This document shows, one piece after another, positions 1 through 64,000 of a stretch of DNA of 64,000 nt. A program made the translations under genes and the position numbers. The stretch comes from Azolla caroliniana. Taxonomy: Eukaryota; Plantae; Polypodiophyta. How positions within the stretch are numbered: the first letter of the stretch is position 1; each line of letters opens with the position of its first letter. Below the pieces are notes generated by a model. That model had not been told where the DNA came from. It searched no databases and was given only the letters and a program-made list of their open reading frames with translations. The stretch is from positions 1,922,001 through 1,986,000 of the forward strand of contig JBHGNT010000010.1 in NCBI GenBank assembly GCA_043228905.1. Direction: 5' to 3'.

Positions 1-180
1 ACGCTTGCATGTCCACGCGTGCTCAACGCACGATGCCAAGCGTATGATCTCGTGTCCATGGCATCTGACCCGACCACGGGACTCAGCCCTTACAAGGAGG
101 ATGGTGTCGTCTACTTCACATTGTCTGCCGAGAACCTTCTTCCCTTCACCCTCATCAACGCGACCAAGACTGCGACCTAA
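1..180 (+). CDS. 3' end of secreted protein subtype A, copy A1 (truncated by window edge)
   Basis: Frame 1 reads TLACPRVLNARCQAYDLVSMASDPTTGLSPYKEDGVVYFTLSAENLLPFTLINATKTAT-TAA(178-180), the same as the C-terminus of 23048-23716. Position 1 corresponds to 23537. Confidence 0.9.
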   Translation, partial: TLACPRVLNARCQAYDLVSMASDPTTGLSPYKEDGVVYFTLSAENLLPFTLINATKTAT

Positions 181-1249
181 AAGCTCGACCTCCCGTCTAT
201 AAAACATGTGATTCAGGCTGTTATTTTGCAATGCAAAATTTGCAGATTGCTAAATAAGTGTATTCAAACTAGTGATTGGAACGAAACTCTGTGAATAAAA
301 TATAACAAGCACTACCTCATGATATATGAGAGCTTTCATGTTTCACCACAACTATGAGTGCTTCTTCTTTCTTATAAAAGTTGGGTATATGTTTGTATGT
401 ACATGTATTTATGCATGTATATCGTATGTATGTAGTACGCTTATATGTATGTAAGTATGTTAATTTGTATGTGTATAAACCACATTTTCCATGAGAGAGA
501 GAGAGAGAGGAGGAGGAGAAGAAGAAAACCTTGGATCAAGAACCTAGGAATTGTGCTTGACCTTTGGTTGTCTACAAGGGAGATGGGGGACTTTGAAGTT
601 TGAATCTCCCTTTTCTTGAAATTTTCTTACAATTATTTTAAAAACCTAACGTTATATGTTGGGTTTTACTTTGTGGCGTTTATTGTCGCGTCGAATCTAA
701 AAAACGATGGTACGAAATTGCATGTAACTTTTAGCGTCACGGTTAACATCATCCATCTAATGTGTCATTTAGTGTCGCTATCATTAGTAAAAATATGTTC
801 GACAGTAATGCCCCCTTATGCTAAAGTGTATATACATATAAAATATACAACACATATGCTCACTCACTTCATTTGCTCACAAATTTACAATACACCTAAT
901 TCACACGCATAAATTTGCAAGCACACAACATGTATAAAACAAGCAATTCAATTGAGAACAACTCAATAAGCATATTCAAACATGCTCATTGCTCACAATA
1001 AAAGCACATCACTAAGTGTTTCCTTGTAACAACAAATGCACACTTACAATCAACCCATACACATACATATACGATATAAATTAATAGACAAACCACCGAC
1101 CTCACATTCAACATACTTGCATTGTTGTACATGCACAAAAATTTGAGCATAAACACTCAAGTTCATACACAATTACAAGAAAAAGGAACATAAATAGATT
1201 GAAGGTTACCCATTTTCCACCGTCAAAACCCACCTTGGATCGTTTGGGT

Positions 1250-1690
1250 TCGAGGGTGTCAAATTCAAACTAGTTTAAAATCGAACTGTTTAAAATTTTG
1301 AAACTTGAACTGAACGGAACCGAACTGCAGAAACCATTAAAAATTGAGGTTTTGTGTTCAGCTTCAGTTTTCAAGTTAGGCCAAATTTCAAAATTTATCA
1401 AATTGTCATTGCGTCAAGTTTTAATAAAATTACAAAATTTTAATGTTTTTCCTTAAAATATGAGAACGAGGCTTAGAAATGAAAAGTTTGTTGATTTAAA
1501 ATATAAAATAAAATGAAGCGGCTACCCTAACCCATGAAACCATTTAAACCGCGGTTTCAAATGATTTAAACCAAAATTTCACCCCAAACCGAAGTGAACT
1601 GAAACCGAACAACTAAAAAAAACATAAACCGGAACCGAACCGAACTGAACCGTTAAGTTGTGGTTTCGCAGTTCGGTTCGATTCATACTG
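1250..1690. mobile_element. Degenerate AT-rich MITE-like element with AACCGAAC motifs
   Basis: Starts near AGGGTGTCAAATTC, has many AACCG/AACTG motifs and GGTTCGGTTCG at the right end. It lies between two ~320-bp direct repeats (~915-1240 and ~1710-2035) and is absent after A3. Confidence 0.45.
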
Positions 1691-3608
1691 AATTGTTGCT
1701 GATTGTTATTTGCAAGCACACATACATGTATAAAACAAGCAACTCAACCTAGAACAACTCTATTAATAATAAGTATATACAAACATGCTCACAGAAAACC
1801 ACTTAAACGTTTCCTTGTAACTACAAATGCACAACTTACAATGAAACCATACACATACACATACAATATAAATTAATAGACAAACCACCAACCTCACATT
1901 CAACATACATGCACTTTTGTACATGCACAAAAAATTGAGCATAAAATTTCAAGTTCGCAAACAATTACAAGGAAAATGAAAGTAAATATAATGAAGGTTA
2001 CCCATTTTCCATCATCAAACCCCATTATCCATGGTTCAAGTCTTTGGTGTCCTTGCTCACATTTTCCGTACTCTTCTTGTAGTGTTTGACGAATCAATTG
2101 GTCAGAGCAGTATATTGCTAGTCCAACAATATGTGAGGGAAGGAGGAATAATTTTCGAGTCAAATGATAGGGAGGATGTTGTAGATAGAAAAATTGTCAC
2201 CTCTGTAAGTGTCACTAAATCTTTTAGCCTAAGATACAAAATGTTTTCAAAAAGAGAGGGGAAAGAATGAACGTGAAGTTGTTACTCCAAAAAAGAAGTT
2301 GACAAGAGGAGTTTAGTTAGGATCATATGGTCAAGTCTATAATTGTTCTCACCATATATTCTCCCTAAGTTGGCAAAAGATTCAAGGGAAAAGGATTGAG
2401 TGATATCAAACCCCATATGAGACAACAAGGGATGTGGAATGAAGACTAATTGAGAACTTGAACATCATGAGTCATGACAATGGCCTTATCATCATCTCCC
2501 TTAAGAATTCTCAACTCATGTTTATAATTCAAATCTACTATCCTTATGCACAAGAAAACATTCATCCAACTTCTCAAACGTGATCTTCAAAGTACTCCAT
2601 CACTACTCCTTTGAGCCTGCTCACTACTCTTGCTATTTCACCATTCCACAATTCGACGAATTATGGTATGTCTCTCCAATTGAATCTCCAAACCTTGTCG
2701 ACGAACTTCCTCCACCATTACACTTATATATGTGGCCGTGTCCCTTGCACCAAGAGTTTTGTGCCACAACAATAAATGACACTTGAGCCGTCACCGCTTC
2801 TTTTTTATTGTTGTTGTAACTTTATTTCTATTTCTCAACTTTTCTTACTACCCTTAACGTTATGCTTGGATGTTTACATTGAGAGTTGGACAATATATTA
2901 TTCATCATAGCTTTTTTCGTTTGAAATGTACTTGATTTATGTTAATGTCAATAGTCATGTGTTTTAAAGGTTAATAGGATACAATTTCCGAATGTATTAT
3001 GTAGTAGACTGATTTCTGAAATATGTCAACATAAGTAATGATTTGCCATTTTGTCTTATGATAAACTAGGTTGGTCCCGTCTAGCCCAAAACAAAGACCA
3101 GAGAATGATTCTTATGGGGAAGGAATGTCGCAATCAATCTCTTATTCATATTGGTCCCTCTGCTGCATGAATCTTTTGCCCATGCATTTCTACGTTTCTC
3201 TCTAAATAAAGATTACCTATGGCACTTCTTTGAAGATAATTGCTTTAATTTCAATCCTCAGCTTGCATGCTTGACATCCACATAGAGTGAGTGGCTTTGG
3301 GGATAACCCTCAATGTAATGACCTTCAGAAGCTGGATGTCTTTTTGTTCAATCCTTTTTCTTTTCTCTACCACAAATTTGCACATTTTATCCATATGTTG
3401 GTTAGGCCCATTTTTTAGTCGATAGACATTTGTCATTCTTCATTACTAATATTGGACAATACAACAATGTACTGCGCTAGGTATTTGTTTCTCGTGATCC
3501 CCAGAAGAGATCATGATATATTGAAACTAAAGATAACTACACTTTATCATTCAACCTTATCTCGACTAAAGAAGATCTTAACGGGGTGTTTCTTTGTCAT
3601 CTATAAAA

Positions 3609-3801
3609 CCTATAAATAGGCCACAGTATCTCATCTCTCCACATCAACAATACATCACACCACCACAAGCACGAAAGGAAGTAAGGTAAAATTTCAGTAG
3701 TGTCAAACTGTTGGTCTGAATGTGGCTGTGTTAATGCATGTATGTATATATGTTCTCATTAAGAAGGAATGGTGTGTGTTTGCTCCTCATTCATTAGGAA
3801 G
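3609..3801 (+). promoter_or_regulatory. TATA box, 5' UTR and 5'-UTR intron of gene B1
   Basis: CCTATAAATAGG at 3609. The AAG|GTAAAA donor (3686) and TTCATTAG acceptor (3797) lie just before ATG 3802. The same layout precedes B2 and B3. Confidence 0.6.
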
Positions 3802-4467
3802 ATGAGGAGTCTTGTGCTACTTCTGGTTGCCATGGCCATTACCTTGGTTTCTACTAGCGCACTCGGCCAACCCAACGACATTTGCCCCACGGCCGATGAA
3901 GCCGTTTTCCCCCAGTGGTCCGTATGCTCCTCTCCAGCAACCTATAGCTACGCTGGGGGTGTTTACCAGATCCAATCGGTTGGGAGTAGCGCGGGCTATG
4001 GCCAATACCTGGCGCCAGAGTGGGACTCCGAGAATTCGACCTACTATGTCCGCCTGGTCAATGGCGCTTCCTCCGCGGCCAAATACGTGTTCACACACAA
4101 CAGCAGGGAAATCCGATCATATGTTGCAGTGAACGCCAATGACATCATCATCAAGAATGCCGACACCCAGAGATTTCTGGCATGGCGAGACGAGGGCGGG
4201 GAGAAGTTCCTCGTGGAGGCGGACACATCCGACGATGATACAAGCCAAGGATTCTTCAAGTTCACACCTGACTTTGTTCCCTTGCCCTGCCCTTTTATCT
4301 TGCAAGTGCGTTGCCAGGCCTACGACATCGTCTCGGGATCCGACCCCTCATCCGGACTCACCGCGTACAAAGAGGATGGCGCCATCTACTTCAAACTCGC
4401 CGCCAATGATCCTGTCCCCTTTGTCCTTCGTAGAACCCAAACTGAAAGCTTGAAAAGCTTAATGTAA
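3802..4467 (+). CDS. Secreted protein subtype B, copy B1 (221 aa; putative beta-trefoil protease inhibitor-like)
   Basis: GC-rich ORF in AT-rich flanks. Signal peptide MRSLVLLLVAMAITLVSTSALG and 4 conserved Cys. The upstream ATG at 3769 lies in the predicted intron and is followed by an in-frame stop in the B2 copy. Confidence 0.9.
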   Translation: MRSLVLLLVAMAITLVSTSALGQPNDICPTADEAVFPQWSVCSSPATYSYAGGVYQIQSVGSSAGYGQYLAPEWDSENSTYYVRLVNGASSAAKYVFTHNSREIRSYVAVNANDIIIKNADTQRFLAWRDEGGEKFLVEADTSDDDTSQGFFKFTPDFVPLPCPFILQVRCQAYDIVSGSDPSSGLTAYKEDGAIYFKLAANDPVPFVLRRTQTESLKSLM

Positions 4468-4790
4468 CCCGTTTGCTTATGCAATGCAAAATATGTATTG
4501 ATAATAATAAAACATTTCCCTACTTTTGATCGTGTCGAGGTAAAGCCTACATTCACGACAAGTTGTGGACATTGTCACTTCCCATGGTGAGTATTCATGA
4601 AACATACAGAAATTATTAGAAGTCACGATGAAATTTGTAAGAAGACAGACGAAATAATCGATTAGAAATTGGAAATTGTTTTGTCTATTATATGTGCCGT
4701 AGAAAGTTTTTGTGTACATAAATTTTGGTGGTTTGAGTTTTGAATAGTTTGCAGTAGCTAGAATTCGTGGTTGCAATCTTTGGATAAAGG

Positions 4791-5401
4791 TAACAATGGG
4801 CTTGACTTGGTTCGGTTTGATGTCTATGTCCTGAAATTGTACAGAACTATCCATATAAAACAAAAACCGAACCTAATCGTTTATGACCTCTTAATCCATT
4901 CAAACCAAACCGTTTAAGATCAAGTAAACCAAACCATTTAGGGAAACGTTGAAACCAAACCGAACCATTTAATAAAAAATTTTAAGCTAACCATTTAATC
5001 AAACTAATAAAAATGCTAAATAAACAAAAATACATTAAAATTAAACAAACATTGAAGTTAAAATGATTAAATCAATAAACAAAATTATGTAGACCATTAA
5101 ATTCAATAAACATTGTAGTTAAATTAATTAAATCAATAAAAAAACACTAATTAAACCATTGAGTTAATAAACCATTAAGGGAAAATAAAAGTTAACGGAA
5201 AAAACAATATACGTTTAAACAAAACCACTTAAACCTATAAACTGATATACCCCAATTTTAGAACTAAGCCTAACTAAAACCGAACTATTTATTTATAATC
5301 TAAATCAAACCAAACCATTAATTTTTTTTGGAACGGATAAATCGTTAAATAATGGCTTAACAGTTCGGTTCAATTTGAGTCGAAACTGGGACCATAGATA
5401 A
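4791..5401. mobile_element. AT-rich MITE-like insertion downstream of B1 (second copy ~29529-30140)
   Basis: AAACC-rich block flanked by ATAAAGG on both sides. The empty site TTGGATAAAGGGG is seen downstream of B3 (~45931). Confidence 0.5.
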
Positions 5402-6449
5402 ATAAAGGGGTATTTATATCGGGGATGAATAAAAGAGTTTGGAAAGTGTTTTCTTTGTAGTCTAAACAAATTTTGGGTATGGATAAGAGGTTCAAGTTAG
5501 ACTATACATTATTGAAGGTTTTTTTACCAACATCTAATTTATTTATGTTAATGTCCATGCTTATGTGTTCTATAGCTTAACACAATGCATTGGCAAAATA
5601 AGCCATTGCATTCTCAATATCATATATTATATAATAAGAATAGATTAGTTTCTCAAATCTTTCAACATAAGTAAGATTTTCCATTTTATCTCATAATAGC
5701 AACGTAAGGTATGGATGGGTTGGCCTTCCACATGGCGTGTGATCGTAGTACCATTACATGGGTAGTTACGTCAATCCAAAAATTTGAATCTCTCTTCCCC
5801 AACTTCAAAATGTAAACCATCATGATTAACTCGTCAAATTTGTCATGTTTATCATGGATGATCCTTGTCATGTCATAGAGTCATCACATGAGCTAATTCC
5901 TTTCCCAAACAAGCATGCTTGTTCATGGTTCTAGTTTAAAAAATATGTAAGCTTTGCAAACTTTACATTCCCATCTTTGTGAGAATTAAACAAGAGAGCA
6001 TAAAGGGAAGGATAGTGGAAGTATGTATACCTTATATTGATTGATTCTTGTTTACATATGTTTGTTTATATGTTATAGGAGGTTAGAAAACGTGCACCTT
6101 TTCAGGTGAACCAATACGAAGGGGTATATATATTTTCCTAACAATAAAATACTTAAATAAGATAATGCTAGTATGTATTGTACATTATAACTATTTCAAC
6201 AATCTCAAATGACCAAAACTCTCATGTCATTAGCATAATCACAAATATCTATGCATTGATCTACAAAGGGATTGGCCATGTCTAACCAAAGGCATGATCA
6301 TACAATGATTCCTTCCGAGGGAAGAATATAGCAACCGCATATTTATATTAGTGCCTCGACCACATGGATCGTTCGCTTGTATATTTCTTCTCCATAAATC
6401 AGTCTAATATAGCTCTTCTTTTCCAATAAATGCTAGTATCATTGATTCA

Positions 6450-6920
6450 CATGCATTTTCATGCTTGACAGCCACATGGAGTGGTCTTTGGATAACCCTC
6501 AAATTATGTCTATTCTAGGTAGTGCGGCCCATTCTTTGCTCGATGGAACACTTGGCTTCATCATTGCCATGTGATCTTGGCTTGATCTCTTTTTCCGTAA
6601 TATCTTTATTGGGTAAGTAGGCCCATTGTAAAAGGATGTATTGTACCACGTGGTCCCTAGAAAAGATAATATGCAGGTTTGTCCTTTCGTTGCTTTTTAC
6701 CATCCATGGGCAATCTTATCTGGACTAAAGATCTTATTTACACTTGTTCTTTGTCTATAACGCGGCTCAGATTGCAACCTTATATGGACCAAAGATCTTA
6801 TTGATGGTGCTCTTTGTGTGCATATCCAATAAAATCCACAATTAACCGCATAAATCTCTCCACATACATCAACAACACAAATACAACATACGGAAATGAT
6901 TAGAAATCACGATGAAAATT
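6450..6920 (+). pseudogene. Ghost of a B-like gene: promoter/5' UTR fused to 3' flank, CDS deleted
   Basis: Matches B upstream motifs (ATGCTTGACA..TTTGGATAACCCTCAA, CTTATCT.GACTAAAGATCTTA, ATCTCTCCACAT..CAACAA). It then continues directly into the B 3'-flank motif AACATAC.GAAAT.ATTAGAA.TCACGATGAAA. Second copy at ~31190-31660. Confidence 0.55.
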
Positions 6921-8436
6921 ATAGGTACTAGAGAGTGTGTATATATATATATATATATGTAAATCAATGGCAAATTGGAAATTGTTTGTTGTCAATAAGT
7001 CCCCAAGATCCCCAACAAAATTGTTTGTTTGTATAAGCACTCATTAGAATTCCGAGTGTGCAAACTTTGGGTGAATGAGAATTTAAAGAGAGATGGGATT
7101 TGAGAGTTTGGGATGTGTGTGTATGTATCATAAACTAGGAAGAGGAAGAGAGGAGGGATACATGTGAATATGAGGTTCAAGTTAGACTCTTAGGTTTGTG
7201 AGGAGTGTTTCTTCATTGGGTCTCGTTTGTGAGGGCTATATTCTATTGCTCCAAAACAAAGCTTCACAAGAAGTTTCTTCCTCATGTAAAGCTTTTTCAC
7301 TTTGATTTAGGTTCTCTTGGACGTGAGCTCGTCACAAGATATTTTTCTAGGATATCTCAACCTTCACATGTAGAACTTGGATTTTGCTTCCACTCTCATG
7401 CCTCGAACATAAGCTTCATTCTTCGACCGCCAAGGTGATTCCAAGGCAATACATCTTTATAATTTATGGTTAATACACAACTAGGTTAGGTCATTTAGGT
7501 AAGCTTGGTCTTGAGTTTGGATTGGAGGCTAAGGACAAACTGCAGGTTACATTTTAACAATTGAATCCTGTTATGTACACATAACATTGGTGAGGGTAAG
7601 TCACCAATACTTACATTAGTGAAGGGTATGTTCACTAATGTTAAAAGGGGGACTAATGATTGGATAGAAGGAATGATAAGTGCATTCACTTTCATGATTT
7701 GGACAACCAATTAATGGAGAGCCTTTTAGAAAGGCACATCTATTCAAGGGGCCTAGGAAAAGGTATAAATATGAGGTTTAGCTACCCTCATAATTGTTGG
7801 GATTACGGTCCCTCCGGATGGGATGGTCGGATGTCCGGGAATCGGGAATGAAGACCCGAATGAGGAGTACCCGGTTACGGAGCCGGATGCTGAAGACCCC
7901 GGTTACGGAGCCGGATGATGAAGACCCCGGTTACGGAGCCGGATGACGAATGTACCCGGAGAGAGATCCGGATGCGGGGACATATTTGTGAATATGTTTG
8001 CCAAGAGCCCTTGAGGCTATATTTGTAAATAACCCAACAGTCATATGTGTATAAATATGACTTAGGGCAAACAGTTTGTTGTTGTTGCTCATTTTATGCG
8101 AAGTGAGAGCAGCCGAGAGAGAGAGAGAGAGAGAGAGACGAAGAGGTCGTTGCCTCTGTGTATTACCGCCGCCTGTGGCGAAGACAGTGAGCTCAAGGTT
8201 GTTGCCTTGTAGCTTCACCAGTGTACATCCCTGTTCATAGTGATAGTTGGAATCTGAGGACTCCCGTGGTTTTTTCCCATTTAGGGTTTTCCACGTAAAA
8301 CATCCAGTGTGCCCTTCTCTCTATTGTTTTTCGTGCATTGTTGTATTTCCCGTTTTCTGTGAATCGATCCTGTTCCTCGGTTGTGGCCGAGCACTGTTTT
8401 TCAACAAGTGGTATCAGAGCGACGGTAACACAGAAA

Positions 8437-11400
8437 ATGGAAGGCGGCGGTAGTGGGCCTCCGGGCATGATGGTGTTGAACTCACAGAACTACGCCGATT
8501 GGAAGATAAAGATGGAAGACCTTCTCATCGTCCGAGACCTGTACGAACCGATCGACAATGCCGAGATACCCAAGGGAGTAATAGAGTCGGAGTGGAAGCT
8601 CCTGAACCGGAAAGCCGTAGCGACGATCCGGCAATATGTCGATGTAAGTGTCCTGCAACATGTGGCGAACGACACGAACGCATATGAGATGTGGAAGAAG
8701 CTGTCGGGCCTCTACGAGAGGAAGAATGCGTTGAACCGGACCTCCCTGATGAGGAAGATAGTGAACCTCAAGTACCGGGACGGGGAGAATATGGTGGAAC
8801 ACGTGAGCACGTTCATGGGATTCGTGAACCAGCTTGCGGCGATCAAGTTCCCGTTGGAGGATGCAATGCAAGCCATCATTCTGATGTGTACATTGCCGGA
8901 AAGCTGGGAGAACTTGGTGGTGACTCTCAGCACCTCCTGCACCGAAGATAACTTGTCTCTACAAACGGTAAAGACAAGCATTTTGAACGAAGAAGCGCGT
9001 CGGAGAGATAAAGAACCGGTTTCTGATCCGAAGATGCTGCTTACCGAATCGGATCGGGGAAGACAATGGAACCGGAGTCCGCAAAGACGGGAGAAGTCGG
9101 GGACCCGGTCGCAGTCTAGAGGAAGGCCCACATGCTTCCACTGTGGGAAGCCGGGGCACTTCCGGAAGAATTGTCGGCATTACCGAAAGGACAACGGAGC
9201 CGACGACACCGATTCGAAGAAGTCACCGGAGAGAAACGGTGCATACCGGGGAGCCACGGACCGGAGAGGTCCGGATCGGCGAGGGCAGGACCGGAAAGGA
9301 ACGACGGCACTCGCGGCAAGTGAAGAAGAAATCATGCTCATTACCGAAGAGAGGGAGCTGAACCTTGCCGGTGTAGAGATGACCTGGGTGGTTGATTCCG
9401 GAGCGTCGTTCCACCTGACCCCGGAGAAGAAATACTTCTCATCCTACACAACCGGTGAGCACGGCTGTGTCCGGATGGGAAATGAAGGCACATGCCGGAT
9501 TGCCGGCATAGGAGACGTGTGGCTGATGACATCAACCGGATGCAAGATGCTGCTGAAGGATGTGCGACACGTTCCGGAGGTCCGATTGAACCTGATCTCG
9601 GCCGGGAGGCTAGATGATGAAGGCTACACGGGTAGCATCCGGAACGGTGTCATGAAGTTCAGCAAGGGGAGCCTGATAGTGGCTCGGGCCCGGAAGGTCA
9701 ACACACTGTACCTGATGAATTCCCGGCTATGTCCGGAGGAGCTGAACGTGGCAGCCGACACTGCCGGTGAGCTGTGGCACAAGAGACTGTGCCACATGAG
9801 TGAGAAGGGAATGAAGAGGCTTGCAGAGGACAGCCTTATTCCAGTGAAGCATGTGCACCTGGAGAAGTGCACCGACTGCCTGGCCGGTAAGCAGAACCGA
9901 ACCTCCTTCCACTCAAGGCCACCGACGAGACGTAGCGCACCATTGGAGTTGGTGCACACGGATGTGTGTCAGGTAGAAACGAAGTCACATGGCGGAGCCC
10001 AGTACTTCGTGACTTTCATTGATGATCACAGCCGGAAGCTGTGGACAGCACCGTTGAAGACAAAGGACCAAGTATTGTCCGTCTTCAAAGAACTCCACGC
10101 GAGAGTGGAAAGGGAATCCGGCAAGAAGCTGAAAGCGATACGAGCAGATAACGGAGGGGAATACCGGGGGCAGTTCCAGGAGTACTGTCGCTCGAAGGGA
10201 ATCCGGCTCGAGTTTACTGTGCCGAAGACGCCGGAACTGAACGGGCTGGCCGAGAGGATGAACCGGACCATAATGGAGAGGGTCCGGAGTATGCTGGCGC
10301 ATGCGAAATTACCCAAGGGGTTTTGGGCTGAGGCAATGTCGACGACGACATACGTGATAAACAGATCACCCTCAGTACCTTTGGACGGAGACACGCCGCA
10401 GAAAGTGTGGACCGGTAGGGAAGTATCCTACCGGCATCTGAAGGTCTTCGGGTGTCTCGCATATGTGCATGTGGCAAAGGACCGGAGAGGAAAGCTAGAT
10501 CCAAAGACCCGGCCATGCATATTCCTCGGTTACGGCGACGACGAGTTCGGCTACCGAGTATGGGACCCGGTCGACAAGAAGATATTCAGGAGTCGAGACA
10601 TCATCTTCATGGAGGACAAGACACTCGCCGACTTGGAGTCGGAGAAGAAGATGAAGAGCTCCAAGTCGACCGGTGAGGATCAACTCTACGAGGAGCAGTC
10701 CCGACCGGCAAGGGACCGGTTAGCACTCGAGGATCCGGCCGAAGACGGTGAAGAAACAGAACCGGCCGAAGAAGATGAAAATGATACCGGGACCGGCCCC
10801 GATCCCGAAATGGATTCGGATGAAGAAGAATCGGAAGAACCGGTTACCGAAGCTCCGGAACGGAGATATCCTCTAAGGGAGAGAAGGGCCCCCCGGAGAT
10901 TTCCGGAACCAGAGCACGTGCTGCTAACCGACGAGGGGGAGCCGGAGAGCTTTGAAGAAGCAAAGCATGACACCCAGAGCCGTAGGTGGTTGAGTGCCAT
11001 GCAGGACGAGATGGATTCCCTGCATGAGAACCACACATATGAACTTGTGGAGCTGCCGAAAGGAAAACGGGCACTCCGTAACAAGTGGGTGTTCAAGCTG
11101 AAACCGGGAGATGCCGGAAACCCCCCGAGATACAAAGCCAGGATCGTGGTGAAGGGGTTTCAGCAGAAGAAGGGCGTCGACTTCGACGAGATATTTGCCC
11201 CGGTAGTGAAGATGACCTCCATCCGGACGGTGCTGAGCATAGCGGCAAGCATGGACCTCGAAGTAGAACAGATGGACGTGAAGACGGCATTCCTTCACGG
11301 TGACCTCGAAGAAGAAATCTACATGCAGCAACCGGAAGGATTCGAGAAGAAAGGGAAGGAGCACCTGGTATGCCGGTTGAAGAAGAGCCTTTACGGACTG

Positions 11401-12510
11401 AAGCAGGCTCCCCGGCAATGGTACCGGAAGTTCGACTCCTTCATGACCGACGAATGGTACCTCAAAACGCAGTCCGACCACTGCGTGTTTGTGAAGAAGT
11501 TCGAAGGAGGAGACTTTCTAATACTCCTCCTGTACGTGGACGACATGTTGATCGTCGGACGGGACCAGGTCAAGATACGGATGCTGAAGAAGGCTCTTCA
11601 CCGAACCTTCTCAATGAAGGACTTGGGTCCGGCGAGGCAAATATTAGGGATGCACATCATCCGGGACTGGAGGAAGAAGCAGTTGTGGCTGTCACAGGAA
11701 AAGTACGTGACAAAGGTGCTTCAACGGTTCAACATGTCGGAAGCAAGACCGGTCGGGTCAACCCTCCCAGCAAACTGCAAGTTGTCCAGCAAGCAAAGTC
11801 CCAAGACAAAGGCTGAGAAGGAGGACATGATGAAAGTGCCATATGCCTCTGCCGTCGGAAGCTTGATGTACGCAATGGTGTGTACAAAACCGGACATAGG
11901 ATATGCAGTCGGAGTGGTGAGCCGGTACATGAGCAATCCCGGCAAAGAGCATTGGAACGCGGCCAAGTGGATACTCCGATACCTGAAGGGCACGGCAAAC
12001 GTGTGCCTCCGATTCGGCTCCGGTAAGCCCGAACTCGACGGCTTTACCGATTCGGATATGTCGGCTGATGCAGATACCAGCCGGTCCACATCAGGGTATG
12101 TGATGACGTACGCAGGGGGAGCTGTTTCATGGCAGTTGAGGCTGCAGAAGACGGTTGCGTTGTCAACCACGGAGGCGGAGTACATGGCGGCTGTTGAAGC
12201 CGGCAAGGAAATAATATGGATGATGGACTTCATTAGAGAGCTCGGTATCCAGCAGGAGGAGTACCGACTCTACTGCGACAGTCAGAGTGCCATCCACCTT
12301 GCGAAGAACGCGGCCTATCACTCCCGGACGAAGCACATCCAGCGAAGATATCACTGGATCCGGGAAAGGATAGAAGACAAGGAGTTCGTGCTGACGAAGG
12401 TCCACACGGACGAGAACGGGTCGGATATGCTGACCAAGGTGCTCACACCCGACAAGCTGGAAGCATGCCAGAAGAGGATCGGATTGGAGAGACATCCCAT
12501 GCCGAAGTGA
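8437..12510 (+). CDS. Copia gag-pol polyprotein, 1357 aa, uninterrupted
   Basis: Zinc knuckle CFHCGKPGHFRKNC, protease WVVDSGAS, integrase HHCC and DDE motifs (HTDVC, DNGGEY, AERMNRT), RT YVDD, RNaseH STTEAEY. First ATG after the PBS is 8437. Confidence 0.96.
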   Translation: MEGGGSGPPGMMVLNSQNYADWKIKMEDLLIVRDLYEPIDNAEIPKGVIESEWKLLNRKAVATIRQYVDVSVLQHVANDTNAYEMWKKLSGLYERKNALNRTSLMRKIVNLKYRDGENMVEHVSTFMGFVNQLAAIKFPLEDAMQAIILMCTLPESWENLVVTLSTSCTEDNLSLQTVKTSILNEEARRRDKEPVSDPKMLLTESDRGRQWNRSPQRREKSGTRSQSRGRPTCFHCGKPGHFRKNCRHYRKDNGADDTDSKKSPERNGAYRGATDRRGPDRRGQDRKGTTALAASEEEIMLITEERELNLAGVEMTWVVDSGASFHLTPEKKYFSSYTTGEHGCVRMGNEGTCRIAGIGDVWLMTSTGCKMLLKDVRHVPEVRLNLISAGRLDDEGYTGSIRNGVMKFSKGSLIVARARKVNTLYLMNSRLCPEELNVAADTAGELWHKRLCHMSEKGMKRLAEDSLIPVKHVHLEKCTDCLAGKQNRTSFHSRPPTRRSAPLELVHTDVCQVETKSHGGAQYFVTFIDDHSRKLWTAPLKTKDQVLSVFKELHARVERESGKKLKAIRADNGGEYRGQFQEYCRSKGIRLEFTVPKTPELNGLAERMNRTIMERVRSMLAHAKLPKGFWAEAMSTTTYVINRSPSVPLDGDTPQKVWTGREVSYRHLKVFGCLAYVHVAKDRRGKLDPKTRPCIFLGYGDDEFGYRVWDPVDKKIFRSRDIIFMEDKTLADLESEKKMKSSKSTGEDQLYEEQSRPARDRLALEDPAEDGEETEPAEEDENDTGTGPDPEMDSDEEESEEPVTEAPERRYPLRERRAPRRFPEPEHVLLTDEGEPESFEEAKHDTQSRRWLSAMQDEMDSLHENHTYELVELPKGKRALRNKWVFKLKPGDAGNPPRYKARIVVKGFQQKKGVDFDEIFAPVVKMTSIRTVLSIAASMDLEVEQMDVKTAFLHGDLEEEIYMQQPEGFEKKGKEHLVCRLKKSLYGLKQAPRQWYRKFDSFMTDEWYLKTQSDHCVFVKKFEGGDFLILLLYVDDMLIVGRDQVKIRMLKKALHRTFSMKDLGPARQILGMHIIRDWRKKQLWLSQEKYVTKVLQRFNMSEARPVGSTLPANCKLSSKQSPKTKAEKEDMMKVPYASAVGSLMYAMVCTKPDIGYAVGVVSRYMSNPGKEHWNAAKWILRYLKGTANVCLRFGSGKPELDGFTDSDMSADADTSRSTSGYVMTYAGGAVSWQLRLQKTVALSTTEAEYMAAVEAGKEIIWMMDFIRELGIQQEEYRLYCDSQSAIHLAKNAAYHSRTKHIQRRYHWIRERIEDKEFVLTKVHTDENGSDMLTKVLTPDKLEACQKRIGLERHPMPK

Positions 12511-12596
12511 AGGGGGAGTTTGTTGGGATTACGGTCCCTCCGGATGGGATGGTCGGATGTCCGGGAATCGGGAATGAAGACCCGAATGAGGAGTAC

Positions 12597-12728
12597 CCGG
12601 TATCGGAGCCGGATGCTGAAGACCCCGGTTACGGAGCCGGATGATGAAGACCCCGGTTACGGAGCCGGATGCTGAAGACCCCGGTTACGGAGCCGGATGA
12701 TGAAGACCCCGGTTACGGAGCCGGATGA
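12597..12728 (+). repeat. 28-bp tandem repeat in the Copia LTR U3 (4+ units in the 3' LTR, 2+ units at 7871-7946 in the 5' LTR)
   Basis: Unit CCGGTTACGGAGCCGGATG(C/A)TGAAGACC. It accounts for the 56-bp LTR length difference (612 vs 668 bp). Confidence 0.9.
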
Positions 12729-13237
12729 CGAATGTACCCGGAGAGAGATCCGGATGCGGGGACATATTTGTGAATATGTTTGCCAAGAGCCCTTGAGGCT
12801 ATATTTGTAAATAACCCAACAGTCATATGTGTATAAATATGACTTAGGGCAAACAGTTTGTTGTTGTTGCTCATTTTATGCGAAGTGAGAGCAGCCGAGA
12901 GAGAGAGAGAGAGAGAGAGACGAAGAGGTCGTTGCCTCTGTGTATTACCGCCGCCTGTGGCGAAGACAGTGAGCTCAAGGTTGTTGCCTTGTAGCTTCAC
13001 CAGTGTACATCCCTGTTCATAGTGATAGTTGGAATCTGAGGACTCCCGTGGTTTTTTCCCATTTAGGGTTTTCCACGTAAAACATCCAGTGTGCCCTTCT
13101 CTCTATTGTTTTTCGTGCATTGTTGTATTTCCCGTTTTCTGTGAATCGATCCTGTTCCTCGGTTGTGGCCGAGCACTGTTTTTCAACAATAATCACATAC
13201 GTCGGAAGGCTACTGTCTTAGACACCGGTGGTGCGGG

Positions 13238-13468
13238 TGTTATGGGCATGGGCATATAATATCCCGTGGTGAGAATTTACCATAGTATTCTATACACGTG
13301 GATATATGTGAGGGTTAAATATGTTACGGGCATGACCATATAATATCCCGCGGTGAGAATTTACCGTAGTATTCTTTACACTCTCATTTAACCCTCACAC
13401 TTATCCACGTGTATAGAATACTATAGTAAATTCTCACCACGGGATGTTATATGGTCATGCACATAACA
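13238..13468. mobile_element. 231-bp long-TIR MITE inserted in the gypsy 5' LTR
   Basis: TGTTAT...ATAACA ends, ~83-bp TIRs, and an internal direct copy of the TIR at 13322-13381. Flanks are GCGGG/TCGGG. Empty site GGTGCGGGCTAGG at ~32575. Confidence 0.85.
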
Positions 13469-16411
13469 TCGGGCTAGGCTTTCGTCTCGACGACCGTGTT
13501 TATCTCTTCCAAGGTATTAGTCATCCTAATATCCGGCGGTATGGGACGTCGGTGGTAGGTTGGCTATGTCTAGATCATAGCTCGGGGGTGGTCGGCTGGA
13601 ACGAGTTCTTCTATCCATTCTATTTTCTTTCTTTTACTTTAGTTTGGTCTATTGATTAATAGTAGACTCTTAATAGTGGTATCAGAGCATTTACTAACAA
13701 TTTTTTTTGTTGTTTTGATGTTTTCTGCATGTTAGCGATGGGGATCTAACAAGGCTAATCATGCTTTCCACAGGATCAAAACAACATTCTTAACCCGGTA
13801 TTGTTCTTTCTCGATCTCTCTTTTCTTTTCTATGATGCTTTCTTCTTGGTCATATGGATTTGGTATTACGTTTTCTTTTCTTTTATTTCTTCTTTCTACC
13901 ATCATACGATGTTAATCTAATTATGCATCGGGTCGAGCGTGTTGCACTAATCGCTCACGCTCAACTCATGGCCCTTTTGCATATTGCGATGTATCTCCCA
14001 CTCTCCCCTCTCTTGAGCCATCTCTTACGATAATAATTATTCTTTTGCATCGGGTCGAGTGTGTTTGCCCTAATTGCACACGCTCACCTCATGGCCCTTT
14101 TGCATATGATGTTGAGTATACCACTCTTCCCTTTATTGAGCCATCGCTTAGTTGATTCTATGGGATGTTGTGGTCTTGACGAGGTGTATGTCGCCTACCT
14201 ATGCCACTCTACTCTCTATTGAGTTGTCACTTGGCCGATTCTATGGGATGTTGTGGCCTTAACGAGGTATATGTCGCTTACCTATGCCACTTTACTCTTT
14301 ATAGAGCCATCAATTGGCCGATTCTAGGGAGATGTGGTGGTCTTGAGGAGGACGTGCATGTCGACTACCTTAGGGTTTCATACCTTAAGGCATGCTTAAT
14401 TATTGATACACTTAATTGATTATTATTCTAATTAATTTCTAATTAAACAAATTTGTCGTTTCTCTTTTGTATGATTTTCTAGTAATAGTCATTTACCCAC
14501 CAACAATTAACTCTCTTTCTTGCCCTTATTTTAAGTTCATCTACACTATTTATGTACGTTTAATGGTGTGACGATTCATGTAGATTATTTTTTAATATTG
14601 AGTGGGCATCATGCCATTTTTTGAACGATTTTTTCCAACGGCTCATCTAGGTTTAACTCATATTATCGAGCCTTAGAACTCAAGTAAAACCACATGAGTT
14701 CCCCTATTGATGTTTTACTCATAGATTTGAGTTCTACATCTTTGCGCACAACACCACCGCCACCTTTATCAATTTGTGGCTTATGTCACAATTGTGAAAA
14801 TTACAACCACCATATTGGGATGTATATGTGGATACCTCACACCATCCATTTATTTGTGACATTTTTTTTTAGTAGGTAACACATGGGTTTTTTGACCCTT
14901 GTTTTTGTCACTACTTGATTCTTATGGGTAGTGCCTTATTTTATCGTTTTTGTCATAACATTTTCTTGTTACTCGCAAGACTAGAATATTACTTGCGAGT
15001 GCACTTGTTTTTTCACGTAATACACTTTCTCGACCATATCAATACATGTTGGGTTGGCATTCTAATATAAGGCTAACTAGGAAACTACGTTGATGTTAGA
15101 ACCATGGTTGAGCCTCAGGGAGCCGCCATGATTATCCAAGATAGAGATCCAAGAAAGACATCTTAGTCATGTTTTCCCCCATGGTTTTTAAAACACCATA
15201 GTGTTACCATAGTTATCGGATCTCGAATCACATCTCATATGTCTAGAGGGGTAAAGACATGAGATGCTTTCTTGGTAAAGTTCTTACAATCAAAATTTCA
15301 AGCATTCATTTTGCTTGTGTATTTTCTGAACCTCCTTATTTATATTGCATACCCACAACTTGCATCATGGAACAAGTTTTGAACGCTGTGGGAGCAATCT
15401 CTCCGACCGAGACCTCTCAACTCCAATCCACATCTCGCACACAAGCTGAGATCACATTTGAGCAATTGCTCACTACTACCTTGAAGCAATTGGCCAAAAT
15501 GAGGCAGGCCAATATGGCATTGGAAAAGAAATTCCAAGAATTGACTATTGAGTCCAAGAAAGAAGGTGAGCCTTCTTTCGTAGTAACGCCATTCAAGGGA
15601 GATAAGAAAGAAAGAACCAAGCAGGCCATTAGCACTTGGCTTGGTCGTTGGGAATCTCACTTTGAGCTCCATCCCAAGGCTGATGCTATAAAAATTGGTT
15701 ACGTCGGTCGTGAGTTAGGTGGCCGAGCTGCTGCTTGGTGGCACGGCCTAAGGACTGCAAAGAACTTACCTAGAACTTGGGAAGGTTTTGTTGATGTTTT
15801 TAAGAAACTGTTTTTGTAGCCACCTTCTTAAACTGAACAAGTGCAACACTTGCTCATGTTGTCGAGTAAGCCATTTACCTCTCTCAAGGATTATGTGCAT
15901 CATGCTCGGACCTAGATCCAAAAATCGGGACTTACGGGTGAGAAATGGTTTGTTGCTTGCTTTTTGAATGGTATTCCTAATGGGAATTACCATTGGATTG
16001 TCCATGACAAGGACCCCACAAATTTTGAGGAAGCCGTCAACATTGTACTTCGGTACCATAGGACTTCCAAGAAAGACCACAATAAACCCGAGTTTGCCAA
16101 AACTCCGAATGTCAAGTTCATTGGGAAACATAAGCAATCCAGTGACACTTTTGACCGCGACCCCAAGAAACCAAACCTCTTCCATGCATATTGCAAGAAG
16201 CGGGGCCACACAAAGGATACCTGTCTTCATCTTGAGAGGAAGTCAATGAACAACCCTCCTCAAGAGAAATCTACGAGTCACACAGGTGAGTCATTTGATG
16301 TTGTTGAAGTTCATACCAACCACTTAAGTTCATGTGAATGCACTTTTCCTTCACATTTACTTGGACATAATGATTTATTCCGATCAGTCGGGTATATCAA
16401 TGGAACACAAG

Positions 16412-19400
16412 TGTCATGAAGACATACATCTTCGTATGGTCGTGGATTATCGAGGCTTGAATAAAGTGACCGTTAGAAACCGATATGCTCTCCCATTGAT
16501 CTCAAGCCTTCTAGAACGCCTCAGTGAAGCAAAGTATTTCACGAAGTTAGATCTTCGAGGTGCCTACAACCTTGTTCGAATTCGTCCTGGGGATGAATGG
16601 AAGACGGCGTTCCGCACTCGCTATGGTCATTTTGAGTACACAGTGATGCCTTTTGGCCTCACGAATGCACCAGCAGTCTTCCAACATATGGCGAATGATA
16701 TTTTTCGAGACTTCCTCGATATCTTCATCATTGTTTACCTGGATGATATCTTGATCTACTCAAAAACTCAAGAAGAACATGATATACATGTTCGCCAAGT
16801 TTTGCAACGACTACGAGAGTATGGTCTATATGCAAAATTGGAGAAGTGTAGTTTCGACCAACGTCAAGTGGAGTTTTTGGGGTACATAGTCTCTTCAAAT
16901 GGCATCTCTATGGATCCATCAAAGGTTCAAACAATTTTGGATTGGCAAACACCACAGTCCGTGCGAGATGTGCAATGTTTTTTGGGGTTCGCAAACTTTT
17001 ATCGCAAGTTCATCAAAGACTATTCAAAAATTGTGTTGCCCCTCACCAGTCTTTAGCCCTTAGCCTACTCCTTGTAATCTTCTTTCTCATAATATAATCG
17101 CATTCCCATTTCTTATCTCTCACTTATACTTTTCTCTCTCTTGCACTCTCTCCCTCTTTCACTCTCTTTCTATCACTATCGCTATCTCTACCGCTCTCGC
17201 CATCTCTATCGTTATCGTTATCTCTATTGCCATCGCTCTCTCTCTCTGCTTCCTACTCAAGAGTCACGACAGTTTGAACCGAATGAGTTGTGATGAGTGT
17301 ATGGACTCTTATTTATAGGCCCTTATGGAGTATTCTAGAATGTTCTAGAATATTTTAGATATTTATGAATAATAATAATAATAAATATAATCATGAAATA
17401 TTCAAGAACATTCTAGAATAATCTAGAATGTTCTAAATATCTCGTAATAACTAAACATATAATTATTATGATTACATCTCACATATGTTATTACAATGGT
17501 TAAAGTACAATATGTAAACCAAGAGGTTATGGGTTCGATTCCTGGTTCGCCAAGATGAATGTCATGATAAGCCAAGATGTATGTCTTCATGACATTATCC
17601 CCCCTTTTCGATGACGAGTTGCACGAGTCGGAAGAAAAGAGTTCAGACTTGGTTTATGAGGATATTGGTTGTGAAATGCAACAACCATGTCGGAGGCATT
17701 GGCAAGATGTTCGGCAGGCTCCCATGTTCGATCATTAGGTGTATAGCCTAACCAATCAACCAAGTAGTATAGTTTGTTGCGAATGATCTTGGAGTCGAGG
17801 ATAGCGGCAACCTCATATTCAGAGCCATTGGAAACGTCAATTGGAGGTGGGGGAGGTGTAACACGACCCGGAATAGAGCTCGTTGTGTAAGGCTCCAAAA
17901 GTGAAACATGGAAGACCGGGTGAAGACGCATATGAGGAGGAAGATCAAGACGAAATGTCACATCATTGATCTTACCACTTATGACATATGGGCCAAAACG
18001 TTGATAATCCAATTTGTAGCAAGGTCGGGTTGTTTTAATGCTACCTTGTAAGAGCCATACACGATCGCCTACTTGAAATGTAGTCGATGAATCACGCCGA
18101 TGACGGTCAGCAATCTTCTTTTGAGTGTTTTGGGCTTCACATAAATGATGCAAAAGCATATCCTGAACTTCTTGGAGTCGAGTGAGCCGATCTTCAGCAG
18201 CTGGGTTTTTTGGGAGTTCAGGATGTTCAAGCATCGTCCAACGAGGATGGTACCCAATGTTTGCAAAAAATGGGGAATATCCAGTAGAAGAATGCTCAGA
18301 GTTGTTATAAGCAAATTCTGCCAAAGGTAGTAAATCCACCCAATCATCTTGTTGATAGTTGACAAAACAACGTAGATATTGCTCGACTGTTTGGTTGGTG
18401 CGCTCACTTTGCCCATTAGTCTCTGGATAGGAGCCATTTGGTTGGACCATCCTAGTTATGTAGAGTCAGTACCTAGTTGTGGTTCCATTGCCGGGAGAGA
18501 GTTTACAAGAAGTATGTAAGAGTCTGAACATGTGCCGCCAAAATTTCGAGATGAATTGGGGACCCCGATCACTGATAATATCATCCGGAAGACCATGATG
18601 GCGAAACACCTCCCACATGAGTAAATCAGCTGTCTCTTGACTAGTAATGGTCTTTGTGCATGGAAGGAAATGTGCCATCTTCGTAAAACGATCGACAACC
18701 GTGAGAATCGAATCAAATCCCTTGGAAGGTGGAAGATCCGTAATAAAGTCCAAGGAAATAGATTTCCATGGGCTCTCCGGAATAGGCATTGGCTGTAATA
18801 AGCCATATGGATGATGTCGAGGCTTTTTTGATCGGCAACATGTATCACAGCTACGAACATAATCCGTAACAAAATGGCGAAGCCGTGGCCACCAATATCG
18901 GCGAGAAATCAACTCAAAAGTCTTGTGGATGCCGAAGTGTCCCGCCATTGGTGTGTCATGACATTGTTGCATGACTTTGAGTCGAGAAGGACCATCAGGC
19001 ACATACAAGAGAGTTTGTCGAAAAAGTAACCCATCATGCCAACTAAACTGGGTGTAGTCTAGACGAGGATTTTGAGTTTGGGAGCTAGATGCACGATTTG
19101 GGATAATATGGCTCAAAACCTCTTCAATAGTTCTTTTTCTCCAATCAATGGTTGGGTTATGTAACTCAAACCAAGGAAGACCAAGAACTAGAGAGTGCTC
19201 CGGACTACTAATGATGTTAAATGAGATGACACTAGCCAAATTACCTAGGACTACACGAATTGGTTCAGACTCTTCGACTATATCTCCTGATGCTATAGGG
19301 CGACCATCGATGACTCCTACAGCTACTGGGTTTGGGAGTTTTTTCGAGACTTCCTCGATATCTTCATCATTGTTTACCTGGATGATATCTTGATCTACTC

Positions 19401-20233
19401 AAAAACTCAAGAAGAACATGATATACATGTTCGCCAAGTTTTGCAACGACTACGAGAGTATGGTCTCTATGCAAAATTGGAGAAGTGTAGTTTCGACCAA
19501 CGTCAATTGGAGTTTTTGGGGTACATAGTCTCTTCAAATGGCATCTCTATGGATCCATCAAAGGTTCAAACAATTTTGGATTGGCAAACACCACAGTCCG
19601 TGCGAGATGTGCAATGTTTTTTGGGGTTCGCAAACTTTTATCGCAAGTTCATCAAAGACTATTCAAAAATTGTGTTGCCCCTCACCAGTCTTTAGCCCTT
19701 AGCCTACTCCTTGTAATCTTCTTTCTCATAATATAATCGCATTCCCATTTCTTATCTCTCACTTATACTTTTCTCTCTCTTGCACTCTCTCCCTCTTTCA
19801 CTCTCTTTCTATCACTATCGCTATCTCTACCGCTCTCGCCATCTCTATCGTTATCGTTATCTCTATTGCCATCGCTCTCTCTCTCTGCTTCCTACTCAAG
19901 AGTCACGACAGTTTGAACCGAATGAGTTGTGATGAGTGTATGGACTCTTATTTATAGGCCCTTATGGAGTATTCTAGAATGTTCTAGAATATTTTAGATA
20001 TTTATGAATAATAATAATAATAAATATAATCATGAAATATTCAAGAACATTCTAGAATAATCTAGAATGTTCTAAATATCTCGTAATAACTAAACATATA
20101 ATTATTATGATTACATCTCACATATGTTATTACAATGGTTAAAGTACAATATGTAAACCAAGAGGTTATGGGTTCGATTCCTGGTTCGCCAAGATGAATG
20201 TCATGATAAGCCAAGATGTATGTCTTCATGACA
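16412..20233 (-). mobile_element. Rearranged Tcn1-like chromovirus derivative
   Basis: TSD ACAAG (16407-16411, 20234-20238); perfect 21-bp terminal inverted repeat; ~894-bp direct repeat (16701-17594 / 19340-20233). PPT at 17595-17608 (minus). Protease, integrase and chromodomain remnants are on minus (17587-19340), while RT fragments are on plus (16433-17056, 19340-19695). Confidence 0.9.
17333..17433. promoter_or_regulatory. Heat-shock-element arrays in the LTR (copy at 19972-20072)
   Basis: TTCtaGAAtgTTCtaGAA and GAAcaTTCtaGAA, located upstream (minus strand) of TATAAAT at 17311-17317. Confidence 0.55.
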
Positions 20234-22620
20234 ACAAGCACATTTCTTGTTTGATTCCAGTAGTTCTCACAATTTTTTTAATAATCACTTTGTGCAACAA
20301 ATGGAACTCCACATAAAGGCAAGTGATCATATCTATCAAGTTCACATGGCAAATGGAAGTGTTCAATACATCAGTGGCATTGTTTGTCAACTGCCAATTC
20401 AAATAGATACCTATTTGGCGAAGCTTCACTTTCATGTTATGGAACTACAATCCGCAGATATCATTTTAGGATAGCCTTGGTTTTTTAATAAAAACCCTTC
20501 TTTGTCCATTGATTGGGTTAATCACTCAATCACATTTGAACTTAATAATTGTAAACATTTTATTTAATGTTCCAAACTTCTCGTTCACTTGTGTCTTCTA
20601 AATCTTTAAATGAGTATTCAAGTTCATTAATTTATTCGTGTGTAATTGATCTTGTGCTTCAATTTTATTATTTTCATATTGACACCACACAATTACCACA
20701 TTATGAACAACAATTACTCGACTCTATTTTAGACGATTTTCAAGACGTGTTTCCTAACGAATTGCCATTTCCTTTATCGCTAAAACGTAATGTGGACCAT
20801 CAATTTGAACTCATTCCTGGTGCTTCTCTTGTGAGCATTCCACCTTACCGACTTAGTCGATTAGAAGAGGATAAGATCGCTAAACAACTTAAGGAATACT
20901 TATGTATGGGCCACATTAGGTATAGTAAATCACCTTGGGGTGCGCCAGTTCTATTGGTTAAGAAGAAGGAAGGTTCATGGTGAATGTGTATCAATTATCG
21001 CCGTTTGAATAAAATGACAATTAAAAATGCATATCCGTTACCTCGTGCCAATGATTTGATTGATCGTTTGCATGGGGCTCGATATTTTACGAAAATTGAC
21101 TTACGGACATGTTATCATCAGATTCGCATTGCCAAGGATGATATTCCTAAAACCACTTTTCGTATGCGCTATAGCCATTATGAGTTTTTAGTCATGCCTT
21201 TCGGGTTGACTAATGCTCCAACCACATTCCAACAAGCGATGAATGACGTTTTCCGAGATCAACTCGGTGATTTTGTTGTTGTCTGCTTGGATGATATTTT
21301 GATATATAGCCGTACCTTGAAAGATCATGTTCAACATGTTCCATTTGTTTTGCAAAAGTTGCGTGACAACTCTTTCTATGCAAAACATTTCAAAATGTGA
21401 TTTTTTCCAAAAATCTATTGTGTACCTAGGTCATTTAATTATGGAAAGTGGTGTGGAAATTGAACCTTCTCCTATTGAAATGGTTAAACTTTGGCCCATT
21501 CCTTGTAATATTCATGAACTACGATCATTCTTAGGGTTTGTTGGATTTTTATGAAAATCAATTCGTATCTATTCCAAATTGACTACGCCATTAACTGACC
21601 TTTTAAAAGGTCATCCACGTAAGTCTGTCAAACCAATTGCATGGAATGAACAACTTGACAAATCATTTGAGACACTCAAAGAGCATGTGTGTCTGGCTCC
21701 CACTCTTCGGTGGTAGGTTGCCTATGTCTAGATCATAGCTCGGGGATGGTCGGGTGGAACAGGTTCTTCAATCCATTCTATTTTCCTTCTTTTACTTTAG
21801 TTTGGTCTATTGATTAGTAATAGACTCTTAACAAATCCCTCGAGACCATTATTAATGTTGGAATTGATCAAGATCATTCTACTCAAATGCATGAGTCATT
21901 GCCAATTCTATTACTTGAGGGTTACAAATTACGTTAATTTTAAGTATACATACTTGTGTCAGCTTAGGTAATAAGTAGAGTGTATTAATAATTTGGAAGA
22001 ATATAAATAAGCTAGTTTTTGAACTGATGTATGCAGTAATAAACTATTTCTCAAATTTTAGTGCGATGCTAATGTGGCAAGAGCAAGAGACATAGATTTG
22101 AAATATATATATATATATATATATGACATGCTTGATCAATGTTTGAAAAAAGGGTTGAGAAATGAAGGGGGTTGGTTAAAAAGCTTATGTATGCAAGTAG
22201 TGGATTGATGTGAAATACCTCGATTGCAATTATTAAATACTTAGATACTTAGGAACCACATTATACAAGAACTAGTCCACACTCTCATTTAAAACTAATT
22301 TTGCTCTATCACGGCTAATCATGAGATGGTACAAGGGCGCATAGTATGTTTTTAGGGTTTACTCAATTGTATACTTATTCTTCACGTAATCGCATGTTCC
22401 TTGGTAATTTAAGAAGAATGTGGGCTTTCAATTGATAAAGACGCCTCTCTCATGGTGATATGACAAGACAAGTCCAACACGAAGAATGATAGAAATCGGG
22501 TGGGCGGATTCCACAAGGTAATGTATTTACACTAAATGATCTACAAGAGAATAAGAGGAATTTGTTGTAGTACAAATGTGTACTTGCCTTTGACTATGTC
22601 ATAAACTGCGTCTTGAGAAG

Positions 22621-23047
22621 CACGTGCTAATTTTTTCTTGGGGAAGATGCGCACGTGCTTATTGTTAATATTCCCATTGTTCACACCAAGGTCATGGGCC
22701 ATGGCCAATGGTGACATGATTTAGGTCTGGCATGGCATGCTTATCTCCTGCAATGAATGATCTATCACAGCCATAGCTTGTTCCTCACGCCTATAAATAC
22801 CACACTATCCTCCACTCCATTATTACCAACAAACAATTCCCAATCTTCCATCTCTACATTTCCACCACTAATTATACATCCATACATTTCCTACCAAGGT
22901 ATTTCTGAATCATCTATTCTTGTGTTATGCTTCCTCTGATTGCTCTATTTAAACACATGTAGCTTTCATTTGATTCCTGTTTGATTAGGTTTTCTCCGCA
23001 GTTTCATACAAAAGTTCCAGCGGCAGATCGCATTTCGATTCGGCAGG
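22621..23047 (+). promoter_or_regulatory. Promoter and 5' UTR (probable intron) of gene A2
   Basis: Two CACGTG G-boxes (22621, 22652), CCTATAAATA at 22790, CAAG|GTATTT donor at 22899; acceptor uncertain. Conserved before A3. Confidence 0.5.
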
Positions 23048-23716
23048 ATGAGGAATATGTTGCTCTTCTCTTTTGTTGCCATTTGTTTGGCGTGCAGTCA
23101 TTCCCCCGAATTCGGGCTCGCGGCCGACGAAGACATTTGCCCCACGGCACAAGAAGCCGTGTTCCCGTACTGGTCGTTGTGCTCGGATCCCGCAAAGTAT
23201 AGTTACTCCGGAGGTATTTACAAGCTCCAATCGCAAGGAAGCGGGGATGGCAATGGCTATCTCCTGGCCCCCGAGTGGGATGCCACAGACTCCACCTACT
23301 ATGTCCGCCTCGTGGAGGATTCGGCTGCGGCTGCCAATTACGTGTTCACACACACCACAAGGGAAATCCGTCCATACGTCACGGTGTCCGACACCAACAT
23401 CATCATCGTGAATGCCGACACCCAGCGGTATCTGAAGTGGCGCGACGAAGGCGGGGAACGGTTCTTGGTGGAGGCGGCCATGAATGAGGATTCTACAAGC
23501 CTGGCATTGTTCGAGTTTGCACCCAACAACACGGTCACGCTTGCATGTCCACGCGTGCTCAACGCACGATGCCAAGCGTATGATCTCGTGTCCATGGCAT
23601 CTGACCCGACCACGGGACTCAGCCCTTACAAGGAGGATGGTGTCGTCTACTTCACATTGTCTGCCGAGAACCTTCTTCCCTTCACCCTCATCAACGCGAC
23701 CAAGACTGCGACCTAA
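23048..23716 (+). CDS. Secreted protein subtype A, copy A2 (222 aa)
   Basis: Hydrophobic signal peptide. Colinear with subtype B (DICP.A.EAVFP.WS.C, LAPEWD, STYYVRLV, NADTQR, EGGE.FLVEA, RCQAY, EDG..YF.L). Confidence 0.92.
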   Translation: MRNMLLFSFVAICLACSHSPEFGLAADEDICPTAQEAVFPYWSLCSDPAKYSYSGGIYKLQSQGSGDGNGYLLAPEWDATDSTYYVRLVEDSAAAANYVFTHTTREIRPYVTVSDTNIIIVNADTQRYLKWRDEGGERFLVEAAMNEDSTSLALFEFAPNNTVTLACPRVLNARCQAYDLVSMASDPTTGLSPYKEDGVVYFTLSAENLLPFTLINATKTAT

Positions 23717-24804
23717 AAGCTCGACCTCCCGTCTATAAAACATGTGATTCAGGCTGTTATTTTGCAATGCAAAATTTGCAGATTGCCAAATAAGTGTATT
23801 CAAACTAGTGATTGGAACGAAACTCTGTGAATAAAATATAACAAGCACTACCTCATGATATATGAGAGCTTTCATGTTTCACCACAACTATGAGTGCTTC
23901 TTCTTTCTTATAAAAGTTGGGTATATGTTTGTATGTACATGTATTTATGCATGTATATCGTATGTATGTAGTACGCTTATATGTATGTAAGTATGTTAAT
24001 TTGTATGTGTATAAACCACATTTTCCATGAGAGAGAGAGAGAGAGGAGGAGGAGAAGAAGAAAACCTTGGATCAAGAACCTAGGAATTGTGCTTGACCTT
24101 TGGTTGTCTACAAGGGAGATGGGGGACTTTGAAGTTTGAATCTCCCTTTTCTTGAAATTTTCTTACAATTATTTTAAAAACCTAACGTTATATGTTGGGT
24201 TTTACATTGTGGCGTTTATTATCGCGTCGAATCTAAAAAACTATGGTACGAAATTGCATGTAACTTTTAGCGTCACGGTTAACATCATCCATCTATTGTG
24301 TTATTTAGTGTCGCTATCATTAGTAAAAATATGTTCAACAGTAATGCCCCCTTATGCTAAAGTGTATATACATATAAAATATACAACACATATGCTCACT
24401 CACTTCATTTGCTCACAAATTCACAATACACCTAATTCACACGCATAAATTTGCAAGCACATAACATGTATAAAACAAGCAATTCAATTGAGAACAACTC
24501 CATAAGCATATTCAAACATGCTCATTGCTCACAATAAAAGCACATCACTAAAGGTTTCCTTGTAACAACAAATGCACACTTACAATCAACCCATACACAT
24601 ACATATACGATATAAATTAATAGACAAACCACCGACCTCACATTCAACATACTTGCATCATTGTACATGCACAAAAATTTGAGTATAAACAATCAAGTTC
24701 ATACACAATTACAAGAAAAAGGAACATAAGTAGATTGAAGGTTACCCATTTTCCACCATCAAAACCCACCTTGGATCGTTTGGCTTCGAGGGTGTCAGTG
24801 TCAT

Positions 24805-26850
24805 CAAACTAGTTTAAAATCGAACTGTTTAAAATTTTGAAACTTGAACTGAACGGAACCGAATTGCAAAAACCATTAAAAATTGAGGTTTTGTGTTCAG
24901 CTTCAGTTTTCAAGTTAGGTCAAATTTCAAAATTTATCAAATTTTCATTGCGTCAAGTTTTAATAAAATTACAAAATTTTAACGTTTTTCCTTAAAATGT
25001 GAGAACGAGGCTTAGAAATGAAAAGGTTGTTGACTTAAAAATTAAAATATAAAATAAAATGAAGCAGCTAGCCTAAACCATCAAACCGTTTAAACCAAGG
25101 TTTCAAATGATTTAAACCGAATTGAACTTTTCACCCCAAACCAAACTGAACAATTTAAAAAAACCTAAACCTGAATTAAACCGAACTGAACTCTTAAGTT
25201 GTGGTTTCGCAGTTCAGTTCGATTCATACTAAACTGTTGCTAATTGTTATTTGCAAGCACACATACACGTATAAAACAAGCAACTCAATCCAACACAACT
25301 CTATAAGTATATACAAACATGCTCACAGAAAACCACATAAACATTTCCTTGTAACTACAAATGCACAGCTTACAATCACACCATACACATACATATATAA
25401 TATAAATTTATAGACAAACCACCAACCTCACAATCAACATACATGCACTTTTATACATGCACAAAAATCGAGTTGTTTAAAATTCAAACTAGTGTAAAAT
25501 CGAACTGTTTAAAATTTTGAAACTTTAACTAAACGGAACCAAACTGTAGAAACCATTAAAATTTGAGGTTTTGAGTTTAGCTTTAGTTTTCAAGTTAGGT
25601 CAAATTTCAAAATTTATCAAATTTTCATTGCGTCAAGTTTTAATAAAATTACAAAATTTTAACGTTTTTCCTTAAAATGTGAGAACGAGGCTTAGAAATG
25701 AAAAGGTTGTTGACTTAAAAATTAAAATATAAAATAAAATGAAGCAGCTAGCCTAAACCATCAAACCGTTTAAACCAAGGTTTCAAACTATTTAAACCGA
25801 ATTGAACTTTTCACCCCAAACCAAACTGAACCGAAACTGAACAATTTAAAAAAACCTAAACCTGAATTAAACCGAACCGAACTCTTAAGTTGTGGTTTCG
25901 CGGTTCGGTTCCATTCATACTAAACTGTTGCTAATTGTTATTTGCAAGCACACATACATGTATAAAACAAGCAACTCAATCCAGCACAACTCTATAAGTA
26001 TATACAAACATGCTCACAGAAAACCGCATAAACATTTCCTTGTAACTACAAATGCACAACTTACAATCAAACCATACACATACATATATAATATAAATTT
26101 ATAGACAAACCACCAACCTCACAATCAACATACATGCACTTTGGTACATGCAAAAAAATCGAGTTGTTTAAAATTCAAACTAGTTTAAAATCAAACTGTT
26201 TAAAATTTTGAAACTTGAACTGAACGGAACCGAACTATAGAAACCATTAAAAATTGAGGTTTTGTGTTAAGCTTCAGTTTTCAAGTTAGGTCAAATTTCA
26301 AAATTTATCAAATTTTTATTGCGTCAAGTTTTAATAAAATTACAAAATTTTAATGTTTTTCCTTAAAATGTGAGAACGAGGCTTAGAAATGAAAAGGTTG
26401 TTGACTTAAAAATTAAAATATAAAATAAAATGAAGCAGCTAGCCTAAACCATCAAACCGTTTAAACTAAGGTTTCAAACTATTTAAACCGAATTAAACTT
26501 TTCACCCCAAACCAAACTGAACCGAAACTGAACAATTTAAAAAAACTAAAACCTGAATTAAACCGAACTAAACTCTTAAGTTGTGGTTTCCCGATTCGGT
26601 TCGATTCATACTAAACTGTTGCTAATTGTTATTTGCAAGCACACATACTCGTATAAAACAAGCAACTCAATCCAGCACAACTCTATAAGTATATACAAAC
26701 ATGCTCACAGAAAACCGCATAAACATTTCCTTGTAACTACAAATGCACAACTTACAATCAAACCATACACATACATATATAATATAAATTTATAGACAAA
26801 CCACCAACCTCACATTCAACATACATGCACTTTTGTACATGCACAAAAAT
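24805..26850. repeat. Local ~691-bp tandem triplication of the MITE-containing spacer
   Basis: Copies start at ~24805, 25485 and 26176. The same short ORF recurs at 25201, 25892 and 26583. There is a single copy in the first unit (~1266-1930). Confidence 0.9.
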
Positions 26851-28536
26851 TTGAGCATAAACATTCAAGTTCACAAACAATTACAAGGAAAATGAAAGTA
26901 AATATAGTGAAGGTTACCCATTTTCCACCATCAAAACCCATCTTCCATCGTTCATAGCTCACATTTTTCGTACTCTTCTTGTAGTGTTTGACGAATCAAT
27001 TGGTGAGGGCTGTATATTGCTAGGCGAACAATATGTGAGGGAAGGAGGAATAATTTTCGAGTCAAATGACAGGCAGTATGTTGGAGATTGAAAAATTGTC
27101 ACCTCTTTAAGTGTCACTAAAGCTTCTAGCCTAAGATACATAATGTTTTCAAAAAGGGAGGGGAAAGAACGAACGTGAAGTTGTTACTCCAAAAAAGAAG
27201 TTCACAAGAGGAGTTTAGTCGGGATCATATGGTCAAGACTATAATTGTTCTCACCATGTTTTCTCCCTAAGTTGGCAAAAGATTCAAGGGAAAAGGATTG
27301 AGTGATATCAAACCCCATATGAGACAACAAGGGATGTGGAATGAAGACTAATTGAGAACTTGAACTCACTACTCTTGCTATTTCACCATTCCACAATTTG
27401 ATGAATTATGGTATGTCTCTCCAATTGAATCTCCGAACCTTGTCGATGAACTTTCTCCACCATTACAATTACATATGTGGCCATCTCCCGTGCACCAAGA
27501 GTTTTGTGCCACAACAACAAATGGCACTCGAGCAATCTTCGCTTCTTTTTTATTGTTGTTGTAACCTTTTTTTTCTATCTATCAACATAATGTGCATTAT
27601 GTTTTGATGTTTACATTGAGAGTTGCACAATATATTATTCATCATAGCTTTTTTCATTTGAAATGAACTTAGATTTATGTTAATGTTAATAGCCATGTGT
27701 TTTAAAGGTTAACAGGATGCATTTTCCGAATGTAAGATGTAGTAGACTGATTTCTGAAATATGTCAACATAAGTAATGATTTGCCATTTTGTCTTATGAT
27801 AAACTAGGTTGGCCCCGTCTAGCCCAAAACAAAGACCAGAGAATGATTCTTATGGGGAAGGAATGTCGCAATCAATCTCTTATTCATATTGGTCCCTCTG
27901 CTGCATGAATCTTTTGCCCATGCATTTCTCCGTTTCTCTCTAAATAAAGATTACCTATGGCACTTCTTTGAAGATAATTGCTTTAATTTCAATCCTCAGC
28001 TTGCATGCTTGACATCTACATAGAGTGAGTGGCTTTGGGGATAACCCTCAATGTAATGACCTTCAGAAGCTGGATGTCTTTTTGTTCAATCCTTTCTCTT
28101 TTCTCTACCACAAATTTGTACATTTTATCCATATGTTGGTTAGGCCCATTTTTTAGTCGATAGACATTTGTCATTCTTCATTACTCATATTGGACAATAC
28201 AACAATGTACTGCGCTAGGCATTTGTTTCTCGTGATCCCCAGAAGAGATCATGATATATTGAAACTAAAGATAACTACACTTTATCATTCAGCCTTATCT
28301 CGACTAAAGAAGATCTGTAAAACCTATAAATAGGCCGCTAGAATAGGGCCTCAATTCACAGTATCTCATCTCTCCACATCAACAATACATCACACCACCA
28401 CAAGCAGGAAAGGAAGGAAGGTAAAAATTCAGTAGTGTCAAAGTGTTGTTCTGAATGTGGCTGTGTTAATGCATGTATGTATATATGTTATCATTAAGAA
28501 GGAATGGTGTGTGTTTGCTCCTGATTCATTAGGAAT

Positions 28537-29205
28537 ATGAGGACTCTTGTGCTACTTCTGGTTGCCATGGCCATCTCCTTGGTTTCTACTGGCGCACTCA
28601 GTCAACCCAACGACATTTGCCCCACGGCCGATGAAGCCGTTTTCCCCTACTGGTCCCTATGCTACGATCCAGCAACCTATGACTACTCTGGGGGTGTTTA
28701 CGCCATCGAATCGGCGGGGAGTAGCGGGGGCTCTGGCCAATACCTGGCGCCAGAGTGGGACTCCGAGAATTCCACCTACTATGTCCGCCTGGTCAATGGC
28801 GATTCCTCCGCGGCCAAGTACGTGTTCACACACAACAGCAGGGAAATCCGATCATATGTTGCCGTGAACGCCAATGACATCATCATCAAGAATGCCGACA
28901 CCCAGAGATTTCTGGCATGGCGAGACGAGGGCGGGGAGAAGTTCCTCGTGGAGGCGGACACATCCGATGATGATACAAGCCAAGGATTCTTCAAGTTCAC
29001 ACCCGATCGCTTTGTTCGCGTGCCGTGCCCTGTTATCTTTCAACTGCGTTGCCAGGCCTACAACATCGTCTCGGGATCCGACCCCTCATCCGGACTCACC
29101 GCGTACGAGGAGGATGGCGCCATCTACTTCAAACTCGCCGCCGATGATCTTGTCCCCTTTGTCCTTCGTACAACCCAATCTGAAAGCTTGAAAAGCTTAA
29201 TGTAA
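28537..29205 (+). CDS. Secreted protein subtype B, copy B2 (222 aa)
   Basis: Intact paralogue of B1 with signal peptide, TATA at ~28323 and the same intron signals. Confidence 0.92.
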   Translation: MRTLVLLLVAMAISLVSTGALSQPNDICPTADEAVFPYWSLCYDPATYDYSGGVYAIESAGSSGGSGQYLAPEWDSENSTYYVRLVNGDSSAAKYVFTHNSREIRSYVAVNANDIIIKNADTQRFLAWRDEGGEKFLVEADTSDDDTSQGFFKFTPDRFVRVPCPVIFQLRCQAYNIVSGSDPSSGLTAYEEDGAIYFKLAADDLVPFVLRTTQSESLKSLM

Positions 29206-32200
29206 CCCGTTTGCTTATGCAATGCAAAATGTGTATTCATAATAATAAAACATTTCCCTACTTTTGATCGTGTCGAGATAAAGCCTACATTCGGGACAAG
29301 TTGTGGACATTGTCACTTCCCATGGTGAGTATTCATGAAACATACAGAAATTATTAGAAGTCACGATGAAATTTGTAAGAAGACAGACGAAATAATCGAT
29401 TAGAAATTGGAAATTGTTTTGTCTATTATATGTGCCGTAGAAAGATTTTGTGTACATGAATTTTGGTGGTTTGAGTTTTGAATAGTTTGCAGTAGCTAGA
29501 ATTCGTGGTTGCAATCTTTGGATAAAGGTAACAATGGGCTTGACTTGGTTCGGTTTGATGTCTATGTCCTGAAATTGTACCGAACTATCCATATAAAACA
29601 AAAACCGAACCTAATCGTTTATGACCTCTTAATCCATTCAAACCAAACCGTTTAAGATCAAGTAAACCAAACCATTTAGGGAAACGTTGAAACCAAACCG
29701 AACCATTTAATAAAAAATTTTAAGCTAACCATTTAATCAAACTAATAAAAATGCTAAATAAACAAAAATACATTAAAATTAAACAAACATTCAAGTTAAA
29801 ATGATTAAATCAATAAACAAAATTATGTAGACCATTAAATTAAATAAACATTGTAGTTAAATTAATTAAATCAATAAAAAAACACTAATTAAACCATTGA
29901 GTTAATAAACCATTAAGGGAAAATAAAAGTTAACGGAAAAAACAATATATGTTTAAACAAAAACCACTTAAACCTATAAACCGATATACCCCAATTTTAG
30001 AACTGAGCCTAACTAAAACCGAACTATTTATTTATAATCTAAATCAAACCAAACCATTAATTTTTTTTGGAACGGATAAATCGTTAAATAATTGCTTAAC
30101 AGTTCGGTTCGATTTGAGTCGAAACTGGGACCATAAATAAATAAAGGGGTATTTATATCGGGGATGAATAAAATAGTTTGGAAAGTGTTTTCTTTGTAGT
30201 ATAAACAAATTTTGGGTATGGATAAGTGGTTCAAGTTAGACTATACATTATTGAAGGTTTTTTTACCAACATCTAATTTATTTATGTTAATGTCCATGCT
30301 TATGTGTTCTATAGCTTAACACAATGCATTGGCAAAATAAGCCATTGCATTCTCAATATCATATATTATATAATAAGAATAGGCTAATTTCTCAAATCTT
30401 TCAACATAAATAAGATTTTCCATTTTATCTCATAATAGCAATGTAAGGTATGGATGGGTTGGCCTTCCACATGGCGTGATCGTAGTACCATTACATGGGT
30501 AGTTACGTCAATCCAAAAATTTGAATCTCTCTTCCCCAACTTCAAAATGTAAACCATCATGATTAACTCGTCAAATTTGTCATGTTTATCATGGATGATC
30601 CTTGTCATGTCATAGAGTCATCACATGAGCTAATTCCGTTCCCAAACACGCATGTTGGTTCATGGTTCTAGTTTAAAAAATATGTAAGCTTTGCAAACTT
30701 TACATTCCTATCTTTGTGAGAATTAAACGAGAGAGCATAAAGGGAAGGATAGTGGAAGTATGTATGTACCTTATATTGATTGATTCTTGTTTACATATGT
30801 TTGTTTATATGTTATCGGAGGTTACAAAACATGCACCTCTTCATGTGAACGAATACGAAGGGGTATATATATTTTCCTAACAATAAAATACTTAAATAAG
30901 ATAATGCTAGTATGTATTGTACATTATAACTATTTCAACAATCTCAAATGACCAAAACTCTCATGTCATTAGCATAATCACCAATGTCTATGCATTGATC
31001 TACAAAGGGATTGGCCATGTCTAACCAAAGGCATGATCATACAATGATTCCTTCTGAGGGAAGAATATAGCAACCTCATATTTATATTAGTGCCTCGACC
31101 ACATGAATCGTTGGCTTGTATATTTCTTCTCCATAAATCAGTCTAATATAGCTCTTCTTTGCCAACAAATGCTAGTATCATTGATTCATAGGCATTTTCA
31201 TGCTTGACATCCACATGGAGTGGTCTTTGGATAACCCTCAAATTATGTCTATTCTAGGTAGTGCGCCCCATTCTTTGCTCGATGGAACACTTGGCTTCAT
31301 CATTGCCATGTGATCTTGGCTTGATCTCTTTTTCCGTAATATCTTTATTGGGTAAGTAGGCCCATTGTAAAAGGATGTCTTGTACCACGTGGTCCCTAGA
31401 AAAGATAATATGCAGGTTTGTCCTTTCGTTGCTTTTCACCATCAATGGGCAATCTTATCTGGACTAAAGATCTTATTTACACTTGTTCTTTGTCTATAAC
31501 GCGGCTCACATTGCAACCTTATATGGACCAAAGATCTTATTGATGGTGCTCTTTGTGTGCATATCCAATAAAATCCACAATTAACAGCATAAATCTCTCC
31601 ACATACATCAACAACACAAATACAACATACGGAAATGATTAGAAATCACCATGAAAATTATAGGTACTAGAGAGTATATATATATATATATATATATATG
31701 TAAATCAATGGCAAAATGGAAATTGTTTGTTGTCAATAAGTCCCCAAGATCCCCAACAAAATTGTTTGTTTGTATAAGCACTCATTAGAATTCCGAGTGT
31801 GCAAACTTTGGGTGAATGAGAATTTAAAGAGAGAGATGGGATTTGAGAGTTTGGGATGCGTGTGTATGTATCATAAATTAGGAAGAGGAAGAGAGGAGGG
31901 ATACATGTGAATATGAGGTTCAAGTTAGACTCTTAGGTTTGTGAGGAGTGTTTCTTCATTGGGTCTCGTTTGTGAGGGTTATATTCTATTGCTCCAAAAC
32001 AAAGCTTTACAATAAGTTTCTTCCTCATGTAAAGCTTTTTCACTTTGATTTAGGTTCTCTTGGACGTGAGCTCGTCACAAGATATTATTCTAGCATATCT
32101 CAACCTTCACATGTAGAAATTGGATTTTGCTTTCACTCTCATGCCTCGAACTTAAGCTTCATTCTTTGACCGCCAAGGTGATTCCAAGGCAATACGTCTT

Positions 32201-32311
32201 TATAATTTATGGTTAATACACAACTAGGTTAGGTCATTTAGGTAAGCTTGGTCTTGAGTTTAGATTGGAGGCTAAGGACAAACTGCAGGTTACATTTTAA
32301 CAATTGAATCC

Positions 32312-35300
32312 TGTTATGTACACATAACGTTGGTGAGGGTAAGTCACCAATATTTACATTAGTGAAGGGTATGTTCACTAATGTTAAAAAGGAGACTGAT
32401 GATTGGATAGAAGGAATGATAAGTGCATGCACTATAATGATTTGGACAACCAATTAATGGAGAGCCTTTTAGAAAGGCACATCTATTCAAGGGGCCTAGG
32501 AAAAGGTATAAATATGAGGCTTAGCTAGCCTCATAATCAAATTACGTCGGAAGGCTACTGTCTTAGACACCGGTGGTGCGGGCTAGGCTTTTGTCTCGAC
32601 GATCGTGTTTATCTCTTCCAAGGTATTAGTCATCCTAATATCCGGCGGTATGGGACATCGGTGGTAGGTTGGCTATGTCTAGATCATAGCTCGGGGGTGG
32701 TTGAGCGGAACAGGTTCTTCTATCCATTCTGTTTTCCTTCTTTTACTTTAGTTTGGTCTATTGATTAGTAATAGACTCTTAACAGTGGTATCAAAGCATT
32801 TACTAACAATTTTTTTTGTTTTTTTGATGTTTTTTGTGTGTGAGCGATGGAGATCAAACAAGGCTCGTCATGCTCTTCACAAGATCAAAACAACATTCTA
32901 AACTCGGTATTCTTCTTTCTCGATCTCTCTTTTCTTTTCTATGAGGCTTCCTTCTTGGTCATATGGATTTGGTATTAAGTTTTTCTTTTCTTTTCTTTCT
33001 TCTTTCTACCATCATACGATGTTAATCTAATTATGCATCGGGTCGAGCGTGTTTGCACTAATTGCACACGCTCAACTCATGGCCCTTTTCCATATTGCGA
33101 TGTATCTTCCACCCTCTCCTCTCTTGAGCCATCTCTTACGATAATAATTATTCATGTGCATCGGGTCGAGTGTGTTTGCCCTAATCGCACACGCTCACCT
33201 TATGGCCCTTTTGCATATGATGTTGAGTATACCACTCTTCCCTTTATTGAGCCATCTCTTGGTTGATTCTATGGGATGTTGTGGTCTGGACGAGGTGTAT
33301 GTCGCCTACCTACGCCACTCTACTCTCTATTGAGCCATCACTTGGCCGATTCTATGGGATGTGGCCTTAACGAGGTATATGTCGCTTACCTATGCCACTT
33401 TACTCTTTATAGAGCCATCAATTGGCCGATTCTAGGGAGATGTGGTGGTCTTGAGGAGGACGTGCATGTCGACTACCTTAGGGTTTCATACCTTAAGGCA
33501 TGCTTAATGATTGATACACCTAATTGATTATTATTCTAATTAATTTCTAATTACACAAATTTTCGTTTCTCTTCTGTATGATTTTCTAGTAATCGTCATT
33601 TACCCACCCACAATTAACTCTCTTGCTTGCCCTTATTTTAAGTTCAGCTACACTATTTAGGTACGTTTAATGGTGTAACGATTCATGTAGACTATTTTTT
33701 TATATTGAGTGGGCATCATGCCGTTTTTTGAACGATTTATTCCAACGGCTCATCTAGGTTTAACTCATATTATCGAGCCTTAGAACTCGAGTAAAACCAC
33801 ATGAGTTGCCCTATTGATGTTTTACTCATAGATTTGAGTTCTACATCTTTGCGCACAACACCACCACCACTTGTATCAATTTGTGGCTTATGTCACAATT
33901 GTGCAAATTACAACCACCATATTGGGATGTATATGTGGATACCTCACACCATCCATTTATTTGTGACATTTGTTTTTAATAGGTAACACATGGGATTTTT
34001 GACCCTTATTTTCGTCACTACTTGATTCTTATGGGTAGTGCCTTATTTTATCATTTTTGTCATAACTTGCATCATGGAACAAGTTTTGAACACTGTTGGA
34101 GCAATCTCTCCGACCGAGACCTCTCAACTCCAATCCACATCTCACACACAAGCTGAGATCACATTTGAGCAATTGCTCACTACTACCTTGAAGCAATTGG
34201 CCGAAATGAGGCAGGCCAATATGGCATTGGAAAAGAAATTCCAAGAATTAACTATTGAGTCCAAGAAAGAAGGTGAACCTTCTTTCGAAGTAACGCCATT
34301 CAAGGGAGATAAGAAAGAAAGAACCAAGGAGGCCATTAGCACTTGGCTTGGTCGTTGGGAGTCTCACTTTGAGCTCCATCCCAAGGCCGATGCTATAAAA
34401 ATTGGTTACGTTGGTCGTGAGTTAGGTGGCCGAGCTGCTGCTTGGCGGCACGGCCTAAGGACTGCAAAGAACTTACCCACAACTTGGGAAGGTTTTGTTG
34501 ATGTTTTTAAGAAACTGTTTTTGTAGCCACCTTCTTAAACTGAACAAGCGCAACACTTGCTCATGTTGTTGACTAAGCCATTTACCTCTCTCAAGGATTA
34601 TGTGCATCATGCTCGGACCTAGATCCAAAAATCGGGACTTACGGGTGAGAAATGGTTTGTTGCTTGCTTTTTGAATGGTATTCCTAATGGGGATTACCAT
34701 TGGATTGTCCATGACAAGGACCCCATAACTTTCAAGGAAGCCGTCAACATTGTACTTCGGTACCATAGGACTTCCAAGAAAGACCACAATAAACCTGAGT
34801 TTGCCAAAACTCCGAATATCAAGTTCATTGGGAAACATAAGCAATCCAGTGACACTCTTGACCGCGACTCCAAGAAACCAAACCTCTTCCTTGCATATTG
34901 CAAGAAGCAGGGCCACACAAAGGATACATGTTATCGTCTTGAGAGGAAGTCAATGAACAACCCTCCTCAAGACAAATCTACGAGTCACTTAATTTTTTGT
35001 TGTTGTTGTTGTTGAAGTTCATACCAACCACTTAAGTTCATGTGAATGCACTTTTCCTTCACATTTACTTGGACATAATGATTAATTCCGATCAGTCGGG
35101 TATATCAATGGAAGACAAGCACATTTCTTGTTTGATTCCAGTAGTTGTCACTTTGTGCAACAAATGGAACTCAACATAAAGGCAAGTGATCATATCTATC
35201 AAGTTCACATGGCAAATGGAAGTGTTCAATACATCAGTGGCATTGTTTGTCAACTGCCAATTCAAATAGATACCTATTTGGCGAAGCTTCACTTTCATGT

Positions 35301-38300
35301 TATGAAACTACAATCCGCAGATATCATTTTAGGATAGCCTTGGTTTTTTAATAAAAACCCTTCTGTGTCCATTGATTGGGTTAATCACTCAATCACATTT
35401 GAACTTAATAATTGTAAACATTTTATTTAATGTTCCAAACTTCCTTCTCGTTCACTTATGTCTTCTAAATCTTTAAGTGAGTATTCAAGTTCATTAATTT
35501 ATTCATGTGTAATTGATCCTGCGCTTCAATATTATTATTTTCATATTGACGCCACACAACTACCACATTATGAACAACTATTACTCGACTCTATTTTAGA
35601 CGATTTTCCAGACGTGTTTCCTAATGAATTGCCACTTACTTCACCACCAAAACGTAATGTGGACCATCAAATTGAACTCATTCCTGGTGCTTCTCTCGTG
35701 AGCATTCCACCTTACCGACTTAGTCGATTAGAAGAGGATGAGATCGCTAAACAACTTAAGAAATACTTGAGTATGGGCCATATTAGGTATAGTAAATCAC
35801 CTTGGGGTGCGCCAGTTCTATTGGTTAAGAAGAAGGAAGGTTCATGGTGAATGTGTATCAATTATCGCCGTTTGAATAAAATGACAATTAAAAATGCATA
35901 TCCGTTACCTCGTGCCGATGATTTGATTGATCGTTTGCATGGGGCCTGATATTTTACGAAAATTGACTTACAAACAGGTTATCATCAGATTCACATTGCC
36001 AAGGATGATATTCCTAAAAGCTTTTTTTGTATGCGCTATGGCCATGATGAGTTTTTACTCATGCCTTTCGAATTAACTAATGCTCCAGTCACATTCCAAC
36101 AAACGATGAATGACGTTTTCCGAGATCAACTCGGTGATTTTGTTGTTGTCTTCCTGGATGATATTCTAATATATAGTCGTACCTTGCAAGATCGTGTTCA
36201 ACATGTTCGATTTGTTTTGCAAAAGTTGCGTGACAACTCTTTCTATGCAAAACATTAAAAATGTGATTTTTTTCAAAAATCTATTGTGTACCCAGGCCAT
36301 TTAATTACGGAAATTGGTGTTGAAATTGAACCTTCTCGTATTGAAAAGGTTAAACTTTGGCCCATTCCTCATAATATTTGTGAACTGCGATCATTCTTTG
36401 GGTTTGGGTGATTTTTACAAAAATCAATTCGTAACTATTCCAAATTGACTACGCCATTAACTGACCTTTTAAAAGGTCATCCACGTAAGTCTGTCAAACC
36501 AATTGCATGGAATGAAAAACTTGACAAATCATTTGAGACACTCAAAGAGCATGTGTGTCTGGTTCCCACTCTTCTATGACCGGAGCCTTCTTAGCCTTTC
36601 TCAATCGAAACAGATGCCAGTGATTATGCTATTGGTGTCGTTCTTTATCAAGGCAGTCACCCTATTGCTTTTGAAAGTAAGAAGCTTGATGCTGCTCAAT
36701 CTTGGTATTCAGGTTAAGAGGAAGAGTTGTTTGCGGTTATACATGCACTTAAAACATGGAGGCGCTATCGTTATGGATATAAATTTGTGGTTACAACAGA
36801 CCATCAATCATTGAAGTATTTTTGTGACCAGCCAGATCTTGTTGGTCGTAAAGGTCGTTGGGCTGACCTTATGCAAGATTTTGATTTTTCCATATGGTAT
36901 CACAAGGGTTCTATGAACAGTGTTGCGGATGCTTTGAGTCGCATTAAAGAAGTTAACATGCTTAGCTTCACGGAAATAAAATATGATCTTTTAGATCACC
37001 TTTGAGGAAAATACCTTGATGACAGTTATTTTTGGAAATACTAGACGAAAGCCGAATCTTATTTAGATGCCGATATTAGCACCCTACCCTCGAAGGCGAC
37101 ATTTCACATTACAAACGGTTTGCTCTACCATAGTGGAAAGGTCTGTGTTCCAGATTTACCAAACGTAAAACAGAAAATTCTTCATGAATGTCATGATGCA
37201 CCATCTGCTGGTCATCCTAGAATACAACGCACACTCGTTCTCATCTCGACTACTTTTTTCTTGCCTAAGATGGGCTTTGACGTGCATAAATACGTAACTC
37301 AATGCTTCCAATGTCAAATTAATAAGTCGGAATGACTTAAAGCTATTGGTCTTTTACATCCCTTAGATATTCCCAACAACAAATGGGAAAGTATCTCGAT
37401 GGATTTTATTGTTAGTTTACCTCGTACATAGAGGGGTCATGATGCCATTTGGGTTGTCGCTGACAGACTAACAAAATTGGCTAGATTTATTGATGAGTTA
37501 TTTCGTTTTTATGGATTACCGATGGATATTGTTAGTGATCGAGATTTCAAGTTTACTAGTGACTTTTGGACTCAAGTCTTTAAGAAACTAGAAACTATGT
37601 TGAGCATGAGTTCCGCAGATCATCCTCAGTCTAATGGACAAACTGAACGAGTTAATCAAATTATTGAGGACATGCTTTGAGCTTATGTAGCAAACAACCC
37701 TTCTAAGTGGTTGCAATACCTTCCTATCTTAGAATTTGCCTATAATAGCTCTAAACATACATCCACTAGATATAGTCCTTTTATGTTGATGTATGGTTTT
37801 AAGCCATGTGCCCTAGTTGATGTCACGATTCATCGTGATACATTAGACAGTACACGCATTTTTTTGTAAGACATGAACCAAATGTTGCATATTGCCAAAG
37901 AGAATGTCAAGACAGCTCAAGATTGTGCTGATTTTATGTTGATCAAGATGGACATCCTCGTGCATTTACTATTGGTCAAAAAGTCTTTTTGTGTGTCCCT
38001 ACTGACTCTACATCATTGTCTACAGGCAAGTGCACTAAGTTAGCCCCAAATATTTTGGCCCATTTGAAATCCTTAAGCGGGTTGGGTCATCTGCTTATCA
38101 CCTTGCCTTACCCCGTAACGGGTATTCATCCTGTTTTTCACGTTAGTTGTCTAAAACCATTTTTAGGCTCTGGTGATAACACCATCACAATCCAAGATCT
38201 TGTAACATTAGAAGATTTTTCTTACAAACCTCATGTTCCTGAACGAATTCTTGATTCTCGTACTAAAGAGATTTGGCTATTCAAGATCAAATGGATGGAT

Positions 38301-38875
38301 AAACCTATTGATGATGCCACATGGGAAAGCGAGCATACTCTTAAGGCACAATTTCGTCACTTTATATTGCAAGAGTGCAATCTTTTGAAATAGGGGAGTA
38401 TGTTATGTACACATAACATTGGTGAGGGTAGGTCACCAATAGTTACATTAGTGAAGGATATGTTCACTAATGTTAAAAAGGGGACCAATGATTGGATAAG
38501 AGGAATGATAAGTGCATGCACTATCATGATTTGGACAACCAATTAATGGAGAGACTTTTAGAAAGGCACATCTAATCAAGGGGCCTAGGAAAAGGTATAA
38601 ATATGAGGCTTAGCTAGCATCATAATCACATTACATCGGAAGGCTGCTCAGTCTTAGACACCGGTGGTGCGGGCCAGGCTTTCATCTCGACGATCGTGTT
38701 TATCTCTTCCAAGGTATTAGTCATCCTAATATCCGGCGGTATAGAATGTCGGTGGTAGGTTGGCTATGTCTAGATCATAGCTCGGGGATGGTCGGGTGGA
38801 ATGGGTTCTTCTATCCATTCTATTTTCCTTCTTTTACTTTTGTTTGGTCTATTGATTAGTAATAAACTCTTAACA
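32312..38875 (+). mobile_element. Ty3/gypsy chromovirus, copy 2 (near full length, pseudogenised)
   Basis: LTRs 32312-32784 and 38401-38875; TSD AATCC; PBS TGGTATCAAAGC 32786; PPT before 38401. gag, RT (FLDD), RNaseH, integrase and chromodomain-like (IKW..DATWE) remnants with many stops. Confidence 0.93.
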
Positions 38876-39354
38876 AATCCCTCGAGACCGTTATTAATGT
38901 TGGAATTGATAAAGATCATTCTACTCAAATGCATGAGTGATTGGCAATTCTATTACTTGAGGGTTACAAATTACGTTAATTTTACGTATACATACTTGTG
39001 CGAGCTTAGGTAATAAGTAGAGTGTATTAATAATTTGGAAGAATATAAATAAGCTAGGTTTTGAATTGATGTATGTAGTAATAAAATATTTCTCAAATTT
39101 TAGTGCGATGCTAATGTGGCAAGAGCAAGAGACATAGATTTGAAATATATATATATATATCTATGACATGCTTGATCAATGTTTGAAAAAAGGGCTGAGA
39201 AATGAAGGGGGTTGGTTAAAAAGCTTATGTATGCAAGTAGTGGATTGATGTGAAATACTTCGATTGCAATTATTAAATACTTAGATTCTTAGGAACCACA
39301 TTATACAAGAACTAGTCCACACTCTCATTTAAAACTAATTTTGCTCTATCACGG

Positions 39355-40078
39355 TGTCGTGAAGATTCCGGGCCATAGGTAGAAACAAGGTGAAATGCGT
39401 AGGAACATTGGTTTACGCGAGTGCACGCCTCGAGGGAATTAAATAGGGGAAGTACTAGGCGTGAGTATAAGGAGGGGTACTAGGTAGTTAGAGCATAGAG
39501 ATTGCATAAGTAGGGAGAGTTAAAAGGAGAGTAAATCAAGGGAGAGAATCTAGGACAAAGGGTGACAGGTCATGAATGCTTGTAACGGTCGCTCCTTGTG
39601 CTATAAAAGGGGCCACCTTTGACTGTCTTCGGGATGCCATCTAAAGAGGAGGATACACAGAGAAAGACCGAGGACGGACCGCGGAAGGAGGGCTTCCCCT
39701 TGCTCGCGTTAGACGCCCGAGTGCTCCCGACCTGGGAATCAACCTTCTACGCACCGACGTCTCTTTGTACCTGGCCATTTGCCGAGCTCCGCGCTCCATC
39801 ATCGGCTTTGAACCGGCTGTAACCACTCACATCACCGTGCACCTGTGTTTTAATAGAACTCTTTCTACCTAACATACTTCGTTCTCAGTGTCTTTGTCCG
39901 TGTCTGTGTCTACGCGTGACTCTCTTGCTCTCTCTCGTTAGCTAGACTTACCCGCTCTCCCGTGGTCTCAAGACCTACGCAGCCCACAAACTCCTCCCTC
40001 CTCGTTTCCCTGATTCTTTGGTTCGAGACCCCCGTGGTCCTGCCCGACTTCTACGCATCCGCGAGGATAACCTCGACA
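39355..40078 (+). mobile_element. Solo LTR, 724 bp, 4-bp TSD
   Basis: TGTCG...CGACA termini, ACGG on both sides, CTATAAAAG at 39601. Empty site TATCACGGCTAATC at ~22307. Confidence 0.85.
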
Positions 40079-40800
40079 ACGGCTAATCAAGAGATGGTGC
40101 AAGGGCGCATAGTATGTTTTTAGGGTTTACTCAATTGTATACTTATTCTTCACGTAATCGCATGTTCCTTGGTAATTTAAGAAGAATGTGGGCTTTCAAT
40201 TGATAAAGAAGCCCCTCTCATGGTGATATGACAAGACAAGTCCAACACGAAGAATGATAGAAATCGGGTGGGCGGATTCCACAAGGTAATGTATTTACAC
40301 TAAATGATCTACAAGAGAATAAGGGGAATTTGTTGTAGTACAAATGTGTACTTGCCTTTGACTATGTCAGAAGCACGTGGTAATTTTTTCTTGGGGAAGA
40401 TGCGCACGTGCTTATTGTTAATATTCCCATTGTTCACACCAAGATCATGGGCCATGGCCAACGGTGACATGATTTAGGTCTGGCATGGCATGCTTATCTC
40501 CTGCAATGAATGATCTATCACAGCCATAGCTTGTTCCTCACGCCTATAAATACCACACTATCCTCCACTCCATTATTACCAACAAACAATTCCCAATCTT
40601 CCATCTCTACATTTCCACCACTAATTATACATCCATACATTTCCTACCAAGGTATTTCTGAATCATCTATTCTTGTGTTATGCTTCCTCTGATTGCTCTA
40701 TTTAAACACATGTAGCTTTGATTTCATTCCTGTTTGATTAGGTTTTCTCCGCAGTTTCATACAAAAGTTCCAGCGGCAGATCGCATTTCGATTCGGCAGG

Positions 40801-41469
40801 ATGAGGAATATGCTGCTCTTCTCTTTTGTTGCCATTTGTTTGGCGTGCAGTCATTCGCCCGAATTCGGGCTCGCGGCCGACGAAGACATTTGCCCCATGG
40901 CACAAGAAGCCGTGTTCCCGTACTGGTCGTTGTGCTCGGATCCCGCAAAGTATAGTTACTCCGGAGGTATTTACAAGCTCCAATCGCAAGGAAGCGGGGA
41001 TGGCAATGGCTATCTCCTGGCCCCCGAGTGGGATGCCACAGACTCCACCTACTATGTCCGCCTCGTGGAGGATTCAGCCGCGGCAGCCAATTACGTGTTC
41101 ACACACACCACAAGGGAAATCCGTCCATACGTCGCAGTGTCCGACACCAACATCATCATCGTGAATGCCGACACCCAGCGGTATCTGAAGTGGCGCGAGG
41201 AAGGCGGGGAACGGTTCTTGGTGGAGGCGGCCATGAATGAGGATTCTACAAGCCTGGCATTGTTCGAGTTTGTACCCGACAACACGGTCACGCTTGCATG
41301 TCCACGCGTGCTCAACGCACGATGCCAAGCGTATGATCTCGTGTCCATGGCATCGGACCCGACCACGGGACTCAGCCCTTACAAGGAGGATGGTGTCGTC
41401 TACTTCACATTGTCTGCCGAGAACCTTCTTCCCTTCACCCTCATCAACGCGACCAAGACTGCGACCTAA
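40801..41469 (+). CDS. Secreted protein subtype A, copy A3 (222 aa)
   Basis: Intact; 5 amino-acid differences from A2. Confidence 0.92.
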   Translation: MRNMLLFSFVAICLACSHSPEFGLAADEDICPMAQEAVFPYWSLCSDPAKYSYSGGIYKLQSQGSGDGNGYLLAPEWDATDSTYYVRLVEDSAAAANYVFTHTTREIRPYVAVSDTNIIIVNADTQRYLKWREEGGERFLVEAAMNEDSTSLALFEFVPDNTVTLACPRVLNARCQAYDLVSMASDPTTGLSPYKEDGVVYFTLSAENLLPFTLINATKTAT

Positions 41470-43097
41470 AAGCTCGACCTCCCGTCTATAAAACATGTGA
41501 TTCAGGCTGTTATTTTGCAATGCAAAATTTGCAGATTGCCAAATAAGTGTATTCAAACTAGTGATTGGAACGAAACTCTGTGAATAAAATATAACAAGCA
41601 CTACCTCATGATATATGAGAGCTTTCATGTTTCACCACAACTATGAGTGCTTCTTCTTTCTTATAAAAGTTGGGTATATGTTTCTATGTACATGTATTTA
41701 TGTATGTATATCGTATGTATGTAGTACGCTTATATGTATGTAAGTATGTTAATTTGTATGTGTATAAACCACATTTTGCATGAGAGAGAGAGAGAGAGGA
41801 GAAGAAGAAGAAGAAGAAAACCTTGGATCAAGAACCTAGGAATTGTGCTTGACCTTTGGTTGTCTACAAGGGAGATGGGGGACTTTGAAGTTTGAATCTC
41901 CCTTTTCTTGAAATTTTCTTACAATTATTTTAAAAACCTAACGTTATATGTTGGGTTTTACATTGTGGCGTTTATTGTCGCTTCGAATCTAAAAAACGAT
42001 GGTACGAAATTGCATGTAACTTTTAGCGTCACAGTTAACATCATCCATCTAATGTGTCATTTAGTGTCGCTATCATTAGTAAAAATATGTTCAACAGTAA
42101 TGCCCCCTTATGCTAAAGTGTATATACATATAAAATATACAACACATATGCTCACTCACTTCATTTGCTCACAAATTCACAATACACCTAATTCACACGC
42201 ATAAATTTGCAAGCACACAACATGTATAAAACAAGCAATTCAATTGAGAACAACTCGATAAGCATATTCAAACATGCTCATTGCTCACAATAAAAGCACA
42301 TCACTAAGTGTTTCCTTGTAACAACAAATGCACACTTACAATCAACCCATACTCATACATATACGATATAAATTAATAGACAAACCACCGACCTCACATT
42401 CAACATACTTGCACTGTTGTACATGCACAAACATTTGAGCATAAACACTCAAGTTCATACACAATTACAAGAAAAAGGAACATAAATAGATTGAAGGTTA
42501 CCCATTTTCCACCGTCAAAACCCACCTTGGATGGTTCAACTCCCCGGTGGTACACTATGTAAAACTCTAACTATCGCTATGCTAAACATTCTTGTCTTTG
42601 ACAAGTCTATTGAACTACCAAAATGCAAAACATTCTTCTCTAATTTGAATTCCAGCTTAGTAAAAAAACGTTCAAGCCATATCATCACTTTACTAGCTCT
42701 ACTCAACCTCTATAGTGGATAGAGTGACAATCATTTGTATCTTCAACATCCACATCCAATGAAGGACTATAATTCCAACAGTGAATATATAACTAGTGGT
42801 GCTTTGTTTTGCCCATGCATTTCTCAGCTCTTCTCCAAGTAAAGATTACCTATGGCACTTCATTGAAGATGTGTAATTGCTATTCTCAATGCAAAACTTG
42901 CATGCTTGACATCCACATAGAGTGAGTGGCCTTTGGATCAATACATCACAAGACAAGCATAAAAGGAAGGAAGGTAAATTAACCAGTATTAATGTGTTAT
43001 GAAACTATAATCAATGTTGTGATGAATGTGGATGTGTTGCATCATGTTCCCGTGTTGAGGTTCTCATTAAGGAATGGTGTTTTACTCCATTAGGAAG

Positions 43098-43257
43098 ATG
43101 AAGAGTCTAGTGCCAGGCCTATGACCTGGTCTCTGGATCCGACCCCTCAATTGGATTCACTACGTATGAAGAGGATGGCGTGATCTACCACAAACTCGCC
43201 GCCGATGATCTTGTCCTCTTCGTTCTTCGCACAATTGAATCAAAACTCTTAATGTAA
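43098..43257 (+). pseudogene. Internally deleted B-like pseudogene
   Basis: ATG AAG AGT CTA GTG is joined out of frame to CQAYDLVSGSDPSIGFTTYEEDGVIYHKLAADDLVLFVLRTIESKLLM-TAA. B-like intron and 3' flank are retained. Confidence 0.85.
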
Positions 43258-44916
43258 CTGGTTTGCCTATGTGATGCAAATGTGCATTGATCATGTATAG
43301 GAAAAGCCTACTTCATGCTACTCCTACAGTGTGGACATTGTCACTTTCGATGGCGAGTATTCATGACATGCAAACATATGGAATGATTATGTATAGATTT
43401 GAAATGAACGCATAGCAATAAACACGTGCAAACCTTCGGGCCTGTGAGATTACAACAACATTGCATCTCGTAAGGGTATGTGGCTTGTCCTTCCAATGTC
43501 ATCACTTATAGAAACAACTATACACGCTCTATATTGGCGTCTAGACTTTGATGAGCCTAATTGGCCCATCATCATCTCCCTAAAGGATTCTCAACTCATG
43601 TTTATCATTCAAATCTACTACCCTCAAGAACAAGAAAACATTCATCCAACTTCTCAAACTTGATCTTCAAAGCTCTCCATCACTACTCCCTTGTGCCTAC
43701 TCATTATTATTGCTATTCCACCATTCCACAATTCAATGTATTTTGATATGTCTCTCCCATTGAATCTCTGAACCTTATCAACCACTTTCTCCACCACTAC
43801 ACTTATGTATGTGGCCTTGTCCTTTGCATAAAGAGTTTTGTTCCACAACAACAAATGACACTGGAGCAATCTTTGCTTCTTTTTATTATTGTTGTAATTT
43901 TTTTTCTCTCTCAACTTTTCTTACTAGCCTTAACATTGTGGTCCGATGTTTACACTCAAAAGTTGGACAATATATTATTCATCATGGTTTTTTTCGTTTG
44001 AAATGTACTTGACTTGTGATAATGTCAATAATACTCATATGTTTTAAAGGTTAATATGATGCATTGTCCAAATATGCTATATCATAATAGTGGACTGATT
44101 TCTCAAATATGTCAACATAAGTAATGATTTGCCATTTCTTCTTATGGTAAAGTAGGTTGGTCGAGGCTAGCCCGAAAACAAGACGACAGAATGATTCTTA
44201 TGGGGAAGTAATGTAGCAATCAATCTTTTATTTATATTGGTGCCTTTCCCACATGAATATTTTGCCCATGCATTTCTCAGCTTCTCTCTAAATAAAGATG
44301 ATCTATGGCAACTTTTTTGAAGATAATTGCTAATTCCAACCCTAGACTTGAATGCTTGACATCCACATAGAGTGAGTGGCTTTTGGGATAACCCTGAATG
44401 TAATAACCTTCAGAATCTGGATGTCTTTTTGTTCAATCCGTTTTCTTTTATCTATCACAAATTTGTATATTTTATCCAGATGTTAGTGAGGCCCATTTTT
44501 TGATCGATAGACATTTGTCTAGTTCATGATCAGTATTCGAGCCGACATACAACAATGTATTTCGCCATGTGTTTCTTGTGATCCCCAGAAAACATTTCAT
44601 CGAACCAAATAAAACAAGACGAACATATATAGGCGGCTACACTTTCTGATTCAACTTTATTCTCGACCAAAGATCTTAAAATGGTGTTTCTTTGACATCT
44701 GTAGAGCCTATAAATAGGCAGCTAGAATAGGGCCTCAATCCACAGTATCTCATCTCTCTACATCAACAATACATCACACCGTCACAAGCACGAAAGGAAG
44801 GAAGGTAAAAATTCAGTAGTGTCAAAGTGTCGGTCTGAATGTGGCTGTGTTAATGCATGTAATTATGTTCTCATTAAGAAGGAATGGTGTGTGTTTGCTC
44901 CTCGTTCATTAGGAAT

Positions 44917-45576
44917 ATGAGGACTCTTGTGCTACTTCTGGTTGCCATGGCCATTACCTTGGTTTCTAATGGCGCACTCAGTCGACCCAACGACATTTGC
45001 CCCACGGCCGATGAAGCCGTTTTCCCCTACTGGTCCCTATGCTCCGATCCAGCAACCTATGAGTACTCTGGGGGTGTTTACCCCATCGAATCGGTGGGGA
45101 GTAGCGCGGGCTATGGCCAATACCTGGCGCCAGAGTGGGACTCCGAGAACTCGACCTACTATGTCCGCCTGGTCGATGCCGATTCCTCCCCGGCCAACTA
45201 CTTGTTCACACACAACAGCAGGGAAATCCGATCATATGTTGCCGTGAACTCCACTGACATCATCATCAAGAATGCCGATACCCAGCGACTTCTGGCATGG
45301 CGAGACGAGGGCGGGGAGAAGTTCCTTGTGGAGGCAGACACATCTGACGACGATACAAGCCAAGGATTCTTCAAGTTCACACCCGATGACTCGGTTTCCC
45401 TGGCGTGCCCTTTTATCTTAGGCGCCCGTTGCCAGGCCTACGACATTGTCTCGGGATCCAACCCCTTATCCGGGCTCACCGCGTACGAGGAGAATGGTGC
45501 CATCTACTTCAAACTCGCGGCCGATAATGTTGTCCCCTTTGTCCTTCGCACAAGCGTATCCAAAAGCCTAATGTAA
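44917..45576 (+). CDS. Secreted protein subtype B, copy B3 (219 aa; older paralogue)
   Basis: Intact ORF with signal peptide; TATA at ~44707. Flanks are homologous to, but more diverged than, those of B1 and B2. Confidence 0.92.
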   Translation: MRTLVLLLVAMAITLVSNGALSRPNDICPTADEAVFPYWSLCSDPATYEYSGGVYPIESVGSSAGYGQYLAPEWDSENSTYYVRLVDADSSPANYLFTHNSREIRSYVAVNSTDIIIKNADTQRLLAWRDEGGEKFLVEADTSDDDTSQGFFKFTPDDSVSLACPFILGARCQAYDIVSGSNPLSGLTAYEENGAIYFKLAADNVVPFVLRTSVSKSLM

Positions 45577-45817
45577 CCGGTTTGCTTATGCAATGCAAAA
45601 TGTGCATTGATCATAATAAAACATTTCTCTACTTTTGATCATGTATAAGTAAAGCCTACTTTGGGCTACTATTTCTCTTGTGGACAATGTCACTTTCGTA
45701 TCAATTTGTGGACATTGTCACTTTCCATGGTGAGTATTCATGAAACATACGGAAATTATTAAAAGTCATGATGAAATTTGTTGGATGTTGGAGGAAAAAA
45801 TCGATTAGAAATTGGAC

Positions 45818-46170
45818 GTTTGCTAAGGAATTTGTTTGTCTATATGTGACGGAGGTGGATTTTGTGTACATGAATTTTGGTTGTTTGAATTTGTAACAAT
45901 TGCATTAGCTATAATTCGTGGGTGCAATTTTTGGATAAAGGGGAGTTTACATCAGGGATGGATAAAAGAGTTTGGAATGTGTGTTCTTTGAAGTTTGCTA
46001 AGGAATTTGTTTGTCTATATGTGACGGAGGTGGATTTTGTGTATATGAATTTTGGTTGTTTGAATTTGTAACAATTGCATTACCTATAATTCATGGGTGC
46101 AAATTTGGATAAAGGGGAGTTTACATCAGGGATGGATAAAATAGTTTGGAATGTGTGTTCTTTGAAGTTT
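45818..46170. repeat. ~175-bp tandem duplication in the B3 3' flank
   Basis: GTTTGCTAAGGAATTTGTTTGTC at 45818 and 45993. Confidence 0.8.
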
Positions 46171-46702
46171 GTAGTAAAAACGAATTTTTGGTGTGGATAA
46201 TAGGTTCAGGTTAGACCATACATTAGCAAAGGTTTTTTCTTGTCTACTTTATTTATGTTAATGTCCATGGAAATGTGTCCTATAGCTTAACATAATGCAT
46301 TGGCAGAATAAGCCAATGCATTCTCAATATAATATACTATATAATAAAAATAGAGTAGTTTCTCAAATCTATTAACATAAATAAGATTTGCCATTTTATC
46401 TTATACTAACAATGTAAGGTATGGATGGGTTTGGCTTGAGCACAATATCATTACACAAGTAGCGACATTAGTCCAAAATTTTGGATCCCTCTTCTCCAGC
46501 TACAAAATATAAAGCATCATGTTTAACTCGTCAAATTTTTTATGTTTATCATGGTTGATCCTTATCATGTTATAGTGTCATGACATGAGCTAATTCCTTT
46601 CCTATGCAAGCATGCTTGTTTAGGTTCTAGTAAAATAAAATGTGGTCTTTGCAAACTTTACATTCTCGTCTCTATGAGAATTCAACAAGAGAGTGGAAAG
46701 AT

Positions 46703-46741
<39 letters not shown>

Positions 46742-49700
46742 TAGTGGAAGTATGTATATATGTTATATATATATATATATATATATTTTCAAAATGAAGC
46801 TACTTTTCCGTTAGTAGGAAGGATTATTACAAAGACTATACAAGGAGGCTTATACACAAAATGGGGAATCTTTCTCCGATGAAGTTCAAGAAAATGAGAC
46901 TACTTACATAGCCTTTCAAACTTACTACCTAAAGTAAGTAGATACCTATAGCTCAAAACGGTGCCCTTCAGTGTCGGTCAGTATGAGCCGACTCTTGGGG
47001 CCTACAACTAAGGGAGGGTGGCAAGTGAGAAGGAAACAACCAACGTGGGGGCTGGTAGTTCCACCTTGGGCCACTTCCTCTTTGCGTCACAATAGGCATG
47101 TTCTGCCATTTCTGCCAAAAGCGCAAACGGACAGTGACCACATCATTGGTGTGGATGCAAACCTCATCCAATTGCCCTCGTAGGCAGCTGATAAGCGTGA
47201 ACTATATATCCATGATCACTTCCTTCGGGGGTTGTACCAGATCTTGGAAGACCTTTAGGTATCGTGTTTTCCAGACATACCACAGGGTGAAGCCTGCGAT
47301 CAACATCCAAATTTCCAAGAACCTAGGGGATGCGGACAACCAGTCTCTCTCAAAACGGATCTTGATGGCTTTGCCTCTCATGCATAGATCGCACCAACTA
47401 TCCGCATTGAACGTGTTTGTCCACCTATCAACCGCGTGATCAATCCATGCCGCAACACTCCACGATGTTGTTCCTTCCACTTCACATGCCGCAAGGAGGC
47501 AAGTGACTCTATCCCATTCCTTTTGAGCTTGAAGGCAATCCCACAGACAGTGTCTCAGAGTCTCAATAGGTGAAGAGCAAAGTGGGCAACCTAACGGGCC
47601 GCCACGTTTACCTAGCCATTCGCCAACGGGAACCACATTATGACCGATCTGCCACTAAAAGAGCTGGATCTTTTTGGGCATGTGGAGACGCCAGTGACCC
47701 GTCCAAAAGGTAAGGAGCACCTCGTAAGGGATGCCCAATGTTCGCCAGCCATTGCAAAGGGGACCATCGAGCTGCAGTTGTAAAGTCCAACCCAATTTAG
47801 TGTTGTATTCAAAGAAGTGGCGTAGTTTGCCATCATGTTTCCACCTAAAATCCCTTGGGTCCCATTCTAATTCGACGAGGAGACGAGAATTGTATACCTA
47901 TAAATTCCAATGGGGTTCCACCTTAGCAACATCCGGGTCTGTCTTCTAGATGTTATCAACCTGCACCACCACTCGAACTAAGTGCCAAGTGCCCCTACTC
48001 TGCCTACTCTGCCTCTCCCCAAAACATGTATCTCTTCCCGATCCACTCACGCCATTCAACAACTTAACCATTCCAACCTCATCAAAGAGACCGAACCATG
48101 CATCTTCTTGCACTTCCCCCATTGGAACCCTGTCAACTACCTCAGCTATCAATCTCCGCATTTTCATAGCTCCCTTGAGGGGAGAGAATGGGTTCTCCTG
48201 GGCTCCCCCTAGAGCAACCATGTGGCCCCAATCGTCTATAGAGTGAAGCCTTGTCTATGCCAACTTTCCCCATACTAGGCCCTTAAGCTGCCCTAACATC
48301 ATGTCATCACTTGTTCACACCTGGGGATTCCAAAATAAAGGTTGTCTAGTCCACTCAATTAGTGTCTCAGGGGTGTGCTTGACCAAATGTTGTCGCACAT
48401 GACACCATGCCCGCAAGATGGAGTTTGTTACCTTGTCCTCCGGTTGACAAGCCATCTTGGGTGGGACTCCGCTCGTGCAACACCAGTTCAAGGAGTAAAG
48501 CCAAGACCTACCATTCTTGGGAGTCCCTTCTTGTAACCTGTTGTGAAGTAGTACTTTCCAACACCCCTTACTTGGTAGGAGGCAACTAACCACCATTTTG
48601 GCAGCAATGCACGACTTTGCGTTAAGGGGTCTATGAGGCCAAGCCCCCCTTTGGCCCACGGTTGCGTTAACCAACCCATGACACTCTGGCAGTAGCCATT
48701 GGGTTCTCCTTACCTGACTATATAAACCCCCTGATGGCAGCCTTAATCGAATGCAAACCTGTAGGGTCCATAATCCAACATGAGATCGAGGGCCACATGG
48801 TGGCAAGCATCACTTGGTTGACAATAAGGACCCTACCAGCAAAGGATAATTTAGATCTACTCCATTTATTTAGCTTCCTGCTTATTTTGGCTTGCACATG
48901 GGACAGTTGCACTCCCTTGGGAATTGCCCTCCCCATCATAAATCCTAGGTACTTGAACGTCGTCCCATTAGGGACCCATGTAAAATTGGCATGGGGATGC
49001 CACCTTGGTTTCTCTTGTTCGCTGAACCAAAGGCCTTGGGTTTTATCCCAATTGACCTTGGCACCAGGCCTGACAAAAGTCCTCGACTAGATGTTTAGCC
49101 CGCTACAAATTCTCCTCATCACCTTGCAAGAAGAGGACCGTATTGTCGGCATATTTAGATAAAAGAAGATATTCACTTGCATTAGGGATGGTCGATCCCC
49201 TCAATTCATTGCTTGGTGCTTGTAAGTAGGCAGAGAACGCCTCGGTTACAAATAGATAGAGATATGGGGCTAGTGGACAACCTTCCCTCACTGAGCGTTG
49301 TAGTTGGAAGGAGGGGTTCGTAGCACCCGCTATCAGCACGCTACTGGTAGTAGTCTGATAGAGTGTAGAAGTGCAAGTCCACCATTTCTAGGGTAGGTCC
49401 ATAACTCTCATCATGTTTTCCAAGAAGGTCCATAGTACCCTATCGTAGGCCTTCTTGAAGTCTAGCATCAGAATAGCCGAGCTCGATACGGAGTGATCTA
49501 CTAATGCCATTACTTCCCAGAGAAGCAGCACATTATCAAAGATACACCTGCTCCTGATAAACCCTGTTTGATTCTGATGTATAATGTCTGGTAAGAGGCT
49601 TGCTAACCACCGAGCGAGGACTTTTGCGAGTATCTTCTAGATCGGGTTAAGGATCGTTATTGGACGCCACTGGTGCAACTTCATGCTTCGCTTTGAGAAT

Positions 49701-50242
49701 GAGATAGATCATCCCCTCTGCCATACCGGTCGGCATCGTTCCCGAGGTCCAAATCTCCTGAACCTTGGCTTCGAGCGACAGGATAACATTTTCCCAATGG
49801 ATCTCAAAAAAATCTTGTGAGAGACCATCGAGGTCGGGGCATGCTCCTATCCGCAAATCCCTAAGTGCCTCTGAGAGTTCTAATCGAGATATGGGGCTAT
49901 CAAGCACAACTTCCATCACTTGGGTTACCTTGGGGTAAATGCAAGTCATTACCCGATCAACCAACTTCGTGTTTTGCCTCATATGCATAGGTGCAAGTAG
50001 GTCTCGATAGTATTACGTTGCCATATACTGAATCTCATCCTTGTCCTGCATTATTGAGCCATCTGGTTTGCGCAACCCTTGTATACATCCACTACCACCC
50101 TTGGGAGCCTTGTATTGAAAGAAATGTCAGTTGACCCTATCATCTGTTTTAGCCCCCCACGCCACGGTTCTTCTAAATAGCATTCGGTTCCTCTCCGTCG
50201 TCCTTTCGTGCACCTTCATCTTTGCTTCCTCCAGCTTAGATC

Positions 50243-53200
50243 TGTTGGGAAATCAGTCTCTCCGGATGGGATTCGGTAATGAATAAAGGAGACCCGATGA
50301 GAACCGGAAGAGAACCGGTGAGAACCGGAAGAGATCCAAAAACCGGATCGGTGGACCCGGTAAGAACTGGACGAGAAGACAAATTTGTTAATATGTCTTG
50401 AATAAGCCCATTGAGGCTATATTTGTAAATAGCCCTAAGTTCATATAACTATAAATATGACCTAGGGCAATTACTTTAGATAAGTGGTCGTAGATTGAGT
50501 TGTTGTCATGTTGCTGTAACTATTGTACAAAGAGTGAGGGAGAGAGAGAGATACAGAGTGATACTCTGTTGTAACCGCCATTGTGGGAAGAAACAGAGCT
50601 TGAGGTCGTTGCCTCCAAGTCTCTGATTGTATCCCTTCTCTTCATAGTGATAGTTCAGAGTCTGTGGGCTCCCGTGGTTTTTCCCTATTAGGTTTCCTAG
50701 GTAAACATCCTGTGTCATTTTTCTTGTGTACTCTTCACTTCCCATTTCTGTGTTTGATTCTTATAGAAGTGTTTTACTACTCGGTTGTGGCCGAGCGATA
50801 TTCCGCATATTTCTCGTCAAACTGGCATCAGAGCGAACAACACAGAAAATGGAAGAATCTTTCGGCGGCATGTTCAAGCTCACCGGCTCCAACTACTCAG
50901 TGTGGAAGTCGAAGATGAGGGACATGCTAGTGGTTAAAGATCTTTGGTTGCTGGTTCAGTTCGGGGACAAGAGACCGGATAAGATCGACGCCACGCTGTG
51001 GGAGGTGATGCACATGAAGACGACGCCATGCATCCGGTGCTTCATCGACATGAGCATGTACAACAACTTCAATGAAGAGAGCAAGGCTCATGAACTTTGG
51101 GAGAAGATCAGCATCATGTTCAAGAACAAGAATGCCGTTAATCGGGTTTCGGTATTTTGGAAGCTAGTGAAGCTCCGGTACCAAGACGACTCCAGTATGG
51201 CGGAGCACATGAATGCCTTCTAGGGGCTAATACACCAAGCAACCTCGTTGGAAGTACCTCTCACCGATGAGATACTTGCTCTACTACTGCTCGGTTCCCT
51301 CCCAGATAGCTGGGAGACGTTCGTTGTCACGTTGGGTAATGCCGGGCCGGAGGGAAAACAGATATCCTTAGCAAGAGTCAAGTCGATCTTGCTAGATGAG
51401 GAGGCGCATCAGAAAGACAAGGAGGTGATCTCCGACGCCAAAGCCCTCCTTACCGAATTGGAACGCGGAAGACAAAGGAATCGGAGTCCCCAAAACCAAG
51501 AAAAGTCAAGGACACGGTCAAAGTCAAGGGGGAGGCCCACTTGTTTCTATTGCGGCAAGTCGGGGCACTTTCAGAAGAACTGTCGGCATTTCCGGAAAGA
51601 CAAGAGAATCGACAGTACCGATTCAAAGAAGTCACCGGACCGAAACGGTTCGGATCGGCGAGGCCCGGACCGGAAGGGAACGACGGCAATCACGGCAAGT
51701 GAAGAAGAACCAATGCTCATCACCGAGGAGAGTGAGTTGAACCTTGCCGTCGACGAGACAACGTGGGTTGTCGATTCCGGAGCGTCGTTCCATCTTACCC
51801 CGGACCGGAAATGCTTCTCATCCTACATAGCTAGTGAGCACGGTTGTGTCCGGATGGGGAATGAAGGGACATGTTGAATTATCGGCATAGGAGATGTGTT
51901 GTTGACGACATCAACTGGATGCAAGTTGCTATTGAAGGATGTCCGATACGTTCCGGAGGTTCGACTAAACTTGATATCAGCCGGTCGGCTAGATGATGAA
52001 GGCTACACAGGTAGCATCCGGAACGGTGTCGTGAAGTTCTGCAAAGGGAGCCTAATAGTTGCTCGAGCCCGGAAGGTCAACACCCTGTACTTGATGAATG
52101 CCCAGATATGACGGGGAGAAGTGAACGTAGCATCCGACACTGTCGGTGAGTTGTGGCACAAAATACTGTGTCACATGAGTGAGAAGGGGATGAAGAGGCT
52201 TGCCGAAGACAACCTCATTCTGGTGAAGGACGTGCAACTTGAGAAGTGCACCAACTGCCTGGCCGGCAAGCAAAATCGCACCTCCTTCCGGTCAAGACCA
52301 CCTATGAGACGGAATGCACCACTGGAACTGGTGCATACCGATGTGTGTCAAGTCGACACAAAGTCACATGCTAGATCACAGTACTTTGTGACGTTCATAG
52401 ATGACCACAGCTGGAAGTTGTGGGTCTCACTGTTGAAGACGAAGGATCAGGTGCTAACCGTCTTCAAGGAACTCCACACGAGAGTGGAAAGAGAAACTGG
52501 CCAGAAGCTGAAGGCGGTTCGAGCCGATAACGGAGGAGAATACTGGGGGCAGTTCGAGGAGTACTATCGCTCGAAGGGAATCCGGCTCGAATTTACCGTG
52601 CCGAAGATGCCGGAACTCAATGGGTTGGCCGAGAGGATGAACCAGACCATAATGGAGAGGGTCCAGAGTATGCTAGCACATGCCAAGTTACCCAAGAAGT
52701 TTTGGGCTGAGGCGCCAACGACAACGACGTACGTGATAAACAGATCCACCTCAGTACCCTTGGACGGAGACATGCCGCAGAGAGTGTGGACTGGTAAGGA
52801 AGTGTCTTACTGACGACTGAAGGTGTTCAGGTGTCTTGCTTACGTGCATGTGGCAAAGTACCGGAGAGAAAAGTTGGATCCAAAGTCTCAGCCTTGCATA
52901 TTCCTCGAATACGACGATGATGAGTTCGGTTACCGAGTGTGGGACCTGGTCGACAGAAAGGTGTTCCGGAGTCAGGACATAGTCTTCATGGAAGACAGGA
53001 CCATTGCCGACTGGGAGTCGGAGAAGAAGGTGACGAACTCCGGATCATCCATTGAAAACCAACATAAGGACAAAAGGATATACCCAGTTGGAAACCAGAT
53101 GTTAGCCGGTAACCCGATGACACTCGACGAACCAGCCGGATACGGACAGGAAACCGAACCGACCGAAGAAGAAGAAGAAGACACCGGAACTGGGCAAGAT

Positions 53201-55015
53201 CCCGAATTGGATTAAGATGAGGAACAAATGGAGGAACTGGCAATCAAAAACCAAGGACGGAGATATCCTCTCTGGGAGAGAAGAGCCCCCTAAAGATTTC
53301 TAGATGTAGAGCATGTATTGCTAACCGATGAGGGGGAGCTGAAAAGCTTCGAAGAAGCAAAGAGAGACACCCACAACCGCAAGTGGTTGAGTGCCATGTA
53401 GGATGAGATGGATTCCTTGCATGAGAACCACACATACGAATTGGTGGAGCTACCGAAAGGAAAGAGGGCACTCCGGAACAAGTGGGTGTACAAGTTGAAA
53501 CTGGGAGACGTCGGAAATCCACCAAGGTATAAGGCCTGAATCGTGGTGAAGGGCTTCCATCAGAAGAAAGGAGTGGACTTCGATGAGATCTTTGCCCCGG
53601 TAGTAAAGATGACATCCATTCGGATGGTGCTGAGCATAGTGGCAAGCATGGACCTCGAGGTAGAGCAACTAGACGTCAAGACAGCGTTCCTCCATGGTGA
53701 CCTTGAAGAGGAGATCAACATGCAGCAACCAGAAGGATTTGAGAAGAAAGGGAAGGAGCACCTGGTGTGCCGGTTGAAGAAGAGCCTATACGGACTAAAG
53801 CAGGCTCCCCGGCAATGGTACCGGAAGTTCGACTCCTTCATGACTGATCAAGGGTACCACAAGACGTAGGCCGATCATTGTGTATTTGTGAAGAAATTTG
53901 ATGGAGGAGATTTCCTGATATTGCTCCCGTACGTGGACGACATGTTTATCATCGGACGAGACCAAGTCAAGATATGGACGCTGAAGAAGGCTCTGAACCG
54001 GACCTTCTCATTGAAAGACTTGGGTCTAACAAGATAGATATTGGGGTTGCATATCATCCGGGAGCGGTCAAAGAAGCAATTGTGGTTATCACAAGAAAAG
54101 TTTGTAACAAAGGTGCTTCAACGGTTTAACATGTCAGAAGCAAAATCGGTCGGATCGACACTCCCGACAAACTGCAGATTATCCGATAAGCAAAGCCCGA
54201 ACACAAAGGCAGAGAAGGCGGATATGATGAAGATTCCATATGCCTCTGCGATCGGGAGCTTGATGTACGCAATGGTGTGTACTCAACTAGATATTGGATA
54301 CGCAATCGGAGTGGTGAGTCGGTTGATGACCAACCCCGGAAAAGAGCACTGGAATGCGGTCAAGTGGATACTCCGGTATCTGAAAGGTACTTCGAGTATG
54401 TGCCTCCGGTTTGGCTCCAGTAATCCCCAACTTGACGGATTCACGGATTTGGATATGTCGGCTGATGCGGATACCAGCCGGTCTACATCCGGATATGTAA
54501 TGACTTATGCGGGGGGAGCTGTATCATGGCAATTGAGGCTGCAGAAGACGGTTGTCAACCACGGAGGCGGAGTACATGGCAGACGTGGAAGCCGACAAGG
54601 AAATATTATGGATGAAGGACTTCATCGGAGATCAAGGGATCTGACAAGAGGAATACCGGCTCTACTGCGACAGTCAAAGTGCCATCCACCTTGCAAAGAA
54701 CATGGCATACCATTCCAGAACGAAGCACATTCAACGCAGGTACCACTGGATCCGGGAGTGAGTTGAAGATCGAGAGTTCGTGCTGACAAAGATCCACACG
54801 GAGGACAATGGGTCGAATATGTTGACCAAGGTGCTGACACCCGACAAGCTGGACGCATGTCGAAATAGATCGGATTGACAAAACATCCTATACCGGAGTG
54901 AAGGGGGAGATTGTTGGAAAATCGGTCTCTCTGGATGGGATTCAGTAATGAATAAAGGAGACCCGGTGAGAACCGGAAGAGACCCAGTGAAAACCGGAAG
55001 AGATCCGGAAAGCAG
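50243..55015 (+). mobile_element. Decayed Ty1/copia related to the intact element, inserted in LINE ORF2
   Basis: 5' LTR 50243-~50819; PBS TGGCATCAGAGC 50823; gag-pol from 50849 broken by many stops; PPT 54900-54909. The 3' LTR starts at 54912 and is cut at 55015. Confidence 0.92.
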
Positions 55016-56006
55016 TGTCGCGTTATTACGCGCGCGCGTCTAGAAGGGGCGGGACCACGGGGGTCTCGGACGAGGGAGAAGAGGGATGCCAAGAAAACCG
55101 ACACCGAACACGACCCGGTTGCAACCGAACACAAGAGGGAGGGAGAGAGACAAAGGAGAGGGAGAGCGTGCGCGCGTCACCAACTCTTATGCACAGGAAG
55201 CAAGAGCTTGTGCTTCCGACACCACTAAAATACACCAATGTGCACAGACAAACAAGAGTATGTATATTACAAGAGAAATAATACAACCCCGGCTTCGAGC
55301 CGGACCAAGGTAGGTTAAAGCCGCAGTCGGCTGCCAAGCCGCCGGTCGGGGAGCTCACGGGTTGTCACACCGAGCGGGGTCTTGCACAGGAGACCGAGCA
55401 GAAGCAACCCTACAAAGGGGAAAGATACAACCGCGGCCACGAGCCGGCTACGCACAGAAGAAGAGAAGTTAACCTAACAACTTTGCCGCCATAGCTCTCG
55501 CCCGAATTCTCGAGAAGGAGAAGAAGGAAAAAAAAAAGGGAAAGAAAAGAAGGAATGTAGCTAACCCTAGAAAAGAAAACACAAAATGGTATACCCTTAT
55601 GACTCAAAATGGGCAACTCCTTTCACAAAGGGCGCTCCCTTCCTTTTATAGAACAAGGAGAGGGATGCGTTACAATGTGGGATAAATCTCGACTTACATG
55701 GGATTCTCTGTCCCGACTTCACTCCTACTATTCACACATTTTTACAAGGGTAAATGCACATGGTGCACCCTGCCGATTCTTTCGATATTTCCCGGTTTCT
55801 CACCATGGCTCGGAATCTTCACAACATCCACCCCCACCAAACTACACGTCCACCGGTACGTGCCAAGTTCGGAGAAGGGTGAGAGATTTCGGCCGGTGAG
55901 GGACCGGTCTTCCGTAATCCGCATTCCGGCTGCGTGTTGCCCTCGCCGGTCCGAACCGTCGGCTCTATTTCCTTCTCCGTGTTTGCCTCCCGTAGGCTCG
56001 TTCGAC
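55016..56006 (-). mobile_element. GC-rich LTR-like sequence inserted in the Copia 3' LTR (right end uncertain)
   Basis: Begins TGTCG exactly where LTR homology stops; minus-strand CTATAAAAG at ~55643-55651. LINE sequence resumes at ~56007 without the rest of the Copia LTR, implying a deletion. Confidence 0.5.
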
Positions 56007-59000
56007 CTGGCTTCATCTTTGCACTCTTCATTATCTTTGTGGGGATTTTCACATTGAGGCTCCCTTTGCTGCCGTTGGGTGGGTTAAGGTGTAGTCTCAT
56101 CAGCTGGTGATCAAAGAAGGAGTCCCCCAGCTCTTCAAGGGACGAGCTGATGTATATGCGGTCTAGCCATGCAAGGCTACCACCCCTAACATTCATGGAG
56201 GCTCTGGAGAAGTGCAACGAATGTGAGCATCTCCTAAGGGAAGAGCCCCATGTATCTTTCACTCCGATTTTTCCAATTAGGAAAGCCCATGAATCTAGCT
56301 CCTCACCACGAATTGGTCTTTGGGTTCTCCCTTTCTTGTCTCTCGGGTGCTCAGTCATGTTAATATCACCAACCATTATCCATGCCTTTGCATCAGGTAA
56401 TGTGGTCACTAACATCTTTCAGAAGATTGCTCTCTCGGGGGATGAGTTAGGGGCATAAATGTTTAGCACCCCAATATGTAGGCAATCCATTTCAGAAGCA
56501 CATATAAGGCTCTACCCGCGACCAACGTGCCATGTGATGTTACTTTGTATCGGGTAGTGGGACTTCTTTCTAAGGGAAGACCTTGAGAGGGGGGGGAGGT
56601 CCCACCTAGGCTTCCAAGTTTACCCATCTTCTTAACGGGTGCCAAGGAGTCTCGTCACCCTTAGTTGACGCGGCCTTCCCCAAGGATCGAGGTCTCGAGC
56701 TTCCCTTTCCAATTTATGAGGACACTCCTTAGCAAGGTGTCCTTCTGTTTGCAAATGAAACACTTCCCAGGGAGTGCCTCATAAACCACTTTCAGCACTG
56801 TGAGACCTAGCTCCTCAGAGTAAAGCCTAATTCTTTTTGGTAGTCCTTGGAGGGAAAGAACTAAGATGCGCAACTTGGGCACCTCCGCAATTGTATTTGC
56901 CATAGACATTTTTTGAGGGAAAATCATCCCTATCTGTTCGCCAATAAAAGGAATCAGATGGCACAAGTGGGGAGGGAGGCTAGAAAATGTTGCGGTGATC
57001 ACCCTAGGGTTGTTAAGTTTTCGTAACTCTTCACTTGGATCGAACCCTGGTGACCATGGTTGGAGCAACACCTTGTCGTACTTCAATTCAAGTACCTTGA
57101 GCTCTACCAAAGGTTGTGCCAATGCATCATCACCCATTTCAATGTGGAAGAAAATTTTCCCTAAACCCTTGACGCTCTTGATCGAAGGCATGTTCTCCAT
57201 CACATCCACTTGGAGCATGTCCCGAACCATGCCACGATTTGGTCTACCTGCCGCAAACCTAAAGACAAAGGACGTACGACGTGTCGTTCGATTTCCTCCG
57301 CTAAGAGTCGGTTGGCCTCTAGGGACAAGGTGATGTCTAAATTTGTTCTTCCTTCTCCGGGTAGTGAACTAGGATCTATTAGAAGTTCGAATCCTCTCAC
57401 CATATCAAACTATAGGTTCTGTTTTTTTCCATTTTCTGTTTTTCTCTTCCCTTTTTTTTGCTTTTTTTTTCTTCTTCTTCTTCTTCTTCCTTTTTTTTTT
57501 TGGGGGGGGGGGGGGGGGGGAGGTGTTGCAGTGGGTACCTGACATCAAGTCTGCTGAAGCGGCGACCGCTAGCCGTGAACCTAATCGCACAGAAATACCA
57601 CAAGCCACTGATGAACGACCAAAACTCCCTCCTGCGCTAGCCCCTGCGCTCTCTCTCCTCCCAAAGCATATATATGTTATATTGATTTATTCTTGTTTAC
57701 ATATGTTTGCTATCTATTATTGGAGACCTTACAAAATGCACACCTCTTCATGTGAAGGGATATGAAAGGGGCACATTTAATTTCCTAACGAGAAAATACT
57801 AAAATAAGATAATATTAATATGTTTTCTATTATATAACTATTCTAACACCTCCCTCTTAATGTAAACCATTTAAGTTCTTCGACTTTTGTAGATAGATGC
57901 CAATTTTATTACAACAATTCCGATGTTTTTGATGTGACACCAGTTTTGTTAAGAAATACACCCACATTCTTGTTGTTCAGGTGTACTATAACAACATTTC
58001 TTAACATTGGGACATTTGACACAAGTAATATGTCGCATTCCCTTTTTGATAATTACGTGAGATGTCAAGAATTACTTTCTTTTTTAAAACTTTTAAGAAC
58101 ATATAACGCATGCATACAAGATTTTTAAAGACACCACTCAAATATGTAGTTAATATTTTTAAGATTAAAAGTTTAACCTTCATTTATTCAATCTATAATA
58201 AATTGTTCCAATTCTTAGAAAAGATGACGGGAAGACATGCAATTATAATTGTAATATGCTTCATTGTACTGAATGTTAAATTCAAATCCAACTTAACAAA
58301 TTTTGAAATGCAATTATGTGTGTGTATTTGTTGAGCTAAGACTTATAAAGATCGATCTGTCGAGTTTGTAAATAGGGTTTAAGGTTATAAGTAAAACAAT
58401 ATTCGTGAAAACAAATCTCACGAGATACCACGCATGCAAAAAACCACTACGCAAATTATATGTCAATCATGTGGACAAACATGAACACATAATCATATGA
58501 GCAACCATCTTGACTTAATATCATTGTGTTTACCCAAAACTACTTTACCAAGAATTATTACAACATAAATCATATTAATAGGATACCAAATATACTTAAA
58601 CACTAAGTTCAATTACATTAACCGAGAAACAATAATATCTAACATTTGTCATACACTTGATAAGTTAAAAGCATATGTTCAATGGAAACTATACTAAGTA
58701 ACCATATACTCTACAAGTCATGTAATATATTATAGACACATTGAGTTAGAAACACCAATAGGATAGAGTAAAGATAAAATGTTACTGTAAGATTATACTC
58801 AAACCAAAAGTTCTTACAATTCAAAATAATGTTCTACAAATACAAAGCAGTATACAATTCATTCCATTAATAAATCTGGAACCGATTGCTCTCCAAGATC
58901 AGCAAGTTGTTGTGTCATATCCGCTTTTTCCTCTTTGGTCTGCTCAACTAAATCTAGCATTTGTTCGGACTGTAGTACATCCTCGACATCGACAAGGTCC

Positions 59001-59693
59001 CCTCCTTCATCTATAGGTTCCATCGGTTCTCTGGAGGTCAACTTGAACATCTCAGTTTCATTAATATGATTTGCCCCAACCTCTTGGTCTTGGTCGGGAC
59101 AATCCAAATACCTAGTGCTTTCTACAAGAACTTGACGCACTGCATCGAGATCTCGTATACTACAATTTGACATCTTTCCAAAACTAGATTAAAAAAAAAA
59201 GCATCTTTACGGAATCTTTAGGGAACCTTAAAATCAATTAAAAATAGATGCTTGGCAATTTTCTTTCCCTTGTTCATGGTGTTTGCATTGAGTCAAGGTG
59301 ACCAAGGAGACGAAAACTGAGAGTCTGAGATAGCTTGTGTGCTCTTGATCTCTTGAAAATCTTGAACACGATAATGACAATGAGAATATGACTTTCATTT
59401 ATATAGTAATAATAATTTATTTATTTCTTTTAAATTAAATAAAATTATTTTTACTTGTGGGTTATTATAGAATAACTTTTTCTATTATTTTCACTCATTT
59501 GATCTTAGTCGGCCTTAGTCAAGATGTCCTCAACATCAAGTAAAAACTATCTATTTTCTATTGAGTCTTTTACATTATCTGATAACTCATTATTCTCAAC
59601 TGAGGAATATAACCATGTAAAAATTAAACGGTGCCAACATAAAGAGTCCAACGATGATATTGGGCAAAGTTCAAATTCACTTTTCTCAATCGA

Positions 59694-62410
59694 TGTCATA
59701 GACACACCAACCCTAGACTACGACGGAGCACGAATGACGAGGCTACGACCGCTAAGGTTGTGAACGTGGAACTCAACGTAATGAGGCTAGAAACTCGGGA
59801 AGTTGGGAGCGACGAGATGAGGAACATAAGACGCTAGGAACAATATAAAGGCATAAAGACAAAGCTGTAAATGAAGGAGAGAAGATGGGGCTAAACAAGA
59901 ATACTAGATTGATGTGTCAATGATTCGTGTTGAATACCATGAAAGGGACCAAGAAGGTTACAAGTATTTATATGTAATTTGAAGTACATGCATTAGAATA
60001 TTTTGAAGAATATTCTAGAACCTTCTAGAACCTTGGAACTTTCTAGAACATTGTAGATGTCTAGAGAGTATACCTAGATCATGTACATCTTATACAATGA
60101 TATGTAGATCAAATATATCTTATACAATGCTCATATGAAGATGGTTGAGCATGATGTATTGTTCATGTGAGGTTGTAAGTTCAATCCTCACCAAGTATAT
60201 ATTTCATGTCATTGTATTGTGACATTATCCTCCCCTTTACGGCCACCTTTTCAAAAGTGTAGTGTAGGGGTGAGCGGAGACTAGAACACCAACGGGCATG
60301 AGCGACCATGTGTTGTTCTCACCGGGAACTGCAACACCAACAGACGTGAGTGACCATGTGCGGTCCTCACCGGAGACTAGAACACCAACGGGCGTGAGTG
60401 ACCATGTGCGGTCCTTGCCGGAGACACGAACACCAACGGATGTGAGCGACCATGTACAGTCTTCACCGGGAACTAGAACACCAACGGGCGTGAGTGACGA
60501 TGTGCGGTCCTCACCGGGCATTAGAACACCAACAAGCATGAGAGACCATGTGTGGTCCTCACCGGGAACGCGAACACCAATAGGCGTGAGAGACCATGTG
60601 CGCGGTCCACACCGGGAACTGGAACACCAACAGGCATGAGCGACCATGTGCGGTCCTCACCGAGAACTGGAACACCAACAGATGTGAGCGACCATGTACG
60701 GTCCTCATGGGGAACTGGAACACTAACAGGTGTGAGTGACCATGTGTGGTCCTCACCGGAGACACGAACACTAACAGACATGAGTGACCATGTGCGGTCC
60801 TCACCGGGAACACGAACACCAACGGGCGTGAGAGACCATGTACGATCCTCACCGGGAACTGGAACACCAACAGGCGTGAGCAACCATGTGCAGTCCTCAC
60901 CAGAGACACGAACACCAACAAGCATGAGAGACCATGTGCGGTCCTCACCGGGAACGTGAACACCAACGGGCGTGAAAGACCATGTACGATCCTCACCGGG
61001 AACTGGAACACCAACAGGCGTGAGCAACCATGTGCAGTCCTCATCGGGAACTGGAACATCAACGGGCGTGAGCGACCATGTGTAGTCGTCACCGGGAACT
61101 CGAACACCAATGGGCGTGAGCGACCATGTGCGGTTCTCACCGGGAACTGGAACACCAACGGGCGTGCGCAACCCTGTGCAGTCCTCATCGAAGACACGAA
61201 CACCAACGGACGTGAGCGACCATGTGTGTTCCTCACCAGAGACACGAACACCAACGGGCATGAGCGACCCAATACGTTCTTCACCGGGAATCGGGACACC
61301 AATGGGCGTGAGCGACCATGTGTGGTCCTCACCGGGAATTCGAACACTTGACATCGATGGAGTCTAGGCAAAGTAGTGTTGATGACGACACCAAGAGGTG
61401 TTGAAGATGATGATGTCGAAGACGAAGAAATGTAGACAATGATGTTGAGGAAGCGTCTCTGGAAGCAATCACTATGACTATGGCAATGATGGAAATAGAG
61501 ACGTAGATGAAGAGGAGAAGAAACATAGATATCACGACATTGAGGATAAAAATAAACACGAACACAAAGATATAGAGGATGATAGAAAACATAGTGACAG
61601 GGACGAAGATCGTTAGAAACACATAGATAGGGATGATGATGATAAGTAACACGGAGATAGATATGTGAAGGACGAGAAGAAACTAAAAAACAGAGACGAT
61701 GATGAGGAGAAACTAAAAGACAAAGACAATGATGAGAAGGAACTAGGAGATAGAGATGGCGAGGAAGATAGGAAACAAAGGGATGTTGATAACGGTAACT
61801 CTGGAAGCAAGGATGACGATGATGGTAACTCTAGAAGCAAGGGTGATGGCAAAAATGGGCGATGCTTCTAGCTGGAAGGGATTCAAACTGTCACGGACAC
61901 ACTAACCCTAGACTATGACAGAGCACGAATGACGACGCTACAACCGATAAGGTTACGAACGTGGAACTCCACGTGATGAGGCCAGAAACTTGGGAAGTTG
62001 GGAGCGACGAGATGAGGAACTTAAGATGCTAGGAACAATACAAGAGCCTAAAGACAAAGATGTAAATCAAGGAGAGAAGATAGGGCTAAACAAGAATACT
62101 AGATTGATGTGTCAGTGACTGGTGTTGAATCCCTTGAAAGGGACCAAGAAGGTTACAAGTATTTATACTGTAAGTTGAAGTACATGCATTAGAATATTTT
62201 GAAGAATAGTCTAGAACCTTGGAACTTTCTAGAACTTTGTAGATGTGTAGAGAGTATAGCAAGATCATGTACATCTTATACAAAGATATGTAGATCAAAT
62301 ATATTTTATACAATGCTCATATGATGATGCTTGAGCATGATGTATTCTTCATATGAGGTTGTAAGTTCAATTCTCACCAACTATATATTTTATGTCATTG
62401 TATTGTGAGA
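59694..62410 (-). mobile_element. Non-autonomous LTR retroelement (LARD/TRIM-like, chromovirus-type LTR)
   Basis: LTRs 59694-60224 and 61889-62410; TSD ATCGA (59689-59693, 62411-62415); minus-strand PPT at 60225-60238; no pol domains inside. Confidence 0.9.
60276..61347. repeat. 48-bp tandem array (~22 units)
   Basis: Consensus GAACACCAACGGGCGTGAGCGACCATGTGCGGTCCTCACCGGGAACTG; 16-aa periodicity in the overlapping ORFs. Confidence 0.95.
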
Positions 62411-63760
62411 ATCGAGCCTTTTAACTTAGGTTGTCCTAAAAAAAGTAAAGTAGTTACAAATAATGAAGGGGTTGATTTATCTAATGTCGACGAGGATTGC
62501 GTCAATTAGCCTCTCAATTTTTGAAGAGCTCCCCGACGAGTGTTAAAAGATATAATTTTTTGTGTTCAGATCGTCAAATTGCATTTGATACAAGCAAGCC
62601 ATGTTGTGGGAATCTTTGTCCTTCGAAATTTGGAAAGGAAAACTTGAGGGGGTTGCGACATAAGTATTTGTCACTTAATGGCGACGAACAAGATACTTTT
62701 ATGATTTCACATATGCAACTTGTTAAGGACCATAGAGCAGAGCCAAGTTCAATGCATGTGGAATATTACCTTTCACTTAGTATGAAGAGTTATCGAGTTG
62801 CTTTCAAAATTGCCTATAGCATTGGTAACATGAGGCTCTAGAAAATTCAACATCGATTGGTAAAGGGCTCGTGGGTACCTTTCAACAATAAAGAATTTGC
62901 ATGTAAGGGTCTGATTGGGCGGCATGCCGTTACGTGGATGGAGATATATTTCTCAAAGCAATGTGATGTTATGCCCACTACTGGAAGATTGCATTTGTCA
63001 GATAACTTCACAGGTTGTGAGGAGTACCAAGCGTATAAGGATGACATGTTATTAGAGTGTACCTTAAACATACAATATCGGCATTTTAATCGATTATGGA
63101 GATTGAAGTTTAACAATGTGGTCATACCACGTAAGGTCTGAATGGGTGTTTGTTCTGTATGTGCAAGTTTAAAAAGCATGGCGAAAAGTGGAAGAACAGA
63201 TGACGAAATAAAGAGTTATAAGAATTTATTAAAAGATCAAGAAATTCAAGCGTGGGAAAGATCTAAACCTATGCACCATCGACAAAAAGGGCTTCAATCA
63301 CCAGAAAGGTACATGTGCTTGATTATAGATGGCATAGATCAGAAGAAGACTTGTTTGCCACACTTTCGATAGTTATCGATGGATATTGGAGATGAATGCC
63401 TTGTGTAAATGCACTTAGTAGGTTGTTTGTCTTATTGTCAAACAATAAGGCCTCAAGTGTTCCTAACTTATCCTAATGTCCACAACGACCCTAATCTTAC
63501 AGTCACAGTAATGCAAAGAGTTTTACAGCCTTGGCAAGGTATTCTCCCGCCAATGTTATACATGCATCTAGACAACACGACTAGACAAAACAAATGTCCG
63601 ACTGTGTTCGGTTATTTAAGCATGCTAGTAGAAACGGGCATATTTAAAAAGATTAAGGTAAACTTCTTACTAGTTGGTCATACGCATGATCATATAGATC
63701 AAATGTTTAGCCTGTTCTCAAAGAAATTAGTGAGATGTGATGCTTTCACGCTTCCTACGT

Positions 63761-64000
63761 TGTCGTGCCTTTCGGCTCCGGATCGTTGTGTGAGTCGGGC
63801 GGGAACCACTGAGGTTTTGGACTAGGAGAAAAGAAAATTCCAAGGCAATGAAGAATATGAAATATGTTGTAAGAAAGAAAGATATGAAAAACTCGTGAAT
63901 CCCACGAGTGTAGTGTATTAGTGAGTACTCAGATTAAGAGACAAAAATAGTTAGCAAATTCGTGAATCCCACGATTATATTATATTAATCCACCTTTGTA
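63761..64000. mobile_element. Possible start of another LTR interrupting the transposase
   Basis: TGTCGTG begins where transposase-like sequence stops (DAFTLPTL); short direct repeat TCGTGAATCCCACGA. The other end is outside the window. Confidence 0.35.

Follow-up and report, generated by a model that had tools for sequence, protein, structure and literature searches.

The locus raises the question of which protein family is encoded by a tandem array of alternating A- and B-type genes, and what such proteins might do in a fern. In the 64-kb window (the whole stretch of DNA that was analysed), five complete copies were found, three of type A and two of type B, all with intact, single-exon coding sequences. 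Each encodes 219-222 amino acids, in agreement with the approximately 220 residues originally predicted. The original prediction had counted six copies; the sixth is only the 59-codon tail of a B gene at the window edge, and an internally deleted A-type pseudogene (psiA) had been missed. The genes are located as follows.

1..180, plus strand: B1, a B-type gene truncated by the window edge, of which only the final 59 codons and the stop lie inside; 100% identical to residues 164-222 of B2.
3802..4467, plus strand: A1 coding sequence, 221 aa; Cys-flanked loop CPFILQVRC, putative P1 Phe, at 4288-4314.
23048..23716, plus strand: B2 coding sequence of 222 aa (modelled, pLDDT 93.4), in which 23546-23572 encode the loop CPRVLNARC with Arg as putative P1.
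28537..29205, plus strand: A2 coding sequence, 222 aa; modelled, pLDDT 87.5.
40801..41469, plus strand: B3 coding sequence of 222 aa, in which 41299-41325 encode the loop CPRVLNARC.
43098..43257, plus strand: psiA, a start codon and four further codons fused out of frame to the final ~48 codons; the upstream UTR exon and intron are still present.
44917..45576, plus strand: A3 coding sequence of 219 aa, in which 45406-45432 encode the loop CPFILGARC with Phe as putative P1.

Since psiA sits between B3 and A3, the order reads B-A-B-A-B-psiA-A. Identity is ~55% between A and B, 84-88% among the A paralogues and 98% between B2 and B3. The duplicated B+A block measures 18-24 kb including flanks; identity over this stretch is 95-98% between the first two units and between the B copies, and ~82% for the flank of A3. 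The fixed A-B order noted earlier is thus present as an alternation, but it is a by-product of tandem duplication of the B+A block and is interrupted by psiA. The alternation is thus no evidence for functional pairing of the two types, and an obligate A-B pair was set aside on the same grounds.

Both types are transcribed, on the basis of spliced joints in public contigs for A2, A3 and a B-type gene. Among the matches listed, none of the runs with matching contigs is on record as RNA. The introns lie in the 5' UTR:

3686..3797, plus strand: 5' UTR intron of A1, GT..AG, placed by its homology with the introns spliced out of A2 and A3; contains a false upstream ATG at 3769.
28421..28532, plus strand: 5' UTR intron of A2, removed by splicing in public contigs; joint 28418>28531, GT..AG, runs X1 and X6.
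40652..40741, plus strand: 5' UTR intron of B3, removed by splicing in one contig of B type; joint 40649>40740, GT..AG, run X1.
44805..44912, plus strand: 5' UTR intron of A3, removed by splicing in public contigs; joint 44802>44911 in X1, X3 and X6.

A2 is matched without differences by six of eight X1 pieces, among the matches listed, and A3 by a contig of X3 that shows 4 differences in 368 nt. Because the spliced B-type contig carries 15 differences, it is ascribed to the B type and to no single copy. In-frame ATGs at 3769 and 44884 fall within the 5' UTR intron (observed for A3, by homology for A1), and the starts are therefore 3802 for A1 and 44917 for A3. Transcript support, a point on which the original prediction could have failed, was found in the form of splicing for both A and B.

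Each of the five window proteins has a single N-terminal hydrophobic stretch (11-residue Kyte-Doolittle 2.8-3.0, against <=2.04 elsewhere), which was called a signal peptide by hydropathy only. The earlier description of the proteins as secreted holds only as predicted entry into the secretory pathway, and the final destination may be the vacuole for the A types, whose hydrophobic C-terminal tail may route them there. The mature window proteins are single domains of 21.5-22.0 kDa with four cysteines, spaced C-x13-C and C-x7-C (mature positions 5, 19, 141 and 149 in A2). These spacings are conserved among the window copies, but the first varies from 13 to 18 residues inclusive across the family. 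The C-x7-C loop is nine residues long in 32 of the 35 rows that have it (37 aligned rows less 2 truncated). The three internal repeats previously described are weak in sequence (hhalign probabilities of 6.8, 6.1 and 0.2%; 8-46% of cross-unit repeat scores above the 95th shuffle percentile) and clear in the structure models.

Organism names are attached to 23 of 66 homologues and all 23 are ferns, with no non-fern name in the last search (7,998 candidates scored); as far as names go, the family is lineage-specific, as had been supposed. Two of 28 homologue rows, P0062 and P0063, are long repetitive proteins (E 1e-5 to 6e-5) and were discarded as chance matches. Homologue P0054 is an apparent retroelement fusion arising from gene calling. 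Pfam, PDB-sequence and profile searches returned nothing significant. Fascin came up weakly (E 0.049) in 1 of 37 members, and an ulvan-lyase domain of the beta-trefoil type and actinohivin were likewise weak, at E 0.14 and E 0.15. Kunitz_legume PF00197 was matched at E<=10 by 0/5 window proteins, 0/37 aligned members and 0/5 further members, and the family profiles matched no Kunitz chain in the PDB. The earlier view that no named family applies was therefore borne out, and the Pfam and PDB sequence searches yielded no strong full-length match to a characterised family. No paper on the family was found among the titles and abstract starts listed; patents and subscription journals lay outside reach, and the family may already have been described as a patented fern insecticidal protein.

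The models of A2 (pLDDT 87.5) and B2 (pLDDT 93.4) are 12-strand beta-trefoils, the fold that had been proposed, and it is supported by both models and by three kinds of fold search. For A2, Foldseek rows 1-12 are all Kunitz-STI inhibitors, and in a wide search of 48,161 chains the same family occupies ranks 1-13 (Z 16.2-18.1, rmsd 2.4-3.1, 151-163 aligned residues). That search also returned clostridial neurotoxin binding domains (up to Z 16.1), MIR (Z 14.2) and R-type lectins (~12.7). For B2, 50 of the 50 matches listed belong to the Kunitz-STI family (Z 16.9-19.3). The structural match extends over the N-terminal segment before strand 1, at 9-19% identity to the closest Kunitz-STI structures. 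A Ceratopteris homologue, P0047, in the Atlas's own model (pLDDT 0.64), gave MIR and ricin-type proteins, with no Kunitz protein among the 10 matches listed.

Among the candidate families proposed earlier, Kunitz-STI is thus the closest fold, and the ricin-B lectin motifs are absent. It is quite improbable that these are beta-trefoil lectins binding glycans of fungi, nematodes or insect guts. Such a role is suggested by a likeness to actinohivin repeats that is weak and falls short of significance (E 0.15-0.45), by ricin-B-like clusters among the Atlas feature matches (0.85-0.91), and by conserved hairpin aromatic and acidic residues (W51, D52, W105, E108, Y167, E169) that could make a sugar site. 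R-type sugar sites carry Asp after the strand-2 Leu; here that residue is Ala, Ala/Gly or Thr/Ser, with no Asp. No Q-x-W of the R-type (QxW)3 motif occurs in any of the five window proteins, Pfam gave no match, and R-type lectins score ~5 Z units under the Kunitz proteins. The fungal inhibitors (clitocypin I48, macrocypin, the I66 mycospins) share the fold class, but are smaller. Fungal beta-trefoil inhibitors are not known to have signal peptides or disulfides. I48/I66 proteins appeared as Atlas feature matches (0.84-0.92, 68-121 shared features), with no Pfam match, and none was among the 50 matches listed in the wide A2 search. Known fern insecticidal proteins (Tma12, IPD083, IPD113 and aerolysin-like proteins) are defence genes, some in tandem arrays (PMC9477723, PMC10622923, in excerpt). 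In contrast to Tma12, an AA10 monooxygenase, and the Bt-toxin-like IPD113, the window proteins have no such Pfam domain; neither "trefoil" nor "Kunitz" occurs in the main text of those two papers.

The Kunitz-STI family (MEROPS I3, PF00197; soybean STI, winged bean WCI, durian DzTI, API-A) is therefore the best structural match. It shares with the fern family a predicted 12-strand beta-trefoil of ~22 kDa, a signal peptide, four cysteines, tandem multigene clusters, an N-terminal segment before strand 1 and a long beta4-beta5 loop. The cysteines are placed differently: before strand 1 and in beta8-beta9 in the fern proteins, but in beta2-beta3/beta5-beta6 and beta9-beta10 in Kunitz proteins, as in EcTI, with disulfides Cys40-86 and Cys133-142 (PMC3633903, in excerpt). 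Some Kunitz members lack one disulfide pair (PMC6048452, in excerpt). Since the Kunitz disulfides are absent, the fern family is Kunitz-like rather than a typical Kunitz member. The likeness of the C-terminus to Kunitz-STI, noted earlier, is real for the strands, but the C-x7-C pair is not the second Kunitz disulfide, which sits one loop later. In one survey, I3 was found only in angiosperm genomes (PMC4189545; no fern sampled, and its Table 1 gives a wider range).

What is new here is the predicted placement of the C-x7-C segment. In the models it maps to the beta8-beta9 loop (16-18 residues long), which symmetry pairs with the reactive loop of Kunitz proteins; this loop bears a P1-like residue, whereas the usual Kunitz reactive loop is beta4-beta5, where a residue of the Asn13 type supports P1. 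Symmetry relates the beta4-beta5 turn to the beta8-beta9 turn, the termini being the third member (PMC9062101, in excerpt), and Kunitz-fold inhibitors employ other loops too, API-A acting via L6 and L10 (PMC3633903, in excerpt). The two loops that compete for the role of reactive site in A2 are:

29026..29052, plus strand: Cys-flanked segment of the beta8-beta9 loop, nine residues reading CPVIFQLRC; putative reactive site with P1 Val.
28834..28878, plus strand: beta4-beta5 loop, mature residues 77-91, at the Kunitz reactive-loop position; rival reactive site with conserved Arg82.

The Cys-flanked loop follows the pattern C-P-[R/L/F/A/V]-[I/V/L/M], with Pro at position 2 in 34/42 rows and I/V/L/M at position 4 in 34/42. 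Position 3 is occupied by R (10), L (9), F (2), A (2), D (2) or others (4) among 29 representatives at 70% identity. It resembles the Bowman-Birk (I12) loop in having nine residues between two cysteines, a variable third residue and an R/K versus L/F spectrum. The Bowman-Birk loop reads CTP1SXPPXC, with P1 K/R directed at trypsin and F/Y/L/W at chymotrypsin (PMC7760496, in excerpt). Its length and Cys positions are matched in 32/35 rows, but Thr at P2, Ser at P1' and Pro-Pro are all absent, so that the motif itself does not match, and the fold is another one. The likeness would be convergent. In the squash inhibitor EETI-II, the Arg of GCPRILMRC is P1. EETI-II starts with this sequence (PMC10977697, in excerpt), and squash inhibitors (I7; EETI-II, MCoTI-II) share their C-P-R-I loop start with 9/42 fern rows, in which CPRI is the commonest start. 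They are, however, cystine knots of ~30 residues, whereas in the ferns the motif is inserted into a trefoil of 200 residues and the next Cys comes one residue later.

In a set of 17 close A-type rows, no 15-residue stretch varies more than residues 133-147, which score 26, while the beta4-beta5 loop scores 13 (permutation p=0.0014, in a test that takes no account of loops varying more than strands). At position 143, the third loop residue, switches between R/K and L/F/Y/M/W top all 185 columns, with the loop and the residue classes picked after inspection of the data. The lead over the next column is 10 vs 6 with the loop masked, 9 vs 6 unmasked and 7 vs 6 on 29 thinned rows, where column 188 trails by a single step; four columns switch oftener between other residue classes. 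This swapping of basic and hydrophobic residues, as at a protease P1, suggests that position 143 is a putative P1. In sequence pattern and variability the segment is compatible with a canonical (standard-mechanism) inhibitory loop, which is exposed, pinned by disulfides and varies in specificity class at P1. Synonymous change in the loop of A1-A3 is also high (pS 0.41 vs pN 0.18), so tract exchange could account for its variability; a runs test gave no significant sign of gene conversion among A1, A2 and A3 (45 runs against a shuffle mean of 50.2; p=0.12). Some contigs behind the homologue rows may be assembly mosaics. The A2-A3 replacement excess in residues 134-150 (pN 0.364 vs 0.056; Fisher p 1e-7) is post hoc and perhaps one imported tract, and is therefore not taken as proof of selection.

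This pattern bears on two further explanations. The proteins might act on the fern's own proteases, or in development or stress, their expansion being drift in a transposon-rich region. The array lies amid Copia, Gypsy and LINE-type pieces and includes one pseudogene; A1-A2 change is near-neutral (pN 0.060, pS 0.070), and the B genes are under purifying selection (pN 0.011, pS 0.036). Drift is at odds with change focused on one loop and with a family that is multi-copy in Adiantum and Ceratopteris as well, and we consider this explanation very improbable. Decidedly unlikely, too, is a non-inhibitory function of the Kunitz fold, in storage or in ligand- or receptor-binding defence, as in winged bean albumin, sporamin-type reserves or the chlorophyll-binding WSCP. 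In the fold searches, winged bean albumin takes ranks 1 and 2 and WSCP falls within the top tie; the top Atlas structural row of homologue P0014 is a sporamin B-like cluster (TM 0.60, below the naming bar), and the hydrophobic C-terminal tails would be compatible with vacuolar storage. Such a function leaves unexplained a length-conserved Cys-flanked loop whose third residue swaps between Arg and Leu/Phe.

Another explanation, which we regard as unlikely, is that the proteins inhibit hydrolases through beta4-beta5 or other loops, as do API-A, clitocypin and BASI, with the Cys-flanked loop playing a structural part or serving as a second head. At ~15 residues in both models, the beta4-beta5 loop is long, and it has Arg82 in 32/42 rows, frequently preceded by I/L/Y/F. 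Pro after Arg disfavours a canonical trypsin site, and Pro directly follows Arg82 in 13/42 rows. The loop is also nearly invariant among the A paralogues (pN 0-0.058) and can no longer be recognised in divergent members in which the C-x7-C loop persists. In its favour, beta4-beta5 is the loop used by most Kunitz inhibitors (PMC3633903, PMC9062101, in excerpt), cysteine proteases are also inhibited by Kunitz proteins via other loops (PMC6048452, in excerpt), and the top Atlas feature match of P0047 is clitocypin-like I48 (0.92).

We therefore return to the Cys-flanked beta8-beta9 loop. That the fern proteins are putative canonical serine-protease inhibitors acting in defence through this loop is, judged from models and sequence, a proposal whose chances we hold to be even. 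The protein would enter the ER and form two disulfides pinning the loop, with the N-terminal Cys segment likely packed beside it; A proteins would then reach the vacuole and B proteins the apoplast. The third loop residue would occupy the protease S1 pocket like a substrate, and the putative targets would be trypsin-like for the Arg of B, chymotrypsin-like for the Phe of A1 and A3, and elastase-like for the Val of A2. Duplication and loop change would yield a panel against insect gut or microbial proteases. A bolder version is offered only tentatively, as being rather more apt to fail than to hold. It proposes a fern sister family of Kunitz-STI, on a scaffold older than the fern/seed-plant split, in which the reactive site shifted from beta4-beta5 to beta8-beta9. 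There, ferns would have independently evolved a nine-residue canonical loop like those of Bowman-Birk and squash inhibitors, with P1 repeatedly switching between trypsin, chymotrypsin and elastase types; such a family would be new among inhibitors and would offer a so far unused source of insect-resistance proteins.

Flowering plants rely on Kunitz-type inhibitors as a main protein defence. A Pfam-invisible fern family with the same predicted scaffold would push the origin of that scaffold back or show close convergence. Ferns are already a source of insecticidal proteins, and a fern Kunitz-like family is cheap to express and assay; with Arg, Phe or Val as their putative P1, the window paralogues form a natural test panel. 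If the beta8-beta9 loop is the reactive site, a canonical inhibitory loop would have been re-invented at a symmetry-related position of one scaffold.

The alternation of A and B genes in the original prediction is real, yet the six copies claimed comprise five intact genes and one B tail cut by the window edge, and an A-type pseudogene is also present.

Members of the A/B family in the window
1-180: tail of a B gene (B1), last 59 codons; the window edge cuts the rest
3802-4467, forward strand: A1, intact single-exon coding sequence
23048-23716, forward strand: B2, intact single-exon coding sequence
28537-29205, forward strand: A2, intact single-exon coding sequence
40801-41469, forward strand: B3, intact single-exon coding sequence
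43098-43257: A-type pseudogene, coding sequence mostly deleted
44917-45576, forward strand: A3, intact single-exon coding sequence

The intact genes encode 219-222 aa, with identities of about 55% between A and B, 84-88% among A paralogues and 98% between B2 and B3. Self-BLAST of the window revealed tandem duplication of a block containing B, A and flanks, later interrupted by transposons, so the alternation is a product of duplication. Flank identity between duplicated blocks is 95-98%, and about 82% around A3. Between B and A lie tandem copies of an AT-rich ~690-bp unit (24800-26950 and 900-2050), in numbers that differ across the three blocks.

An intact Ty1/Copia retrotransposon occupies 7795-13188 (forward strand; 1357-aa ORF at 8437-12510), with TG..CA ends, a 5-bp target duplication (ATAAT) and LTRs that match at all but 4 aligned bases, a 28-bp repeat array aside; its insertion postdates the block duplication, since the second unit is without it. 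An older, broken member of this family lies at 50600-55000 (forward strand; 81% identity over 3.5 kb). Gypsy pieces with a chromodomain occur in both orientations at 16412-20233, where an 894-bp direct duplication (16701-17594 and 19340-20233, 99.8%) surrounds an inverted integrase-chromodomain part. Degenerate LINE-like pieces on the reverse strand (47200-50000 and 55800-57400) contain, as judged by eye, endonuclease-like and ORF1-like fragments, with a zf-RVT match below its cut-off. A tandem array at 60280-61347 (48-bp unit, 22 copies, 80% matches, several frames open) is flanked on both sides by a 530-bp direct repeat (59694-60222 and 61889-62408), and broken ORFs at 62485-63822 (forward strand) with a DUF7869 match (E 2e-38) are probably a transposase-like relic.

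Transcripts of both A and B types exist. GT..AG introns in the 5' UTRs of A2 (28421-28532), A3 (44805-44912) and a B type (40652-40741) are joined across in contigs of public sequencing runs X1 and X6, of X1, X3 and X6, and of X1, respectively; the spliced joints demonstrate transcripts even though these runs are only presumed to be RNA. At such loci, read-contig cover is restricted to exons. Six of eight X1 pieces among the matches listed show zero differences to A2; the B-type contig carries 15 differences from B3. The comparison, made at A2, A3 and B3, thus supports expression of both types rather than of every single copy.

Word-index searches, cluster look-ups and a profile search of 1.84 billion representatives (28 matches, 2 discarded as chance) yielded 66 homologues. 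All 23 with a named organism come from ferns (Adiantum capillus-veneris, A. nelumboides, Ceratopteris richardii and Pteridium aquilinum) and are annotated as hypothetical or unnamed, which agrees, as far as names go, with the proposed lineage-specific family and makes a fern the very likely source of the window. No Pfam family matches the A/B proteins or family members examined, and sequence and profile searches found no PDB sequence, as anticipated for a family without a name.

AlphaFold2 recovered the predicted beta-trefoil for mature A2 (15 sequences; pLDDT 87.5, pTM 0.85) and B2 (37 sequences; pLDDT 93.4, pTM 0.90), each model having 12 strands and being closest to Kunitz-STI structures at 9-19% sequence identity. 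The three-fold sequence repeat was weak overall, exceeding shuffles in two of three pairs. The best 12 Foldseek matches of A2 are all Kunitz-STI inhibitors, and in a wide VIA search Kunitz-STI family proteins hold ranks 1-13 (Z 16.2-18.1). The next scores belong to a neurotoxin binding domain (16.1), to MIR domains (14.2) and, at about 12.7, to R-type lectins; a lectin role, although lectins share the trefoil, is improbable. For B2, re-examination of Foldseek's own top 1000 gave Kunitz-STI proteins in 50 of 50 matches listed (Z 16.9-19.3). In the Atlas, a Kunitz cluster ranks first for homologue P0014 (TM 0.60, under the Atlas naming bar), and none is among the ten matches listed for homologue P0047.

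EcTI, like most Kunitz inhibitors, has its disulfides between beta2-3 and beta5-6 and around beta9-10, together with a single reactive site in beta4-5 (PMC3633903). In contrast, the cysteines here lie ahead of strand 1 (mature 5 and 19) and within the long beta8-9 loop (141 and 149). Across 26 diverse rows, Cys5, Cys141 and Cys149 are invariant and Cys19 is missing from two. The model forms short strands at 17-18 and 147-148, a hint that the segments carrying the cysteines may be packed against each other. One of the two rows without Cys19, the second N-terminal Cys, is P0019 of A. capillus-veneris, which has a new Cys at 148 (loop position 8); this may be a compensatory change, in which case both segments would lie together. 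By symmetry the beta4-5 turn corresponds to the beta8-9 turn, the termini being the third member (PMC9062101). With neither a PF00197-type (Kunitz_legume) profile match nor the Kunitz disulfides, the family is not placed in I3, the Kunitz-STI inhibitors.

The Cys-flanked segment 141-149 is nine residues long in all but 3 of 35 rows, with Pro at position 2 and I/V/L/M at position 4 (34 of 42 rows each). Bowman-Birk loops have the same length and likewise a third-position P1, where K/R directs inhibition to trypsin and F/Y/L/W to chymotrypsin (PMC7760496); EETI-II begins GCPRILMRC (PMC10977697). Among 29 representatives, position 3 (residue 143, putative P1) is most often Arg (10) or Leu (9), with two instances apiece of Phe, Ala and Asp; within the window it is Arg in B, Phe in A1 and A3, and Val in A2. 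Four Adiantum homologues (P0061, P0065, P0066 and P0068) form a divergent subfamily (20-23% identity, longer propeptide) with Glu/Asp there, and may have a different target or none.

Among 17 close A-type rows (P0007 excluded for a frameshifted start), residues 133-147 are the most variable stretch (p=0.0014), synonymous change being likewise elevated in the loop of A1-A3. Inhibition through beta4-5 or other loops would fit the use of several loops by Kunitz proteins (PMC6048452, PMC7863939), but variability at beta4-5 is ordinary in these rows, and we consider this route unlikely. On family trees, position 143 leads all 185 columns in exchanges of basic residues for large hydrophobic ones or the reverse, classes picked after inspection: 10 against 6 in the runner-up column with the loop masked (42 rows), 9 against 6 unmasked, and 7 against 6, a thin lead, on 29 rows after removal of 13 close paralogues. 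Four columns outdo it for other residue classes, and the rows used for switches and variability include contigs that may be mosaics. A Kunitz-fold protein without inhibitory activity is a reading slightly less likely than inhibition through beta4-5 or other loops.

Most likely, the proteins would transit the ER and fold with two disulfides, the beta8-9 loop would be offered to a serine protease active site as a slowly cleaved substrate, and position 3 would set the protease class. A-type C-termini, like those of many relatives, are hydrophobic tails such as KSLM, similar to vacuolar sorting signals; the B C-terminus is ATKTAT. Serine-protease inhibition for defence through this predicted loop, with position 3 fixing the target class, has in our view about an even chance of being correct.

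A plant inhibitor survey reported I3 only in angiosperms among genomes searched, with no fern sampled, and its Table 1 gives a wider range (PMC4189545). The main texts of the Ceratopteris genome and IPD113 papers make no mention of trefoils or Kunitz proteins, and our literature search, patents and supplements being outside its scope, found no account of the fern family. Tandem expansion and loop variability suggest a role against insects or microbes, an endogenous role being very improbable. On the best reading, this fern family acts like a Kunitz-type inhibitor while lying outside I3 by profile and disulfides.

Follow-up and report, generated by a model that had tools for sequence, protein, structure and literature searches.

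What function unites the tandemly arranged genes of this Azolla caroliniana locus, each of which encodes a short loop flanked by two cysteines, with a third loop residue that varies among copies? A first-pass annotation of the window (the whole 64,000-nucleotide stretch of DNA analysed) had read the loop as a Bowman-Birk-spaced, canonical serine-protease inhibitor loop on a trefoil scaffold, with Arg at the P1-like position in A-type genes and Phe or Val in B-type genes. We reassessed this reading using the genomic setting of the genes, the range of the family, a predicted structure and the pattern of change at the P1-like position.

A fern gene family in a single cluster

Across the 523 Mb genome searched, all family matches fell between 1.857 and 2.019 Mb of contig C10, in a single cluster, and genome queries with A2, P0032 and P0040 returned matches there only. 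This cluster comprises seven intact genes (A1-A3 and B0-B3) and several broken copies. The features referred to below are as follows, with window coordinates except for B0.

1-180, forward strand: 3' end of A1, with loop CPRVLNARC at 10-36; the gene start lies 488 bases ahead of the window
3611-3617, forward strand: TATAAAT, 5' of B1, read from the sequence
3686-3797, forward strand: 112-nt GT..AG intron in the 5'UTR of B-type genes, holding an upstream ATG at 3769
3802-4467, forward strand: B1 coding sequence, 221 aa, hydrophobic N-terminus, predicted Kunitz-type beta-trefoil (fold by homology to the modelled A2)
3883-3927, forward strand: N-terminal Cys pair segment of B1, C28 to C42, with a conserved V-F/Y-P-Y-W-S-x-C motif
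4288-4314, forward strand: candidate reactive loop of B1, CPFILQVRC, beta8-beta9, with the P1-like Phe codon at 4294-4296
22899-22988, forward strand: 90-nt GT..AG intron in the 5'UTR of A-type genes
23048-23716, forward strand: A2 coding sequence, 222 aa, with loop CPRVLNARC at 23546-23572; the copy used for modelling
28537-29205, forward strand: B2 coding sequence, 222 aa, with loop CPVIFQLRC at 29026-29052
40801-41469, forward strand: A3 coding sequence, 222 aa, with loop CPRVLNARC at 41299-41325
43111-43254, forward strand: further B-type copy, a 3' remnant starting at the second loop Cys
44917-45576, forward strand: B3 coding sequence, 219 aa, with loop CPFILGARC at 45406-45432
G000:C10:1866256-1866915: B0, a fourth intact B-type gene outside the window, with loop CPRILGARC

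The A and B open reading frames are homologous, encode 219-222 residues, begin with a hydrophobic stretch and have four cysteines in the mature protein; the hydrophobic stretch of B1, judged by eye, is a putative signal peptide. The mature proteins are acidic (pI 4.2-4.5). Every B copy carries an N-S-T glycosylation sequon at residue 78, in the beta2-beta3 hairpin, and A1 and A2 carry an N-N-T sequon at residue 160, just ahead of the loop, which A3 lacks.

None of the matching public runs is recorded as RNA; contigs from run X2, which we guess to be RNA, bear on expression. The A-type 90-nt join occurred in one 842-nt contig (47 letters on the short side) and the B-type 112-nt join in one contig with 28 letters on the short side and 7 differences, which marks it as a B-type paralogue or allele. 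A further X2 contig matched the B1 loop region (4263-4336) with zero differences. Together, the joins and the exact loop match suggest that A- and B-type genes are both likely transcribed. The position of the 5'UTR intron also sets the B1 start at 3802; the ATG at 3769 was rejected as a start because it falls within that intron.

Mobile and repetitive DNA separates the genes. Between units 1 and 2 lies a Ty1/copia-type retrotransposon (7870-13189, with a 1357-aa open reading frame at 8437-12510), whose 538-bp terminal repeats, with a 28-bp tandem array, are 100% identical, indicating a very recent insertion. Decayed gypsy- and copia-type fragments occupy 15259-21400, 34074-36814 and 50849-54766, the segments 16701-17594 and 19340-20233 are 99.8% identical, and a 48-bp unit recurs 22 times across 60280-61347 (80% matches), giving repetitive open reading frames on both strands.

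A six-frame scan of the window returned 12 C-P-x6-C matches, six of them in frame at the equivalent position of homologous open reading frames and six unrelated. All six loop motifs named in the first-pass annotation were present and in frame where it had placed them. The loop cysteines are near-invariant among 27 non-redundant relatives (26/27 and 25/26 filled rows), so the motif is not a chance resemblance.

A profile search of 1.84 billion representatives gave 24 matches at E up to 0.001. The species-named relatives were all Adiantum or Ceratopteris (three in one search; seven of the ten looked up in another), and the family appears, as far as these collections reach, to be restricted to ferns. 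Pfam and PDB sequence searches with family proteins returned nothing meaningful: there was no Kunitz (PF00197) match at E up to 10 in the five window proteins or the 36 family members, and a 21-residue loop query matched no PDB sequence. The accessible literature on fern and Azolla protease inhibitors and on Kunitz evolution held no description of the family, which could be included in the supplements of a fern-orthogroup survey (bioRxiv 10.1101/2024.08.27.609851). The accessible text of that work, a structure survey of 25 fern orthogroups, and PMC13214078 contain zero mentions of Kunitz, trypsin, protease inhibitor or trefoil.

A predicted Kunitz-like trefoil and the position of the loop

An AlphaFold2 model of A2 from a 36-row alignment (pLDDT 93.5, pTM 0.90) has 12 strands. 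Foldseek placed Kunitz-type inhibitors at ranks 1-7 (best E 3.9e-5), and in a comparison with 48,161 representative chains the best 15 were plant Kunitz-fold proteins (Z 15.7-19.0, rmsd 2.4-3.4, 145-166 residues aligned) with identities of only 8-14%; other trefoils start at Z 15.6, just under the Kunitz-fold rows. A second structural comparison agreed with this ranking, and a search of a viral fold library returned generic trefoils only. The predicted fold is thus a 12-strand beta-trefoil closest to the plant Kunitz-STI type, which sharpens the trefoil scaffold proposed in the first-pass annotation.

By our own strand count on this model, the Cys141-Cys149 loop falls between beta8 (128-134) and beta9 (151-156). 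In the modelled fold this segment is the linker of trefoil units 2 and 3, and the pseudo-threefold symmetry mate of the classical beta4-beta5 reactive loop. According to the accessible text of PMC3633903, most Kunitz inhibitors use the beta4-beta5 loop, and the double-headed API-A uses L6 and L10; fungal trefoil inhibitors use yet other loops (accessible text of PMC9104457). We found no use of beta8-beta9 as a Kunitz reactive site in the accessible text of these two papers or in a targeted literature search, and on this coverage the position may be new.

Repeated switching at the P1-like residue

We examined the third loop residue in a set of 34 proteins from which near-duplicates and fragments had been left out. 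Arg occupies this position in 14, a hydrophobic residue (Leu, Phe, Val or Ala) in 17 and Thr, Asn or Asp in the remaining three, with Lys in none (0/34). Arg requires 11 changes on the family tree, of which well-supported branches dictate at least five, and its clustering does not exceed that of shuffled labels (269/500); the hydrophobic label requires nine, a number that 42 of 500 shuffles did not exceed. Among 176 columns, the P1 column ranks first for basic/large-hydrophobic bimodality by a statistic chosen after that column was seen (0.41; runners-up 0.38 and 0.35), and it shows nine tree changes against two and six in the two runner-up columns. Its neighbours are conserved (P2 Pro in 27/31, P5' Arg in 26/31), and the spacing of the loop cysteines is nine-residue in 31 of the 34 proteins and ten-residue in three. 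P0038 and P0053 have ten-residue Pro-Pro loops (CPLIYPPLSC and CPFIWPPPHC) and are the only members nearing the Bowman-Birk Pro-Pro turn.

Within Azolla, the strict rule that A copies carry Arg and B copies a hydrophobic residue had to be rejected: the CPRILGARC loop of B0 shows that Arg occurs outside A as well. In run X1, too, the main B-type contigs carry Arg at 4294-4296 (depth 1093/1169). The first-pass annotation had further suggested that A and B are co-amplified because their specificities complement each other. Units 1 and 2 are indeed alike, sharing ~95.6% across several kb around both genes, a similarity for which proximity alone suffices; the Arg of B0 and the differing histories of A and B weaken the suggestion. 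A copies are 97.7-98.6% identical (A3 to A1/A2, 97.7-98.2%) and B copies 88.8-94.2% (B3 to B1/B2, 88.8-90.7%), which argues that units were not simply duplicated as fixed pairs. These sequence comparisons are better described by two lineages, of which A is conserved and keeps Arg and B diversifies.

The diversification of B reaches the loop itself. Between P9 and P5', the proteins of B0 and B3 differ at P1 alone (CGT vs TTT). Across B0-B3 the same stretch is the most variable 14-codon window, with 12 amino-acid changes in 14 codons vs 35 in 170 (251 of 20,000 permutations as extreme); by counts, the N:S ratio of loop vs rest does not differ significantly (Fisher p 0.57). Site models on B0-B3, run with our own implementation on four sequences and in a test that double-base codon changes can inflate, estimated omega at ~4 for 18% of sites (M1a/M2a p 0.006), with P1 in the top two sites; p was 0.10 without the loop and 0.03 without one conflicting site. 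Positively selected B sites fall outside the loop as well, and A copies gave no site-model signal. Recombination among B copies seems limited but present, since 14 of 15 informative mature-region sites back one topology. B1 has a 3-base deletion at 4268-4272, just ahead of the loop (P9), and B1 and B2 share a P8 Phe and a P4 Pro; the non-prime side has therefore changed along with P1. With repeated switching, bimodality and site models pointing the same way, the P1-like residue appears to behave as the specificity switch it was first taken to be. The family thus shares with canonical serine-protease inhibitors a hypervariable P1 set in an otherwise conserved loop anchored by cysteines.

Other copies have decayed. 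A 5'-truncated A-type remnant (G000:C10:1857897-1858191, loop CPCVLNTRC) precedes the intact B0, so that, in one case only, loss of the Arg A gene from a unit goes together with Arg in its B gene. Broken or partial paralogues at G000:C10:1874012-1874592, 1907277-1907426, 2014403-2014790 and 2018361-2018564 show frameshifts, stops and one inverted fragment, with loops reading CPFISGACC and CPHFLTARC. As read from these copies, the pattern is one of birth and death.

Alternative roles for the fold and the loop

Kunitz-like folds also occur in proteins of other function, and the family could consist of non-inhibitors (binders of ligands, glycans, pigments or other enzymes, or storage proteins) with the loop as a variable surface for binding or recognition. 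Among the best-ranked structures are winged bean albumin and water-soluble chlorophyll protein, neither titled an inhibitor, and the amylase-binding BASI; ricin-B lectin clusters are among the Atlas neighbours at 0.89-0.90, and the selected B sites outside the loop also fit this reading. We nevertheless consider it unlikely. Switching between Arg and Leu/Phe some nine times, between a conserved Cys-Pro and Ile, fits selection by an S1 pocket and would be hard to account for in a lectin or storage protein, and the Kunitz rows stand ~6 Z units above the lectins (19.0 vs 12.9).

The proteins might instead inhibit proteases through the classical beta4-beta5 loop (T/S-R-E-I-R-P/S-Y), which would act either by itself or as one of two heads, with the Cys loop secondary. 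That loop is the usual Kunitz site, API-A is a precedent for two heads (accessible text of PMC3633903), and Arg is found there at position 79 in 11/26 members and at 82 in 20/26. However, its central residues are identical in B0-B3 and do not switch specificity class, and distant members have lost it but kept the Cys loop. Pro follows Arg82 in 12/26 and Glu follows Arg79 in 18/26, and both are poor P1' residues. We regard this alternative as improbable.

The third alternative turns on how the cysteines pair. The four mature cysteines map to positions 5, 19, 141 and 149, in the N-terminal arm and beta8-beta9, and the N-terminal pair segment of B1 likely scaffolds the loop. The A2 model has short ladders (bridges) at mature 17-18 and 147-148, which may pair together, the arm packing on the loop; in that arrangement, Cys19-Cys149 plus Cys5-Cys141 would be as plausible as a closed Cys141-Cys149 ring. 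In one member, from Adiantum, Cys19 is missing and position 148 holds an additional Cys. The Bowman-Birk consensus is given as CTP1SXPPXC in the accessible text of PMC7760496, and no family loop fits it (CTxSxPPxC, 0/34; P2 Thr in 0, P1' Ser in 1, P3' Pro in 2); the secondary structure assigned to the model, moreover, shows no hairpin between Cys141 and Cys149. Bowman-Birk membership was rejected on these grounds, and only the C-x7-C spacing with a variable third residue survives from the original comparison. A self-contained Bowman-Birk-type hairpin of nine residues on a trefoil, able to act as a free cyclic peptide, is more improbable still: the spacing of 31/34 loops agrees with it, and the unchanged secondary structure and loop confidence (93 vs 94-95) when A2 was folded without its first seven mature residues, and hence its first N-terminal Cys, are weakly compatible with the loop cysteines pairing together, but mature 139-143 are assigned no strand that could partner 147-148, and the paired ladders would put Cys19 beside Cys149, so that cross-links are possible instead.

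A proposed mechanism

The S1 pockets of trypsin-like enzymes prefer Arg, those of chymotrypsin-like enzymes Leu or Phe and those of elastase-like enzymes Val or Ala. We propose that the family members are probably canonical serine-protease inhibitors with a reactive loop relocated to beta8-beta9 on a Kunitz fold. The proteins, likely secreted, would present the Cys-flanked loop to a protease cleft in the manner of a substrate, with the third residue, X of C-P-X-I/V, as the likely P1 filling the S1 pocket. The loop may owe its rigidity, and hence the resealing of the scissile bond, to two disulfides together with the conserved P5' Arg. Since the third residue flips between Arg and hydrophobic residues, different copies likely block different digestive proteases, and herbivore or pathogen enzymes are the presumed targets. 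A would retain Arg under purifying selection as B copies diversify. We also lean, if less firmly, towards a fuller account: a defence inhibitor family of the ferns' own, Kunitz-folded and unannotated, in which a disulfide-locked canonical beta8-beta9 loop has had its P1 re-tuned many times between trypsin and chymotrypsin/elastase classes, with B0 vs B3 a natural one-residue specificity switch of the loop.

Comparison with known inhibitors

The closest known system is the Kunitz-STI family (MEROPS I3, PF00197: STI, WCI, EcTI). The fern proteins resemble it in the predicted 12-strand trefoil, size and N-terminal extension (Z 17-19), in tandem plant genes and in an intronless coding sequence, and we infer the same canonical mechanism. 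Unlike it, they have no PF00197 sequence match, and their candidate site is L9 (beta8-beta9) rather than L5 (beta4-beta5). EcTI has an L3-L6 bond and Cys133-Cys142 (accessible text of PMC3633903), whereas the fern cysteines lie in the N-terminal arm and L9; the pattern of conserved Kunitz L3-L6 and beta9-beta10 disulfides is not that of the four mature fern cysteines. API-A (PDB 3e8l) shares the Kunitz fold (Z 17.9, rmsd 2.7, 160 aligned) and sites off L5, though at L6 and L10 rather than L9 (same source).

Outside the Kunitz fold, the likenesses are narrower. Bowman-Birk inhibitors and SFTI-1 share C-x7-C with a variable third residue but differ in scaffold, in consensus (34/34 fern-family loops fail it) and in the hairpin, which the fern model lacks. 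Squash and Kazal loops read C-P-R-I/V-L/Y with Cys at P3, and the cysteines of the Kazal C-x7-C bond elsewhere. The motif resembles the fern loop on folds that differ, a resemblance that is convergent at best. The fungal mycospins (I66) and clitocypin (I48) are also beta-trefoil inhibitors with varied loops; they are Atlas neighbours at 0.89-0.92 with 103-118 shared features, which we treat as a lead only, but are not among the best 50 of 48,161 chains and are smaller (~140-160 aa). Most likely, then, the fern family works like a canonical Kunitz-fold inhibitor, yet departs from the Kunitz profile and disulfide pattern.

The mechanism itself is textbook. If the proposal is true, a fern gene family that databases list merely as hypothetical would gain a function, the range of Kunitz-fold inhibitors would come to include ferns, and the loop positions that trefoil inhibitors use would grow by a new one. 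B0 (Arg) and B3 (Phe), 91% identical and with otherwise equal loops, would then offer natural paralogues for the evolution of P1 switching in plant defence.
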